NCBI GenBank assembly: GCA_963748215.1
Contig: CAVVHS010000003.1
Span: 64,001 to 128,000 of the forward strand
Origin: an uncultured Gammaproteobacteria bacterium
GTDB lineage: Bacteria > Pseudomonadota > Gammaproteobacteria > UBA9214
Direction: 5' to 3'
Length of the DNA stretch: 64,000 bases
Shown: in pieces, positions 1 to 64,000 of the stretch
Layout: every line of letters starts with the position of its first letter
How positions within the stretch are numbered: position 1 is the first letter of the stretch
Notes under the pieces: generated by a model
Seen by the model: only the letters and a program-made list of their open reading frames with translations
What the model was told of the DNA's origin: nothing
The model's database searches: none
Program-made: the position numbers and the translations under genes

Positions 1-18
1 AAAAATGGAGGTAATGGT

Positions 19-360
19 ATGGTGAAACGTTACACAATTATGCTATCTGCTGTGGTCCTTGCCTTGGGGATGAGCGCTGTGCAGGCCTTCAATTTTATGA
101 ATCCGGGCGACTGGTTCGATAATGACCGCCATGATCGCTATGACCGGGGCTATTACGGTGGCTATGGTCCGTACGGCGGTGGACCCTATGGCTGGGGTGG
201 TGGCGGACCCTATGGCTGGGGTGGTGGCGGTCCCTATGGCTGGGGTGGTGGTCCCTATGGCTGGGGTGGTGGTCCCTATGGCGGGCAACCGAGCACGATA
301 GTCGTTACCCCGTCGTCAGGTGACAGTAAGGCTGCTCCCCCCCCCAAAGTTCCCGAGTAA
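19..360 (+). CDS. Sulfur globule envelope protein-like (Sgp family), secreted Gly/Tyr/Pro/Trp-rich protein
   Basis: Signal peptide ending AVQA; repeated GPYGWGGG units; Pro-rich tail; GGAGG RBS; sulfur-oxidiser gene context. Confidence 0.7.
   Translation: MVKRYTIMLSAVVLALGMSAVQAFNFMNPGDWFDNDRHDRYDRGYYGGYGPYGGGPYGWGGGGPYGWGGGGPYGWGGGPYGWGGGPYGGQPSTIVVTPSSGDSKAAPPPKVPE
181..282 (+). repeat. In-frame tandem repeat of 21-24 bp units GG(A/T)CCCTATGGCTGGGGTGGT(GGC), about 4.5 copies
   Basis: Units at 181, 205, 229, 250 and partial 271. Confidence 0.9.
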
Positions 361-484
361 CCTGCGGTAGCCGGGCTGCCGGGGCCGGTATTCCACGAGC
401 CTCGCATGCTTGCCGGAATTGTTATTCGTGGTCGCCATGCAGGATCAGCAGGGGAATGTCTGACCCCTGTCGCAGAGGCGGGGA

Positions 485-1336
485 TTATGCCCTGTTACTC
501 AATCCCAGGTTGGTCCATACCGCCAGTGCCGGTTCTGCACGGTTCAACGTGTAGAAATGCAGGCCTGGTGCGCCATGCGCCAGCAGTCGTTCGCACAGAC
601 CGGTAACGACTTCCTCACCGAAGGCGCGGATGGACTTGAGGTCCTCACCGTAGGATTCCAGGCGCCTGCGTATCCAGCGCGGTATTTCCGCGCCGCAGGC
701 ATCGGAGAAGCGTACCAGCTGATAGTAGTTGGTGATGGGCATGATGCCCGGCACGATCGGGATGTGAATGTCCTGCTTCGCGCAACGACCGATGAAGTTC
801 AGGTAGGCATCCGCATTGAAGAAATACTGGGTGATCGCGCTGTCGGCCCCGGCTGCCACCTTGCGTTTGAAGTTGGCCAGGTCGCGGTCGGGGCTCGTGG
901 CCTGCGGGTGGTATTCCGGGTAGGCGGCGACCTCGATGTGGAAGTGATCGCCGGTTGTCTCGCGGATGAATGCGACCAGTTCGTTGGCGTAGCGAAATTC
1001 GCCGGCCTCGACCATGCCGGAGGGCATGTCGCCGCGCAATGCCACGATATGCCGGATGCCCTTTGCCATGTAACCATCTAGCATCTCGCTGATATTGTCG
1101 CGTGTCGAACAGATGCAGGACAGGTGCGGTGCGGTTTCGATGCCTGATTTGGCCTGGATATCGGCAACGGTCTCAAAGGTGCGGTCGCGGGTGGAGCCGG
1201 CGGCGCCGAAGGTGACCGAAAAGAAGCGCGGCTTGAGCGTGGCAAGTTTCAGGCAGGTGGCTTCCAGTTTCGCTATTCCGTCCGCGGTCTTGGGCGGGAA
1301 GAACTCGAAGCTGAAGGTTGCGCGGTTGGTATCCAT
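485..1336 (-). CDS. metF: 5,10-methylenetetrahydrofolate reductase
   Basis: FSFEFFPPKT, ALRGD, AITQYFF, LHFYTLN motifs; downstream of ahcY. Confidence 0.95.
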   Translation of the reverse strand: MDTNRATFSFEFFPPKTADGIAKLEATCLKLATLKPRFFSVTFGAAGSTRDRTFETVADIQAKSGIETAPHLSCICSTRDNISEMLDGYMAKGIRHIVALRGDMPSGMVEAGEFRYANELVAFIRETTGDHFHIEVAAYPEYHPQATSPDRDLANFKRKVAAGADSAITQYFFNADAYLNFIGRCAKQDIHIPIVPGIMPITNYYQLVRFSDACGAEIPRWIRRRLESYGEDLKSIRAFGEEVVTGLCERLLAHGAPGLHFYTLNRAEPALAVWTNLGLSNRA

Positions 1337-1434
1337 GGCACGGCTGGTCAGTTCATTTCACCGCAGGAATGCAGCGTGTAAGGTGAATCACACCGCTGGC
1401 CCCGCAGAGCCGGGGGCAGCGGTGCCTATGGTTG

Positions 1435-2848
<1,414 letters not shown>

Positions 2849-2852
<4 letters not shown>

Positions 2853-4042
2853 GAAATTCCTCTCGTCGTCGATTCGTTAACGGCCGGCTCGTCGCGCAGG
2901 GTGTCGGCCAGGTCGGTGTTTTCCCAGGTGAAGCGGTCACCCGTACGGCCGAAATGGCCATACGCGGCGGTATCGCGGTAACCGGGCCTGAGCAGGTCCA
3001 GCATCTTCACCATGCCGCGCGGCCGCAGGTCGAAATGTTTGCGCACCAGTGCCACCAGGCGTGCCTCGTCCACCTTGCCGGTACCGAAGGTATTGATGCT
3101 GATGGACGTCGGCTCGGCGACGCCGATGGCATAGGAAACCTGTATCTCGCACCTGTCGGCCAGGCCGGCGGCAACGATGTTCTTGGCCACGTAACGCGCG
3201 GCATAGGCGGCCGAACGATCCACCTTGCTGGGATCCTTGCCGGAAAACGCGCCGCCACCGTGCCGGGCCATGCCGCCATAGGTGTCGACGATGATCTTGC
3301 GGCCGGTCAGGCCGCAGTCACCCATCGGGCCGCCGATGACAAAGCGGCCGGTCGGGTTGATGTGAATGTTTTCCTGCTTGCACTGATCGAGCCACTCTGC
3401 CGGGATGACCGGCTTGATGATCTCGTCCATGACCGCCTCGCGGATGGCCTTGAGACCGATGTCCGGATCGTGCTGGGTCGACAGCACCACGGCCTCGACG
3501 CCGACCGGGCGGTCGTTTTCATATCTAAAGGTAAGCTGGCTCTTGGCGTCCGGACGCAGCCACGGCAGGGTGCCGTTCTTGCGCACCTCGGCCTGGCGTT
3601 CCACCAGCCGGTGGGCATAGGTGATCGGCGCCGGCATCAGCACATCGGTCTCGTTGCTGGCGTAGCCGAACATCAGCCCCTGGTCGCCGGCACCCTGTTC
3701 GCGGTCTTCCGACTCGTCCACGCCCATGGCGATATCCGGAGACTGCTTGCCGATGGCATTCAGCACCGCGCAGGACTCCCAGTCGAAGCCGATGTCCGAA
3801 CTGTTGTAGCCGATGTCACGTACCGTGTGTCGCACGATGGCCTCGAGATCCACCCATGCGCTGGTGGTGACCTCGCCGGCGATCATGACCATGCCGGTCT
3901 TGACCAGTGTCTCGACGGCCACGCGCGCCTGCGCATCCTGCTCGAGAATGCCGTCCAGCACCGCATCCGATATCTGGTCGGCGACCTTGTCCGGATGGCC
4001 TTCGGACACGGATTCTGATGTAAATATATGAAAATTAGACAT
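2849..4042 (-). CDS. metK: S-adenosylmethionine synthetase
   Basis: [28 protein letters not shown] motifs; stop overlaps ahcY start. Confidence 0.97.
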
Positions 4043-4156
4043 AATTTATACTTATTGGTCACACGGAACGGGCAAGTTTACCCTACGTTGGTGATATTTT
4101 CATCAGCACGCGTGTTGCATAGAGTACACATACTGCTGATGCATGAGGATTCTACT

Positions 4157-4729
4157 TTGGTTCGTACTGAGACACCGGTCTGCGAGTTCGGTTTACCCGC
4201 CGTCGATTTCGCGCTGCCCGGGACGGACGGGAAGACCTGGACACTCGCAGAATGCTGCGGTCCGCGCGGACTGCTGGTGATGTTTATCTGCAACCATTGC
4301 CCGTTTGTACAGGCAATCCGCGAACGGCTGGTGCGTGACACGCGGGAGTTGCGGGAACTGGGAGTCCACAGCGTGGCCATCATGTCCAACGATCCCCGCC
4401 AGTACCCGGAAGACAGCTTCGAGAATATGCGCGCGATCGCCGCACAGTATGATTTCCCGTTTCCCTACCTGCTGGACGAGACCCAGCAGGTCGCGCGTGC
4501 CTACGGCGCCGTCTGTACCCCTGATTTCTTCGGCTATAACAGTAAGTTGCAGCTGCAGTACCGGGGGCGCCTGGATGCCAGCGGCATGCAGGCGGCGGCA
4601 CCGGATGCGCGCCGTGACCTGTTCGAGGCCATGCGCCAGGTGGCCGGGACCGGCCAGGGGCCGATTGATCAGATCCCCAGTATTGGCTGCTCCATCAAGT
4701 GGCGCGATGCGGAGCCCGCAGGGACTTGA
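4157..4729 (+). CDS. Thioredoxin-like / AhpC-TSA family protein
   Basis: FICNHCPFV, ACTPDFF-like VCTPDFF, GCSIKW motifs; probable TTG start after GAGGA. Confidence 0.85.
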   Translation: MVRTETPVCEFGLPAVDFALPGTDGKTWTLAECCGPRGLLVMFICNHCPFVQAIRERLVRDTRELRELGVHSVAIMSNDPRQYPEDSFENMRAIAAQYDFPFPYLLDETQQVARAYGAVCTPDFFGYNSKLQLQYRGRLDASGMQAAAPDARRDLFEAMRQVAGTGQGPIDQIPSIGCSIKWRDAEPAGT

Positions 4730-4915
4730 TCCCGGTCAATAAGTTATTGTTATACCGTGATAAAATATCGACCGGCGAAATGGCGACCGCCGCGTCCTGC
4801 TATTGCCGTAGCGGTCAAACTAGGGGAAAATAGCGCGCCTTGCCTGAAGGCAGGTGCCCGACGGCCGGCGGGAAGCTCGATACCGACAAGGCCTGCGCAA
4901 ACGACACGAACAATT

Positions 4916-4953
4916 GCCTCAGTGCAACTGAACTGGCACTGGAGGCTTTTTTT
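4916..4953 (+). terminator. Intrinsic terminator-like hairpin upstream of tkt
   Basis: GCCTCAGTGC pairs with GCACTGGAGGC (one bulge), followed by T7. Confidence 0.6.
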
Positions 4954-5058
4954 ATCGCTGAACCCGGACGCGCCGGCAGGCGCGCCTCGCCACACATGCT
5001 CGTGTCGGCGGTGCGGCGACAACGTTGACAGGAATTCAAATCAGAACAGGAGAAAACA

Positions 5059-8118
<3,060 letters not shown>

Positions 8119-8250
8119 GCCGTCAGGCATTCAGTGGCCGGCTACCAGCCACGGCTGGTAGCCGGCCGCTGAAGGCTCCCGCTGAGTGGTTTCAGGCAAG
8201 GCACACCTTGGTCCTGAGATCTTTCAGAACTGTCAACAAGGAGATCAATC

Positions 8251-9435
8251 ATGTCCTTCATCAAGCTGACCGACCTCGACCTGGCTGGCAAGCGCGTGCT
8301 GATCCGCGCCGACCTCAATGTGCCGGTTAAAGACGGCAAGGTCACATCCGACGCGCGCATCAGCGCCTCCATGCCTACCATCGAACACTGCATGAAGGCA
8401 GGCGCCAAGGTCATGGTGATGTCGCACCGCGGCCGTCCCGTGGAGGGGGAGGTCGACGAGGAAAATTCGATGCAGCCGATTGCCGACGACATGTCGGCCA
8501 AGCTCGGCAAGCCGGTGCGCCTGGTCAAGGACTACCTCGATAACGCGCCGCACCTCGGCGATGGCGAGGTCGTGCTGTTCGAGAACGTGCGCTTCAACAC
8601 CGGCGAGAAAAAGGACGACGAGGCGCTGGCGAAAAAATATGCGGCCCTGTGCGACGTGTTCGTGATGGATGCCTTCGGCACCGCGCACCGTGCGCAGGCC
8701 TCGACCCACGGCGTGGGCAAGTTCGCCCCGATTGCCTGTGCCGGTCTGCTGCTGGCCGAGGAACTGGACGCACTGGCCAAGGCGCTGGCCAAACCGGCAC
8801 GCCCGATGGTGGCGATTGTCGGCGGTTCCAAGGTGTCGACCAAGCTGACCGTGCTGGAGGCGCTGTCCGACAAGGTCGATCAGCTGGTCGTCGGCGGCGG
8901 CATCGCCAATACCTTCCTCAAGGCCACCGGCAAGAACGTCGGCAAGTCGCTGTGCGAGGACGACCTGGTCCCGACCGCCCAGGCCCTGATCGAGAAGATG
9001 AAGGGGCGCGGCGCCAGTATCCCGATCGCCGTCGACGTGGTTTGCGGCAAGAAGTTCGATGAAAACGAGCCGGCTGTGCTGAAGGACGCGGGCGACGTTG
9101 AGGACGATGACATGATCTTCGATATCGGTCCGAAGTCCGCGCAGGAACTGGCCGACATCATCAGCAAGGCCGGCACCATTGTCTGGAACGGCCCGGTCGG
9201 CGTGTTCGAGTTTGACCAGTTCGGCGAGGGCACAAAAACCGTAGCCATGGCGATTGCCAATGCCAAGGGCTTCAGCCTGGCCGGCGGCGGCGACACCATT
9301 GCCGCCATCCAGAAGTACGATATCTTCGACAAGGTTTCCTATATTTCCACGGCCGGCGGCGCCTTCCTTGAATACCTGGAAGGCAAGACACTGCCAGCGG
9401 TCGCGATGCTGGAAGAACGGGCAAGTCAGCCATAA
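8251..9435 (+). CDS. pgk: Phosphoglycerate kinase
   Basis: [34 protein letters not shown]. Confidence 0.97.
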
Positions 9436-9468
9436 CCGGCTTGCAGTCAGGTATCCGGGTTCGCATTT

Positions 9469-10914
9469 ATGCCAAGACGCACCAAGATTGTCGCGACGCT
9501 GGGTCCGGCCACTGACAAGGAAAATGTGCTCGATGACATGATCCGGGCCGGCATGGACGTGGTCAGGGTCAATTTCTCCCATGGCTCCCATGAAGACCAC
9601 CTGCGGCGTGCGGAGACGGTTCGCAACCGTGCGCGTGCGCACGGCCACCAGGTCGGTGTGCTCGCGGACCTGCAGGGGCCGAAGATCCGCATCGAACGTT
9701 TCAGCGAAGGCCGTATCCTGCTGGAAAAGGGTGAAAACTTCATACTGGATGCCGCGCTGGGTGCAGAAGGCGGCACCAATGAACGTGTCGGCGTAACCTA
9801 CAAGGGCCTGCCCGGCGACGTGGCGCGTGGCGACACGCTGCTGCTGGACGACGGCATGCTGGAGTTATGGGTCGAGGACGTGGTCGATGCCGAGGTGCGC
9901 TGCCGGGTGATGGTCGGCGGCTACCTGAGCAACAGCAAGGGTATCAACCGGCTGGGTGGTGGCCTGACAGCAAAGACGCTGACCGACAAGGACCGTGATG
10001 ACATCCGATTCGCTGCGGAAATGGGCGCCGACTACGTGGCGATTTCCTTCCCGCGCTCGGCCGAGGATATTCACGAGGCGCGCGAGCTGCTGCGCGCAGC
10101 CGGGGGGCATGGCGGCATCGTTGCGAAAATCGAGCGTGCCGAGGCACTGAACGCACTGGAAGAGATCATCAAGGCCGCAGATGTCGTGATGATCGCGCGT
10201 GGTGACCTGGGTGTGGAGATCGGTGATGCCGAATTACCAGCCGTACAGAAGCGCATCATTTCCATCGCGCGTTCGATGGATCGGGTGGTGATCACGGCCA
10301 CGCAGATGATGCAGTCGATGGTGGAAAGTCCGATACCGACGCGTGCGGAGGTATTCGATGTCGCCAACGCCGTGATCGATGGCACCGATGCGGTAATGCT
10401 GTCGGCCGAGACCGCGGCCGGGCGCTATCCGGCCAAGGTGATCGAGGCGATGGACCGCATCTGCGCCGGCGCCGAGCGCCAGCGAATCACCGCGGCGGCG
10501 GAGCGGCGCATCAGCATGCGATTCAAGCGTGCGGACGAGGCGATCGCCAAGGCCACGATGTACACCGCCAACAGCCTGGGCGTCAAGGCTATCGCGGCGC
10601 TGACCGAGTCGGGCGCCACGCCGCTGTGGATGTCACGCATCAGTTCGGGTATTCCTATTTTCGCCATGACACGGCACGTCGAGACGCGCCGCAAGGTGAC
10701 GTTGTATCGCGGTGTTTATCCGGTGAGCTTCGATGTCACCACGCCCGACCATGCAACGGTCAACATGGAAGCCATCGACGAGCTGGTACGGCGCGGCGCC
10801 GTGCGTGACGGCGACATGGTCATCATCACCAAGGGTGACCTGATGGGCGTGCACGGTGGCACCAATGCCATGAAGATCATCATGGTGGGTGAGCACGAGA
10901 TCATCGAGCAGTAG
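9469..10914 (+). CDS. pyk: Pyruvate kinase
   Basis: RRTKIVATLGP, DLQGPKIR, ARGDLGVE, DAVMLSAETA. Confidence 0.96.
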   Translation: MPRRTKIVATLGPATDKENVLDDMIRAGMDVVRVNFSHGSHEDHLRRAETVRNRARAHGHQVGVLADLQGPKIRIERFSEGRILLEKGENFILDAALGAEGGTNERVGVTYKGLPGDVARGDTLLLDDGMLELWVEDVVDAEVRCRVMVGGYLSNSKGINRLGGGLTAKTLTDKDRDDIRFAAEMGADYVAISFPRSAEDIHEARELLRAAGGHGGIVAKIERAEALNALEEIIKAADVVMIARGDLGVEIGDAELPAVQKRIISIARSMDRVVITATQMMQSMVESPIPTRAEVFDVANAVIDGTDAVMLSAETAAGRYPAKVIEAMDRICAGAERQRITAAAERRISMRFKRADEAIAKATMYTANSLGVKAIAALTESGATPLWMSRISSGIPIFAMTRHVETRRKVTLYRGVYPVSFDVTTPDHATVNMEAIDELVRRGAVRDGDMVIITKGDLMGVHGGTNAMKIIMVGEHEIIEQ

Positions 10915-11021
10915 ATTTCCGCCGGCGACCATGACCGTTTCCGGCACGACGGTGACTGACTGGGAAAGTCAGCAGTTTTTTTCAACTAGACAAATAACCA
11001 GGTGGTTTTGAGGAGAAGACA

Positions 11022-12086
11022 ATGGCCATTATATCGTTACGCCAGTTACTGGACCACGCTGCCGAGCACGGCTACGGCTGTCCGGCTTTCAATGTAAACA
11101 ACATGGAGCAGATGCATGCCATCATGGAGGCAGCGGACGAGACCGACAGTCCCGTGATCTGCCAGGCATCCGCAGGTGCGCGTTCCTACGCGGGTGCGCC
11201 GTTCCTGCGTCATCTGATCCAGGCCGCTGTTGAACAGTGGCCGCACATCCCGGTTGTCGTACACCAGGATCACGGCGCCTCGCCGGCCGTTTGCCAGCGT
11301 TCGATCCAGCTGGGTTTCAGTTCGGTGATGATGGATGGTTCGCTGGGCGAGGACATGAAGACCCCGATGAGCTACGAATACAATGCCGAGGTGACGGCAC
11401 GCACTGTCGCCATGGCGCACGCCTGCGGCGTGTCCGTGGAGGGCGAGCTGGGTTGCCTGGGTTCGCTGGAAACCGGCATGGCCGGCGAGGAAGACGGCTC
11501 GGGCGCCGAGGGCAAGCTGGATCACTCGCAGCTGCTGACTGACCCGGAAGAGGCCGCACGCTTCGTCGAGGATACCAAGTGTGATGCACTGGCAATCGCC
11601 ATCGGCACCAGCCACGGTGCCTACAAGTTCACCCGCCCGCCGACCGGCGACATCCTGGCCATAGAGCGCATCAAGGCAATCCATGCGCGCATCCCGGACA
11701 CCCACCTGGTGATGCATGGTTCCTCATCGGTGCCGCAGGAGTGGCTGAAGATCATCAACGAAAACGGTGGCGCGATGGGCGAGACCTACGGCGTGCCGGT
11801 CGAGGAAATCCAGGAAGGCATCAAGCACGGCGTGCGCAAGGTCAATATCGATACCGATCTGCGCATGGCCTCCACCGGTGCCATCCGCAAGTACCTCTTC
11901 GAGCACCCGGCCGACTTCGATCCGCGCAAGTACCTGAAGGCCGCGACCAAGGGCATGAAGGATATCTGCAGGGCCCGTTACGAGGCGTTCGGCACGGCCG
12001 GCAATGCATCCCGGATCAAGCCGATCAACCTGGAAGACATGTACAAGCGCTACGCTTCGGGCGAGCTGGATCCGCGCGTTAACTAG
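11022..12086 (+). CDS. fba: Fructose-bisphosphate aldolase class II (Calvin-cycle subtype)
   Basis: [36 protein letters not shown]. Confidence 0.96.
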
Positions 12087-12102
12087 GCGTCCACGGTGAC
12101 GG

Positions 12103-12131
12103 AAAAAGGCGGCGCAAGCCGCCTTTTTTTA
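12103..12131. terminator. Bidirectional intrinsic terminator after fba
   Basis: AAAAAGGCGGC-GCAA-GCCGCCTTTTTTT. Confidence 0.9.
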
Positions 12132-12454
12132 TTGGCGTGCCGGGCCGCTTGCCCGCATTTCTCACCGGGATCCCGGATGCTGGCGCAGTGCTCGTGTGAC
12201 TGGACGCCGCTCTGGAATGAAAGTGGTAGCCGTAGCTACCACTTGAATGAAGAGCAAGTACGGGTGCACGAGAACCAGCCAGGGCCGGGATAGGCGCCGC
12301 CCGAAGACACACTGTTTGTAGCTGAATGGGCATCGCTTTCATGATTTCAATTGTTTATGTCCGTCAACAGCCGCCCGGTGAGAAATGCGGGCTAGCCAGC
12401 CGTGTTAACCAGTTAACGTGTCATGGCCCGGGGGCGGGTATAATCGGTCCTGCC

Positions 12455-13114
12455 ATGAAACGAATCCTGCTCTTCCCGTTTGCCGGCCTGTTGCTGGGCG
12501 CATTTGCCCTGGCGTTGTTGCTGGCGTCGAACCTGTATACTTACCACCGGCTCACGGCAGAGGCGCCGATTGCCGAGTTGCGTTTCAGGCAGATCGGTCC
12601 GCAACGGTACGAGGCCACGATTGCCTACGGCGACTTCTGTCACGAACAGCGCTTCCTGCTGCACGGCGACCAGTGGCGGCTCGATGCCCGGTTTCTCAAG
12701 TGGCGGCCCTGGGCAAACCTGCTCGGCTTCGATGCGATGTACCGGATCGAGCGGCTGGGCGGACGTTACGGCGCGGTGGTCGAAGACAACGCAGGGCACC
12801 ATCTGGCCCACGAGCTGCGTGACGCCGAGCGGATCGACCTGCCCGCCATCCTCGACCGCTACAGCGGGCCGTTTTCGCCGGTCGATACCCTGTATGGCAG
12901 CTCGGTCTATGATGCGATGCACGAGGACCGCCTGTACCGGGTCTATCGCGGGCAGTCCGGCCTGCTGGTCAGGCAGGTGTCGCTGGCGGACGTCGCAATT
13001 CCCGGTCGCGGGATAACGATCGAGATCAACAAGGCCTGCACCGCGGGGCGCGGCATGGTGGACGAGGTGACGGAATACGCAGGTCGCCTCAATCGCAAGT
13101 CCGCAGCCCCCTGA
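12455..13114 (+). CDS. Hypothetical membrane-anchored protein
   Basis: N-terminal hydrophobic segment; GDQWRLDARFLKW and VDTLYGSSVY look like conserved blocks; TATAAT just upstream. Confidence 0.65.
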   Translation: MKRILLFPFAGLLLGAFALALLLASNLYTYHRLTAEAPIAELRFRQIGPQRYEATIAYGDFCHEQRFLLHGDQWRLDARFLKWRPWANLLGFDAMYRIERLGGRYGAVVEDNAGHHLAHELRDAERIDLPAILDRYSGPFSPVDTLYGSSVYDAMHEDRLYRVYRGQSGLLVRQVSLADVAIPGRGITIEINKACTAGRGMVDEVTEYAGRLNRKSAAP

Positions 13115-13381
13115 AGCTGCCGGAACCCGCGCCTCCACCACTCGCTCTCGGGAGGCATCGGCATCCCAATTACCTGATAAATATCAATTAATTGAAGAAG
13201 CATCGCGGATCCGCGACGGAACGGTCCGGTGCGGGTTTGGCTGGCGGCGTGGCGGCTCAACTTCGGGGCCGGGAATCCGATAAAAGATGTATGGAAAATC
13301 AAAAGATTATCCTCTCAGCGGCCTGCCGTCGCGGTGCTGCGGGGAGAACTGCGGTTTTGTCAGTGCCGGCGGGTATCGTTC

Positions 13382-16198
13382 ATGCCTGAACAGCAGCTGC
13401 ATCTTGCGGAACAGGATGACGACATCGATGCTGATTCGGTGGCCGGGACCAGTGTCTTCGATACAGAGATCGAGGGGCAGCAACTCGAGCTGATCTATAG
13501 CCAGGCCCCGGTAGCCATCGGGGCTGCCTTCCTGCTTGCGCTGCTGATGGCGGGCAGCCTGTGGCCGGTGGCGAACCACTCGCACTTGCTGTGGTGGCTG
13601 GGTGCCCAGTTTGTACAGAGCCTGTTCCGGGGGGGGCTGGTCTATCGTTACCGGCAGGCGACACAGGCCAGCCGGCAGCACCCTCGCTGGATAATGCTGT
13701 TCTTCGTCGGCACCTTCTTCGCGGGCATTATCTGGGGCTGTATCGGGCTCATCTACAGCTTTACCTGGCCGATCGAATACCAGACCCTGACGCTGATGTG
13801 CATGGCCGGCGTGCTTGCCGGCGCCATCTCGTCCTACGCGGTCAATCTTTCCATCTATGTCGCTTTCATGGTGCCGGCAATCCTGATTCCGGCCCAGTCC
13901 ATGCTGGTCTACAGCAGCAAGTTGCAGAGCAACCTGGGCCTGATGCTCATGCTGTTCGCCGGTGCGTTGCTGATGATTGCGCGGAACTACAATCACAACG
14001 CGGTCAACCTGCTGCAACTACGGCAGGAGAACAGCAACCTGCTGGATGAAATGACGGCAGCGAACAATACCCTTTCCAGGGAGGTCGCGGTGCGCCAGGC
14101 GGCCGAAAAGTCACTGCTTACCGAGCAGCGACTCTTCACCAATGGGCCGGTCGTGGTGTTCCGCTGGTCGGCGGAGGAAGGCTGGCCTATCGAGTACGTC
14201 TCGCGAGCGGTGTTCCAGTTCGGCTACGAGGCGGACGAACTGGTGCAGCATGGCCAGCGGTACACTGATCTCATCCACCCCGGTGACCTGATGCGCGTAC
14301 AGGAGTCCGAGATATTTGCCGGTCGCGATGGTCACGAGGCCGTGACGCTCGATTACCGGATTATCGGGGCCGACGGGGTGGTGCGGTGGGTCTACGATTA
14401 CACCATCCCGGTGCGGAATGACAACGGCACGGTTACCCACTTCTACGGTTACCTGCTGGATATCACCGAAAGAAAATATTCCGAGTTCGAGCAGCAGCAG
14501 GAGAAGGAGCGCGTGCAGGTCACGCTGCATTCCATTGCCGATGCGGTTATTACCACCGATGTCAATGGACAGATTGAATACCTGAATCCGAGTGCCGAGG
14601 TCATGACCGGCTGGGACTGCTCGATAGCACGCGGCCTCTCGGTCGGCCGGGTGTTCCGCCTGTGTGAGGAGAGTGGCCAGGAGTCGGTCTCGGATCCGGT
14701 CAGCCAGTGCCTGCATGGTGGACATCCGGTGAAATCCGAGGGCGATCACCAGCTAATGCGACACGATGGCGAGCAACTTTCGATCCGCTATTCCGTGTCT
14801 CCTATCCTGACAGATCCCGGCACCGCCCTGGGCGCCATACTTGTCTTTCACGATGTCACCAAGGCGCGCCATCTTGAGCATAAGGTGTCCTACCAGGCGA
14901 CTCACGATAGTCTCACCGGGCTATGGAATCGTACTTCGTTCGAGTCGCATCTTGCAGGCGCTATCGAAAGTGCCCGCAACACCAAGGACAGTCATGTGGT
15001 CTGTATCCTCGATATCGATCAGCTCAAGATCATTAACGACACCTGCTCGCACGAGTCGGGTGATGACCTGCTGCAGCGTATCGGGGCACTCCTGCAGGGC
15101 AGTGTGCGCGAATCAGATGTGATCGCCAGAATGGGCGGCGACGAGTTCGGTATGTTGCTGATGAATTGTTCGCTGGTCAGCGCGGCACGCCTAATGGAAG
15201 ACATACTGGTCGCTATCGACGCGCTGCGTTTCGCCAGCAGCGGGCGTATCTTCGAGATCAGCGCGAGCATCGGCATGGCGCAGATCAAGCAGGGCTGCAA
15301 GGGCACTACCGAGATCCTGAGCGAAGTGGACCTGGCCTGCCATGCGGCCAAGGACAGGGGCGGCAACCGTTACCACATATTCCAGTCCGAAGATGCCGAG
15401 CTCATTCGCCGCCAGGACGAGATGAACTGGGTTTCCAAGATCTCCGAGGCCGTCGACGCAGACCGCCTGGAGCTCTACTACCAGCGGATCATGCCGTTGT
15501 CGGCAGATGCCGGTCGGGAACTGCACTTTGAGATCCTGGTCAGGATGCGCAGTGAGTCAGGTGAGCTGATTATGCCCGACAGGTTCCTTCCCGCCGCCGA
15601 GCGTTACCACCTGATCACGAACATCGACCGCTGGGTTGTCACCAACAGTCTCGCATGGTTTGCGAAGCATGTTAACGTGAAAGGCATGCAGCGGCCGGAT
15701 ACCATGTCGATCAACCTGTCGGGTTTTTCGCTGTCTGATGCGAAGTTCCTTGGCCATATCAAGGGTGCCATCCAGACCTATCGGGTCCCGCCGGAGGTGC
15801 TGTGTTTCGAGATCACCGAAACGGCCGCAGTAGCCAACCTGGCCGCGGCGACGAGTTTTATTCGCGAATTGCGGCAACTGGGCTGTCGCTTCTCGCTGGA
15901 TGATTTCGGCAGTGGCCTGAGCTCGTTTTCGTATCTGAAAAACCTGCCGGTTGACTACCTGAAGATCGACGGCGAGTTCGTGCGTGAAATGGATACTGAC
16001 GAAGTGAGTCATGCCATGGTCAGCGCAATACACCAACTCGGCAGCGTCATCGGCATCCGGACCGTCGCGGAGTTCGTCGAGAATGACCGGATTATCGAGA
16101 TGCTGACCGCCATGGGCGTCGACTATGCACAGGGTTATGCTATCGCAAAACCTGCTCCGCTGGCGGAACTGGGGTGTGCCGACGAGCAATCCGCCTGA
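13382..16198 (+). CDS. Membrane-bound PAS-PAS-GGDEF-EAL diguanylate cyclase/phosphodiesterase
   Basis: About five TM helices, PAS/PAC motifs, RMGGDEF, EIL and DDFGSG EAL motifs. Confidence 0.92.
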   Translation: MPEQQLHLAEQDDDIDADSVAGTSVFDTEIEGQQLELIYSQAPVAIGAAFLLALLMAGSLWPVANHSHLLWWLGAQFVQSLFRGGLVYRYRQATQASRQHPRWIMLFFVGTFFAGIIWGCIGLIYSFTWPIEYQTLTLMCMAGVLAGAISSYAVNLSIYVAFMVPAILIPAQSMLVYSSKLQSNLGLMLMLFAGALLMIARNYNHNAVNLLQLRQENSNLLDEMTAANNTLSREVAVRQAAEKSLLTEQRLFTNGPVVVFRWSAEEGWPIEYVSRAVFQFGYEADELVQHGQRYTDLIHPGDLMRVQESEIFAGRDGHEAVTLDYRIIGADGVVRWVYDYTIPVRNDNGTVTHFYGYLLDITERKYSEFEQQQEKERVQVTLHSIADAVITTDVNGQIEYLNPSAEVMTGWDCSIARGLSVGRVFRLCEESGQESVSDPVSQCLHGGHPVKSEGDHQLMRHDGEQLSIRYSVSPILTDPGTALGAILVFHDVTKARHLEHKVSYQATHDSLTGLWNRTSFESHLAGAIESARNTKDSHVVCILDIDQLKIINDTCSHESGDDLLQRIGALLQGSVRESDVIARMGGDEFGMLLMNCSLVSAARLMEDILVAIDALRFASSGRIFEISASIGMAQIKQGCKGTTEILSEVDLACHAAKDRGGNRYHIFQSEDAELIRRQDEMNWVSKISEAVDADRLELYYQRIMPLSADAGRELHFEILVRMRSESGELIMPDRFLPAAERYHLITNIDRWVVTNSLAWFAKHVNVKGMQRPDTMSINLSGFSLSDAKFLGHIKGAIQTYRVPPEVLCFEITETAAVANLAAATSFIRELRQLGCRFSLDDFGSGLSSFSYLKNLPVDYLKIDGEFVREMDTDEVSHAMVSAIHQLGSVIGIRTVAEFVENDRIIEMLTAMGVDYAQGYAIAKPAPLAELGCADEQSA

Positions 16199-16224
16199 TT
16201 TCCCCCGCCAGTTCCCGCCACTCG

Positions 16225-16587
16225 CTACAGTCCCGCATATTGCAACAGGCCAAGCGCGATCAGTCCAGGCAGCGCCTGGATCCACAGGATCGAGCGGTTT
16301 GCGGTAATGCCGCCGAACACGCCGGCAACGACCACGCAAACCAGCAAAAACACGATCATGCTACCGCGTTGTGCGGGGGCGTACAGTCCCCACAAAAGGC
16401 CCGCTGCCAGGAAACCGTTGTAGAGTCCCTGGTTGGCGGCAAGTACAGCGGTTTGCTGTGCCTGCTCGCGTGTGAGACCGAAGATGCGCCTGCCGAGAGG
16501 TGTGTTCCAGAGCAGCATTTCCAGGACCATGAACAGAACGTGTAATACGGCGACCAGCGCGATCGAGAGTTTGACCAGGATGCTCAT
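16225..16587 (-). CDS. DUF1304-like membrane protein
   Basis: LAANQGLYNGFLAAG motif, four TM segments. Confidence 0.8.
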   Translation of the reverse strand: MSILVKLSIALVAVLHVLFMVLEMLLWNTPLGRRIFGLTREQAQQTAVLAANQGLYNGFLAAGLLWGLYAPAQRGSMIVFLLVCVVVAGVFGGITANRSILWIQALPGLIALGLLQYAGL

Positions 16588-16604
16588 TTCACGATCCTGG
16601 CAAT

Positions 16605-17624
16605 TCAGACCGTCAGCGCCGGCTCGGACATGAGTCCGGCCTGCTCGCGCAGCGCCAGGACGTGTTCTTCCCAGTAACGCGATGTATTGAACCACGGGAA
16701 TGCCAGCGGGAATGCCGGATCATGCCAGCGCCGCGCCAGCCAGGCCGCGTAATGGATGATACGCAAGGTGCGCAGCGGTTCGATCAACTGTAACTCACGC
16801 GTATCGAAGTCGCGAAACTGTTCATAGCCTTCGAGCATATCGATGAGCTGGCCTTGCATCTCGTGCCGCTCGCCGGACAGCAGCATCCACAGGTCCTGTA
16901 TGGCCGGCCCGGTCCTGCAGTCATCGAGATCGACAAAGTGCGGGCCGTTATGCGCCCACAGTATGTTGCCCGGGTGGCAGTCGCCATGCAGCCTGATTTC
17001 CATGACTTTGCCGCTGCGTTGCAGAATGGCCGTGACCTGCTGCAGCAGGTCTTCCGTGAGTGTGCGGTAGGCAAGTTCGATGTGTTCGGGCAGAAAATCG
17101 TGCTCGAGCAGAAAGCGGCACGAGTCATGACCGAAACTCTCGACGTCCAGGCGCGGCCGGTGCTCGAACGGCCGCGTCGCGCCGACTGCATGCAGACGCG
17201 CGATCAGGCGGCCTATCCATTCCCGTTCAGCCTGGCTGTTCAGTTCCGGCCAGTGCCCGCCCTGGCGCGGGTAGAGCGCGAAGCGGAAACCCGCTGCCTC
17301 GAGCAGCGAATTGCCTGCGACCTGCAGCGGGGCGATGACGGGAATTTCCTCGTCAGCCAGTTCCTGCGAGAAACGGTGCTCTTCAAGGATTGACGCGTTC
17401 GTCCAGCGCCCCGGCCGGTAGAACTTGGCAATCAGGGGTACGTTGTCCTCGATGCCAACCTGGTAAACACGGTTTTCATAGCTGTTGAGTGCCAGCAGCC
17501 TGCCATCGCTGCGAAAGCCGCATTGTTCCACGGCATTCAGGATGACATCCGGCGTCAGTCCCGCGTAATCTGCAGATTCAGATACGGTGGGCTGGTTCCC
17601 GATGAAGCGGTTGCCGGATGACAT
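16605..17624 (-). CDS. srkA: Stress response Ser/Thr kinase SrkA (RdoA/YihE)
   Basis: LNSYENRVY, KFYRPGRW, LHGDCHPGN, WHDPAFPLAFPWF. Confidence 0.92.
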   Translation of the reverse strand: MSSGNRFIGNQPTVSESADYAGLTPDVILNAVEQCGFRSDGRLLALNSYENRVYQVGIEDNVPLIAKFYRPGRWTNASILEEHRFSQELADEEIPVIAPLQVAGNSLLEAAGFRFALYPRQGGHWPELNSQAEREWIGRLIARLHAVGATRPFEHRPRLDVESFGHDSCRFLLEHDFLPEHIELAYRTLTEDLLQQVTAILQRSGKVMEIRLHGDCHPGNILWAHNGPHFVDLDDCRTGPAIQDLWMLLSGERHEMQGQLIDMLEGYEQFRDFDTRELQLIEPLRTLRIIHYAAWLARRWHDPAFPLAFPWFNTSRYWEEHVLALREQAGLMSEPALTV

Positions 17625-17826
17625 GATTCAGCTAGCCTGTATTTCCCGCCAGGATGATCCCTGCCGCATGACGAGATGTTGAATTCCGGTTTTGTATCCC
17701 TTCCATCATTTGAATCCCTCAGGTCACAGACCCGCTGCCGGATCAGAAACGCAGGTCAAGCATGGCGACATGCAACCGCCGGGTCAATGATGCGATGTGC
17801 CTGCGCGGGATATCGCCCGTGCCGGA

Positions 17827-18606
17827 TTACCGCATGCCCCTGTTTTCCTTGATCTGTTCGTAAGCCTCCTTGATCTGCTGCGTCTTCTCCGTGGCGATTC
17901 GTATCATCTCCTCGGGCAGGCCCTTGGCTATCAGTTTGTCGGGGTGGTGCTGGTTCATGAGGCGACGGTAGGCCTTTTTCACCTCGGCGTCGGATGCCGT
18001 ACGCTGCACGCCCAGCACCTCGTAGGCCTGACTCACGGGCTGCGCCCGGGGCGCGCCGGGTCGGGCGCCATGCTCCATCCTGAACAGGTGTTCGATATCC
18101 TCCCGGCTGAAGCCGAGTTGCGCGCCGATGGAGTGGAGTATCCGCTGTTCGGCGGCGTGGATGTTGCCGTCGGCCATGGCCGTTGCGATCTGGATCTCCA
18201 TGAACATCTGCAACAGGCTGTGGCGACGATGACATTCCTGCAGGAACTGGTTAAGCACGTCCCCGAGCGGGAAGCCGGATTTTTTCCCTTCGTTGAAGAG
18301 CTGTATCGCGGCCTTTTTCTGTGCGGGGCGAAGCTGCATGCGTGCCATGAGCGACTCGCTGGCGGAGATCTCGTCGGGTGTTACCCTGCCATCGGCCTTG
18401 GCGATATGACCCATCACCGAGAAGGTGGCGGCAAAGAAGGCCGCCTGCACGCGCTCCTGTTGTCCGGGATCAAAGCCGGCGTGCCGATCCGTCTGGGTGA
18501 TGCCGCGATCGAAGTTCCTGCCAAGTGCCGCGCCCAGCAGCGCGCCCAGCGGGCCGCCGAACATGTAGCCCAGTGTGCCTCCCAGCAGTGTGCCCCACCA
18601 GGCCAT
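17827..18606 (-). CDS. djlA: Co-chaperone DjlA
   Basis: N-terminal TM, TerB-like AKADGRV, C-terminal J domain with HPDKL. Confidence 0.93.
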   Translation of the reverse strand: MAWWGTLLGGTLGYMFGGPLGALLGAALGRNFDRGITQTDRHAGFDPGQQERVQAAFFAATFSVMGHIAKADGRVTPDEISASESLMARMQLRPAQKKAAIQLFNEGKKSGFPLGDVLNQFLQECHRRHSLLQMFMEIQIATAMADGNIHAAEQRILHSIGAQLGFSREDIEHLFRMEHGARPGAPRAQPVSQAYEVLGVQRTASDAEVKKAYRRLMNQHHPDKLIAKGLPEEMIRIATEKTQQIKEAYEQIKENRGMR

Positions 18607-18665
18607 CAGGACGGTGACCGCAGGCGGAGGGTCGGGGTTGCAGGCATCATGCAGGCCTGGTCCGG

Positions 18666-19067
18666 TTACCTGAAGACGGGGAGCGGGGTGGTGATATACC
18701 AGGACTTGGTGTCATCATCGTATTCCCAGACCTGGTTGTCCGTCAGGGTGTGCAGCGTCACCCCGTCATCGTGGTAGAAAACGATCCTGACCACGACCTT
18801 GACCCCGGCGTCGTCATCCAGGCTGCCTGTGCTGAGCGTATCGTATGACGTGATCCTGATATGCTCCAGGTGCTCCGTCGACTGCACCGGCTGCTGTCCT
18901 TCCGGCAGGCGGCGCATGCTGTCGGCAAGTCCGAATTCGCCCCAGCGTATCGCCTTGCTGTACCTGAACATGGCGGTTTCGAAGGTTGAGGCCTTTTTCT
19001 TGCTGTCGAACGTGGTGCATGCGCTCAGCGTCAGGATGGTCATGGTTAGCAGTAGTAAGGTGCGCAT
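18666..19067 (-). CDS. Hypothetical lipoprotein
   Basis: Lipobox LSAC after hydrophobic leader. Confidence 0.65.
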   Translation of the reverse strand: MRTLLLLTMTILTLSACTTFDSKKKASTFETAMFRYSKAIRWGEFGLADSMRRLPEGQQPVQSTEHLEHIRITSYDTLSTGSLDDDAGVKVVVRIVFYHDDGVTLHTLTDNQVWEYDDDTKSWYITTPLPVFR

Positions 19068-19214
19068 GGCGGCTTCCGCAAGCGGTGTCTGGTGTGGATC
19101 AGGGGGCATTATAACTGACCGCTTGCGGGCGTGGGTCATGCGCCGCAGCAGTGTTCGTACCCGCCGGCGGGGTTGACTGGCAGCCTGCGTTGACGGGTTG
19201 CTGCGTCTGGCGGG

Positions 19215-20633
19215 TTACTTTTTGCTGCCTGTCGCCGGCTTCAGGCGTGCCAGCAGGTTGTCGACACGGCTCATGAGTTGTTCGCGCGCCTTGCGTTCCG
19301 CCACATAGGCGGTCTCCATTTGCCGGGCCTTGGTCGCGTAGTTATCAAGCTCGCCGCGCAGAACGCCCAGTTCACGCTGCAACTTTTCGATCAGTTGCGA
19401 GTTGTCCGGCGTTGCTGGTGTTGCTGTCGGTGTACTCTGGCTGGCGGCCGGTTTGACCGGCTCCGCGGACTTGCTTTTGGCTGGAGGCTGTGCGGGAGCC
19501 GCAGCTGCCGGAGCGACTGTTGCCACGGCGGGTTTTTCCGGCACCTTCGCCTTGCTTGCCGCATCCATAACCTTGTCGGAGACGCCCTGGTTCAGGCCGC
19601 CTTCCAGTACCGAGACATTGAAACCGCGCTTGCCGAGCAGAAACGCGGCAGCAGCGCTTCTGCGTCCGGTGTCGCAATAGATGATATATTTTTTACTCTT
19701 TTCCAGCCTGTTATAGCTGTTTCGAATCGATGCCAGCGGGATATTCATGCTGTTCGCCAACGCGTTGTTCTCGTATTCCTCGGGCAGGCGCACGTCCAGC
19801 CAGATGTCCCCGCTTTTGATGGTCGAGAGCGCCATGTCGTAATTCACGTATTGCACCAGCTGTTTCTTGAGGATGTCCAGGAAATAGTGCTTGGACAGCC
19901 GCATCAGCCAGCCATCGCTGAGCATGGTTACCGTGGCATTGCGCCGGGCGTCGGATACCAGTGCATCCTCGCCGAAAGAGTCGCCGGTCTTCAGTTCGGC
20001 CAGCGGCACGTCCCAACCCTTGCCCGAGGCCAGGCGTGTGACAGAGCAGCTGCCTTCGCGGATGATATAGAAATAGTCGCCTTCGTCACCCTGGCGGATC
20101 ACCTTGTCTCCGGCGTTGTAGGTGACCGGTTCCAGCGCCTGGATGAGACGCTGGATTGACGAAGGAGGCAGGCGCGAGAAGACGTCCGACTGCAGCATGC
20201 GCGACATCCAGTCCTCCTCGTTGCCGGTTCCGAGTTTGATTGCACCCGTCTCGGTGGACTGGTCGAGGGTCAGCATAACATCCAGCAGGGTGGAATCGAT
20301 CGAGGCGATGACCGATTTGGTCGCGGCGCGTGCCGTAATGATGCGTGGCTGGCGATTGGCCAGCGGGTAACGTGCCGGATCGGTACCCGCGCTCACCACG
20401 CCGGTGACCTTGCCGCTCTTGTCGATGAAATTGACGACACCGTCCAGCAGGTAGATCGAACGATTGTCGGTGTCGCCCTCGCCGAAAAGGTAGCTGCCGG
20501 CATTCACGTCCATGATCGACAGGCTGGATGCGATTTCCTGAAAGCGGCCATCGGTCAGCGCGTTGAGTGGTATCAGGTCATGCAGGATTTCCTTGCCGCT
20601 GATTTTTCTGTCTTTCCGGTTCGGTGTAGCCAT
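19215..20633 (-). CDS. Tandem cyclic-nucleotide-binding domains plus rhodanese domain and coiled-coil tail
   Basis: QGDEGDYFYII and FGEDAL...RNATV (cNMP); LDVRLPEEY and YCDTGRRS (rhodanese); start uncertain. Confidence 0.85.
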   Translation of the reverse strand: MATPNRKDRKISGKEILHDLIPLNALTDGRFQEIASSLSIMDVNAGSYLFGEGDTDNRSIYLLDGVVNFIDKSGKVTGVVSAGTDPARYPLANRQPRIITARAATKSVIASIDSTLLDVMLTLDQSTETGAIKLGTGNEEDWMSRMLQSDVFSRLPPSSIQRLIQALEPVTYNAGDKVIRQGDEGDYFYIIREGSCSVTRLASGKGWDVPLAELKTGDSFGEDALVSDARRNATVTMLSDGWLMRLSKHYFLDILKKQLVQYVNYDMALSTIKSGDIWLDVRLPEEYENNALANSMNIPLASIRNSYNRLEKSKKYIIYCDTGRRSAAAAFLLGKRGFNVSVLEGGLNQGVSDKVMDAASKAKVPEKPAVATVAPAAAAPAQPPAKSKSAEPVKPAASQSTPTATPATPDNSQLIEKLQRELGVLRGELDNYATKARQMETAYVAERKAREQLMSRVDNLLARLKPATGSKK

Positions 20634-20774
20634 GATTCTGCCCGCTGGTGTTGGTCGAATAACAGCTGTTTGCTGCACCGACTTTATCGGCATGGCTTTC
20701 AATATATGGAGCGTGACATATGCGCCTGCCCCGGTTTTCTGTAAATATATGAACTACTTCAAATTAATGGTTGA

Positions 20775-21230
20775 TCAGCCACCGTGCTGCCGGACCTTGA
20801 GGATGACCCCGTCGGCGCCGGTCACAACGACATGGGTGCCGGCCGGCAGGTCATCACCGGTGATGCGCCAGGTGGAGTCGTCGACGCGCAGCACCCCGAC
20901 CCGGTTGCTGATCGGTTCCTGCAGCGTGAAGGTGCGACCGATGTACTGTTCGCCGCGCCGGTTGAGCGCCGGCTGGTCGGTGAACGCCGGGTTGTCGCGC
21001 TGATAGCGGCGGAACAGCGCGATGCTGATGATGGACAGGCCGGAGAAGATGATGACCTGGTACTGCCAGCCCAGCTCCGGGACCAGCAACATGACAAGAC
21101 CGACGGCCGCCGCGGCGACCGCGAGCCAGAGAAAGTAGAAGCTCGGCGCCATGACCTCGATCAGCAGCAGGATGCCGGCCAGAATCCACCAATGCCAGTA
21201 ATCGACCCGGGTTAGCCATTCCTCGATCAT
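20775..21230 (-). CDS. NfeD-family membrane protein (YbbJ-like)
   Basis: TM N-terminus, [11 protein letters not shown]; paired with SPFH gene. Confidence 0.88.
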
Positions 21231-22153
21231 GCCTCGGCCTCTTTCCGGAATGCCGTCTTTGCCACTTCGGCGATGCCGGCGAGCGAACCGATCACGCTGG
21301 CGGCCTCCAGCGGCATCAGTACCAGTTTCTGGTTGGGCGCCGCACCGATGTCTTTCAGCGCACTGACATAGTTCTGGGCGATGAAGTAGTTGATGGCGTT
21401 GATGTCGCCCCTGGCGATGGCCTCGGACACCATGGTCGTGGCCTTGGCCTCGGCCTCCGCTCCACGTTCACGCGCCTCGGCATCCCGGAAGGCGGCCTCG
21501 CGGCGACCCTCTGCGTCCAGCACGACGGCCCGCTTTTCACCCTCGGCGCGCAGGATCTCCGACTGGCGCTGGCCCTCCGCCTCGAGAATGACGGCGCGCT
21601 TTTCGCGTTCGGCCTTCATCTGGCGTGCCATGGCATCGATCAGGTCCTGGGGTGGCTGGATATCCTTGATCTCGATGCGGGTGACCTTGATGCCCCAGGG
21701 CGTGGTCGCGGCGTCGACCACGGTCAGCAACCGGGCATTGATGTTGTCACGCTGCGAGAGCAGCTCATCGAGGTCCATGCTGCCCATCACGGTACGGATA
21801 TTGGTCATGGTGAGATTCATGATGGCACGATCCAGTCCGTTGACCTCATAGGCCGCCTTGGCAGCATCCAGGATCTGGAAAAACACCACACCATCGGCCC
21901 GAATCATTGCGTTGTCGCGCGTAATGACTTCCTGGCTGTTGATGTCGAAGACGCTCTCCATCATATTGAGCTTGTGACCGATACGGTCAACGTAGGGAAC
22001 GATCAGGTTCAGTCCCGGGCGCAGTGTCTTGCGGTAGCGGCCGAAGCGCTCAACGGTCCATTCATAACCCTGGGGCACGGTCTTGATGCCCATCATGACC
22101 GTGACCACGGCCAGTACCAGGATAATTAGCGTAAAGGTCGAAAAGCCGTCCAT
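21227..22153 (-). CDS. qmcA: SPFH/band 7 protein (QmcA-like)
   Basis: [26 protein letters not shown]. Confidence 0.88.
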
Positions 22154-22226
22154 ACCCCTTCTCCGTCTTTGTTGGTCTGCACTGAGCGGTGATTGTAAAA
22201 CAGTGGCGGTAGTGCTGTCCCGCGCA

Positions 22227-22982
22227 TCAGTCCCGTGACTCCGGGATTATCTGCCCGAGATAGGCAGGTCCCAGGAGCTGCATCTGCTGCAGGATATGGT
22301 CACGCCGCTCGAGTACATAAGCCGACGGCCGGTCGACATGCAGGCGGCGCGGGTTCGGCAGCACGGCAGCGACCAGCGCCGCCTGCTCCGGAGTCAGCGT
22401 GCCGGCGGAACGGCCGAAGTAGCGCCGTGCCGCTGCCTCGATGCCGAAGGTCCGCTCGCCGGTCTCGGCGATGTTCAGGTAGACCTCGAGAATGCGCTGC
22501 TTGGGCCAGAACACCTCCAGCAGCATGGCCATCCAGGCCTCCAGCCCCTTGCGCAGGTAGCTGCGTCCCTGCCACAGGAACAGGTTGCGCGCCACCTGCT
22601 GGGTCAGCGTACTGGCACCGCGCAGGCGCTGTCCGCTCGCATTGTGCGTCACCGCCTGCCGGATCGCCTGCAGGTCGAAGCCGAAATGGTCGGGAAATTT
22701 CTGGTCTTCGGCCGCCACCACGGCGAGCGCGGCATGGGCGGAGATGCGGTCGATGCCGACCCAGTGCCAGGTCTGTGGCTGTCCCTCCGTGAGCGTGCGC
22801 TGCAGCATGACCGCGGAGGTCGGCGGCGGCAGCCAGCGCAGTGCGATGACCGGTACGATGCTGAGCAGCAGCAGGCCGGCAACCGCGAGCAGCAGGAAAT
22901 GCCCCAGGCGCCCCAGGTGATTTGTGCGCCGCGCGCGACGGCGCCGCTTTTTCGTGCCATTTTTCCGTGCAGGTGCGCGCAT
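22227..22982 (-). CDS. mtgA: Monofunctional peptidoglycan transglycosylase
   Basis: [43 protein letters not shown]; start uncertain. Confidence 0.92.
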
Positions 22983-23077
22983 ACTAGGTGAAGGCCGGTT
23001 TTTCCGGTATTGTTTCATGCGTGCCGGGAATTCGCATGCAGCGATATGCGTCAATCGCAGACATCCAGGGTAATCTC

Positions 23078-24454
23078 ATGGCAATCAGTGTTTTTGACCT
23101 GTTCAAGGTCGGTATCGGTCCATCAAGTTCGCACACCGTCGGTCCCATGCGTGCCGCCGGCATGTTCGCGCGCGGTCTGCTGGCGCGCAAGCCGGGTGAC
23201 GCATTGGCCCGCATCCGGGTCGAATTGTACGGCTCCCTGGGCGCGACCGGTAAGGGGCACGGTACCGACAAGGCGGTTATTCTCGGCCTGGAAGGCGCGG
23301 AGCCGGAAACCGTGGATACCAACAGCATACCCGCCTGGCTGGCGCGCGTCAGCGACGTCGGCCGCCTCAAGCTGCTGGGTGAACACGAGCTGACCTTCGA
23401 CGCCGTCCAGGACCTGCAGTTCTACCGGCAGAAGGCGTTGCCCTATCATCCCAACGGCATGAAATTTCATGCCTATGACAGTGACGGCAACATTATCTAC
23501 TCGCGCACCTACTATTCGGTCGGCGGCGGCTTCGTCGTCAATGAAACCGCGGCCGGTGAAGATCGCATTGTGGCAGATGCCACGGTATTACCGTTCCCGT
23601 TCACGACCGGAATGGAACTGCTGGCGCACTGCGAAGAGCAGGGCGTGTCCGTCAGCGAGATCATGCTGCAGAACGAGCGCGCCTGGCGCAGCACGGCCGA
23701 TATCCGTGCAGGCCTGCTGCATATCTGGTCGGTCATGCAGGAATGCGTGGAGCGCGGCTGCGCCACCGAGGGTGTGTTGCCCGGCGGGCTGAAGGTCAAG
23801 CGCCGTGCCGCCCGCCTGCATCGCCAGCTGATCGGCGAGAAGGAATTGCACCGGGTGCCGCTCGGCACCATGGACTGGGTCAACCTGTACGCGCTGGCGG
23901 TGAACGAGGAAAATGCGGCCGGTGGGCGGGTGGTCACGGCACCGACCAATGGCGCGGCCGGTATCGTGCCGGCGGTGATGCATTACTTCTGGAAGTTCTG
24001 CTCGGGTTACAGCGAGGATGCGATTATGCGATTTCTGCTGACGGCCGGAGCGATCGGTATCCTGTACAAGGAGAATGCCTCCATTTCGGGCGCCGAGGTT
24101 GGCTGCCAGGGCGAGGTGGGCTCGGCCTGTTCCATGGCCGCCGGGGCGCTGACCGAGGTGACCGGCGGCACACCGCAACAGGTGGAGAATGCCGCCGAGA
24201 TCGCCATGGAACACAATCTCGGCCTGACCTGCGATCCCGTCGGCGGCCTGGTGCAGGTGCCGTGCATCGAGCGCAACGCGATGGGCGCGGTGAAGGCGAT
24301 CAATGCCTCGCGCATGGCGCTGCGCGGTGACGGCACGCACTTCGTCTCGCTCGACAAGGTCATCAAGACCATGCGCGAGACCGGCGCCGACATGAAGACA
24401 AAGTACAAGGAAACCGCTCGTGGCGGTCTCGCCGTGAATGTGATCGAGTGCTGA
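23078..24454 (+). CDS. sdaA: L-serine ammonia-lyase, Fe-S dependent, single chain
   Basis: [43 protein letters not shown]. Confidence 0.96.
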
Positions 24455-24509
24455 TGCATGCCGTCGGCATATGTGTCGGCCCCTGTTATCCCGCAGGTGT
24501 GTCTATCTT

Positions 24510-24673
24510 TGTAGGAGCGCTTCGCAAGGCCGCTCACGGCATGGCCCAGGCCAGTCTATCGACCGCTGCGCGGCCTCACCTTCTCCCTGCCTCCCGCGGC
24601 ACTTGTACATCCCTGTACATCGCGCGATCTTCGCCGACTAGAAAAAGATCGCGGATGAGATCTGCTCCTGCAG
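24510..24673. repeat. Degenerate GTAG-type REP pair with an internal repeat related to 29121-29210
   Basis: TGTAGGAGCG at 24510; GATCGCGGATGAGATCTGCTCCTGCA near 24647-24672; CCCTGCCTCCC and GTACATCCCTGTAC shared with the 29.1 kb region. Confidence 0.5.
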
Positions 24674-24677
24674 GAAG

Positions 24678-25733
24678 CTATTTTTTCTTCAGCCGCTGGT
24701 GCATGTCCAGCAGCGTGCGTTCGGTGGTGTCCCAGTCGATGCAGGCGTCCGTCACCGAGACGCCGTACTTCAGGTCGGCCATGTTTTCGTGAATCGGCTG
24801 GCTGCCGGCGTGGATGTTGCTTTCCATCATCAGGCCGATGATGGAGGCGTTACCCGCAAGAATCTGCCGGGTGACTTCTGCCGCGACGCCCGGTTGCAGG
24901 TCCGGGTTCTTGCACGAATTGTCATGGCTGCAGTCGACCATGATGCAGGAACTGACGCCGGCCTCGGCCAGGGCCTGTTCGCAGCGGGCGATGCTTGCCT
25001 CGTCGTAGTTGGGCTGGCCGTTGCCGCCCCTGAGCACGATGTGGCCATAGGCGTTACCGGTGGTCTCTACCGTGGCCACGTGGCCGCCCGAGTCGATGCC
25101 GAGAAAGATGTGCGGATGGCTGACCGATTGCAGGGCATTGATGGCGACGGCGAAGCTGCCATCGGTGCCGTTCTTGAAACCAACCGCGCAGGACAGGCCG
25201 CTGGACATCACGCGGTGGGTCTGTGACTCGGTGGTACGGGCACCGATCGCCGACCAGGAAATCAGGTCCTGGATATATTGCGGCGAGATGGGGTCGAGTG
25301 CCTCGGTCGCCAGCGGCAGCCCCAGCTCGGCGAGGTCCAGCAGCAGCTTGCGCGCGATGTGCAGGCCTTCCTCGATTTCGAAGGAGCCGTTCATGTGCGG
25401 GTCGTTGATCAGCCCTTTCCAGCCGATGGTGCTGCGCGGTTTCTCGAAATAGACCCGCATCACCAGGAACAGGGTGTCGCTGACCTCGTCGGCCAGCACC
25501 CGGAGCCGCTTGCCGTAATCGATGGCGGCAGCCGGATCATGGATGGAGCAGGGACCCACCACGATCATCTGGCGCTTGTCCTTGCGGTCCAGGATATCGC
25601 GCACGCTGGCACGGTTGCGGATGACGGAATCCACCACGCCGGCGGTGTTCGGCAGCCGGCGCTTCAGCTCATCCGGCGTGATCAGGCGCTTGACCGCGCT
25701 GATGTTGATGTCTTCGATACGGTGGTCGGTCAT
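24678..25733 (-). CDS. 3-deoxy-7-phosphoheptulonate (DAHP) synthase class I
   Basis: VGPCSIHD, RVYFEKPR, IGARTTESQ, GFKNGTDG, TDACI; aroF/G/H paralogue not resolvable. Confidence 0.95.
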   Translation of the reverse strand: MTDHRIEDINISAVKRLITPDELKRRLPNTAGVVDSVIRNRASVRDILDRKDKRQMIVVGPCSIHDPAAAIDYGKRLRVLADEVSDTLFLVMRVYFEKPRSTIGWKGLINDPHMNGSFEIEEGLHIARKLLLDLAELGLPLATEALDPISPQYIQDLISWSAIGARTTESQTHRVMSSGLSCAVGFKNGTDGSFAVAINALQSVSHPHIFLGIDSGGHVATVETTGNAYGHIVLRGGNGQPNYDEASIARCEQALAEAGVSSCIMVDCSHDNSCKNPDLQPGVAAEVTRQILAGNASIIGLMMESNIHAGSQPIHENMADLKYGVSVTDACIDWDTTERTLLDMHQRLKKK

Positions 25734-26041
25734 GGTGTTTCCGGTCCGTTCCGGGGCGTGTCAATTTGCGGGCAGATCATACCAGAGTGGGGCGCCGGCG
25801 GCCGGATTCCGGCCCGCCGGACCGGCGCGGGATCAGCCACTGGCTGGTAGTTACGGGCCGGGCGGGCCGGCGGGCCATGCCTGCGCCGGCGTGACATGGA
25901 AGTGAAGCGAAGGTGGGATTTTCGCCCGTATTTCAAACCGGATCGGTACTGCGGCGACCCGGGGGCCGGTTGCCGCTGGGTTTCAAAGGTCGCCGGGCCA
26001 TGCACCGGGGCGTTCCACCCTCGCCCGGTGGGAAATGCGGG

Positions 26042-26899
26042 TCAACCCAGGGCCGACTCCATGGAGCTGATTTCCTCGGCGGATTCCTCAAGGATCTTGC
26101 GTATGGCTTCATAGGATATGCGCAGGCGTTTGCAGGCCGGTATGGACGCGAAGTCCGGCATCTCGTCCTCGGCCAGGTCCTTGATGTTGTCGATCAGGTT
26201 CGCCACCAGCACGACGTCGACAATGTCCGGCGAGGTGTAATGATTGCGCTCCAGCGACTCGTGTTCGTCCACGGCCTCGGCGATCGATACGGGGAAACCC
26301 CAGGATTCGACGATGGCCTTGCCGACGCCGGTATGCCAGCCGGCCAGCAGCTCATCGAGCTGCTGCGGATCATCGAACAGGTCCGGGAAGGCCTGCACGC
26401 GATTCAGGATGTAGAACTTGCCGATGTCATGCAGCAGGCCCGCCAGCATCGCATCTTCCGCATGCTCGAAACCCGGCTGGCGCCTGGCGAGGATGTAGGC
26501 CAGCGCCGCGACATGTGAACTGTGTTTGCGGACGGCATCGATACGTTCATGCAGGATGCTGCCCGCCGGCGCCTTGAAGGTGGTGTCCAGGGCCATCGAG
26601 ACAACGGTATTGCGAACCAGCTCCAGGCCGATCCGGCTGAGCGCGGTCTTCACGTCGGTGATCTCGATGGTGCCGCGGCGCAACAATGCCGAGTTTGCCA
26701 TTCTGACCAGCCGGGTGGTGAGTACCGGGTCAGCCACAATGATGCGGGCGATTTTGTCGATGCTGACATCGGGGTCACTCATGGCTTCGCGGATCTTGAT
26801 GGCAATGTCGGGAAAGGGGGGTATGTCGAATTCCTGGTGGGACAGTTCCTGGCCCAGTGTTTTAACAAACGCGAATGCAGCACTTTGTGAATTGCTCAT
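26042..26899 (-). CDS. HDOD domain protein
   Basis: DPVLTTRLVRMANS, AGLLHDIGK, WGFP motifs. Confidence 0.88.
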   Translation of the reverse strand: MSNSQSAAFAFVKTLGQELSHQEFDIPPFPDIAIKIREAMSDPDVSIDKIARIIVADPVLTTRLVRMANSALLRRGTIEITDVKTALSRIGLELVRNTVVSMALDTTFKAPAGSILHERIDAVRKHSSHVAALAYILARRQPGFEHAEDAMLAGLLHDIGKFYILNRVQAFPDLFDDPQQLDELLAGWHTGVGKAIVESWGFPVSIAEAVDEHESLERNHYTSPDIVDVVLVANLIDNIKDLAEDEMPDFASIPACKRLRISYEAIRKILEESAEEISSMESALG

Positions 26900-27054
26900 G
26901 ATTTCACCCGGTCCATGGTTGCGAGGTTCATCCCTGATCTGGTGCCAGTTATCCCGAGGGGGCGGCACATCTGCTGCTATCGGCCGTGCCGGCCGAGAAT
27001 TGACCCCCCCAAAGCCGCCCTGTGGCGCGTCGTCCGGGCGGCGGGGTGTGGCAC

Positions 27055-27264
27055 TCAGGTCAGGGCGACGAAACCGAGGTAAGCGATGCTGGACAGCACC
27101 AGGCCGGTCCCCCAGATGGTCAGCCAGTAGTGGCGGCTGCGCAGGCCGGCAAACATAAAACCGATACCGATCACGCAGCTGAGCATCGCGATACCGGCAA
27201 AGGCGCCCTGGTCCAGGAGCGGGCCGGTAGGCAGGTCGGGTGGTTCACCGATGCGGTAGCGCAT
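27055..27264 (-). CDS. Small hypothetical membrane protein
   Basis: Two hydrophobic helices; same strand and adjacent to neighbours. Confidence 0.55.
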   Translation of the reverse strand: MRYRIGEPPDLPTGPLLDQGAFAGIAMLSCVIGIGFMFAGLRSRHYWLTIWGTGLVLSSIAYLGFVALT

Positions 27265-27286
27265 AACAGACGTAGGCCGGGCCGGC

Positions 27287-27839
27287 TCAGTGTTTGTCCA
27301 TCAGGCGACGGATGCGCCGGACGTAATGGCGAGTCTGGCCTGGCACGTGCGGTGCGACCTCTTCCCAGGACGCGCTCGGCGGATCGACGCGCTGATAGGT
27401 GTTCTTGATGCGCGTGTAACCGGCATTATAGCTGCCGAAGGCAAAATACAGCCGCTCGTCGCCCGGTGGCGGCGATTTCCAGCGCTTGTACAGCGTGCGG
27501 TCGTAATAGACCCCGGCGGCGATATTCCAGCGCGGCGAGTCCATGTCCTGCATATGGGGATTCTTTTTCTGGATCTCCTCGGTAGGTGCCGGGCAGGATC
27601 TGCATAATGCCGCGTGCACCGGACTTGCTTTTGGCTTTCGGGTTCAGGCCGGATTCCGCGATGGCCTGTGCCTTGAACCATCGCCAGTCGAAGCCGGGGC
27701 CGAAATAGTGTTTTGCATATTTTTTGAAGTGCACGTCGTACTTGTCCGACCAGTCGCTGACCTTCTTCTTCTGGCCCGTGCTGGCCCAGGCAGTCGTGGC
27801 CAGTGCCAGCAGTAGCAAGGTGACGGCGGGTGACGGCAT
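27287..27839 (-). CDS. Lytic transglycosylase SLT-domain protein, frameshift near 27580
   Basis: AESGLNP, GARGIMQI in ORF 27426-27839; WNIAAGVYY, SYNAG in ORF 27287-27619. Confidence 0.85.
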
Positions 27840-27848
27840 GGCCAGGGG

Positions 27849-28082
27849 CTAGTTCAAGCCCAGGCCGATGACCAGGCCGATGCCGATACCGATGCCGATG
27901 AACATGCCCATCACCATCATGCCGACGGCCTGGTTGCCCTTGCGGAGTTCGTCGCCGATATCGAAGCTGCAGACAATCCGGTTGAACATCGTACAACCCA
28001 GCCACATGAAGCCCAGCGTCATGACCCCGCCGATGGCCGCGTAGAGAAAATTCATCATGATGGGATCGAATGTATCCGTCAT
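27849..28082 (-). CDS. DUF350-like small membrane protein
   Basis: ELRKGNQAVG motif between TM helices; GGAGG RBS. Confidence 0.75.
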   Translation of the reverse strand: MTDTFDPIMMNFLYAAIGGVMTLGFMWLGCTMFNRIVCSFDIGDELRKGNQAVGMMVMGMFIGIGIGIGLVIGLGLN

Positions 28083-28227
28083 GCCGTCACCTCCCGGGCG
28101 CTTCTTTATTGGACAGGAAACCGATATTCGTCATTGCTTACACCATGACCGAGACATCGGTAAGACTACAAGCCTCTGCCTGAACTATAAGCAGAAACCA
28201 CCACCATCTCCAACAGGATCGAAAGAT

Positions 28228-28343
28228 CAGGGAACATCTGATTAATTCGCTCATTGTCATCCCGGCGTATGCCGGGATCCAGTGTTTTCAATGGCCTGGA
28301 TGCCGGCTTTCGCCGGCATGACGTATTAATCAGATATAGCTTG
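28228..28343. mobile_element. MITE-like element with ATCTGATTAAT inverted ends and internal GTCAT.CCGG palindromes
   Basis: GGAACATCTGATTAAT ... ATTAATCAGATAT; same layout as 51632-51784. Confidence 0.6.
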
Positions 28344-28368
28344 GGTAAATCATAATATTGTGAAATAT

Positions 28369-28848
28369 TCACCGGGCTGCAGGTGCGGGCGGCCTGTTGT
28401 AGAGGTCCTCGAACGTGGCCGGGCTGAAACCGTTCAGGCGATGTCTGCCGACCAGGATCACCGGCACGCCGCGCGCGCCGAGTTTTTTGAAATCCCGCTT
28501 TCCCCTGGAGCTGGTCTCGACATCATGCTCGGTAAAGCCGATCCGCCTGTCCTGGAAGTAGCGCCGGGCCTTCTTGCACACGCCGCACCAGCTGGCGCTG
28601 TACATCACGACACTGTCGTCGGCCTGGAAGACCTCGGCGAGCGCCTCGATGCCGGGCGAGGGATAGGTGTTGACGCGCAGCCTGACAACTTCCGCCTCCA
28701 CCGCGACCGGCGGCCGGTCGCCGAAATGCACATTGCCCCCGCTGTCGGTCCAGCGGTGGATGTCACCGGCGGCTGCGGTTGGTTGCACAAGCAGGGACAG
28801 CATGAACATCAGTGCAAGACGGACTTTGTCGATGGGCGATACTGGCAT
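28369..28848 (-). CDS. DUF4124 plus glutaredoxin-like (NrdH) domain secreted protein
   Basis: IHRWTDSGGNVHFGDRPP; YSASWCGVCKKA; GVPVI. Confidence 0.85.
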   Translation of the reverse strand: MPVSPIDKVRLALMFMLSLLVQPTAAAGDIHRWTDSGGNVHFGDRPPVAVEAEVVRLRVNTYPSPGIEALAEVFQADDSVVMYSASWCGVCKKARRYFQDRRIGFTEHDVETSSRGKRDFKKLGARGVPVILVGRHRLNGFSPATFEDLYNRPPAPAAR

Positions 28849-28950
28849 GGCAAGTGTTTCCGTCAACGGTGCAAAAAGCGTCAGCCTGGTGATAATAACG
28901 GTAGGCAGGTTCGAGGCTTGACGAGGCGTTCACCCAGGAGCATAGGATGT

Positions 28951-29015
28951 TGTAGGAGCGGATCCCATCCGCGATCATTTTAAATACCGCATCGCGCATG
29001 AGATGCGCTCCTACA
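28951..29015. repeat. GTAG-type REP doublet (REPIN-like)
   Basis: TGTAGGAGCG...ATCCGCGAT and ATCGCGCAT...CGCTCCTACA in inverted orientation. Confidence 0.75.
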
Positions 29016-29058
29016 GCAGGAGCTAGACCTGTGGAGCTGGGAAGGCGTGTAGTCAGAT

Positions 29059-29090
29059 GTAGGGTGCGTTTTACGCACCGGGAATGGTGC
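29059..29090 (+). repeat. GTAG-type REP, same family as 34982-35029
   Basis: GTAGGGTGCGTTTTACGCACCGGGAATGGTGC. Confidence 0.7.
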
Positions 29091-29229
29091 GTTGTATGAG
29101 CGGATGCGGTCCGTTGCTACGGGCGCGTCGCTCCCGGCATCCCTGCCTCCCGGCGACGATGGACAGGAAGTCCAAGTGCCGTGAAGTACATGGATGTACG
29201 AGAGCGGCCGTACCTGCGTCCCTGCAGGC

Positions 29230-29255
29230 AAAAAAAAGCCCCTCGTGCGAGGGGC
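29230..29255 (-). terminator. Intrinsic terminator of the qmo/hdr operon
   Basis: A8-GCCCCTCG-TG-CGAGGGGC. Confidence 0.85.
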
Positions 29256-29267
29256 CTTGGTTTCGAA

Positions 29268-29293
29268 GGGGACAGATTTAACAATCTGTCCCC
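29268..29293. repeat. Type-4 palindrome GGGGACAGATT-TAAC-AATCTGTCCCC
   Basis: Perfect 11-bp inverted repeat sharing the core of the 36-64 kb repeat family. Confidence 0.65.
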
Positions 29294-29302
29294 GGCAGGC
29301 GG

Positions 29303-30202
29303 CTACTTGGAGGCGATCTCTTCCAGCTGCTTGGCCTTGATGACCTGGCCGTCGAGACCGGCTTCCTTGCCGTTCTTGCCGTAGGCCACGCTCATCAGCG
29401 TGGAGTAGTACACCACCGGCATTTTGAAGTTGGTCTTGTACTTCTGGTTGATGTGGTTCTGGTATACCTCGACGTTCATCTGGCAGACCGGGCAGGGCGT
29501 GACGATCATGTCGGCACCGTCGTCGTAGGCCGACTCGATGATGTCCTTGATCAGTGCCTGGCTCTTTTCCGGCTCGGAGAAGGCCAGTGCGCCGCCGCAG
29601 CAGGACACCTTCTTGTCGTAGTTCTCGACCGGTTCGGCGCCCATGGTCTCGACCAGCTTGTCGAGGTACTTCGGGTTTTCGTAGGACTCGCCGTCGATGC
29701 CGAACGGGCGGTTGGTCTGGCAGCCGACGTAGCCGGCGATCTTGATGCCGTCCAGCGGCTTCTTCACATGCTTGCCGAGCTCGTCATAACCGAAGTCCTC
29801 GATCAGCACCTCGACCATGTGACGCACCTTCTGGTCGGCCTTGACGGTGAGACCGGCCGCGGACAGCGCCTCGTTGGTCTCCGCCATCAGCTTGCTGTCG
29901 TCGTGCAGGCGCTCCTGGGTCTCCTTGGTGGCGAGCCAGCAGGCGGCACAGGTGGCGACGATGTCCTGGCCGGGATTGGCCTGCTCGCTGATCGCCATGT
30001 TGCGCGCTGAGAGCGCCAGGCGCGGCAGCTCGCCGCCGCCGGCGTAACCGATGGAGGCGGAGCAGCAGTTCCAGTCCGGGATTTCGTTGAGTTCGATGTC
30101 CAGTGTCTCGCACATGCTGTTCACCGACACCATGTAGTTGGACGCGGACGCGGCCTTCTGCGAGGAACAGCCGGGATAGAAGGAATAGGATTTCTTGGAC
30201 AT
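29303..30202 (-). CDS. hdrB: Heterodisulfide reductase subunit B-like protein
   Basis: FYPGCS, DWNCCS, SCCGG, TPCPVCQMN (two CCG domains). Confidence 0.92.
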   Translation of the reverse strand: MSKKSYSFYPGCSSQKAASASNYMVSVNSMCETLDIELNEIPDWNCCSASIGYAGGGELPRLALSARNMAISEQANPGQDIVATCAACWLATKETQERLHDDSKLMAETNEALSAAGLTVKADQKVRHMVEVLIEDFGYDELGKHVKKPLDGIKIAGYVGCQTNRPFGIDGESYENPKYLDKLVETMGAEPVENYDKKVSCCGGALAFSEPEKSQALIKDIIESAYDDGADMIVTPCPVCQMNVEVYQNHINQKYKTNFKMPVVYYSTLMSVAYGKNGKEAGLDGQVIKAKQLEEIASK

Positions 30203-30213
30203 GTCTGATTACC

Positions 30214-30841
30214 TCACTTGCCGGCCACGGGAATCCGCGCGGCCTCGAGTTCTTCTGCCTTTTTCAGGATGGCCTGCAGGCCCTTGGCGTCCTTGCACTT
30301 GTGACCGCCGATCAGCTCCATCGGGCTGAGCCGCTTGGTCAGCAGCATGCCGAGACCGACATCCTTCATCTTCAGCGAGGTCTTGATGCCCTCGCCGATG
30401 CCGTTCATGAAGTACAGCGCCAGGCCCAGCTTCAGCTCGTTGACGCGGCCGGTCTTGCTCAGGTTGTTCCAGAACAGCTGCGAGAACTTGTGCGGTCGGC
30501 TGGTTCTTCGGCGCGATGCCGAGGCGCTTCGCGTAGTGCGCCAGCCCGTGCATGATGTGGGTGATCGGCAGCTCGCGCGGACAGCGCACGATGCAGTTGT
30601 AGCAGGACGTGCACATCCACATGGAGGTGGACTGCAGCACCTCGTCACGCTTGCCGGCACGGATCATCATGAACAGTTCCTGCGGCGGGTGATCCCAGTG
30701 CGGGCCCAGCGGGCAGGAGCCCGAGCACACGCCGCACTGCATGCACATCTTCACCCATTCGCCTTCCTCGACGTTGTCCTCGACTTCGCGGAGAAAGTCG
30801 TTGCGGTACTGTTCGACCATTTGTTGATTGGCATCAGTCAT
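30214..30841 (-). CDS. hdrC: Heterodisulfide reductase subunit C-like ferredoxin, frameshift near 30495
   Basis: CMQCGVCSGSCP and CTSCYNCIVRCP; C-terminus in ORF 30214-30660. Confidence 0.88.
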
Positions 30842-30851
30842 TGGTTTTCTC

Positions 30852-33093
30852 CTAGAACTTGAACGGGCTCAGGCCGATTTTTTCAACCGCTTCCGCCATG
30901 TCGTTGATCAGACGCGGGGCGCGTTCGATATCGGTGATGGCGACCTCGTAGGTCGAGACGCGCTCTTTCTCGAGGTTCAGTGTTTTCAGCGTCTCATCGA
31001 CCTTGCTCATGCGCTCTTGCGCCAGTTCCGAGCCCTTGACGAAGTGACACTGGTAGTTCTCGCCCTTCTGGCAGCCCATCAGCACGATGCCGTCATAGCC
31101 GCTGTTCAGCGCGTCGGTGATCCAGATGGTGTTGACGGAACCGAGGCAGCGTACCGGGATGACGCGGGCAAACGGCGATGTAGTGGTTGCCGTTCTGGGC
31201 GGCCATGTCGAGCGCCGGGTAGGCGTCGTTTTCGCAGGCCAGCACCAGGATGCGCGGCTTCTCCTCGAACTCGTCCGGCATCTCGACGTTCTTGAGCTGC
31301 TGGCCGACGGTCTCCACCGAGTAGTTCTCGAAGGAGATGACGCGCACCGGGCAGGCGCCCATGCAGGTGCCGCAGCGGCGGCAGCGCGACTCGTTGAACA
31401 CCGGGTAGCGTTTCTCGTCCTCGTCGATGGCGCCGAACGGGCATTCCACCGTGCAGCGCTTGCACTGCGTGCAGCCTTCCTTGCGGAAGCTCGGGAACGA
31501 CAGGTCGCCGGAACGCGGATGCGCGGCGCGGCCGAGCTTGGCGTTTTCCAGCGCCTGGATGGCCTTCAGGGCGGCGCCGGTGGCGTCTTCCTTGGCCTGC
31601 TGCATATCCATCGGGCGGCGCACCGGGCCGGCGGAGTAGATGCCGGTGCGGCGCGTTTCGTACGGGAAGCAGATGAAGTGCGAATCGTTGAAGCCGTACT
31701 TCAGGTGCGGCAGGTCCGGGCCCTGGCGGTAGGTCAGGTTGAGGATGGAGTCGACCTTGACTTCGGGTGCCAGGTTATCCAGGTCGATCTCCTCTGCGTC
31801 CGCCGTGACCGGTAAATCGATGTTGACGCCGGAGTTCGGCACCATGCCGGTGGCCAGCACCACCAGGTCGGCGGTCTCGTTCACTTCCTCGTTCAGGATC
31901 AGGTCCTGGAACTTCACCTTTACGCTGCCGCCGTTGACGGCGACTGCGCTGACCGTGCCCTTGGTGAAGGTGATGCCCTTCTGCTGGCCGCTGCGGTAGA
32001 AGTCCTCGCCGCCGGCACCCGGGGTGCGCATATCGGAGTAGATGATGTTGGTGTCGATCTGCGGGTTCTGGTCCTTGAAATACATGGCCTGCTTGATCGA
32101 GGTCAGGCAGCAGTGACCGGAACAGTAGGGCAGGTGGCTTTCTTTCGTGGAACGCTGGCCGGCGCACTGCACGAACACCACGTTCTGCACTTCCTTGCCG
32201 TCGGACGGGCGCTTGATCGGGCCGCCGTTGGCCTCCAGCGCCAGCTTCTCCAGGCCGGCCTGGTCGACCACGTCCGGACTCTTGCCGTAGCCGAGTTCCG
32301 GCAGCTGGTTCGCATCGTAGTTGCGTGCGCCCGAGGCCATGATGATGGCGCCGAAGTTTTCCGTGCTGGTGGAGCCGGACTCGGTGGAGATGTCCGCCGA
32401 GAAACGGCCCGGCGCACCGCTGGTCTTGGTCAGCGTCGAGTTGAGGTGCACGGTAATTTTGCTGTTGCTTGCGATCTTCGCCACCATCTCCGCCACGCCG
32501 GTGTCTTCCGGATCGGCATAGGGCATGTGCTCGGGAATGCGCTTGTATTCGTAGTTGGCGGAGCCGCCGAGCTGGCCGCTTTTCTCGACGAGGGTGACCG
32601 GGTAACCGGCCGCCGCTGCCTCGATCGCCGCCGTCATGCCGACGATACCGCCACCGACCACCAGCAGGTGATCGTTGCTGGCCGCCGCCTCGTTGACCTG
32701 CGGCAGGGTCATGTACTTGATTTCGGAACAGCCCATGCGCACGTAGTCGGCGGCCATCTCCTGGGTGAGCTCGCGCGCCTCGTCGGTGTCCGGACGCGAC
32801 CAGATCACGCCCTCGCGCAGGTTGGCGCGGCTGATGGCGACGTTCTCGAAGTTGAAGGCCTCGTTCTTGGAACGTCGCGAACAGGCCGCGATCATGACCT
32901 TGTTGACACCCTCGTTGTCGATGTCGTTCTGGATCATGGCCACGCCTTCGGCGTTGCACAGGAAGTCGTGCTCGCGCACCAGCTTGGCCTTGCCCTCGCG
33001 CTCGGCGATGGTGGCCAGCTGGCCGCAGTCGAGCCGCTCGCCCAGGCCGCAGCCCTTGCAGATATAGGCGCCTACCTTGATTTCGTCTGCCAT
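30852..33093 (-). CDS. qmoB: QmoB: HdrA-like flavoprotein with ferredoxin and MvhD-like domains, frameshift near 31170
   Basis: VVGGGIVG, QCAGQRS, CTQCKRCTVECP, CRRCGTCMGACP, LACENDAYPA, GCQKGENYQCHF. Confidence 0.88.
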
Positions 33094-33095
33094 GT

Positions 33096-34385
33096 TCAGC
33101 CCTCCGCTCCGGCAACCCGGTTCACGACCTGGATTGCCCGTAATGCACTTGCCGTTGCGCTCTGTACCGCGCGGTTCACATCCAGCGCGTCGGATGAACA
33201 CCCGGCCGCGAAAATACCGCCGTTCTTTTCATCCGCCTCGATGAAGCCGTTGTCGTTCACCACGACGTCGATGGGGAAGCTGTCCTTCGCCACGCTCGGC
33301 TCCATGCCGACCGCCAGCACGCACAGATCGTGCGGGTTGCTGTAGCGGTGGTAGCCCTCGGTGTCCACGCCGTGCAGGATCGGGTTGCCGCTGGCCTTGT
33401 CCTCGGTGATGTTGGCGACCTTGGACTTGATGAAGGTCACGTTCGCGTCGTCCTGCACCTTCTGGTAGAAGTCGTCGATGCGGTCGATGGCGCGGATGTC
33501 GATGTAGTAGACGGTGGCCTTGAAGTCGTCGGCGTACTTCTCGCGCAGGTAGGTGGTCTGCTTGAGCGAGGCCATGCAGCAGATGCGCGAGCAGTGCTTG
33601 AGGTGGTTGCGGTCACGCGAGCCGGCGCACTGGATGAAGGCGACGTTCTTCGCCTCCTTGCCGTCGCTCGGGCGCACGATCTTGCCGCCGGTCGGGCCGA
33701 ACGGGTCGAGCATGCGCTCGAATTCGACGCTGGTGATCACGTTGGCGAAGCGATCGTGGCCGTAGGGCTGGATCTTGTCGGCGTCGTACGGCTGCCAGCC
33801 GGTGGCCCAGATGATGGCGCCGACGGTCAGCGTGGCCTCGGATTCCTGCATGTCCAGGTCGATGGCGTCGTACTTGCACGCGGCCTTCGCCTTGTCGGCG
33901 TCCGGCGTGCCGATGATCTGCGGATCAATGACATAGCGCTGCGGGTAGGCCATGTTGAACGGCAGGTAGGCGCCCTTGCGCTTGTTTCATGCCGTAGTCG
34001 TACTCGTTGTCGAATTCGCTTTCCACGGCCTTTTCGCACTCGCCGCAGGCGGTGCAGTTGTCGTTCACGTAGCGCGGGTGGGTCTTCAGCGTGACGCTGT
34101 AGTTGCCGGCCTCGCCGCTGACCGCGGAGACCTCTGACATGGTCAGCACGCGTCAGGTTGCGGTTGGCCTTGATGCGGCGCAGGTTGATTTCCAGGCCGC
34201 AGGACGGGATGACATAGCTTGGGGAAATACTTGTAAAGCTGGCTGACCCGGCCGCCCAGGGACGGGTTCTTCTCCACGAGTATCACCTGCTTGCCGCATT
34301 CGGCAGCCTCGATGGCGGCGGTGACGCCGCTGATGCCGCCTCCCACCACCAGAATGGTCTGGTTGGTTGCGATTACATCCGACAT
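33096..34385 (-). CDS. qmoA: QmoA: HdrA-like flavoprotein, several frameshifts
   Basis: VVGGGISG, KYFPKLC, CTACGEC, QCAGSRD...CSRICC across ORFs 34143-34385, 33925-34149 and 33096-33953. Confidence 0.86.
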
Positions 34386-34981
34386 TGTTATCCCTCCAGT
34401 AAACGCCAGGGGCGCATATAACTACATGAATTCTTTGGTTTTCCGAATCGGCCACGGTGGCTGGCGCAAGCCTGCGCGCACGAGTCGGGGCAGGAAAACA
34501 GGGCGATAACCTTACCGCGTCTGCCAATACCGCGCCATATATACAAGGTGGTGAAAGCTATCGAATTTTGCGATGCAGAAATAGAAACGATATATAAGGT
34601 ATGGCCTCGCGCCGTCGCGGCGCGGTCAGGCCTGGCCTCGCGCACGACTACAAGGAGGAGGTGAGGCCGGGAACCGGTCGAGAGACTGGCCTGGGCGATG
34701 TAGGAGGTAGAGCACCAACAGTAGGCGCTTTAGGCGACGCAGGAGTAGTTGCCGAGAGACGCGAAGGCGCAAAGGAAAAATGCCACAGAGGACGCAGAGC
34801 CCACAGAGCTAACGAATGCTCGATTGTAGGAGTGGACCGCGTCCGCGAACTTTTTTGTAAAGGTAGCGAAACAGCTCGCAGTCACCAATTCGCCATAATA
34901 ATGACGTCCATAGACTGTAGAATGTGCTGAGCCCGCGAACCGCATCGGTCAGCTACCCGCAGGAGCGCGATCGGCAAATTT

Positions 34982-35029
34982 GTAGGGTGCGTTTCACGCA
35001 CCGGAAACGGTGCACAAAGTGCACCCTAC
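34982..35029. repeat. GTAG-type REP doublet
   Basis: GTAGGGTGCG...CGCACC-GGAAAC-GGTGCAC...GTGCACCCTAC. Confidence 0.75.
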
Positions 35030-35103
35030 GCCCACATGCTTGCTCGCAGGTGTGATTTGCGAGCGCGATCTTTTTTCACCGAGCTCAGCACACACGTCCC
35101 GCT

Positions 35104-35141
35104 TGCTCCCTCCCCCTTCTGGGGGAGGGTTGGGAGAGGGG
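35104..35141. repeat. GC-rich palindromic intergenic repeat
   Basis: CTCCCTCCCCCTTCTGGGGGAGGGTTGGGAGAGGGG. Confidence 0.55.
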
Positions 35142-35242
35142 ATATCAATCAAGCTCCTGGCAACAGACCCGCCCCTGTGCTCCCCGTCCCCGCTATGGCA
35201 AGATGCCTCATCGACTAAATAAATCACGGAGTTGGAATCAAA

Positions 35243-36055
35243 GTGACCGTCCGCACCATCAAACCCGAAGAATATTTCATCGAGCAGGAACCCTACTACG
35301 AACCGGTCGGCGACGAGATCACCATCTTCGAAGCGGCCTATAAAAATCAGTTACCTGTCCTGCTCAAGGGCCCGACCGGCTGCGGCAAGACGCGCTTCAT
35401 GGAACACATGGCCTGGCGCCTCAAGCGCCCGCTGATCACCGTGTCCTGCCACGACGACCTGACCGCTTCTGACCTGGTCGGGCGCTACCTCATCACCGGC
35501 GGCGAGACCGTCTGGGTCGACGGGCCCCTGGCGCGCGCCGTGCGCAGCGGCGCCATCTGCTACCTCGACGAGGTCGTCGAGGCGCGCAAGGACACCACCG
35601 TGGTCATCCACCCGCTCGCCGACGACCGCCGCGTGCTGCCCATGGAAAAGCTCGGCCAGGTGATCGAGGCCGGCCCCGAGTTCTGCATGGCCATCTCCTA
35701 CAACCCCGGCTACCAGAGCGTGCTCAAGGACCTCAAGCAGTCCACCCGCCAGCGCTTCGTGGCACTGGAGTTCGACTACCCGTCAGCGCAACTCGAAACC
35801 AAGATCCTCGTCAACGAAACCGGCATCGACCAGAAGACCGCCGAACAGCTCATCAAGTTCGCGCAGATGACGCGCAACCTGAAAGGTAGCGGGCTGGAGG
35901 AGGGGGCGAGCACGCGGTTGCTGGTGCATGCGGCGAAGTTGATCCACTCGGGGATTAACCCGGTGGTGGCGTGCAGGAGTTGTATTGCTGAAGCACTCAC
36001 CGACGATGCGGAGATGTTGACGGCGGTGCATGAGTTGAGTGCGTCGGTTTTTTGA
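35243..36055 (+). CDS. cbbQ: CbbQ/NirQ/NorQ family AAA+ ATPase
   Basis: [35 protein letters not shown]; GTG start. Confidence 0.85.
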
Positions 36056-36057
36056 TA

Positions 36058-36126
36058 GATGTTCCGGATAGAGATTCAGGAAATAATTAAGCAATAAAAT
36101 GTGTCGCCGAAAATGTATCCGGCACC
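36058..36126. repeat. Type-3 repeat, degenerate doublet; left boundary of the repeat-rich region
   Basis: GATGTTCCGGATAGAGATT ... AAAATGTATCCGGCACC resembles 60877-60913. Confidence 0.55.
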
Positions 36127-36519
36127 ACTGCTGTCCCATAAACTTTTCATACCAGGCAGAGTTGCGGTGTATCGAGTGGTTTCTGATCCGTAGAATCACC
36201 TCGAAGCAGTGCCATCAGGTCACGCCGCATAAACAGGTTGAGTTGAAGCAGGCGCAGGATGTGCTGCATGGACGCACCAACTCGTGACAAATATTTCAAG
36301 TAGGCAAGCAGCAAATATACACAAATCGAAACCCAGATTTGGGTCAGTACGGCATTTCTGCTGGTGCCCAGGAAGCTGCGTATTTTCAGGTTCTGCTTTA
36401 TCCATTTGAAGAACAGTTCGATCTGCCAGCGTTGCTTGTAGATGGCTGCAATGGTAGTGGCTGCCAGCGCGAAATGATTCGTCAGGAATTCATAACGCTG
36501 TCCCGTGTCGATCGATATA
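36126..36519 (-). mobile_element. IS4-family element fragment: 3' part of the transposase (stop 36147-36149) plus probable terminal IR
   Basis: Manual translation DTGQRYEFLTNHFALAATTIAAIYKQRWQIELFFKWIKQNLKIRSFLGTSRNAVLTQIW... carries the Y-x2-R-x3-E-x6-K signature; no start codon; CACTGCTGTCCC end. Confidence 0.85.
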
Positions 36520-36589
36520 AATCAATAGGGTCAGACTCCATTGATTCGTCAATTCTGCGTCTAATCAATGGAGTCTGACCCCTTTGATT
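36520..36589. repeat. Type-1 REP doublet
   Basis: AATCAATAGGGTCAGACTCCATTGATT-CGTCAATTCTGCGTCT-AATCAATGGAGTCTGACCCCTTTGATT. Confidence 0.92.
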
Positions 36590-36686
36590 TTTGATCTTTT
36601 TTAGAGAAAAATTTGCCGGCCAGGAGTTTATGGCCGGCGGCGAGCGGAGACAGCCATTTGTCGTCCGGGGCGCTACAATGGCGGCC

Positions 36687-38588
36687 ATGCTGCAATTTGA
36701 CAATCTTGCCCTGAGACGCGGGCCACGGCTGCTGTTCGAGAACGCCACCCTGCAGATCCACCCGGGATGGAAGGTCGGCGTCACCGGCACGAACGGCACC
36801 GGCAAGTCGAGCCTGTTCGCCCTGATCCGCGACGAACTGCATGCCGATGCCGGCGCGTGCCGGTATCCGGCCGACTGGGTGATCGCCCATGTGGCGCAGG
36901 AGATGCTGGCCGAGGCGCGTGCGGCCATCGAGTACGTGCTCGACGGGGACGAGGGGCTGCGTGCGGTCGAGGCTGCGCTCGCCGCAGCGGAAGACCGGCA
37001 TGATGGCGAGCAGCTCGGCACACTGCACGCGCAGTTTGATGCCATCGGCGGCTACACGGCACGTAGCCGCGCCGCGCAGTTGCTGCATGGCCTGGGTTTC
37101 AGCAGCGCCGACGAGGACCGTCCGGTCAGCGATTTCTCGGGCGGCTGGCGCATGCGGCTGAACCTCGCCCGCGCGCTCATGTGCCGCTCGGACCTGCTGC
37201 TGCTTGACGAGCCCACCAACCATCTGGACCTTGATGCAGTCATCTGGCTGGAAAACTGGCTGTGCGCCTATGCCGGCACGCTGCTGCTGATCTCGCACGA
37301 CCGGGATTTCCTCGACAGCGTGGCCAGCCATATCGCCCACATCGAGCGCCAGCGACTCACGCTCTACAGCGGCAACTATTCGGCGTTCGAACGCCGGCGC
37401 GCGGAATACCTGGCCGGCCAGCAGGCGCAATACGAGAAACAGCAGCGCGAGATCGCTCACATGCATTCCTTTGTCGAGCGCTTCCGTGCCAAAGCCACCA
37501 AGGCGCGCCAGGCCCAGAGTCGTCTGAAGGCCCTGCAGCGCATGGAACTGATTGCCCCGGCGCACGTAGACTCACCGTTCCACTTCAGCCTGCGCGAGCC
37601 TGCGAAATTGCCGGACCCGCTGCTGCGCCTGCGCGCGGTGGCCGCCGGCTACGGCGAGACAACCGTCATCGGCGGCGTTGAACTCAGCCTCTCCCCGGGC
37701 GAACGCATCGGCCTGCTGGGTCCCAACGGCGCCGGCAAATCCACGCTGATCAAGCTGCTGGCCGGCGTGATCGAGCCGCAGCAGGGCAGGCGCGAGCCGG
37801 CGCAGGACCTGCGGATCGGCTATTTCGCCCAGCACCAGGTCGAGCAGCTCGATGCGCAGGCCTCGCCTCTAGCGCACCTGCTGCGGATCGATCCGAAGGC
37901 ACGTGAGCAGGAACTGCGCGATTATCTCGGCGGCTTCGGCTTTCCCGCCGACCAGGCGCTGGCACCGACCGGTCCGTTTTCGGGCGGAGAGAAATCGCGA
38001 CTGGTGCTGGCGCTGCTGGTCTATCAGCGGCCGAACCTGCTGCTGCTCGATGAGCCCACCAACCATCTGGACCTGGAAATGCGTCAGGCGCTGGCCACGG
38101 CCCTGCAGGACTTCGCCGGCGCCATGGTGCTGGTTTCGCACGACCGCCATCTGCTGCGTGTTACCAGCGACCGGCTGGTGCTGGTGTACGCCGGCAGGGT
38201 GGAGGAATTTCCGGACAGCCTGGATGATTACCCACAGTGGCTGACCATGCAGAACCGCCAGAGCCGGGTTGTGCCAGTAAACGCCGATGGCCCGAGTGGC
38301 GCGGCCCGGCGCAAGGAGAAAAAGCGCCAGGAGGCCGAACAGCGCCGACAGTCGCGGCCGCTGCGCGAGAAAATCTCGAAGGCGGAAGCCGCGCTTGCCG
38401 GCATGCACGCGCGGCAGCATGAACTCGAGAAGTGCCTCGCTGAACCCGGACTCTATCGCATGGAGAACAAGACCCGGCTGAATGAACTGCTGCGGGAGAA
38501 GGCGGACGTCGATCGGGAGAGTGAAGCCCTGGAACGTGACTGGCTGGAGGCCTGCGAACAACTGGAAGCGCGGCAGGCAGGTAAATAG
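36687..38588 (+). CDS. ABC-F family ATPase (YheS-like)
   Basis: Two ABC cassettes (GTNGTGKS, FSGGWRMR, LLDEPTNHLD; GPNGAGKS, FSGGEK), no TM domain. Confidence 0.92.
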   Translation: MLQFDNLALRRGPRLLFENATLQIHPGWKVGVTGTNGTGKSSLFALIRDELHADAGACRYPADWVIAHVAQEMLAEARAAIEYVLDGDEGLRAVEAALAAAEDRHDGEQLGTLHAQFDAIGGYTARSRAAQLLHGLGFSSADEDRPVSDFSGGWRMRLNLARALMCRSDLLLLDEPTNHLDLDAVIWLENWLCAYAGTLLLISHDRDFLDSVASHIAHIERQRLTLYSGNYSAFERRRAEYLAGQQAQYEKQQREIAHMHSFVERFRAKATKARQAQSRLKALQRMELIAPAHVDSPFHFSLREPAKLPDPLLRLRAVAAGYGETTVIGGVELSLSPGERIGLLGPNGAGKSTLIKLLAGVIEPQQGRREPAQDLRIGYFAQHQVEQLDAQASPLAHLLRIDPKAREQELRDYLGGFGFPADQALAPTGPFSGGEKSRLVLALLVYQRPNLLLLDEPTNHLDLEMRQALATALQDFAGAMVLVSHDRHLLRVTSDRLVLVYAGRVEEFPDSLDDYPQWLTMQNRQSRVVPVNADGPSGAARRKEKKRQEAEQRRQSRPLREKISKAEAALAGMHARQHELEKCLAEPGLYRMENKTRLNELLREKADVDRESEALERDWLEACEQLEARQAGK

Positions 38589-38700
38589 GGGACAGGCCAC
38601 GATTTCCCGGTAAATTGTCGAATCAATAGGGTCAGACTCGATTGATTCGTCAACAAGATGTCTGATAAATGGAGACAGCCCCCATTGATCTGGGGACGGG
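38583..38700. repeat. Type-4 arm followed by a type-1 doublet with degenerate second arm
   Basis: AAATAGGGGACAGGCCACGATTT; AATCAATAGGGTCAGACTCGATTGATT at 38621-38647; AAATGGAGACAGCCCCCATTGAT. Confidence 0.85.
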
Positions 38701-38736
38701 ATAGGCTACTGGCAGCAGTCTGAATGTGCAGTTTGT

Positions 38737-39480
38737 TCAACGGCAATACCATTCAACAAACCGCCTGAGAATTTCCTGGGCATGCAGGGTGGGCTTCTGG
38801 CTGACTCGCTTTTTCAGTTCTTCCGCTTCATGTGGTTCGAAATAGCCGTGATTGCGGTAGGTGTCGATACGCAATACAAATTCTTCGGCGTCTCCTTCCG
38901 GGTGGAACTGGGTGGCATACACGTTTTCGCCGATGCGAAACATCTGTATCGGGCAGCCGCTGCCTTTCATCAGTAACGTCGCCCCTTCGGGAAGGGTGTC
39001 GACGGCCTCCTTGTGTCCGAGCAAAACGTCGATCTGATCAGGAAAACCCCGAAGCAGTTTGTCCTGTTTGCCGGCCTCGGTAATATCCAGCGTGACGCAA
39101 CCCACGGCTTCGCCGTGCATTGTCGAGATACGGGTGCCGAGGTAGTTGCCCAGCAGGCCGTTGCCGGAGCAGGCGCCGAGAAAGGGAAAGTCCCGTGCGA
39201 CGACCTGTTCCAGTAGCCGGTTGAAATCGGCCTCGATCTTTTTCTGGATGCCGGATTTTCTGTCTTCCTGGGTGCTGATATCGAACGGGCTGCCACCGAC
39301 AATGATCGCGGAATAGTCTTCCGGGTTCAGGTTATCAGGGATGCCTCGCAGCTCGATGCGTTTCCTGCAGGTGTCACCGGCCTGTAAGCCGCCGTATTTC
39401 AGTATGCAGGCATATTCACTGTCGGACGTGATGTCTTCCGGTCGCAGTTGCAGAATCAGAACGGGTTTCCTGACAGCCAT
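38737..39480 (-). CDS. Class I glutamine amidotransferase
   Basis: IIVGGSP, LGACSG, QFHPE triad motifs; start uncertain. Confidence 0.88.
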   Translation of the reverse strand: MAVRKPVLILQLRPEDITSDSEYACILKYGGLQAGDTCRKRIELRGIPDNLNPEDYSAIIVGGSPFDISTQEDRKSGIQKKIEADFNRLLEQVVARDFPFLGACSGNGLLGNYLGTRISTMHGEAVGCVTLDITEAGKQDKLLRGFPDQIDVLLGHKEAVDTLPEGATLLMKGSGCPIQMFRIGENVYATQFHPEGDAEEFVLRIDTYRNHGYFEPHEAEELKKRVSQKPTLHAQEILRRFVEWYCR

Positions 39481-39505
39481 GGGTGACATTGTATTCCAAT
39501 CGCCA

Positions 39506-39523
39506 GGTTCAGACTCCATTGAT
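39506..39523 (+). repeat. Partial type-1 arm
   Basis: GGTTCAGACTCCATTGAT. Confidence 0.6.
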
Positions 39524-39651
39524 CCGGCAGGATACTGCCATGACAATCATCTGATACAGGTTGTCAGAGCACGTATTTTCATACTATAAACAGGATAAAT
39601 GCTCTGATGCCACTTTCTACGTGATACGGTCGGGAATCACGGAGTTGTGCC

Positions 39652-40377
39652 ATGCGTTATGAACTATTCTACTGGCCATCCATCCAGGGACGCGGGGAAT
39701 TCGTGCGGCTGGCACTGGAGGATACGGGCGCCGATTATTTGGACGTGGCGCGGGAACGCGGGCGTGGCCTGGGCATTGATGCCATGCTGCGTCTGATGAC
39801 TGACCCGGAGCTGGTGCGCCTGCCTTTCGCGCCCCCCTTCCTGCGGGCGGGCAGGCAGCTCATCGCGCAGACCGCGAATATTCTGCATTTCCTGGGCCCA
39901 CACCTGGGACTGGTGCCCGACTCCGCTGCAGGCCGGCTGTGGGTGCACCAGTTGCAACTCACCGTGGAAGATCTCGTGGTCGATGTGCATGACACCCATC
40001 ACCCGGTCGCCATGAGTCTCTATTACGAGGCGCAGAAAACCGAGGCCGTACGGCGTGCCGGATTCTTCACCAGGGAGCGCGCACCCGAGTTGCTGGGTTA
40101 CTTCGAAAATGTGCTGCAGCGCAATAGGGGCGGTCGCGGTTACATGGTCGGGCGCACATTCAGCTATGTCGACTTGTCGATGTTCCAGGTCATCGAGGGA
40201 CTGGGATATGCGTTCCCGAACATGATGGCGCGTCTTGCGCCGGAGATCCCTGGCCTGATGGGACTGCATTCACGCGTTGCGCAGCGGCCGAACGTCGCCG
40301 CGTATCTCGCCTCCAGGCGGCGTCTGCCGTTCAACGAAGACGGGATCTTCCGGCACTATCCGGAACTGGACGCCTGA
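39652..40377 (+). CDS. Glutathione S-transferase
   Basis: YWPSIQGRGEFVRLAL, FAPPFL, QTANIL, SYVDLSMF. Confidence 0.9.
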   Translation: MRYELFYWPSIQGRGEFVRLALEDTGADYLDVARERGRGLGIDAMLRLMTDPELVRLPFAPPFLRAGRQLIAQTANILHFLGPHLGLVPDSAAGRLWVHQLQLTVEDLVVDVHDTHHPVAMSLYYEAQKTEAVRRAGFFTRERAPELLGYFENVLQRNRGGRGYMVGRTFSYVDLSMFQVIEGLGYAFPNMMARLAPEIPGLMGLHSRVAQRPNVAAYLASRRRLPFNEDGIFRHYPELDA

Positions 40378-40546
40378 ATCAATAGGAATCAATAGGGTCA
40401 GACTCGATTGAATCTTTAAATAGCCAGCGCCTGACTGTTTCTCCTTTTCGAGAGTAATAGGGGACGGACCACGTTTTCAGATATACAGACCGCCAGGGAA
40501 ACGTGGTCTGTCCCCTGTTATATAACTGGGATCTGACGCCATTGAT
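40377..40546. repeat. Composite: type-1 left arm, copy of RAYT leader, type-4 doublet, degenerate type-1 right arm
   Basis: Arm 40387-40413; 40418-40445 matches 45311-45338 at 26/28; GGGGACGGACCACGTTT...AAACGTGGTCTGTCCCC at 40460-40515. Confidence 0.85.
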
Positions 40547-40557
40547 ACAGTGCCGGT

Positions 40558-41322
40558 TCATTTGCCCCGCGCTGCCAACTCGGGCCAGAGATCTTCCATG
40601 TGCGGTCCCCACACCGGATTGCGCTCGAGGTCCTGCAGAACCCGTTCGATTCGCCCACGCCGTTCTTCCTCGGACAGGTATTCGAGGTCCGGCATGTCCG
40701 GCATACCGCGGGGGGTATCCGCGTGCCGCTCGAGGAACTGATCGAACTCCGTTTGAAGACATTGCCGAAGGGATACCCGGACCGCTTCTGTCATTTCGAT
40801 TTGGGAGCTCGAATCGGCTGCTTCGGCGTGTGCTGCGTAGCTCAGCCGGTCGAGCTCCCGAATCGTCTGAGACCAGCGTTCCGGATCGTCGGTGAGGTCC
40901 GCGAGCCGCACGACGCGATTGGTACGGTCATTCTCTACAAGGCCCGGTCGGGTCTCGGTGGCCGGCGCTATTGGCCCGAACAGGTGATGCAGTTCGGGTA
41001 CGTAGACCCATTCGATCCAGGGTACGAGTTCGCCGTCCAGGGGCTGGTGGAGCTGCACGAATCCGGGCACGTCGTAGGACGCGTTCGCATCCGTCAGCAG
41101 GACTTCGCCAGGCCTGTAATAGCTCAGGCTATCGACGAAGTTGAATCGCGAGCCTTTGTAACGATAGGCAACGAAAGCTTTGGCAACTGACCGGCCTTCA
41201 AGGTCTGTAACCGTTCCGGACAAGGATGGCACGATGGAGATCGACACGGCGGTGATCGCCAGTGCAGTTCCAACCAGTGCAACCGTCAGGACGCGAACGA
41301 ACCATGAACGCCTCCGTCCCAT
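40558..41322 (-). CDS. Hypothetical membrane-anchored protein
   Basis: 254-aa ORF with N-terminal TM; abuts upstream ORF. Confidence 0.55.
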   Translation of the reverse strand: MGRRRSWFVRVLTVALVGTALAITAVSISIVPSLSGTVTDLEGRSVAKAFVAYRYKGSRFNFVDSLSYYRPGEVLLTDANASYDVPGFVQLHQPLDGELVPWIEWVYVPELHHLFGPIAPATETRPGLVENDRTNRVVRLADLTDDPERWSQTIRELDRLSYAAHAEAADSSSQIEMTEAVRVSLRQCLQTEFDQFLERHADTPRGMPDMPDLEYLSEEERRGRIERVLQDLERNPVWGPHMEDLWPELAARGK

Positions 41323-41997
41323 TCAGTTCGCCTGGTCGCTTGCTATGGTCTGTTCCAGTAGCAGAATCATCGTTGCCAGCAGCGGCCGGGGGTCGCTGAT
41401 TGCGCGGCCATCCTCCTTGAGTTCGATGCACCAGTCGCGCCCGAGCGCCTTCATGGCACTCCTAAGCAGCTTTCCAAACAGGCCCTGGGGTGGCTCTTTG
41501 TGTTCCTGTTCCGGTCGCGGGTGACGCTCGATGTTGCCGATGATGCGATCCCCGTCAACGATCGCGTATGCGGTGCAGCAACCCTCGAGAACGTCCTGCA
41601 TGAACTTGTCGAGTTTTCCCTGCGGATCGACGATTCGATAGAGTTCCTGATCGTTGGGTGTGCTGACTTTCATCCCGTGCGACGTGAACAGCCCGATCGT
41701 GGCCAGCCGCGCGCCGCTTGTGCCCTCGGAAACGTAGTGTGTCAGGTTCAGGATTTTGCGCTTAGGTTCGAGGCGAAAAAGCACCTGGTCATCGCCACGA
41801 GAGCGGTGGAACGTCGTTGTACCTCCGAGGCAGCTGCCGACGACATGACAGGCAAAGAGCGGCTGGTTCCCGGCATCGTTGATCGTGTACCAGCTGTTTG
41901 CGCCTTTGAGTGCGGAGATACTCTCGACTTCGGTCTTGTCGAACCGATAAAAGTTCTCGGGCATAGGTGTCGACTCTCTTGGTTGCGTCGATGTCAT
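41323..41997 (-). CDS. Hypothetical protein (possible LURP-one/tubby-like fold)
   Basis: 224-aa ORF, beta-rich pattern with terminal hydrophobic helix DPRPLLATMILL. Confidence 0.55.
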   Translation of the reverse strand: MTSTQPRESTPMPENFYRFDKTEVESISALKGANSWYTINDAGNQPLFACHVVGSCLGGTTTFHRSRGDDQVLFRLEPKRKILNLTHYVSEGTSGARLATIGLFTSHGMKVSTPNDQELYRIVDPQGKLDKFMQDVLEGCCTAYAIVDGDRIIGNIERHPRPEQEHKEPPQGLFGKLLRSAMKALGRDWCIELKEDGRAISDPRPLLATMILLLEQTIASDQAN

Positions 41998-42007
41998 CGT
42001 TTTTAGA

Positions 42008-42046
42008 AATATATGGTGTCAGAGCACATTTTTCTCTAATATTCGA
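42008..42046 (+). repeat. Type-2 arm plus spacer
   Basis: GGTGTCAGAGCACATTTTTCTCTAATATTCGAG. Confidence 0.7.
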
Positions 42047-42157
42047 GCCTGTCCTTGGAAAGTGGTCGTCCCTTGGGTTGTGCCTCGATCTGTTGTTTCA
42101 GCATGCATTCGATACAGTCTAAATGGATGCGCCTGATAGCCGATAGCGATGTTGATC

Positions 42158-43045
42158 ATGAAGACCCTTCTCAGCTTTCTATCACTCATCTTTTTCACAG
42201 GGCCCGGAAGCGCTGCGGATACCACTGTGCAGCTGGCAGGACTGGAGGCCAGCACAACCTCGCAGGTTGTCACGGCACCTCGCTGGAGCGCGCTGAACCC
42301 GAATAAACTGAAGCTCAAGTCGGCCGCGGTGCTGGTGCTGGATCAGAATGGCGAAGAAGTCTATTCCAGGCATGTGAGTGACCCTCGCCCCATCGCCTCG
42401 ATTACCAAGCTGATGACGGCGATGGTTATCCTGGACAGCGACCTCGATTTACAGGAAAAGATTACCATCACCAAAGATGACCGGGATCTGATTCAGCTGA
42501 CCGGTTCGCGGCTGAAGTATGGCGCATTACTGACACGCAAACAGATGTTGAAACTGGCACTGATGTCATCTGAAAACCGGGCAGCCAATGCACTTGCCCG
42601 CACATGGCCTGAGGGTAAAGCGGCATTTGTCGAAGCCATGAACAAAAAGGCTGATGCGCTTGGTATGCAGACCAGTCATTTTAAAGATCCGGCTGGGCTT
42701 GATCCCGGTAATGTTGCCTCCGCTCGTGACACAGCCAGAATGGTGCGCGCTGCCATGTCCTACCCGCTAATTCGTAATGCCACCACTACCCGCTCAGCCA
42801 CAGTCAGGCCATACAAGGGTCGCGGTGAACTCATGTTCAATAACACCAACCGCCTGCTGAGGAACAAGACCTGGGACATCCAGCTCAGCAAGACAGGTTA
42901 CATCAACGAGTCCGGGCGCAGCCTCGTGATGCAGGCTGAGATTGACGACCAGCCACTCACCATTGTGCTGCTCAACTCCTTTGGCAAGCTGACACCCTTC
43001 GGCGACTCCAACCGAATTCGGAAGTGGATTGAGAGCGGTAGATAA
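42158..43045 (+). CDS. pbpG: D-alanyl-D-alanine endopeptidase (PBP7, peptidase S11)
   Basis: ASITK (SxxK), SEN (SxN), KTG motifs; signal peptide. Confidence 0.88.
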   Translation: MKTLLSFLSLIFFTGPGSAADTTVQLAGLEASTTSQVVTAPRWSALNPNKLKLKSAAVLVLDQNGEEVYSRHVSDPRPIASITKLMTAMVILDSDLDLQEKITITKDDRDLIQLTGSRLKYGALLTRKQMLKLALMSSENRAANALARTWPEGKAAFVEAMNKKADALGMQTSHFKDPAGLDPGNVASARDTARMVRAAMSYPLIRNATTTRSATVRPYKGRGELMFNNTNRLLRNKTWDIQLSKTGYINESGRSLVMQAEIDDQPLTIVLLNSFGKLTPFGDSNRIRKWIESGR

Positions 43046-43051
43046 AAACAA

Positions 43052-43121
43052 AATCAAATGGGTCAGACTCGATTGATTCGTCAATATTGCGTCTAATCAA
43101 AGGAGTCTGACCCCTTTGATT
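43052..43121. repeat. Type-1 REP doublet
   Basis: AATCAAATGGGTCAGACTCGATTGATT-CGTCAATATTGCGTCT-AATCAAAGGAGTCTGACCCCTTTGATT. Confidence 0.92.
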
Positions 43122-43135
43122 CATTGGGTGGGCTT

Positions 43136-43672
43136 ATGGCATTAAAGCCAAGAATATATAAATTAAGAATCGCGCTTTCTGATGTCGACCGGGATTATTA
43201 TGACACACTGAATTTAACGATTGCCCAACACCCATCTGAAACACTTGAACGAATGATGGTGCGTGTTCTGGCATTTTGTATCAATGCACAGGAACAACTG
43301 GTGTTTACAAAAGGACTTTGCGCCGTGGACGAACCCGACATATGGGTTCGCACACTGGACGGTCAACTTGCATTATGGGTCGATGTAGGGGAGCCGGCTG
43401 TTGATAGGATAAAAAAGGCAACACGACTTTCTCCGGCAGTTAAGGTTTATAGCTTTAATTCCAAATCGGATGTTTGGTGGGATCAGGGGCGAGCAAAGCT
43501 CAATGAGCTGACTGTGTCAATCTTTCAGTTTCAGTGGGAAAGCATTCAGGCATTGGCGGCGCTGGCGCAGCGTACGATGGATCTTTCCATCACTATTGCA
43601 GATGATTCTGCCTATGTTGCCACTGAATCAGGAGAATGTGAGGTGTCCTGGGTGCCATTGCAAGTTGCATGA
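43136..43672 (+). CDS. yaeQ: YaeQ family protein
   Basis: MALKPRIYK, AQHPSETLERMMVR, FTKGL, DEPDIW. Confidence 0.92.
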   Translation: MALKPRIYKLRIALSDVDRDYYDTLNLTIAQHPSETLERMMVRVLAFCINAQEQLVFTKGLCAVDEPDIWVRTLDGQLALWVDVGEPAVDRIKKATRLSPAVKVYSFNSKSDVWWDQGRAKLNELTVSIFQFQWESIQALAALAQRTMDLSITIADDSAYVATESGECEVSWVPLQVA

Positions 43673-43685
43673 TTGAATATCTATT

Positions 43686-43755
43686 GATCTATGGGGTCAG
43701 CCTCCTTTGATTAGACGCGACTTTGACGAATCAATCGAGTCTGACCCCATTGATC
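43686..43755. repeat. Type-1 REP doublet, spacer in reverse orientation
   Basis: ATGGGGTCAGCCTCCTTTGATT-AGACGCGACTTTGACG-AATCAATCGAGTCTGACCCCATTGAT. Confidence 0.9.
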
Positions 43756-43766
43756 CGTTGATCCGG

Positions 43767-44078
43767 TTAATCGGGTGGTTCGGTCTCGGGATTTTGCGGT
43801 TCCGAGTGCATAGGTTCCGGTTGTATATGTATCACGGTCGGTGGAGGACGCCAGTAATAGGGACCGCCCCAGTAGGGATTGTAAGGACGGTGCCGGTAGT
43901 ACCGCCAGTCATCATCATCGTCATCGAACATCTCGTCGTACCACCAGGAGGGATTCATCAGATCCCAAATGTCATCATCATCATCATAATAATAACCCCG
44001 TGCCTGGGCGGTTTGGGTCGGTACTGCCCCCCCAAGGAACGCTGCGACAGCAAAAATAACCACGGTTCTCTTAAGCAT
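43767..44078 (-). CDS. Secreted Asp/Tyr/Trp/Pro-rich small protein, possibly sulfur-globule-protein-like
   Basis: Signal peptide ending AQA; MNPSWWYD and PYWGGPYY resemble the 19-360 protein. Confidence 0.6.
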   Translation of the reverse strand: MLKRTVVIFAVAAFLGGAVPTQTAQARGYYYDDDDDIWDLMNPSWWYDEMFDDDDDDWRYYRHRPYNPYWGGPYYWRPPPTVIHIQPEPMHSEPQNPETEPPD

Positions 44079-44170
44079 CTCGATATCTCACAACGGCAGG
44101 TTTTAAATAAGAATATAGTATTTTTGATTCCACCCAAAGCCGAATTGAGCGGGTGAAAAAATCCTAACCA

Positions 44171-44250
44171 AATCAATTGAGTCGAAATAATAAAAGGGTG
44201 TCGGAGCACATATTTCCCTTATTTAAGCGAAAAATATGCTCTGACACCGT
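44171..44250. repeat. Partial type-1 arm plus type-2 doublet
   Basis: AATCAATTGAGTC; GGTGTCGGAGCACATATTT ... AAATATGCTCTGACACC. Confidence 0.8.
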
Positions 44251-44379
44251 TCTACTTCGTCCTTTTAAATTATCACGCAAAGATAACATTTTCGCCGGAC
44301 CGTGAACTTTGCCGGTTGAAAAGGCTCTTTCCTGTCAGATGCACACCCAACTTGTCTTGTCATCCAGGAGAACAACACG

Positions 44380-45288
44380 ATGTTATCGAACAGAATCTTC
44401 GCGCTGCTGGTCGGCCTGCTGTCTCTACTGACGGTGACGCTTGCCGCGATGCCGGACCATGACGGTGAGCTGGCCAGTCGGCATGTCAAAACTATCGTAC
44501 TGGGTTCCGGTTGCTTCTGGGGTGCCGAAAAAGGCTACGAGGCCCTGCCCGGCGTGATCGACGCGGTATCCGGCTATGCCGATGGCCGCAACATAAAGCC
44601 CGTCTACAGGGAAATCACACGGTCCAAGTACCGGCACGACCCCGACAATTACGCCGAGGTGGTCGAGGTGCGCTACAACTCTGAAGTAATCAGTACCGGG
44701 GCGCTGTTGCGGCATTTCTTCGAGCACCACGACCCGACGCAGAAAAACCGGCAGGGCAATGACGTCGGCACCCAGTACCGGTCTATTGTTCTCTACACGG
44801 ACGATGAACAACGCGAAGTGGCGCAGCATACCCGGGACCAGTACCAGGCGTTGTTAACAGCCGCGGGATACGGCGCTATCGTTACAGAGATCAAGCCGCT
44901 GCAGGAATTTCACCGGGCCGAGGACAATCACCAGGATTATCTCGCGAAGAATCCCAACGGCTATTGCCCGAACCATGCGACGGGCGTGACCTTCGAAAAA
45001 GTCGTATTGATCCCGACCGACAACAGCGCATTGCTTGAAGGCAGGCAGATCCTGGTGCTGGAAGCCGAGCACTGTCCCTTGTGTGAAAGGTTCAAGCGGG
45101 ATGTAAGCAGCCAGTATCGGGGCAGCATCCCCATGACCTATCGCATGGCCTCGCAGCTGGATGGCCTCACACTTAAAACGCCAACCTGGGCCACACCCAC
45201 CATCTATTTCCTTGAGGATGGCAAGGAGGTGTTCGGTCACCAGGGTTACATGACTGCCACGGAATTCTACCAGGCGCTCAATCAATAG
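44380..45288 (+). CDS. msrA: Periplasmic methionine sulfoxide reductase A with C-terminal thioredoxin-like domain, probably 3'-truncated
   Basis: GCFWG, GTQYRS, AEDNHQDY; CPLC and WATPT; last codons AAT CAA TAG come from the repeat. Confidence 0.88.
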   Translation: MLSNRIFALLVGLLSLLTVTLAAMPDHDGELASRHVKTIVLGSGCFWGAEKGYEALPGVIDAVSGYADGRNIKPVYREITRSKYRHDPDNYAEVVEVRYNSEVISTGALLRHFFEHHDPTQKNRQGNDVGTQYRSIVLYTDDEQREVAQHTRDQYQALLTAAGYGAIVTEIKPLQEFHRAEDNHQDYLAKNPNGYCPNHATGVTFEKVVLIPTDNSALLEGRQILVLEAEHCPLCERFKRDVSSQYRGSIPMTYRMASQLDGLTLKTPTWATPTIYFLEDGKEVFGHQGYMTATEFYQALNQ

Positions 45289-45312
45289 GGTCAGACTCGA
45301 TTGATTCGTCAA
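45280..45312 (+). repeat. Type-1 arm, left flank of RAYT
   Basis: AATCAATAGGGTCAGACTCGATTGATTCGTCAA. Confidence 0.93.
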
Positions 45313-45398
45313 ATAGACAGCGTCTGACTGTTTCTCCTCTCCTGATGCGCTAGCGTCCTTGCTGTAGCCTGCCGGTTTGCGGGCACAGGAGGTGCGTT

Positions 45399-46121
45399 GT
45401 GGCGCGTCAACCACGTTTTGTTCTGCCGGGACATCCCCAGCATGTGATTCAGCGCGGAAACAACCGCCATGTCATTTTTGCCGATGAGGCAGACTACCGG
45501 TTTTATCTGGACACGCTGAAAGATGCGTGCGAGCGGTTTGCCTGTTATGTCCATGCTTATGTTCTGATGACTAACCATGTGCACTTGCTGATGACGCCTG
45601 ATTGTGAGGCGGGGATCAGCAAGGTCATGCAGTCACTCGGTCGCAGGTATGTACAGTATTTCAATTACCGCTATCGCCGTACCGGCACATTATGGGAAGG
45701 CCGCTACAAGGCAGCATTGCTGGACACGGAGCCGTATCTGCTGACCTGTTACCGCTATATCGAGCTAAACCCGGTGCGTGCCGGCATGGTCGTCCGGCCA
45801 GATGCGTATCGCTGGTCCAGCTATCGCTGCAATGCACTGGGTGAGCCGAACGTGCTGGTTACCCCGCATTATCTCTACCTGCAACTGGCCGAATCGGCGG
45901 AGCAGCGTTATCGAGCTTACCGCGTGCTGTTCAGGACTGTGTTGGAGGAGGTTGCTGTCGATGCCATTCGGGAGGCAACCAACAAGGCGTGGGTGTTGGG
46001 CGATGACCGGTTCAGGCTGGAAATCGAAGACCTGCTCATGCGTCAGACGGCGCCGAAATTGCGAGGTGGGGACAGAAAATCCGCGAGATTCCAGGAACGA
46101 CGAAAAATCAATCGAGTCTGA
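45399..46121 (+). CDS. REP-associated tyrosine transposase (RAYT/TnpA-REP, HUH Y1 family)
   Basis: HVIQRGNNR, YVLMTNHVHLL (HUH), LWEGRY, YIELNPVRAG (catalytic Tyr), YRWSSY; GTG start after AGGAGG; intact ORF. Confidence 0.92.
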   Translation: MARQPRFVLPGHPQHVIQRGNNRHVIFADEADYRFYLDTLKDACERFACYVHAYVLMTNHVHLLMTPDCEAGISKVMQSLGRRYVQYFNYRYRRTGTLWEGRYKAALLDTEPYLLTCYRYIELNPVRAGMVVRPDAYRWSSYRCNALGEPNVLVTPHYLYLQLAESAEQRYRAYRVLFRTVLEEVAVDAIREATNKAWVLGDDRFRLEIEDLLMRQTAPKLRGGDRKSARFQERRKINRV

Positions 46122-46132
46122 CCCCATTGATT
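46106..46132 (-). repeat. Type-1 arm, right flank of RAYT, inverted relative to 45280
   Basis: AATCAATCGAGTCTGACCCCATTGATT; contains the RAYT stop and overlaps the iaaA stop. Confidence 0.93.
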
Positions 46133-47072
46133 AGAATCGACAACAGGTCTCGCCCCCCTTTTCAATCCAGCCATGAATCATTTTCTTCGTGGTGAATCCG
46201 CTGGAGCAATTGCCGTCTTTATCGATGACAATGACACCGCCGCGCCCTTTTACCTTGCGCACCAGATATTCGATGCCGGCATCCGTTGCCTGTTTTGCAT
46301 CCATGCCTTTCATGAAAATGAAATCAGAGATGGTTTTTGCAATGACGGAGCGCATGAAATCTTCGCCGAAACCGGTAGCGGAAACGGCACAGGTCTCATT
46401 GTCAGCATAAACACCGGCTCCAATGATCGGTGAATCACCCACGCGACCCATACGCTTGTTAACGATGCCGCCGGTTGAAGTTGCGGCAGCCATGTTGCCT
46501 TCCGGATCACGGGCGATTGCCCCGATGGTTCCATATTTCTGGTCTTCCGAGTCTTCCTCGGTATCATCATGGTCGAGCATGACCTTGTGTTTCAGGCGCG
46601 CCTGGCGAAGTTGTTCCACGCGTTCAGTTGTATAGAAATAGTTTTCGGGCACGCGCTCCATACCGCTATGGTCAGCAAAGCGCATCGCACCTTCGGAAAT
46701 AAGCATGACATGTTCGCTTTCTGTCATGACCAGGCGTGCGAGCTGGACAGGATTGGCAATATTATCGACTGCCGCGACGGCGCCGGCCGACAGGTCACGG
46801 CCATCCATGATGGCCGCGTCCATTTCTACCTTGCCGTTTTCATTCAACACAGAACCGCAACCGGCATTGAAAACCGGGTCGTCTTCCAGAAGTGATGCGC
46901 AGGCTTCTACCGCCTGCAGCGCCGAACCTCCCAGCTCCATGATGTCACGGCCATGTTCGAGGGTCCTGCGAATACTATCGAGGTAACGAAACGCGGTTTT
47001 ATCGTCTCTGACGTTATCAAGCGCGCCGGCACCACCATGTACCATCAGGGAGTAGGCGCCGGGGGTGTTCAT
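46131..47072 (-). CDS. iaaA: Isoaspartyl peptidase / L-asparaginase (Ntn hydrolase)
   Basis: VHGGAG, EDDPVFNAG, EMDAAIMDG, GTIGA, TSTGG, GRVGDSPIIGAG. Confidence 0.9.
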   Translation of the reverse strand: MNTPGAYSLMVHGGAGALDNVRDDKTAFRYLDSIRRTLEHGRDIMELGGSALQAVEACASLLEDDPVFNAGCGSVLNENGKVEMDAAIMDGRDLSAGAVAAVDNIANPVQLARLVMTESEHVMLISEGAMRFADHSGMERVPENYFYTTERVEQLRQARLKHKVMLDHDDTEEDSEDQKYGTIGAIARDPEGNMAAATSTGGIVNKRMGRVGDSPIIGAGVYADNETCAVSATGFGEDFMRSVIAKTISDFIFMKGMDAKQATDAGIEYLVRKVKGRGGVIVIDKDGNCSSGFTTKKMIHGWIEKGGETCCRF

Positions 47073-47147
47073 GGGATGAGCAGGTTGTTATTTATCACCC
47101 GTACATTGTCACACATCGGTATACAGAATTCCCGAAAAAGAAGATCT

Positions 47148-48263
47148 CTATAACCGGGACTGAATCTCTTTCATGAGTGCTTCCTGGTATTCTGGAGAGC
47201 CGGCCAGCAACAGCACGAGCTTACCCTTAAATATGGTTCCCCAATTGACAATGACAAGTCCTTCTCCTGTTTTCATGTCGAACTCGAGGTCGCTGATATC
47301 CAGTTCGGACAGCTTCCGGTACCGGGTCTTGAAGGTCAGTGCACTCCATTCCGGAATATCCAGTTTCTGTGCTATCAGGCTCGGATAGGACGCACCATTA
47401 AACCTCGGATTGCACTCGATCGCTGGAAAACGGATACCATCAGGCGTTTTTACTACCGCGAGATCAAAAGCAAAGATACCTTTCATGCCCCGCTCCTTGA
47501 GCCAGAGGGCCATCGGTTCGACGGCCTCCCATGGCTCATGGTGGGACGGGAAACGGTTGCCCTGGTGGGCGCATCCCTCAAGAATTTGCTCGCTCGCGGC
47601 CAGTCGTAAAAGCCGGTCGCCAATAATTCGATACTGCATGTTGAGGAATACATCAGTTCTGATTTCTTCCTGCAGCTGAACCGGCACATCGCTGGAAAAT
47701 TCTTTCATCGCATTGCGCAGTTCTTCACGGTTGGCGCAGCGATAGATGCCGACACCGGAAACTGAAATCGCTGCCTTCAGATAACAGGGCATATTGAATG
47801 AGATGATGTCCATCTCGCTTATTTCACCAACACTGTCAAAACATTGCGTCTGTGGCACGTCGATACCCAGTTCTTCCGCAAGCGCCATGAAATTGTTTTT
47901 CGAGTTAATGAATTCGACGGTTTCCAGCCATTCCCGGTCATTCCAGGCCTTGCATTCCGCCGGCCCGAAATAAAATACGGAGGGCTTGTAACCCTTGTGT
48001 CGGGCCAACTCCTCCAGGCTCAGGTTCCAGATCACGTTTTCACTGTGGCTCAGTCCGATACGGCGATAATGACTCGCAATGTCTTTCCAGAGAGGTTTGA
48101 GCACGGGGTGCAGCTGTATGAAATCCTCAGGCTCGCTAAGCCCGAGTGCACGACCGGAATAAAGATCGTTTCCGACAACGCCATCCGCCGTGCAGTGCAT
48201 GATGTCATGATTTACGACGTAGCGGCCTGCTGGCAGTAATCCGTGGCTGAGATTGGTAGTCAT
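47148..48263 (-). CDS. ATP-grasp domain protein
   Basis: NSKNNF, YLKAAISVSGVG, FAFD, IECNPRFNGA. Confidence 0.8.
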   Translation of the reverse strand: MTTNLSHGLLPAGRYVVNHDIMHCTADGVVGNDLYSGRALGLSEPEDFIQLHPVLKPLWKDIASHYRRIGLSHSENVIWNLSLEELARHKGYKPSVFYFGPAECKAWNDREWLETVEFINSKNNFMALAEELGIDVPQTQCFDSVGEISEMDIISFNMPCYLKAAISVSGVGIYRCANREELRNAMKEFSSDVPVQLQEEIRTDVFLNMQYRIIGDRLLRLAASEQILEGCAHQGNRFPSHHEPWEAVEPMALWLKERGMKGIFAFDLAVVKTPDGIRFPAIECNPRFNGASYPSLIAQKLDIPEWSALTFKTRYRKLSELDISDLEFDMKTGEGLVIVNWGTIFKGKLVLLLAGSPEYQEALMKEIQSRL

Positions 48264-48420
48264 GGCACTTCCTGATAATTATCCCTGGTACTGGGGGATA
48301 AGCAGGATTGATGCCAATTACCAGGCTATATAAATCAATAACTAATAAATTCACTGGAACGAAAAATGCCTGTTTCTGGTGCATTGCTACTTTTTTTGAA
48401 CCATTCTGGTGTTCGATGGA

Positions 48421-48479
48421 AATAAACGGGGTCAGAGCAAAATCTTTTCCTATTATTAGTATGTGTGTGCTCTGACCCC
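48421..48479. repeat. Type-2 doublet
   Basis: AATAAACGGGGTCAGAGCAAAAT ... ATGTGTGTGCTCTGACCCC. Confidence 0.85.
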
Positions 48480-48509
48480 AATACTGTCAAAGATTGCGAG
48501 GTTTGGAAT

Positions 48510-49694
48510 ATGCCGGACATGCTATTGCTGGGTACGCGCAAGGGTACGGTGATCGTTGATCGTGCCGGGGGTGTCTGGCGTCCCCGACCCATTGCGCATA
48601 AAGGTATCCCGGTCTGTTACGCGGCACGTGACCCGCGTGACGGAATATTGTGGTCGTCACTGGACCATGGCCACTGGGGTCCCAAGCTGTCACGTTCGCG
48701 AGACGGTGGCGCCACCTGGGAGGACGTAGCGCCGGTCAAGTATCCGGCAGGTGCGCGCTACATCAAAAAGTACCTGCCGACCCCGGATTTCGACCCGGAA
48801 GCGCCGGCGGGTGCACCCGAGTACGGTGACGCAACGGTCTACAAGATCTGGCACATTGCCTTTGGCGGCCCGCAGCAGCCGGGCCGGCTGTACGCCGGCA
48901 CAATCCCGGGTGGGCTTTTTGTCGGCGATGATGGCGGTGACAGCTGGGATCTCAACCGGCCACTGTGGAACCACGATAGCCGCGGCGGTGACCTCTTTGC
49001 GGGCGATGCCACCAGCGAAAACCGCTGGCACGGTACGCCGGCGAGTATTGATTACGGCGTGTTCGAACCCGGTATTCACTCGATCATCGTCGACCCGCGC
49101 GATCCCGATCATCTCCATGTCGCGGTATCAACCGCCGGTGTGATCGAGACCACCGACGGTGGCAAGACCTGGGCGGGCCGTAACCAGGGTATGACAAATG
49201 ACTACATGCCGGACCCGGCGTCGGAGTGGGGCCACGATCCGCATTTTGTGACCGCTTGTTCCGGGCAGCCTGATCATCTCTGGCAGCAAAATCATTGCGG
49301 TGTCTTTTACAGTGATGACGGTGCCCGGCACTGGAAAAAGGTCAGCCAGCCGGAGGCCGATGTGCATTTCGGTTTCCCGATCGCGGTCGATGCACAGGAC
49401 GGCCGAAGGGCCTGGGTTGTGCCCGCCCGCGCGGATTCCGAGCGCATGGCGATTGACGGCGGCCTGTTTGTCGCGCAGACAACCGACGGCGGGCAGTCAT
49501 GGCGGGCTTTTCGTAACGGGTTGCCGCAGGACAACGCCTACGACATCGTCCTGCGACATGGTCTCGATGCATCGGGTGACTGCCTCTGTTTCGGCAGTAC
49601 GACCGGTAACGTCTACCTGTCGGAAGACCGCGGCGAATCCTGGCGATGCCTGGGTAACAACTTCCCGCCGGTGTATTCGGTGCGATTTGGCTGA
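48510..49694 (+). CDS. BNR/Asp-box beta-propeller protein (sialidase-like fold)
   Basis: Asp-boxes SRDGGATW, DDGGDSW, TTDGGKTW, SDDGARHW, TTDGGQSW, SEDRGESW. Confidence 0.88.
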   Translation: MPDMLLLGTRKGTVIVDRAGGVWRPRPIAHKGIPVCYAARDPRDGILWSSLDHGHWGPKLSRSRDGGATWEDVAPVKYPAGARYIKKYLPTPDFDPEAPAGAPEYGDATVYKIWHIAFGGPQQPGRLYAGTIPGGLFVGDDGGDSWDLNRPLWNHDSRGGDLFAGDATSENRWHGTPASIDYGVFEPGIHSIIVDPRDPDHLHVAVSTAGVIETTDGGKTWAGRNQGMTNDYMPDPASEWGHDPHFVTACSGQPDHLWQQNHCGVFYSDDGARHWKKVSQPEADVHFGFPIAVDAQDGRRAWVVPARADSERMAIDGGLFVAQTTDGGQSWRAFRNGLPQDNAYDIVLRHGLDASGDCLCFGSTTGNVYLSEDRGESWRCLGNNFPPVYSVRFG

Positions 49695-49699
49695 GCGCC

Positions 49700-49978
49700 A
49701 TGCCGACGGTTGAAATGACACGGCATCTGTACCGGTTCTTCCCGGCGCTCGAGAGCCGGGTGATCAGGGTGAATGCGGGTTCGGTTGCGGAAGTCTTGTG
49801 TGCGGTCAACGAACTGGCCCCGGGATTTACCGATTACGTGCTCGACGAGCATGGCGCGCTGCGAAGGCATGTGAATCTGAGTATCAATGACAGGATACTG
49901 ATTGACAGGAAGACGCTCTCTGACCGTGTTCCGGACGACGGGACGGTCTATATCTTCCAGGCATTGAGCGGAGGCTGA
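49700..49978 (+). CDS. MoaD/ThiS ubiquitin-like protein
   Basis: 92 aa ending ALSGG; LRRHVN motif. Confidence 0.88.
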   Translation: MPTVEMTRHLYRFFPALESRVIRVNAGSVAEVLCAVNELAPGFTDYVLDEHGALRRHVNLSINDRILIDRKTLSDRVPDDGTVYIFQALSGG

Positions 49979-49985
49979 ATGAGAC

Positions 49986-50003
49986 AAAAGGTGCTCTGAA
50001 GCC
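49986..50003 (-). repeat. Degenerate type-2 arm
   Basis: AAAAGGTGCTCTGAAGCC. Confidence 0.45.
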
Positions 50004-50008
50004 AACTG

Positions 50009-50314
50009 CTATTTGAGTCGTTTCGCAAGTTTTACAACCAGCGCCATCCCTGTAACCAGATAAACCATGGCAATAATCCTGATCGCCAGCGTTGTCTCGG
50101 AAACATGAGTGTGTGCGTTTGCCAGCAGCATGATCAGTAATGCACAAATGAACGTCACCAGGCCCCATGCCAGCCAGATAAATACCGGACGCGCACTGCG
50201 CCAGCACTTCTCTGCCATTGCGTCCTTGAGTATTGAGGCAAGACAAAGGGCTGATATCAGCACGAACACGCCTTTTGCCAGAAGCGTCAGAATATTGATT
50301 TCGATATTTGCCAT
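50009..50314 (-). CDS. Hypothetical three-TM membrane protein
   Basis: Three hydrophobic segments; lies between type-2 arms. Confidence 0.55.
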   Translation of the reverse strand: MANIEINILTLLAKGVFVLISALCLASILKDAMAEKCWRSARPVFIWLAWGLVTFICALLIMLLANAHTHVSETTLAIRIIAMVYLVTGMALVVKLAKRLK

Positions 50315-50341
50315 GCTTATTCGTTCTATATCATGTTTGCG

Positions 50342-50486
50342 ATAAATGGGTGTCAGAACACATTGTCCCTTCCCATCGCTATTGCCGGCAGTCATCGTCC
50401 CGATGCCGCAATGGTGATCGCCGGGAAGGGCCGAATATGGGGGAAATGACTGATTCTGTATCAGGAAAAATGTACTCTGACACCGT
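50342..50486. repeat. Type-2 doublet with long spacer
   Basis: ATAAATGGGTGTCAGAACACATT ... AAAAATGTACTCTGACACCG. Confidence 0.75.
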
Positions 50487-50489
50487 TTT

Positions 50490-51533
50490 CTATAACGGCA
50501 ATTTGTGGGAGGACAGGAACGTCCAGATGTGGTCGTTTGTCAGTTCGCGTGTGACCGGACCGATTCTCTCCTCCGGCAAATACTGGAACCCGTTGGGCCA
50601 GGTATGCCCGCCGCCATTGATGCGGTAGCCGACGAGCGGTGCCTGGCAGCGATGCCAATCGAGCCGGGTTACCTGCGTACCGTCATCGAATTGATCCATC
50701 AAGTCTGTTGCTGTTACTTCATTGGAACAGCCGTTGATTTCACGCCACACGCGCATGCTGCGTTCTACACCTATGTATGCGCCTTCGAAACCCTTCGCAC
50801 CCTTACAGCTCGGCGTACCCCCGCCGTAGCGCCAGGCGCAATCGGCCGTTCCATGTATCTGCAGAACTGGAACAGGCCGATCCGGTTTGCAACCTTGAAC
50901 GGCGCTCACCTGGTTGGCGCCGGCCACTGCCGCGATTGCCGCAATCCGGTGTGGCATTTCACAAGCCAAACGATGTGCCATAGCGGCGCCGTTCGATATT
51001 CCCGTTACATAGACCCGTCGCATGTCAACTGGGTGACTGGCCGTCAGCGCATCAAGCAACGCGTTGAAGTAGCCAATATCATCGACATTATTTTCACACG
51101 CCAGTCCTGACGTGCAAATCCATTGCTTGTCAATATCACCGCCGCCGGCGTTCCACGTACGAATGCGTTTCAACAGCCGGCGCGACGTGCCTCGGGGAAT
51201 AACGATGATATAAGCATTGCGGGCCGCGTGGTTTGTGATGCAATCCTGATGTGTAAGTTTGCCGTCTGGACAGGTCACGCGAATGGCATTAATTGCGTCC
51301 GAGCCGCCACCATGGAGGACAAGAAGTGCTGGTGCCGGCGTTTTCAGGCCGCCTGGAACGAAAATGTCATAGGGCCGTTCCGGGTATCCCGGCAACGCGA
51401 CACGCTCGTGGAAACGGTGTTCCTTGAGGCCCGGATCTTGCGTGGCCGTGGTTTGCGTACAGGCTGGCCCGACCAACACAGCCAGTGTGAGCACAATTGC
51501 AGAGGCATGTGTTCCAGCCGGTCTCAAGCCCAT
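50490..51533 (-). CDS. PHB-depolymerase-like (LpqC) alpha/beta hydrolase esterase
   Basis: VLHGGG, WNAG, VDDIGY, GISNG, IHGTAD, GGGHTWP. Confidence 0.88.
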   Translation of the reverse strand: MGLRPAGTHASAIVLTLAVLVGPACTQTTATQDPGLKEHRFHERVALPGYPERPYDIFVPGGLKTPAPALLVLHGGGSDAINAIRVTCPDGKLTHQDCITNHAARNAYIIVIPRGTSRRLLKRIRTWNAGGGDIDKQWICTSGLACENNVDDIGYFNALLDALTASHPVDMRRVYVTGISNGAAMAHRLACEMPHRIAAIAAVAGANQVSAVQGCKPDRPVPVLQIHGTADCAWRYGGGTPSCKGAKGFEGAYIGVERSMRVWREINGCSNEVTATDLMDQFDDGTQVTRLDWHRCQAPLVGYRINGGGHTWPNGFQYLPEERIGPVTRELTNDHIWTFLSSHKLPL

Positions 51534-51591
51534 GCCGTTTCTCCTTGAACTCGCAATAATCCGACAGAATACTAGTCGATTGAAAAATACG

Positions 51592-51797
51592 AATAAACGG
51601 GGGCAGGGCACAATTTTCCCTGATATCAGGATTAAGGAAGCTCTGATTAATCCGTCATTCCGGGCGAACCCAGGACTTGATCCGGGGGGGGGAGACCCGG
51701 AATCCAGGTGTGGCAGTTCACGCCGTTACTGGATTCCGGCGCATGCCGGAATGACGAGCATTGAGTTAATCAGAGTTTCCTTAAATCTGCTTGTCCC
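51592..51797. repeat. Type-2 doublet interrupted by a MITE
   Basis: Removing the MITE and one TTAA restores a sequence alignable by eye to 52631-52689. Confidence 0.65.
51632..51784. mobile_element. MITE with 19-bp inverted ends including flanking TTAA
   Basis: TTAAGGAAGCTCTGATTAA ... TTAATCAGAGTTTCCTTAA (18/19); internal GTCATTCCGG...CCGGAATGAC palindrome. Confidence 0.8.
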
Positions 51798-51865
51798 TGA
51801 TTGCCGCTTTGAACCCGGGCAGTCAGTCTCCCGGGTTCTTGCTGCCCGTGACCGCTTCCAATTAA

Positions 51866-51880
51866 GGGGCCGGATACATT
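51866..51880 (+). repeat. Type-3 arm
   Basis: GGGGCCGGATACATT. Confidence 0.6.
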
Positions 51881-51916
51881 ACATTCACAATCAAGCCATC
51901 ACATACCACAGAACAA

Positions 51917-52603
51917 ATGCGTTCGATCCTTCGCCTCCTGCCCGCCATGCTGCTCTGTGGCGCGCATCCTGCCACAGCCGACATTCGCCTGGAGGCAGAA
52001 ACTGTCTACTACACAGGCCCCATCGCCGCCATACAGAATCAGGAATTATTTGGTCTCGTATCCGGCAGGGCTGTCAACCGGTTGATGATTACCTCCGCTG
52101 GCGGCGAGGTCGAAGCCGGTATCGCGCTGGGTCTGTGGATTCATGAAAGCGGCATCGACGTGGAGGTTCCGGAATACTGCCTGTCATCCTGCGCCAATTA
52201 CGTTTTCCCTGCGGGAAAGCACAAGACCATCCATCCGGGCGCAGTCGTCGCATGGCACGGGAATTACAATCACCTGGTGCGGACCGGACTCTGGCAGGAC
52301 GATATCGCCGGGCGCATGGAACGCCTCGGGGAAGATGACGCCACCGCCAGACAGCATGTGCGCACGCAGGCCGAGAGGCTGGCTCACCTGGAGCGGGATT
52401 TCTTCGAGCGCATCGGGGTCGATGAATACCTGTGCTGGATCGGGAAGCAGCCGCCCTACAAAGTCACCAACTATTATTTTCTCTCGGCCCGGGACATGGC
52501 TCGCTTCGGTGTGACAAAGGTGCGGACCCCGCCGGACTACGCCGGCACAGACGTCTCCGGCTTTGACTCACACCTCGTGTACATCGAGCTGAAAAATCAA
52601 TAG
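51917..52603 (+). CDS. Hypothetical secreted protein (ClpP/crotonase-like N-terminal motifs)
   Basis: Signal peptide; ITSAGGEV, CLSSCANYVF; stop formed by AATCAATAG. Confidence 0.65.
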   Translation: MRSILRLLPAMLLCGAHPATADIRLEAETVYYTGPIAAIQNQELFGLVSGRAVNRLMITSAGGEVEAGIALGLWIHESGIDVEVPEYCLSSCANYVFPAGKHKTIHPGAVVAWHGNYNHLVRTGLWQDDIAGRMERLGEDDATARQHVRTQAERLAHLERDFFERIGVDEYLCWIGKQPPYKVTNYYFLSARDMARFGVTKVRTPPDYAGTDVSGFDSHLVYIELKNQ

Positions 52604-52689
52604 GAAAAATCAACCGGGTCAGACTCAACAAATAAATGGGACCAGAGCACAATTTCTCCTAATATTAGAGTTAATTGTGCTCAGGTCCC
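52595..52689. repeat. Partial type-1 arms plus type-2 doublet
   Basis: AATCAATAGG, AATCAACCGGGTCAGACTC, GGGACCAGAGCACAATT ... AATTGTGCTCAGGTCCC. Confidence 0.82.
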
Positions 52690-52756
52690 GATTGCCGGGT
52701 GAGTGGCACGTGTGCAGGGTCCGCTAACGTCGGGCGCAAAGAACAAGGTGATCGAT

Positions 52757-53707
52757 ATGAAACAGTTGCAAGCGGCAGTTACCCTCTTTTTGTCAACCAT
52801 GTCACTGGCTGCGTGGGCAGCGGATCCGCTTCCCGATTTTGCGGCGGAGCGGCTCAGCGACCGTGTCTGGGTAATACATGGCCCGACGGAATTGCCCAAT
52901 CCCGACAATCAGGGCTTTATGAATAATCCCGCCTTCGTGATTACCCGCAGTGGTGTGGTGGTCATCGACCCGGGTTCCACGCTCGAAACAGGGCGCATGG
53001 TGCTGCGACAGATCAGGCAGTTCACGGACCTGCCCGTGACTCATGTGTTCGCCTCGCATATTCACGGCGATCACTGGCTGGGTAACCAGGCCATCCGGGA
53101 AGTGTATCCAGCTGCCCGTTTCCACGCACACCCGGTGATGATCGAGCAGGCGAATGCGGGTGAGGCAAAAAGCTGGGTCGCAATCATGGAGCAGATGACC
53201 AAGGGCGCATCCAGGGGCACCGAAGCCGTCATTCCCGACCTGCCGCTGAAGGATGGCCAGGAGATCAACGTGGGTGATGTGACGTTCAGGGTCTATCTGT
53301 CAGACTGGGCGCACACCAGGACAGACGCGATGATCGAGGTTGTCGAGGATTCGCTGCTGGCAACCGGCGATAACGCCCTGTATATGCGCATCGGTCGTAT
53401 GGACGACGGGTCTTTCAGGGGCAATCTGTCTGCCTGTCAACAGGCGCTGGATCTGAAGTTGACACACTATATCCCCGGTCACGGTGCATCGGGCGGTCCG
53501 GAGGTGGTCAGGCCCTTCTGTGATTACCTGAAGATACTTTATGAAAAAGTCGCCGAATTGTACGCCGAGGGTATGAGCGACTTCGAAATGAAAGATGCTG
53601 TCGTCGAGAGTCTGTCGGCTTACCGGGACTGGTCGGGTTTCCAGGATGAAATTGGCAAGCACATCAGTCTCGCATTGCTCGAGATAGAACGGGCCGAATT
53701 CGAGTAG
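52757..53707 (+). CDS. Periplasmic MBL-fold metallohydrolase (SoxH-like)
   Basis: Signal peptide; SHIHGDHWLGN, AHT, TGD, IPGHG. Confidence 0.85.
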   Translation: MKQLQAAVTLFLSTMSLAAWAADPLPDFAAERLSDRVWVIHGPTELPNPDNQGFMNNPAFVITRSGVVVIDPGSTLETGRMVLRQIRQFTDLPVTHVFASHIHGDHWLGNQAIREVYPAARFHAHPVMIEQANAGEAKSWVAIMEQMTKGASRGTEAVIPDLPLKDGQEINVGDVTFRVYLSDWAHTRTDAMIEVVEDSLLATGDNALYMRIGRMDDGSFRGNLSACQQALDLKLTHYIPGHGASGGPEVVRPFCDYLKILYEKVAELYAEGMSDFEMKDAVVESLSAYRDWSGFQDEIGKHISLALLEIERAEFE

Positions 53708-53785
53708 CACGCTAGAGCGGTCGGGCGCAGCAGCCTGCCGGTGGTATTCAGATACTAATGCAGTGCCCGGTGCGGCTTTACCGAA

Positions 53786-54091
53786 TCAGTGCTGCTTTGT
53801 ACCGTTATGTGCCCTGGAGGAATGATCATTCTCGTCAGGAGGCAGCAGAACGGCTGCTGACCTGGGAATAGTCCAGTGGCTGGATCTGTACGGTTTGCCC
53901 CAGCGCTTGCTGATCGGCGGAATGGTCCACAGCCTGGTGTCCTGATTGTCCGCGCTTTGACTGTTCGGGTGTACATAGACGGCGTCGCCGGCGAACGCGG
54001 CTGGTGCCAGGACTAGCAAGGCTGCAATAAAAGACGCAAAAATTGCACAGAATGGTTGTGATTTCTTCATGACGGTCAAGCGTATGAACAT
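53786..54091 (-). CDS. Hypothetical small secreted protein
   Basis: Signal-peptide-like N-terminus ending AFA; C-terminal frame uncertain. Confidence 0.4.
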   Translation of the reverse strand: MFIRLTVMKKSQPFCAIFASFIAALLVLAPAAFAGDAVYVHPNSQSADNQDTRLWTIPPISKRWGKPYRSSHWTIPRSAAVLLPPDENDHSSRAHNGTKQH

Positions 54092-54236
54092 ATATCCGTT
54101 TCTGATTTCCTGGTGAGGCTGGCTTGTTATGTCTGTTTCCTACAGTACGCCTGGCAGTAACGGGTTGATATTGTCCTTAGGTATGACGCGGCCCGGTAAA
54201 GTCGAGTCTGCCCCTGCTGATTCATGAGTCACTGAC

Positions 54237-55022
54237 ATGCCTGCCTGGTTCAAGCGTTGGCGGCGCGGGCGTTATCTGCGCGACAGCCTGGTCCCTGAAT
54301 CCGATTTCACGCAAGTGCTCGAACGCCTGCCGGCCTGTAACGGTATGGACATCGGGGAGCAGGCTCGCCTGCGCCGGCTCGTTTCGCTTTTTTTGCGCGA
54401 GAAGGTGTTCGAGGCTGCGGGCCACGCCGAGATAGCCCTGCAGGACCGGCTGCTCATTGCCGTCAACGCCTGCCTGCCGATCCTGGATCTCGGTATCGAT
54501 GCCTATGACGAATGGACCACCGTGATCGTGTACCCGGATGAGTTCCTCGTCGATTACGAAGAAGAGGACGAGGCAGGTGTCGTGCACACCGGGCGCGACC
54601 TGCGCGCAGGGGAGGCCTGGGAGCGCGGGCCGCTGGTGATCTCGCTCAGGGACGTGCATGCACAGTCCGCCTGGGAAGGCTACAACGTGGTGATCCACGA
54701 ATGCGCGCACAAGCTGGATATGCGCAACGGTGTGCCGGACGGGTTTCCGCCGCTGCATCGGGGCATGTCAGTCAGGCGCTGGACCGAGGCCTTCACGCAG
54801 GCCTATGAGGATTTGCGCGGGCGCATCGAGCGCGACGAGGAAACGCCGATCGACGATTACGCAGCGGAATCGCCCGCCGAGTGCTTCGCCGTGTTCAGTG
54901 AATACTTCTTCGAAGCGCCGCGCCGCCTGCGTGCCACGTATCCGGCCGTGTACGAACAGCTGGTGCAGTTCTACCGGCAGGACCCGTCAGCACGACGAAT
55001 CAATAGGGTCAGACTCGATTGA
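54237..55022 (+). CDS. mtfA: Zinc-dependent peptidase, MtfA/M90 family
   Basis: GEAW, NVVIHECAHKLD, YAAESPAECFAVFSEYFF; C-terminal INRVRLD encoded by the repeat. Confidence 0.88.
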   Translation: MPAWFKRWRRGRYLRDSLVPESDFTQVLERLPACNGMDIGEQARLRRLVSLFLREKVFEAAGHAEIALQDRLLIAVNACLPILDLGIDAYDEWTTVIVYPDEFLVDYEEEDEAGVVHTGRDLRAGEAWERGPLVISLRDVHAQSAWEGYNVVIHECAHKLDMRNGVPDGFPPLHRGMSVRRWTEAFTQAYEDLRGRIERDEETPIDDYAAESPAECFAVFSEYFFEAPRRLRATYPAVYEQLVQFYRQDPSARRINRVRLD

Positions 55023-55067
55023 TTCGTCAATATTGCGTCAAATCAAAGAGGTCTGACTCTTTTGATT
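54998..55067. repeat. Type-1 REP doublet
   Basis: AATCAATAGGGTCAGACTCGATTGATT-CGTCAATATTGCGTCA-AATCAAAGAGGTCTGACTCTTTTGATT. Confidence 0.92.
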
Positions 55068-55078
55068 GGCGCCGGTAG

Positions 55079-56209
55079 TCAATCTCCCAGGTTCGTACCA
55101 ACCCGTCGCGCGCTCACCAGCCAGGGATGATCAGGCGGCACCAGTTTCTTGCGGCCTGCGACCTCTTCCAGTGGCATGGCCTCGGCGCCTTCGCCTCTGG
55201 CGGCCACCATCACGCCGCTGACGCCTTCATTGATCAGGTCGGCACAGGCGGTGCCCAGCCGGGTAGCCAGCAGCCGGTCGGCCGCCGATGGCGTACCGCC
55301 GCGCTGAAGATGGCCAAGAATGGTCGGGCGGCTTTCCAGCCCGGTGCGTTCCTCGAGCTGGTGGGCCAGCTTGAGGGCGTGATCGACACGCCCGGTCTCC
55401 ATTTTGCGGAGTGCTTCCTTGGCCTTCTTGCGCGCCTTTTTGTCATCGTTGTCGACGGTCTCCTGCAGTTTCTGCCTGGTAGTGCGCACAGCCTCAGCCT
55501 CGTCCAGTGACATCGCTCCCTCTGCAACGGCGACGATACTGAAGTTCCTGCCGCTCTTCATGCGCTGCAGGATCGCCTCGGCGATGCTGTCGATGTTGTA
55601 CGGAATCTCGGGCAGCAGGATCACGTCGGCGCCGCCGGCGATGCCCGCGCCCAGTGCCAGCCAGCCGGAACTGTGGCCCATGATCTCGACCACGATGATG
55701 CGATGGTGGCTGTGCGCGGTGCTGTGCAGGCGGTCGATGGCATCGGTGGCGATGCCCAGCGCGGTATCGAAGCCGAAGGTGACATCGGTGCCGAAAACAT
55801 CGTTGTCGATAGTCTTGGGCAGGGTGATGATGTTGAGGCCTTTCTGCTTCAGCTGCAACGCGTTCTTCTGTGTGCCGCCACCGCCGAGACAGACCAGTGC
55901 ATCCAGGTGGTTGGCCTGGTAGTTTTCGACAATGACGTCGGTCATGTCCTGGGTCTTGCCGCCCACCTTCATCTTGTGCGGCTTGTCGCGGCTGGTGCCG
56001 AGAATGGTGCCACCGACCGTGAGGATGCCGGAAAGGGAGCCGCTTTCCAGACGCACTGTGCGGTTTTCCACCAGTCCGCGGAAACCGTCCCGGAAGCCGA
56101 TCACCTGCATGCCGTACTCTTTCATGGCCGCCCTGGCGACGCCCCTGATCGCGGCGTTGAGTCCGGGGCTGTCGCCGCCTGCGGTGAGGATACCGATGTG
56201 TTTGCTCAT
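55079..56209 (-). CDS. pfkA: 6-phosphofructokinase (PfkA family; GGGGT plus PKTIDND suggests ATP-dependent group III)
   Basis: [40 protein letters not shown]. Confidence 0.92.
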
Positions 56210-56393
56210 ACTCTGCTTCCGTTGTGTGTCCGGGGAATGGTGTATTCTATCCCGTGACGGCATGGATTCAGCGAAGTAAAGGTTGTCAGGATGCATTTTT
56301 CGCTAATATCAGCCGGAAATGTGCTTTTGCACCATTATCTAATGCGCTTGCGTTGCCAGGCTGCGAAAAAAAACTGTATTCAGGAGGTAACCG

Positions 56394-56921
56394 ATGATTT
56401 CGAAAGACATGGCGGCCAGTCTCAACGCCCAGATCAATCGCGAGATGTACTCGGCGTACTTCTATCTGGGCCTGTCCGCGCAGGCCGAGACGGCGAATCT
56501 CAAAGGCGCGGCCGCCTGGTTCTTTGCCAAGCACGGAGAGGAGATGGCCCACGCCTTGAAGATTTACCGCTACCTCGTCGATCAGGACGCCGAGGTCCAC
56601 TTCAGCGAAATTGCTGCTCCGCCGGCCAACTCGGAGGGCATCATGCACATGTTCGAGCAGACGCTGGCGCACGAGCGTGAAGTAACGGGAGCCATCAACG
56701 AGCTAGTGGACAAGGCCCTTCAGGAAAGGGACCACGCGACCAACGTGTTCCTGCAGTGGTTCATCACCGAACAGATCGAGGAAGAGGCGACCGTGAACGA
56801 CATACTCGGCCGCCTGCGCCTGTTCGGTGACCAGGGTCAGGGCCTGTTGATGATCGACAACGAACTTGCCGGGTTGGCAAAACAGATGAGCCAGGGAATG
56901 GCAGCCGAAACCGGGGTGTAA
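56394..56921 (+). CDS. ftnA: Non-haem ferritin
   Basis: QINREMYSAYFY, EEMAHA, HEREVT, FLQWFITEQIEEE. Confidence 0.92.
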   Translation: MISKDMAASLNAQINREMYSAYFYLGLSAQAETANLKGAAAWFFAKHGEEMAHALKIYRYLVDQDAEVHFSEIAAPPANSEGIMHMFEQTLAHEREVTGAINELVDKALQERDHATNVFLQWFITEQIEEEATVNDILGRLRLFGDQGQGLLMIDNELAGLAKQMSQGMAAETGV

Positions 56922-56945
56922 TCGCGGCGCATTATGGGAAAGAAC

Positions 56946-56973
56946 AAACAACCGGGATCCGACCCCATTGATC
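56946..56973 (-). repeat. Degenerate type-1 arm
   Basis: AAACAACCGGGATCCGACCCCATTGATC; overlaps stop of the next ORF. Confidence 0.65.
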
Positions 56974-57950
56974 AGTCGCACATCCCGATGAGTTCTGAAG
57001 CGACTTCGTGGAGGAAGTCCTCCTTCGGATTTATCCCTTTGATCAGCGGTACCCCGCTCACCAGTGGCCAGTATCGGTCCTGCGTCTGGCTGGCCCAGAT
57101 AAGTTGCACTCCCGGGCCCAGTGGATACAAGGCGATAAGGCTGTCCAGACGAGGGTAGGATTCCAGGAACGTCCCGAATCGTGGATCGACTTCGGGCACT
57201 GGTGCGTAAGCGACCATATCCTGATACGTCGCGCGTCCCCTGGGAATCGGCGCGTCAGGAGGAGTCGACGTCGGCCTGATGAGTTGCATGGGCAATTTTG
57301 AACTCGCCAGCAAAATGCGTTCAAGCCGGGCCTCGAAGGTGCCGGACGAATCCCGGGGTACGGATCGTTCCAGATGCTTACCCATGTTGGTCAGTCCATA
57401 GAGCGTAACGGGGACGCGTGTTTCGGCGATCCCGACGCCGTCGGGCGGCCATCTGACGGGTGCGGCCGGATCGCCGCCCTGCGCGTGCTTCACCGCCTCT
57501 GCAAGCGCGCTCGTGCCGGAAAGTGCGGACTTCGTGTGCACTGGCAATGCGGCAAGAATGGCAGCGGCCCGCCCACCCAACCCCTGTTCGGCAAGCAGCG
57601 GCGCCAGAGCGGCGATCAATTCGGTCCTGGAATGTGCGCGAGTAAAAGCCTGTGCAGGGGCGGTCAGTCTGATTTCATGAAAAGGTCCCCATGTAAATTT
57701 CCCGGCAGCGAACTTGTGCTCCGTCCAGGCACCGTGGTACACATGCCTGGCAACAAGCGGTTTCCTGCAAGGCTGCAAGCTCCTTTCGAATCCGGCAAAC
57801 CGCCGTTTCCATCGGCGCTTCGTCAGCGAGCGGTGTGGGTGTTCCGTAGTCGAAGGGCTGTTGCGTTTGCCGCCAGAGGTAGAACTCCCGGCCCATCCAT
57901 CCGATCGCGCCAAATACCAGCAAAGCGATCAGCAAGACGATCATGTTCAC
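56972..57950 (-). CDS. Hypothetical protein, probably one frameshifted gene with an N-terminal TM
   Basis: TM segment in ORF 57675-58085 and long overlapping ORF 56972-57913; boundaries uncertain. Confidence 0.4.
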
Positions 57951-58093
57951 GGCGCTGTGGGATCTGTAGTGAAATTGCAATTCGTCTCCGTTGGGTATGG
58001 TGCGCCACAAAAGGACAGGAAGGCGCGCCGACGAGGGCCATGAGAGCAGCACCGACCCGGCAGCGAATCTAATACCCAACCGCAACGGGCAGG

Positions 58094-59158
58094 CTACTGC
58101 TCCAGGTTCGTATCACCGGCCGTGGGATTCAATCGAATGGAAACATGTGCGCCGGCATATTGTCCATTGGAACTGCGATTTACTGAAACGGGATTTACCG
58201 AGCCCCGGCAATAACGCTTGCCGATGCGACAAAAGAAATATTGCGTGTCATCGGTTTCGAGATCCAGCGCCAGGGTTGGCTGGTAACCGTCAACCGGTGC
58301 GCGCTTCATTTCCAGGTCGATCTTGCGCACATATCGACTCTGCGGCTGGAAAAGGATTACACCGCCATCGGCAGGGCCGAAATCCAGTATCGGTTCGACC
58401 GGTTTCCTGAAGCTGCTACTCGTACCGGGCCGCCGTACCTCCTGGGTGGCAATCTCCCCGTTCGCCGTTTTTTTCACCTTCAGTTCCAGGTAGAGGATAT
58501 CCCCGTCGAATTTTCTGAGCGTTGCTGTTTCTGTCAGTCGGCTAATCGGTTCCGCCCGGGAAGTCTGGCCAAACGACAGCGGTAACACTTCATTCCGATC
58601 CTGGCTCACGATCAGCATGCCGCTATAGTGTTCCAGCGCCACTCGCACACCGCGCTTCTCCAGCACTACCTTCTCATCGGTCTTGATGATCTCCCGGTTC
58701 GGGTTGTCATCGGCATAGGTGACATACTCCACTCGTTCGCGGTAGTAACCGTCCTTATTGAACTCCAGCCGGACGCCGGCACAGGCATCACAGGCATATT
58801 CAAACGACCCGTTCACCGGCTGCTCCCGGCTGCTCTCTTTCAGGTCCGTGCTTTGGAGTGAGTCATACTCCAGCGTAACGATCTCCATCACCACATCATC
58901 CAGAGGCTTGCCTTGCCCATCCACGATGATACCGGCAAGCCGGACCTTGCCACTGAATGACTGGCGCATCATTTGCTCATACAGTTTCATGGCTTCTTCT
59001 TGCTTGCCGGCCTCCATTAATTCCTGGATCTGCCGCGCGAGTTCCATCTGCCGTTGCGCGTCGCCTTGTGCGAGAGTACACGGAACTGAAAGAACGAAAG
59101 TCGCAAGTAACGCAAACAGAAATAGCAGGGGCTTAAGGACACTGGTCATGATGTTCAT
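58094..59158 (-). CDS. Hypothetical secreted protein with a carboxypeptidase-regulatory-like beta domain
   Basis: Signal peptide; GIIVDGQGKPLDDV and FNKDGY pattern. Confidence 0.65.
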   Translation of the reverse strand: MNIMTSVLKPLLFLFALLATFVLSVPCTLAQGDAQRQMELARQIQELMEAGKQEEAMKLYEQMMRQSFSGKVRLAGIIVDGQGKPLDDVVMEIVTLEYDSLQSTDLKESSREQPVNGSFEYACDACAGVRLEFNKDGYYRERVEYVTYADDNPNREIIKTDEKVVLEKRGVRVALEHYSGMLIVSQDRNEVLPLSFGQTSRAEPISRLTETATLRKFDGDILYLELKVKKTANGEIATQEVRRPGTSSSFRKPVEPILDFGPADGGVILFQPQSRYVRKIDLEMKRAPVDGYQPTLALDLETDDTQYFFCRIGKRYCRGSVNPVSVNRSSNGQYAGAHVSIRLNPTAGDTNLEQ

Positions 59159-59268
59159 ACCTTTATGTTACAAGAGCGTCGGGAACAGGCAGAATAAATG
59201 CCCTTTTCCTTTCTCGTCAACGGATGTTCCCGGATCCATGGCGAATCAAGCGACCTGCCCACCTGGAG

Positions 59269-59299
59269 TGGATACATTATTACAAAAATGTCTCCGGCC
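59269..59299. repeat. Type-3 doublet
   Basis: TGGATACATTATTACAAAAATGTCTCCGGCC, 29/31 identical to 60880-60910. Confidence 0.85.
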
Positions 59300-59314
59300 G
59301 CTTTACGCCCTGTG

Positions 59315-60789
59315 TTACCAGCCAAGTAATGGAAACATCAACAGCAGGTCTGACAAGTCAATTTGGCCATCCGGTGCGCCAGCCGGGTAAAGATCACCGT
59401 GTTCCAGGTCGACAGAAGTGGCTGTTTCGAGACCAAGTACAATCCGTTGCATCAACAGTAAATCCCCGGCATTCACCATGCCATCCGGCGAACCTGACGG
59501 AGCAACGTCGCCATCACTGTGTGGCGAAAGATCAATATCATCCTGGATGCCATCGCCATCAGTATCTGTGGACAGCGGGTTGAGGTCGGTAATCGGGTTG
59601 TATGACGCGGGATTACCATCGTAATTCACTTCATCGTAGTCACTCAGGTTGTCTCCATCCGAATCGACGAGTAACGGATTTGTGCCGATAGTCCCCTCGA
59701 ATACGTCACTGAGGCCATCGTTATCGTCATCAGGATCGCAGGCGTCCCGAGTCCATCGCCGTCAGCGTCCGCCTGGCCGGGGTTGGCAATTGACGGACAG
59801 TTATCGGGGTTCTTGAGAATGGTGAAAGAATCCGGGGTGGTGCCATCACTCCGGACAAATGTTGCATCCAGGCGGTTGCCGTCAATATCCAGCACCAGTG
59901 AGCCAAGCAAATTAAGGGATGCATGGACCATTACCGGATGTTCCAGGGGGCCGCCGCTGATCTTGCCGGAACTGCCGGCCGTGATGTAGACGGCGCCCTG
60001 ATAGGGATCGACTTCATCATAAACCGCCTTGTAAGCACCGTCCCCGCCTTCCTGACCGTTGCCGGCGTCGATCTTCATGGCATTGGTAAGCGTATCGGAG
60101 CTGCCGTAGTGGCCGTTGAGCAGGAATGACCGCTCATAGGAATGACTGTGACCGGACAACACCAGGTCCACACCGGCCGCTTCCAGGATCGGCAGTGCGT
60201 TCTGGCGCATTTCAATCAATTGCGACTCGGTATCGGAATCGTGACTGCCCTTGGAATAGGGAGGGTGATGCCAGAAGGCGATAATCCACTGCTGCGATGT
60301 CGCTGCAATGTCAGCGCTCACCCATGTCATCATGGCCCCGGTCGAAAAACGGTCTGACTCGTGGGAATCCAGGCAGATAAAATGGATGTTGCCGTAATCA
60401 AAGGAATAGTAAGCCTCGGTGCCACTGGCCAGGCCACCCGCTTCGCCGGCTGTCGGTAAAGTAAAAATGTTGTAGTAGGGTCCAGTCTGTGTGGCTGAGG
60501 ACGCCGAAATTCCATCATGATTACCCAGTGTTGCCCAGAGCACGGATTTACGCAGCATCTGCGGGTAGGTGTCGAAAACAGCGGTCTGGTATTCACTGTC
60601 AGTACCACTGTTATAGGCGTTATCGCCCAGCATCAGCCACAGGTCGGTGTGGGTGCTGCCGGTAATGAGCTGTAGGCATTGGCCACGGCCTGTGCATCGG
60701 CATTTGCTGTGCCGGAATCGCCCAGTACCCAGATGCGGGTCGGCTTGCCGGTGCCGGTGACAGGTGAAGTGACAAACAGGTGGTCCAGC
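59315..60789 (-). pseudogene. Purple-acid-phosphatase-like metallophosphoesterase with thrombospondin-3-like repeats and dockerin-like tail; 5'-truncated and frameshifted
   Basis: GDSG, LGDNAY, GNHD, HHPPY, GHSHSYER; DNCP...DADGDG; GDV...DGMVNAGDLL; coding signal starts directly at the repeat. Confidence 0.78.
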
Positions 60790-60858
60790 ATCAACAGGGT
60801 CAGACTCGATTGATACGTCAACCGAACGTCTATTCAATCGAGTCTGACACCATTGATT
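60790..60858. repeat. Type-1 REP doublet
   Basis: ATCAACAGGGTCAGACTCGATTGATA-CGTCAACCGAACGTCT-ATTCAATCGAGTCTGACACCATTGATT. Confidence 0.9.
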
Positions 60859-60876
60859 TTGATTTAAATAAAAAAA

Positions 60877-60913
60877 GGCTGGATACATTATTACAAAAAT
60901 GTATCCAGCCCCC
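60877..60913. repeat. Type-3 doublet
   Basis: GGCTGGATACATT-ATTACAAA-AATGTATCCAGCC perfect 13-bp stem. Confidence 0.85.
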
Positions 60914-60931
60914 TTTATCCGCATTATCCAG

Positions 60932-61471
60932 TCAGGATGCCTTACTGATCCAGTAATCTTTCAGTCCGAGCCTGGTGGCTATATTCGCGGCCTGGACCGT
61001 CGCGGCTTGTCTTGACGGGAATCCCCGGACATAGACTCGCCAGAACTGCCGGCCGTTGTGATCTACACGTTGGTGTGCTGCATCGAATCCGGCAGCCCTG
61101 ATGCGTTCGACCATTTCATTCGCAATGTCAGGCGCTGTGTGTGAAGCAAGGTTTACGTGCCAGTTGACACGTGCTTTCGTGGCGGCGGGCCGGGCAGCAT
61201 CGATTGCATTCGAGGCTGCGAACAGGGTGTCCTTCGGCTTCTCCACGGGTGGCGGCTGAGGATCAGGGTCTGAATCATCCGATTCGGGCAGAGTCTCGTA
61301 TATCCCCGAATCCGCCTCGACATCGATGGTGACAATGTCTGAATCCATGGTATAGCCGGGGCTGCCCTCTTCAGCTGTGTGATGCCGACTCTGGACGATC
61401 ACGGATGCCACGATGGCGACCATCAATAGATAGGAAGCGATAATCCTGGGGCGTTGAGCCGGGGTCGCCAT
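60932..61471 (-). CDS. SPOR domain protein
   Basis: N-terminal TM, acidic/Pro linker, WHVNLAS...WRVYVRGFPSR. Confidence 0.8.
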   Translation of the reverse strand: MATPAQRPRIIASYLLMVAIVASVIVQSRHHTAEEGSPGYTMDSDIVTIDVEADSGIYETLPESDDSDPDPQPPPVEKPKDTLFAASNAIDAARPAATKARVNWHVNLASHTAPDIANEMVERIRAAGFDAAHQRVDHNGRQFWRVYVRGFPSRQAATVQAANIATRLGLKDYWISKAS

Positions 61472-61602
61472 GGCGTTTTCATATCCTTTGTCAGGCTTGT
61501 TATTGGTTTCATGCGTCCGTCACAGACGTGGGCAGGGCACGGATTCAGCCTAAAGGAATTCCAGCTATGCGTGAATTGTACGGAGGTACGAGGTTTCAAA
61601 GG

Positions 61603-61669
61603 AATCAATGGGGTCAGACTCGATTGATTCGTCAACAAGATGTCTGACTAGTGGAATCTGACTCCATTG
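61603..61669. repeat. Type-1 doublet with degenerate second arm
   Basis: AATCAATGGGGTCAGACTCGATTGATTCGTCAACAAGATGTCTGA; spacer identical to that at 38648. Confidence 0.88.
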
Positions 61670-61678
61670 CCAATATGC

Positions 61679-61999
61679 TCAACGCTTCAGGTTCTTCAAT
61701 CGCTTGTTGCCAGGCTTTTCGGGGTGCTGTTCAAAGAACCAGTTATCCAGTGCCTCCTGCTTGCCAGTCTCGTGCTGCTGCTGTGCGGATGCTTCGGTGC
61801 CGCGGCACAGATCCAGGGTTATGGCAAGCGCGCGCTGCCTGCCAGGTTCGGACTGGGCCAGCAGTTCTTCTGTATTCAGGCGGTCAACGATCTGCCTTGA
61901 TAAGGTCTCACAGTCCAGGTCGATGCCCTCGGCAAGCGCGCCATGACTGATGACCGCGAGTACCATGAAAAAATATCCGGACGTCCATATTTTTTTCAT
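61679..61999 (-). CDS. Hypothetical secreted protein
   Basis: GGAG RBS, signal peptide ending ALA, two Cys, basic tail. Confidence 0.6.
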   Translation of the reverse strand: MKKIWTSGYFFMVLAVISHGALAEGIDLDCETLSRQIVDRLNTEELLAQSEPGRQRALAITLDLCRGTEASAQQQHETGKQEALDNWFFEQHPEKPGNKRLKNLKR

Positions 62000-62025
62000 A
62001 ACTGCTCCACCTGGAATAAACAATG

Positions 62026-62083
62026 AATAAACGGGTTCAGAGCACACACATCCTGATATTAGTATAAATTGTGCACTGATCAC
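62026..62083. repeat. Type-2 doublet
   Basis: AATAAACGGGTTCAGAGCACAC ... AAATTGTGCACTGATCAC. Confidence 0.75.
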
Positions 62084-62120
62084 GTGTTTCGAAAATGTCT
62101 TCAGGCCCTTTTTTATCAGG

Positions 62121-62840
62121 TCAATTCGTCCAGCAGTTCCAATACCATCCTGTGCCAGGTTCCCCAGGGGCTGTCACGAAGCTCGGTGGCAATCCTGAGG
62201 CGTGAAGCGATATTCGTAATACCGGATAAGGGATTGCCCTGTCCGGCGGAAAAAAGTCATCCAGTTCGATGCATTGGTGGCACACGCCAGTCTTGGAGAT
62301 CAGCGTGCAAATCGTACCGTAGTGCGCTGTCATGTAGTGCCTGGCCTCCTGCAGCCAGTTCTTGGCTTGTCCAGGTGACGCGTCGAGTAAATCTGCAACT
62401 TCGTCGCTGGTGAAACCGTGTACTTCCCTGAGCAGCAATGCAGCAGCCTTCTGTTCCGGAAGATTGCGCAATGTACATGCCAGGCAGGCTACAAGATGTT
62501 CACGTGCGATTGCCCTTGTCTCCGGGGTGCTGGCCAGGGCCTTTGACTGTTCGATTAATGCGGGGTTGGCCTCTGCAGCATCGCGTAAATCCAGGATCAT
62601 GTTCTCCCGCCATGTTGAATGTTTTCGCAACTCATCGAACGCCAGATTGGTGGCCACCTTGAATAACCAGGCGCGTATTCCATCGCCTGTTTCGGGCAGG
62701 TGGTCCGATGCTTCGAGGCAGCGCAGATAGGTCGTCTGCAGTAAATCTTCAGCTACCTGGGGCCGGACCACCAGTCGGCAGAGATACGCGTGCAATTCTC
62801 CCCGGATCCTTTCGAAACAGCTTGTCAGTGCATTTTCCAT
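62121..62840 (-). CDS. ECF sigma-70 factor with Cys-containing C-terminal extension
   Basis: AEDLLQTTY, AWLFKVATN (region 2); LPEQKAAALLLREVHGF (region 4); CTLISKTGVCHQC; possible frameshift at the A-run near 62250. Confidence 0.85.
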   Translation of the reverse strand: MENALTSCFERIRGELHAYLCRLVVRPQVAEDLLQTTYLRCLEASDHLPETGDGIRAWLFKVATNLAFDELRKHSTWRENMILDLRDAAEANPALIEQSKALASTPETRAIAREHLVACLACTLRNLPEQKAAALLLREVHGFTSDEVADLLDASPGQAKNWLQEARHYMTAHYGTICTLISKTGVCHQCIELDDFFPPDRAIPYPVLRISLHASGLPPSFVTAPGEPGTGWYWNCWTN

Positions 62841-62913
62841 CCGTTTTATCGTTCTCAAACGTATTGGTAATGAGGAGCGCGATTTTGCGTAGAAGGGATC
62901 CGCATGGCAAGGG

Positions 62914-62946
62914 AATCAACAAATCAATCGAGCCTGACCCTGTTGA
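62914..62946 (-). repeat. Type-1 arm
   Basis: AATCAAC-AAATCAATCGAGCCTGACCCTGTTGA. Confidence 0.82.
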
Positions 62947-62967
62947 GGAGGTGGTAAGTGAAAAAAA

Positions 62968-63390
62968 ATGATACTGCGATCACTGGTCGCCGGTTGGGCC
63001 GGGGGATTTGCCGGAAATGCATTGCTTGGCGCATTGTTCTCCAGTACGCGGGTCAGAGAAATTCTCTATAACCCCGAGGTGCAGAGCCAGCTGTTTATCT
63101 CGCTGACCCCGCAGAGAAACATTGCCCTATCGGTTGCCGGTCTGGTCGTTCTGAGCGGGCTGCATGGTGTCCTGTTCGCCATTCTCAGGCCACCGATACC
63201 GGGTGAGTTCTGGATTGGAAAAGGTGTCTGGTGGGGGCTCGCGCTCTGGGTGATGTACTGGCTGGTTCAGGAATGGTTCATTTATATCACGCTGCTTGGC
63301 GAACCCCTGTGCCTGGCAGCTTTCGAACTGGGTATTCTGTTGGTCGGTTCGCTGGTGGAAGGTGTTGTCATTGCCGGGCTGCTGATGTGA
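62968..63390 (+). CDS. Hypothetical four-TM membrane protein
   Basis: Four hydrophobic segments; flanked by directly repeated type-1 arms. Confidence 0.7.
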   Translation: MILRSLVAGWAGGFAGNALLGALFSSTRVREILYNPEVQSQLFISLTPQRNIALSVAGLVVLSGLHGVLFAILRPPIPGEFWIGKGVWWGLALWVMYWLVQEWFIYITLLGEPLCLAAFELGILLVGSLVEGVVIAGLLM

Positions 63391-63416
63391 ATCAATGGAG
63401 TCTGACCCCATTGATC
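63390..63416 (-). repeat. Type-1 arm
   Basis: AATCAATGGAGTCTGACCCCATTGATC; first A is the last base of the TGA stop. Confidence 0.9.
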
Positions 63417-63550
63417 TGCTTTTTCTGTTTTGTGTCTTGCTGGGTGTGCCGCGTTTCCCGTAGTATGCCTTGGCGGATAAATCCTCCTGGTTCTCCCGCC
63501 TGAACACGCAATGGGTGGTTGTTTCCTTTAGTTATTCTCAGGATAAAGCA

Positions 63551-64000
63551 ATGAAAAAATGGGTCTATGCCTTCACCGAAGGCGATGGTGAAAACAAGAA
63601 ATTATTGGGTGGCAAGGGTGCCAATCTGTGTGAAATGACGCAGATTGGCCTGAACGTACCACCCGGTTTTGTGATCTCCACCGAAGCCTGCCTGTATTAC
63701 CTGGATTCCGCCGACCATGATTTGCCAGCCGAGGTGATGGGGCAGGTCAGGGAACAGATGATGCAACTGGAGCAGTCGACGGGGAAAGGCTTCGGTAATG
63801 CGGAAAACCCGCTTCTGGTTTCGGTCAGGAGTGGCTCGGCACTGTCGATGCCGGGCATGATGGACACGATCCTGAACCTGGGTTTGAACAGCCAGACTTT
63901 ACAGGGAGAGATCGTACAAACCAGAGACGCCCGGTTCGGATATGACGCCTACCGCCGGTTTATCCAGCTTTTTGGCAAGGTCGCGATGGGCATACCGGAT
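63551..64000 (+). CDS. ppdK: Pyruvate, phosphate dikinase, 5' part running off the window
   Basis: Manual translation MKKWVYAF...LLGGKGANLCEM...VPPGF...PLLVSVRSGS...SMPGMMDTILNLG. Confidence 0.93.
   Translation, partial: MKKWVYAFTEGDGENKKLLGGKGANLCEMTQIGLNVPPGFVISTEACLYYLDSADHDLPAEVMGQVREQMMQLEQSTGKGFGNAENPLLVSVRSGSALSMPGMMDTILNLGLNSQTLQGEIVQTRDARFGYDAYRRFIQLFGKVAMGIPD

Follow-up and report, generated by a model that had tools for sequence, protein, structure and literature searches.

What has filled part of this window, the 64,000-nt stretch of DNA analysed here, with palindromic repeats, and do those repeats move genes? The sequence-only reading had proposed that they do, with a RAYT (a transposase of the HUH type) capturing, stacking and shuffling genes much as an integron would. 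Our results supported that interpretation in part. The repeat array around the RAYT was confirmed as real and was unusually local; integron-style gene capture was shown by none of the results.

REP1 repeats cluster around an intact RAYT gene

The main repeat, REP1, is a 27-nt imperfect hairpin with an invariant CGTCAA tag. A loose repeat search found about 19 copies between 36.5 and 63.4 kb of the window, and seven copies formed true 71-nt inverted doublets, or REPINs (families D1 and D3). The pattern AATCAATRGGGTCAGACTCGATTGATT, allowing up to three mismatches, matched the window 14 times, all within 36520–63416, against 0 matches expected from 100 shuffles (Table 1). Neither REP1 (at ≤7 mismatches) nor the core of a second, type-2 hairpin occurred in the first 36 kb of the window, as had been reported. 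The sequence-only reading had listed 16 loci of the main repeat. Fourteen were REP1, some of them degenerate (six mismatches at 39498, a half copy at 52608); the locus at 44171 was rejected and proved to be the type-2 hairpin at 44191–44260, and the one at 56946 was weak (66% in the loose search, absent at ≤7 mismatches).

Table 1. Repeats and associated features of the array, in window coordinates.
Feature	Position	Strand	Remarks
cbbQ/norQ-type AAA ATPase, gene A	35243..36055	+	Pfam AAA_5 and CbbQ_C; last gene of conserved left core block, marking left edge of plastic region
Plastic region, part inside window	36056..64000	.	Gene order scrambled relative to G008, G002 and L043
REPIN1 doublet	36519..36589	+	Family D3; tagged left arm, CGTCAA-N5-GCGTCT spacer, inverted right arm
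REPIN1 doublet, degenerate right arm	38620..38690	+	33 nt past stop codon of ABC-F gene
REP1 singlet, degenerate, 6 mismatches	39498..39524	+	Divergent gap between GATase and GST genes
REP1 singlet with copy of RAYT-gene leader	40387..40445	+	Leader copy 92% identical; families D4, D10
D10-type repeat	40456-40478		After REP1 singlet 40387..40445
REPIN1 doublet	43051..43121	+	7 nt past stop codon of DD-carboxypeptidase gene
REPIN1 doublet	43685..43755	-	Sole inverted one; 88% complementary to 43053-43120 (I1)
Type-2 hairpin	44191..44260	.	About 65 nt; arms GGGTGTCGGAGCACA.../...TGTGCTC...; D5, D7, I15, I17
REPtron left REP1 end	45280..45306	+	CGTCAA tag; overlaps stop codon of msrA-type gene
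RAYT gene K	45399..46121	+	Y1/HUH transposase, 240 aa
REPtron right REP1 end, inverted	46106..46132	-	Overlaps RAYT stop codon
Half REP1 copy with nested type-2 hairpin	52608..52704	+	D1, I17; fold -22.5 kcal/mol, z -5.2
REPIN1 doublet	54997..55067	+	Between convergent mtfA-type and PFK genes
REPIN1 doublet	60788..60858	+	From repeat search and doublet alignment
REPIN1 doublet	61602..61672	+	Spacer as in 38620
REP1 singlet, degenerate, 4-5 mismatches	62922..62948	-	From pattern matches
REP1 singlet	63390..63416	-	Upstream of gene AE (943 aa); REP-AE junction kept in G008
Other type-2 copies	39554, 42009, 48413-48479, 50352/50471, 52623-52704, 62018-62085		

The hairpins had folding energies well below those of shuffled sequence (z −5 to −10), and the doublet at 36519–36589 folded into a single long hairpin (−26.9 kcal/mol, z −9.85). 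When the seven doublets were aligned, the left arm and its CGTCAA tag were invariant, the right arms had decayed and the flanking DNA was unrelated. The doublets at 38620 and 61602 had the same spacer, as did those at 43051 and 54997. Because the members of each pair had nothing in common outside the unit, we concluded that the doublet itself is the discrete element that spreads. A stop codon lay 0–33 nt away at 10 of the 14 firm REP1 sites. Tagged arms pointed the same way in 9 of 10 cases in this genome (G000), and polarity on the equivalent strand was similar in the relatives G002 (9/9 good matches), G043 (5/5) and G008 (5/7). The 31 called genes (A to AE) leave 30 junctions. REP1 occupied 14 of them, with one further weak case; counting any repeat family (REP1, type-2, D10 and a 150-nt repeat) raised this to about 20–22 of 30, so the description of a repeat at nearly every junction was somewhat overstated.

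Mapping REP1 across the genome showed strong clustering at the RAYT. The genome held 36 sites at ≤6 mismatches (reversed-genome control, 0), and 17 of these lay in C3:100000–128000, that is, in the 28 kb at 36–64 kb of the window, which make up 0.8% of the genome. Eighteen of the 36 were within 30 kb on either side of the RAYT, where 0.61 were expected, and the other half were elsewhere in the genome.

The RAYT, gene K, was intact as the sequence-only reading had stated: its translation contained the H-V-H motif and the YRYIELNP tyrosine motif. It matched Pfam Y1_Tnp at 8.9e-16 and NCBIfam REP_Tyr_transpos at 69.1 bits, below the 80-bit cut-off, and its orthologs in G008, G002 and G043 were 80–90% identical. 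REP1 copies flanked it on both sides in inverted arrangement (REP-RAYT-REP, a 'REPtron'), and homology to G008 and G002 started exactly at the left REP1 and stopped exactly at the right one. The singlet at 40387–40445 probably marks where a REPtron copy has been lost. The absence of integron hallmarks also held up, with no tyrosine recombinase on contig C3 and no attC core motif in any of the seven doublets; the window contained no tRNA.

This pairing of RAYT and repeat was widespread. Among 160 loci drawn from many taxa, 118 had REP1 within 250 nt of the RAYT homolog, and the REPtron was conserved from Gamma- to Betaproteobacteria. At least four extra REP1 copies within 10 kb on either side were found at only 4 of 40 long-flank loci of the RAYT family, three of them from this genus; thus, local pile-up is no automatic consequence of owning this RAYT. 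In spread and repeat copy number, gene K resembled the 'Group 1' RAYTs, an assignment made by these properties rather than by comparison with reference sequences. The relevant passages of PMC5581495 describe Group 1 as widely distributed, with flanking 16-mers occurring about 12 times per replicon. Clustering of REPINs beside the RAYT is likewise already described, in the relevant part of PMC3116915, for Pseudomonas fluorescens SBW25, which has a REPIN cluster beside each of its RAYTs.

The type-2 hairpin is a sister family of REP1, nearly identical to it in the first 16 nt, with 31 genomic copies, nine of them within 30 kb on either side of the RAYT. Two further families were enriched within the same distance of their own cognate RAYTs: D10 (5 of 14 copies, 0.24 expected) and REPc (18 of 135, 2.3 expected). 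Enrichment was therefore seen for all three RAYT-REP pairs tested, and in this genome local spread around the cognate RAYT holds generally. A 26-kb stretch of contig C7 was equally saturated with REPs of another family, of the GTAG type, in a neighbourhood without a RAYT. No copy of five major genomic repeat families lay in the 28-kb stretch studied here (about six expected from genome-wide density), and the host's abundant GTAG-type REPs were missing from it.

Ordinary genes in a plastic region

The REP1 intervals and their flanks held 29 ORFs, 14 on the plus and 15 on the minus strand. Housekeeping-type Pfam families were found in 18 of 30 ORFs, and 21 of the 29 ORFs from cbbQ to AE lacked a second copy at >50% coverage. 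The genes for PFK, ferritin, YaeQ and isoaspartyl peptidase in this stretch were each the sole copy in the genome. The 14 firm REP1 sites bounded 13 intervals of 0.44–6.5 kb, with up to seven genes each; about 20 units of one to three genes had been proposed, and of that account the mixed orientation stood and the number and size of the units did not. Between the repeats lie ordinary chromosomal genes and not cassettes; most of these genes are single-copy, and their orientation is mixed.

The studied stretch makes up the left half of a plastic genome region of about 58 kb, set between two conserved collinear core blocks. Gene A and about 20 kb to its left were collinear with G008 and G002, and the region extends past the window to about 94–95 kb (C3:~158 kb), where collinearity resumes. 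A plastic region with a RAYT adjoined cbbQ in all genus members examined (G002, G008, G037, G039, G041 and G043), the RAYT lying 1.4–30 kb after cbbQ in the last four. At this site the related species had the RAYT along with REP1 and its sister hairpin families, but their gene content differed and the genes in common were scrambled; gain, loss and reordering of genes, predicted by the sequence-only reading, were thus all observed. Segments nevertheless almost always kept their orientation (11/12 against G008, 11/12 against G002, and 15/15 for L043 against G008), these comparisons between relatives being mutually non-independent. The RAYT had seven different pairs of neighbours across seven genomes.

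Many segment ends in the relatives' loci coincided with repeats, which is partly trivial because the repeats occupy much of the short intergenic gaps. Several genes, among them G, I, AE, D and the RAYT, kept their adjacent REP between G000 and G008 while the neighbour across the REP changed; the junction of gene I with the doublet at 43685–43755 was among those kept, and G008 also had a REP1 copy at the GATase/GST junction of 39498–39524. In G002, 14 of 34 REP1 matches lay within 9 kb beside the orthologous RAYT, forming a compact array in which unrelated single genes stood between REPINs and the REP1 sites were roughly 0.5–1.9 kb apart. The expected placing of breakpoints at repeats was borne out at many segment ends, but the common genes B, C, G, U, V, W and Z of G002 were equally rearranged at 5–33 kb from the nearest REP1. 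The REP1-free part of the G002 region had type-2 hairpins at many junctions.

How the array may have arisen

The explanation that we favour, and would put at about an even chance, is an unusually local, Group-1-like REPIN-RAYT system with short-range, strand-specific spread of REPINs into a plastic region. The RAYT, which we infer to be active, would bind the tagged hairpin on single-stranded DNA, then cut and rejoin it, so that the REPtron, and with it the REPIN, its 71-nt derivative without a gene, would move short distances with one strand polarity. Copies would consequently accumulate in intergenic gaps near the RAYT, mostly just past stop codons. The roughly 58 kb between the core blocks turn over fast and tolerate REPIN and REPtron insertions. 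The dense co-oriented repeats, REP1 and sister families alike, probably act as short homologies for unequal recombination, by duplication followed by loss or by excision and re-insertion. Such recombination would account for the scrambling of shared genes between species with orientation preserved. No large internal duplication of recent date was visible in G000, G008 or G002, and the duplication-loss route therefore left no direct trace.

A less probable but serious alternative is that the repeats are passengers: the region would be plastic for unrelated reasons, such as frequent exchange for horizontally acquired DNA by recombination within the conserved flanks along with ordinary deletions and insertions, and REP1 and its sisters would colonise permissive intergenic DNA near the RAYT without causing anything. 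DNA of short residence would fit the missing major repeat families. A GC content below that of the flanks (0.50–0.61, against 0.59–0.64 leftward), the genes of G002 rearranged far from REP1, the lack of visible duplications and the location of genes such as L-M elsewhere in G037, G039 and G041, with no REP1 nearby, point the same way. However, random insertion, replacement or inversion is not expected to preserve orientation, which was kept in nearly all segments, and the genes are equally divided between strands. Nor does the passenger role sit well with the several genes that retained their adjoining REP while the far neighbour changed, or with the type-2 hairpins at the junctions of G002 that lack REP1.

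We consider it rather improbable that the RAYT mobilises genes, as the sequence-only reading had it, by moving gene-sized single-stranded DNA bounded by tagged REP1 arms and re-inserting it at other REPs with fixed polarity, which would amount to HUH-based shuffling and perhaps capture. Strand-specific single-strand transposition would be expected to give both orientation-preserving scrambling and co-oriented tagged arms. Excision of IS608 declines once the element exceeds the length of single-stranded DNA at the replication fork, a length limit that the REP intervals fit: 8 of 13 in G000 (0.44–2.0 kb) and those of G002 are the size of single genes. The exactly REP-bounded REPtron in seven contexts and the unrelated single genes of the G002 array are also consistent with it. 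Against this, neither a circle nor a junction nor a donor/empty-site pair turned up in the relatives or in the run contigs, whose unitigs break inside REPINs and which yielded no usable sign of deletions at the repeats either. The units are ordinary genes, for the most part single-copy, and their orientation relative to the repeats is mixed; some intervals hold 3–7 genes over 5.7–6.5 kb, and the common genes of G002 are not bounded by REP1. On C7, too, repeats sit at most junctions, although they belong to another REP family and no RAYT is close by. To our knowledge, RAYTs have been linked only to the movement of REPs and REPINs, never of genes. None of the three outcomes named beforehand as refuting integron-like capture was observed, yet no result demonstrates it, and the ordinary genes, G002, C7, the enrichment at all three RAYT-REP pairs and the clustering described for SBW25 argue against any need for it.

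Import of the region as an island with its own repeat family, so that clustering reflects foreign origin rather than local spread, is very improbable. The lower GC, the missing GTAG-type host REPs and the RAYT-REP1 pair in very distant taxa (as would fit a REPtron that moves horizontally) would agree with it; the shared position beside cbbQ throughout the genus already points against it, as do the single-copy housekeeping-type genes inside (for example, the only PFK), the half of the REP1 copies that lie elsewhere and a boundary without integrase or tRNA.

It is scarcely credible that the unit order is chimeric through assembler jumps between repeat copies: the assembly (9 contigs, 95% complete) may be metagenomic, the runs holding this stretch being metagenomes, and in four public runs unitigs broke inside REPINs and few junctions were independently bridged, but repeats of 27–71 nt that are 61–92% alike are short for mis-joins in so contiguous an assembly, run contigs crossed three REP1 sites (36519–36589 in a 958-nt contig of X5; 46106–46132 into gene L in X1 and X3; 39498 in X1, X3 and X5, from 38636 to 39769–40070), and independent assemblies of relatives had the same type of array at the same locus.

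Repeat structure and distribution

The palindromic arm on which the sequence-only reading was built proved genuine. Its pattern, a 27-nt imperfect hairpin with a CGTCAA tag that we call REP1, matched the window 14 times at ≤3 mismatches and not once in 100 shuffles of the window; a looser repeat search of the window raised the number of copies to 19. A single arm was predicted to fold into a 7+4 bp stem around one mismatch, with a 3-nt loop. Seven copies were part of 71-nt doublets, each made of a conserved left arm, CGTCAA, ~5 variable bases, GCGTCT or a variant of it, and an inverted, less conserved right arm. The CGTCAA tag was invariant in all seven, and the spacer contained a second CGTC in direct rather than inverted orientation. 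The doublet was predicted to fold as one long hairpin (−26.9 kcal/mol, z −9.85). Arm and doublet are thus built like a REP and a REPIN, respectively.

Six of the seven doublets shared one orientation, and the tagged arms on contig C3, which contains the window, were on the + strand in nine of ten cases. A stop codon was found 0–33 nt away at 10 of the 14 REP1 sites. Beyond the 71 nt, the sequences around the seven doublets were unrelated and differed from copy to copy, and a search of these flanks for a target-site motif found no conserved flank. Two pairs of doublets with the same spacer also had nothing in common outside the unit, indicating that the doublet multiplied as a discrete element and not within larger duplications. 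The claim that a repeat stands at nearly every gene junction held only in part: REP1 occupied 14 of 30 junctions (plus one weak case), and counting any repeat family gave ~20–22 of 30. Intervals from REP to REP spanned 0.44–6.5 kb and held up to 7 ORFs each.

We mapped REP1 across the source genome (3.52 Mb, nine contigs). At ≤6 mismatches there were 36 sites, compared with none in the reversed genome; 17 of them fell inside the 28 kb of the candidate array and 18 within ±30 kb of the RAYT gene K (0.61 expected). The proposed clustering of repeats around this transposase gene was therefore real and strong, and, as had also been claimed, neither REP1 nor type-2 copies were found in the first 36 kb of the window. 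The remaining REP1 copies were scattered as doublets and small groups, some of which adjoined copies of the type-2 hairpin. This sister family is ~65 nt long, its initial 16 nt are nearly those of REP1, and one of its copies was nested within a REP1 copy. A third related hairpin family, D10, is found on both sides of a different RAYT type, on contig C9. Enrichment near the family's own RAYT was seen in all three pairs tested, since the ±30 kb around the gene held 5/14 D10 copies and 18/135 REPc copies in addition to the 18/36 for REP1. Five abundant families (REPa, 283 copies; REPb, 170; REPc, 115; and two others) were absent from the 28 kb, where ~6 copies summed over the families were expected.

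Contig C7 carries a region in which GTAG-type REP/BIME copies stand in almost every intergenic gap, and a Y1_Tnp search gave no match on this contig. The counterpart of the region was collinear with indels in the related genome G002 and scattered in the related genome G008. A further repeat in the window, ~150 nt long, had at least 10 other copies on C5, C6, C7 and C8 at 76–90% identity, and the summed contig depth at position 51672 was very high, 137–555, in three public metagenome runs (X1, X3, X5); it looks like a separate MITE-like family.

Positions of repeats, genes and related features (bare positions count within the window, C3:64001–128000; C-numbers without a genome are contigs of the source genome)
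Feature	Position	Remark
Candidate array	36058-63416	
cbbQ (gene A)	35243-36055	left edge of plastic region
REP1 matches, ≤3 mismatches	36520-63416	
Spacer of one doublet	36547-36562	
Same-spacer doublet pairs	38620/61602; 43051/54997	
RAYT K	45399-46121 (+)	
REP1 copies bracketing RAYT K	45280 (+, tagged); 46106 (-)	inverted
Type-2 copies (repeat search)	39554; 42009; 44191; 48413; 50352/50471; 52623; 62018	more rightward past the window
Type-2 nested within REP1	52608-52704	
REP1, RAYT-gene leader, D10-type repeat	40387-40478	
~150-nt repeat	51596-51785	
REP1 sites bridged by run contigs	36519-36589; 39498; 46106	
Example contig joints	36552 to 46107; 38654 to 46108; 43122 to 55079	different spacer letters between sides
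Skip in run X7	36053 joined to 36597	543 nt, side 49
Collinearity restored, right flank	~94-95 kb	
REP1 groups adjoining type-2	C5:132-137 kb; C6:580-590 kb; C6:881-883 kb; C7:88 kb	
GTAG-REP-saturated region	C7:181200-207500	two GTAG-tagged palindromes (283, 170 copies genome-wide) as inverted pairs in nearly all intergenic gaps
Tandem array	C7:181292-181944	seven ~101-nt units, each joined to a CACGGAA-rich repeat
Second RAYT type	C9:316002-316682; C9:333335-334015	two copies, 17 kb apart
Orthologs of L-M neighbours	C7:440.7-447.5 kb	
Stretch scanned for REPs	C7:434-449 kb	
Ortholog of extra L/M gene	C7:192.4-193.2 kb	
Extra gene between L and M	G037 C17:223174-226231; G039 C8:124893-127892	

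Genes of the array and support for its assembly

ORF calling simply took the longest ORF, which made some starts too long, and Pfam families could be assigned to 18 of 30 ORFs. The assigned ORFs included an ABC-F ATPase, a class-I amidotransferase, a GST, a DD-carboxypeptidase, YaeQ, an MsrA-thioredoxin, an isoaspartyl peptidase, a BNR protein, an esterase, a metallo-beta-lactamase fold, an MtfA peptidase, a phosphofructokinase, a ferritin, a metallophosphoesterase, a SPOR protein and an ECF sigma factor. Besides the Y1 protein of RAYT K, no recombinase was detected among the 30 ORFs scanned. From cbbQ to gene AE, the genome contained no further copy of 21 of the 29 ORFs at >50% coverage, and the genes were divided between the strands (14 on +, 15 on −).

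A search of the source genome with PF00589 gave five matches, none of them on contig C3, so no IntI is present there. The attC cores RYYYAAC and GTTRRRY were found at none of the seven doublets within 35 nt of either end, on both strands. These searches agreed with the earlier statement that integrase and attC are lacking, and a tRNA search of the window was also negative. Integrons do resemble the array in function, in that both have a conserved anchor, unrelated genes, imperfect palindromes hugging gene 3' ends and content that varies among relatives. However, because the REP1 array has no IntI on its contig, no attC cores, ordinary single-copy genes in both orientations and multi-gene intervals of up to 7 ORFs, we rejected membership among the integrons.

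Five metagenome runs from two studies contain most of the stretch, as contigs only; four runs, of unitig type, were aligned to 36000–55999. The run contigs broke inside the repeats, and their joints had sides of 20–47 letters within REP arms. Because these sides were short, lay in REP arms and had other spacer letters between them, we take the joints for further REPIN copies, from this genome or related ones, and not for deletions or circles. Three REP1 sites were bridged by contigs, which lends partial independent support to an assembly that may be metagenome-derived.

In run X7, one contig that matched 1.6 kb of the ABC-F gene at 99.3% identity skipped the first doublet and connected the end of cbbQ with the start of the ABC-F gene; runs X3 and X5 had a 244-nt skip in the cbbQ/ABC-F spacer. 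The skips between these genes reflect differences among strains at the array's left edge. At ≥90% likeness, run X7 covered genes B, G and V and hardly the rest, a pattern that fits variable content weakly.

The transposase gene and its pairing with REP1

RAYT K encodes a 240-aa Y1_Tnp protein (Pfam Y1_Tnp, 8.9e-16). Its translation contains H-V-H at residues 60–62 and YRYIELNP, which we take to be the catalytic HUH and tyrosine motifs. The NCBIfam RAYT equivalog NF047646 scored 69.1 bits, under its 80-bit cut-off; the protein is therefore a divergent RAYT member or belongs to a sister family. No solved structure gave a sequence match at E ≤ 0.01. The gene is single-copy in the source genome, where the next best match is 49% identical, and, as in G008 and G002, it is bracketed by inverted REP1 copies to form a REP1-RAYT-REP1 unit, or REPtron. 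The source genome gave five Y1_Tnp matches, and each RAYT type had its own flanking repeat; the copy on contig C2, for example, was flanked by GTAG-type REPs.

The two copies of the second RAYT type on contig C9 had identical scores and 49% identity to K, and each was flanked by GAATAGGGGACAGACCACG-type repeats (D10). One site in the array consisted of a REP1, then a 92% copy of the RAYT-gene leader and then a D10-type repeat, with no transposase gene. It looks like the scar of paired RAYT types, such as the side-by-side pair in G008.

Orthologs of RAYT K at 80–90% identity were found in the cbbQ-flanked region of G008, G002 and a third relative, G043. Homologs at 57–69% identity occurred in many Gamma- and Betaproteobacteria and in a few other lineages. 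A REP1 at ≤5 mismatches to the source-genome consensus was present within 250 nt of the RAYT homolog in 118 of 160 loci, and we concluded that the REP-RAYT pair is a conserved unit far beyond this genus. Dense REP1 arrays are uncommon in this RAYT family: among 40 loci with at least 5 kb on each side, 18 had no extra REP1 copy, 11 had one and only 4 had four or more. Three of those 4 belong to this genus, and one of the three covers the same place as G008.

Across the homologous loci (L043–L202), REP1 was nearly unchanged beside RAYT homologs only ~60% identical. According to the record titles, the taxa with the pairing include Nitrosospira, Sedimenticola, Gallionella, Methylococcaceae, Cellvibrionaceae, an Electrothrix and an alphaproteobacterial MAG. 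At two loci (L110, L170), one 13-mer occurred 37 times within 20 kb adjoining the RAYT homolog; a tandem repeat or a CRISPR array may account for it.

A plastic region common to the genus

The left flank was collinear in G008 and G002 over ~20 kb up to cbbQ, and collinearity with both genomes returned on the right beyond the end of the window. The array thus makes up the left half of a plastic region that spans ~58 kb in the source genome (G008, ~60 kb; G002, ~107 kb) and has a GC content below that of the flanks. As the sequence-only reading would have it, the content of the locus differed among relatives and the common genes were reordered (source genome, A B C D G H I J K ... U V W Z AB AG AI; G008, A I G K J N-O C-D V AG AB AI AE; G002, A K B G Z C W V AB U AG AI). 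Orientation was kept in 11 of 12 DNA segments relative to G008 and in 11 of 12 relative to G002; when the metagenome locus L043 was compared with G008, 15 of 15 segments kept it despite a thoroughly scrambled order. Given their common ancestry, these comparisons are not independent, and the segment counts vary with BLAST settings. A replication-terminus effect behind the plasticity was rejected, as contig C3 has no GC-skew turn.

The REPtron was intact in each genome, with homology spanning exactly REP to REP, and the neighbours of RAYT K differed in 7 of 7 genomes (G000, the source, with G008, G002, L043, L044, L047 and L046/L048). In G008 a second RAYT type adjoins K and several RAYT remnants are present; in G040 and in G042, multiple RAYT copies or fragments occur on a single contig, within tens of kb. 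Four other relatives (G037, G039, G041, G043) have cbbQ followed by a RAYT within 1.4–30 kb, at 27–80% identity to K. In G038, where YaeQ and a gene-I homolog lie 3.6–20 kb from cbbQ, we found no REP1 match and no strong RAYT-K match at the cbbQ site, the single weak match being on another contig. The closest relative, G007, is fragmented, and only single genes matched.

In G002, 14 of 34 REP1 matches were located in 9 kb beside the RAYT, where the array separates unrelated single genes in mixed orientation (PhnA/YjdM, SOUL, a glycine-transporter-like protein, a methyltransferase and others). The polarity of the tagged arms relative to the cbbQ flank was the same across species: all 9 good matches in G002, 5/5 in G043 and 5/7 in G008. 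The common genes B, C, G, U, V, W and Z of G002 lay 5–33 kb from any REP1 and were still rearranged. This REP1-distant stretch carries type-2 hairpins, and the G008 region carries further hairpin variants with a GGGG.C.G core. No large recent duplicates were detected in G000, G008 or G002, only RAYT remnants and fragments of 130–270 nt, all of them direct.

Gene L, which encodes the isoaspartyl peptidase, and the adjacent gene M stand, in G039, beside orthologs of genes on contig C7 of the source genome, and ~6 kb from them in G041. The corresponding stretch of C7 held no REP of the scanned families and no scar. This comparison shows relocation but is silent on mechanism. G037 and G039 have an extra gene between L and M, whose ortholog in the source genome (84–87% identical) lies within the GTAG-REP-saturated region, which indicates that gene relocation in the genus is not confined to the RAYT locus.

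With its demonstrated anatomy, clustering, conserved REP-RAYT pairing, strand polarity and orientation-preserving scrambling in a plastic setting, the locus behaves as, and for the most part is, a REPIN-RAYT system, a type reportedly treated by Nunvar in 2010. Such systems, the subject of Bertels & Rainey 2011 (PMC3116915) and Bertels et al. 2017 (PMC5581495), have the same features, namely a Y1/HUH gene between inverted palindromes, inverted doublets that form a long hairpin, one repeat family per RAYT and a cluster beside the RAYT; in SBW25 a REPIN cluster lies beside each RAYT, according to the 2011 paper. In contrast to described systems, the REP1 population is small (36), with half of it local, within 30 kb of the RAYT, rather than chromosome-wide; its tag is CGTCAA, not GTAG; the protein is divergent, scoring under the NCBIfam cut-off; and the setting is a plastic region with scrambled gene order common across the genus. 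According to PMC5581495, Group 1 RAYTs have a wide spread and ~12 occurrences of flanking 16-mers per replicon, and are not associated with abundant REPs. In its spread and repeat copy number, RAYT K resembles this little-studied group.

The E. coli TnpA-REP/REPtron with its BIMEs, said to have been described by Ton-Hoang et al. in 2012, is alike in that the gene is bracketed by its own REPs and the tagged hairpin is the presumed site of binding and cleavage. To our knowledge, TnpA-REP has been reported only to cut and rejoin REP DNA in single-stranded form. The present locus differs from it in the REP1 tag, in copies that are local rather than genome-wide and in a RAYT that lacks a structure match at the E-value used. 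Messing et al. 2012 (PMC3479197) also concerns this REPtron-type system.

For CGTC-tagged REPs, Di Nocera et al. 2013 (PMC3733652) give stems of 8–9 bp, loops of 4–5 nt, a predominance of dimers and rare clusters, and state that a dedicated transposase is lacking. REP1 agrees with them in having CGTC directly at one palindrome end, A-T pairs at the first two stem positions and mostly dimers, but its stem, with an internal mismatch, and its loop fall outside their dimensions, and it is strongly clustered and flanks a RAYT in most of the homologous loci.

By analogy with IS200/IS605 and RAYT biology, we propose that at the replication fork the RAYT would bind the tagged hairpin in single-stranded form, cut it and rejoin it, and that REPtron and REPIN would be moved by it in one polarity. 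IS200/IS605 elements combine a Y1 transposase and subterminal hairpins with strand-specific, replication-coupled single-strand transposition, and a process of this kind would explain the strand bias of the tagged REP1 arms. Unlike in IS200/IS605, the full K element is single-copy in the source genome, and only the gene-less doublet has multiplied. RAYT action would be mostly short-range, because all three cognate REP families are enriched near their genes. Dense co-oriented repeats could then promote unequal recombination that scrambles gene order without flipping genes, which would fit the pattern seen, although no direct duplication trace was detected. In Salmonella, REPs reportedly mediate chromosomal duplications, and in the tandem-duplication/random-loss model gene order changes with orientation preserved. 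Our locus is similar in its short palindromes as join points, altered order and kept orientation; no duplication intermediate was found here, and we infer the link. The REPORTH preprint states in general terms that repeats promote rearrangement.

We consider it unlikely that the RAYT also moves single-gene-sized DNA, single-stranded at the fork, between co-oriented tagged REP1 arms, which would make the ~58 kb region an HUH-driven locus of orientation-preserving shuffling. Gene-sized movement would predict the same polarity as the spread of REPINs only. The cassette reading is tempered by our controls, that is, by the saturation of C7 without a RAYT, the general enrichment near RAYTs, the rearrangement in G002 far from REP1 and the sparse arrays elsewhere. 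A literature search that reached a minority of subscription journals found no paper tying RAYTs to gene-cassette arrays. If gene-sized movement by the RAYT were true, the locus would be a recombinase-free functional analogue of the integron, common to the whole genus.

As activities of RAYTs, only the cutting and rejoining of REP DNA in vitro and rare excisions of REPINs are known to have been reported. Among the RAYT-linked events in PMC3116915 are such REPIN excisions. The present locus would serve as a natural record of RAYT action, open to comparison throughout the genus, with a small, young-looking REP1 family whose copies lie mostly ≤30 kb from the transposase gene and in one strand polarity. 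If the repeats drive orientation-preserving scrambling, REPINs would be tied to the making of flexible genome regions. Three general points are suggested. REP copies are enriched near their cognate RAYT, as in all three pairs tested here. A REP-RAYT pair can remain almost constant as DNA across bacterial classes while the protein drifts to ~60% identity. Lastly, CGTC-tagged palindromes, reported in 2013 as transposase-less, may have a transposase here.
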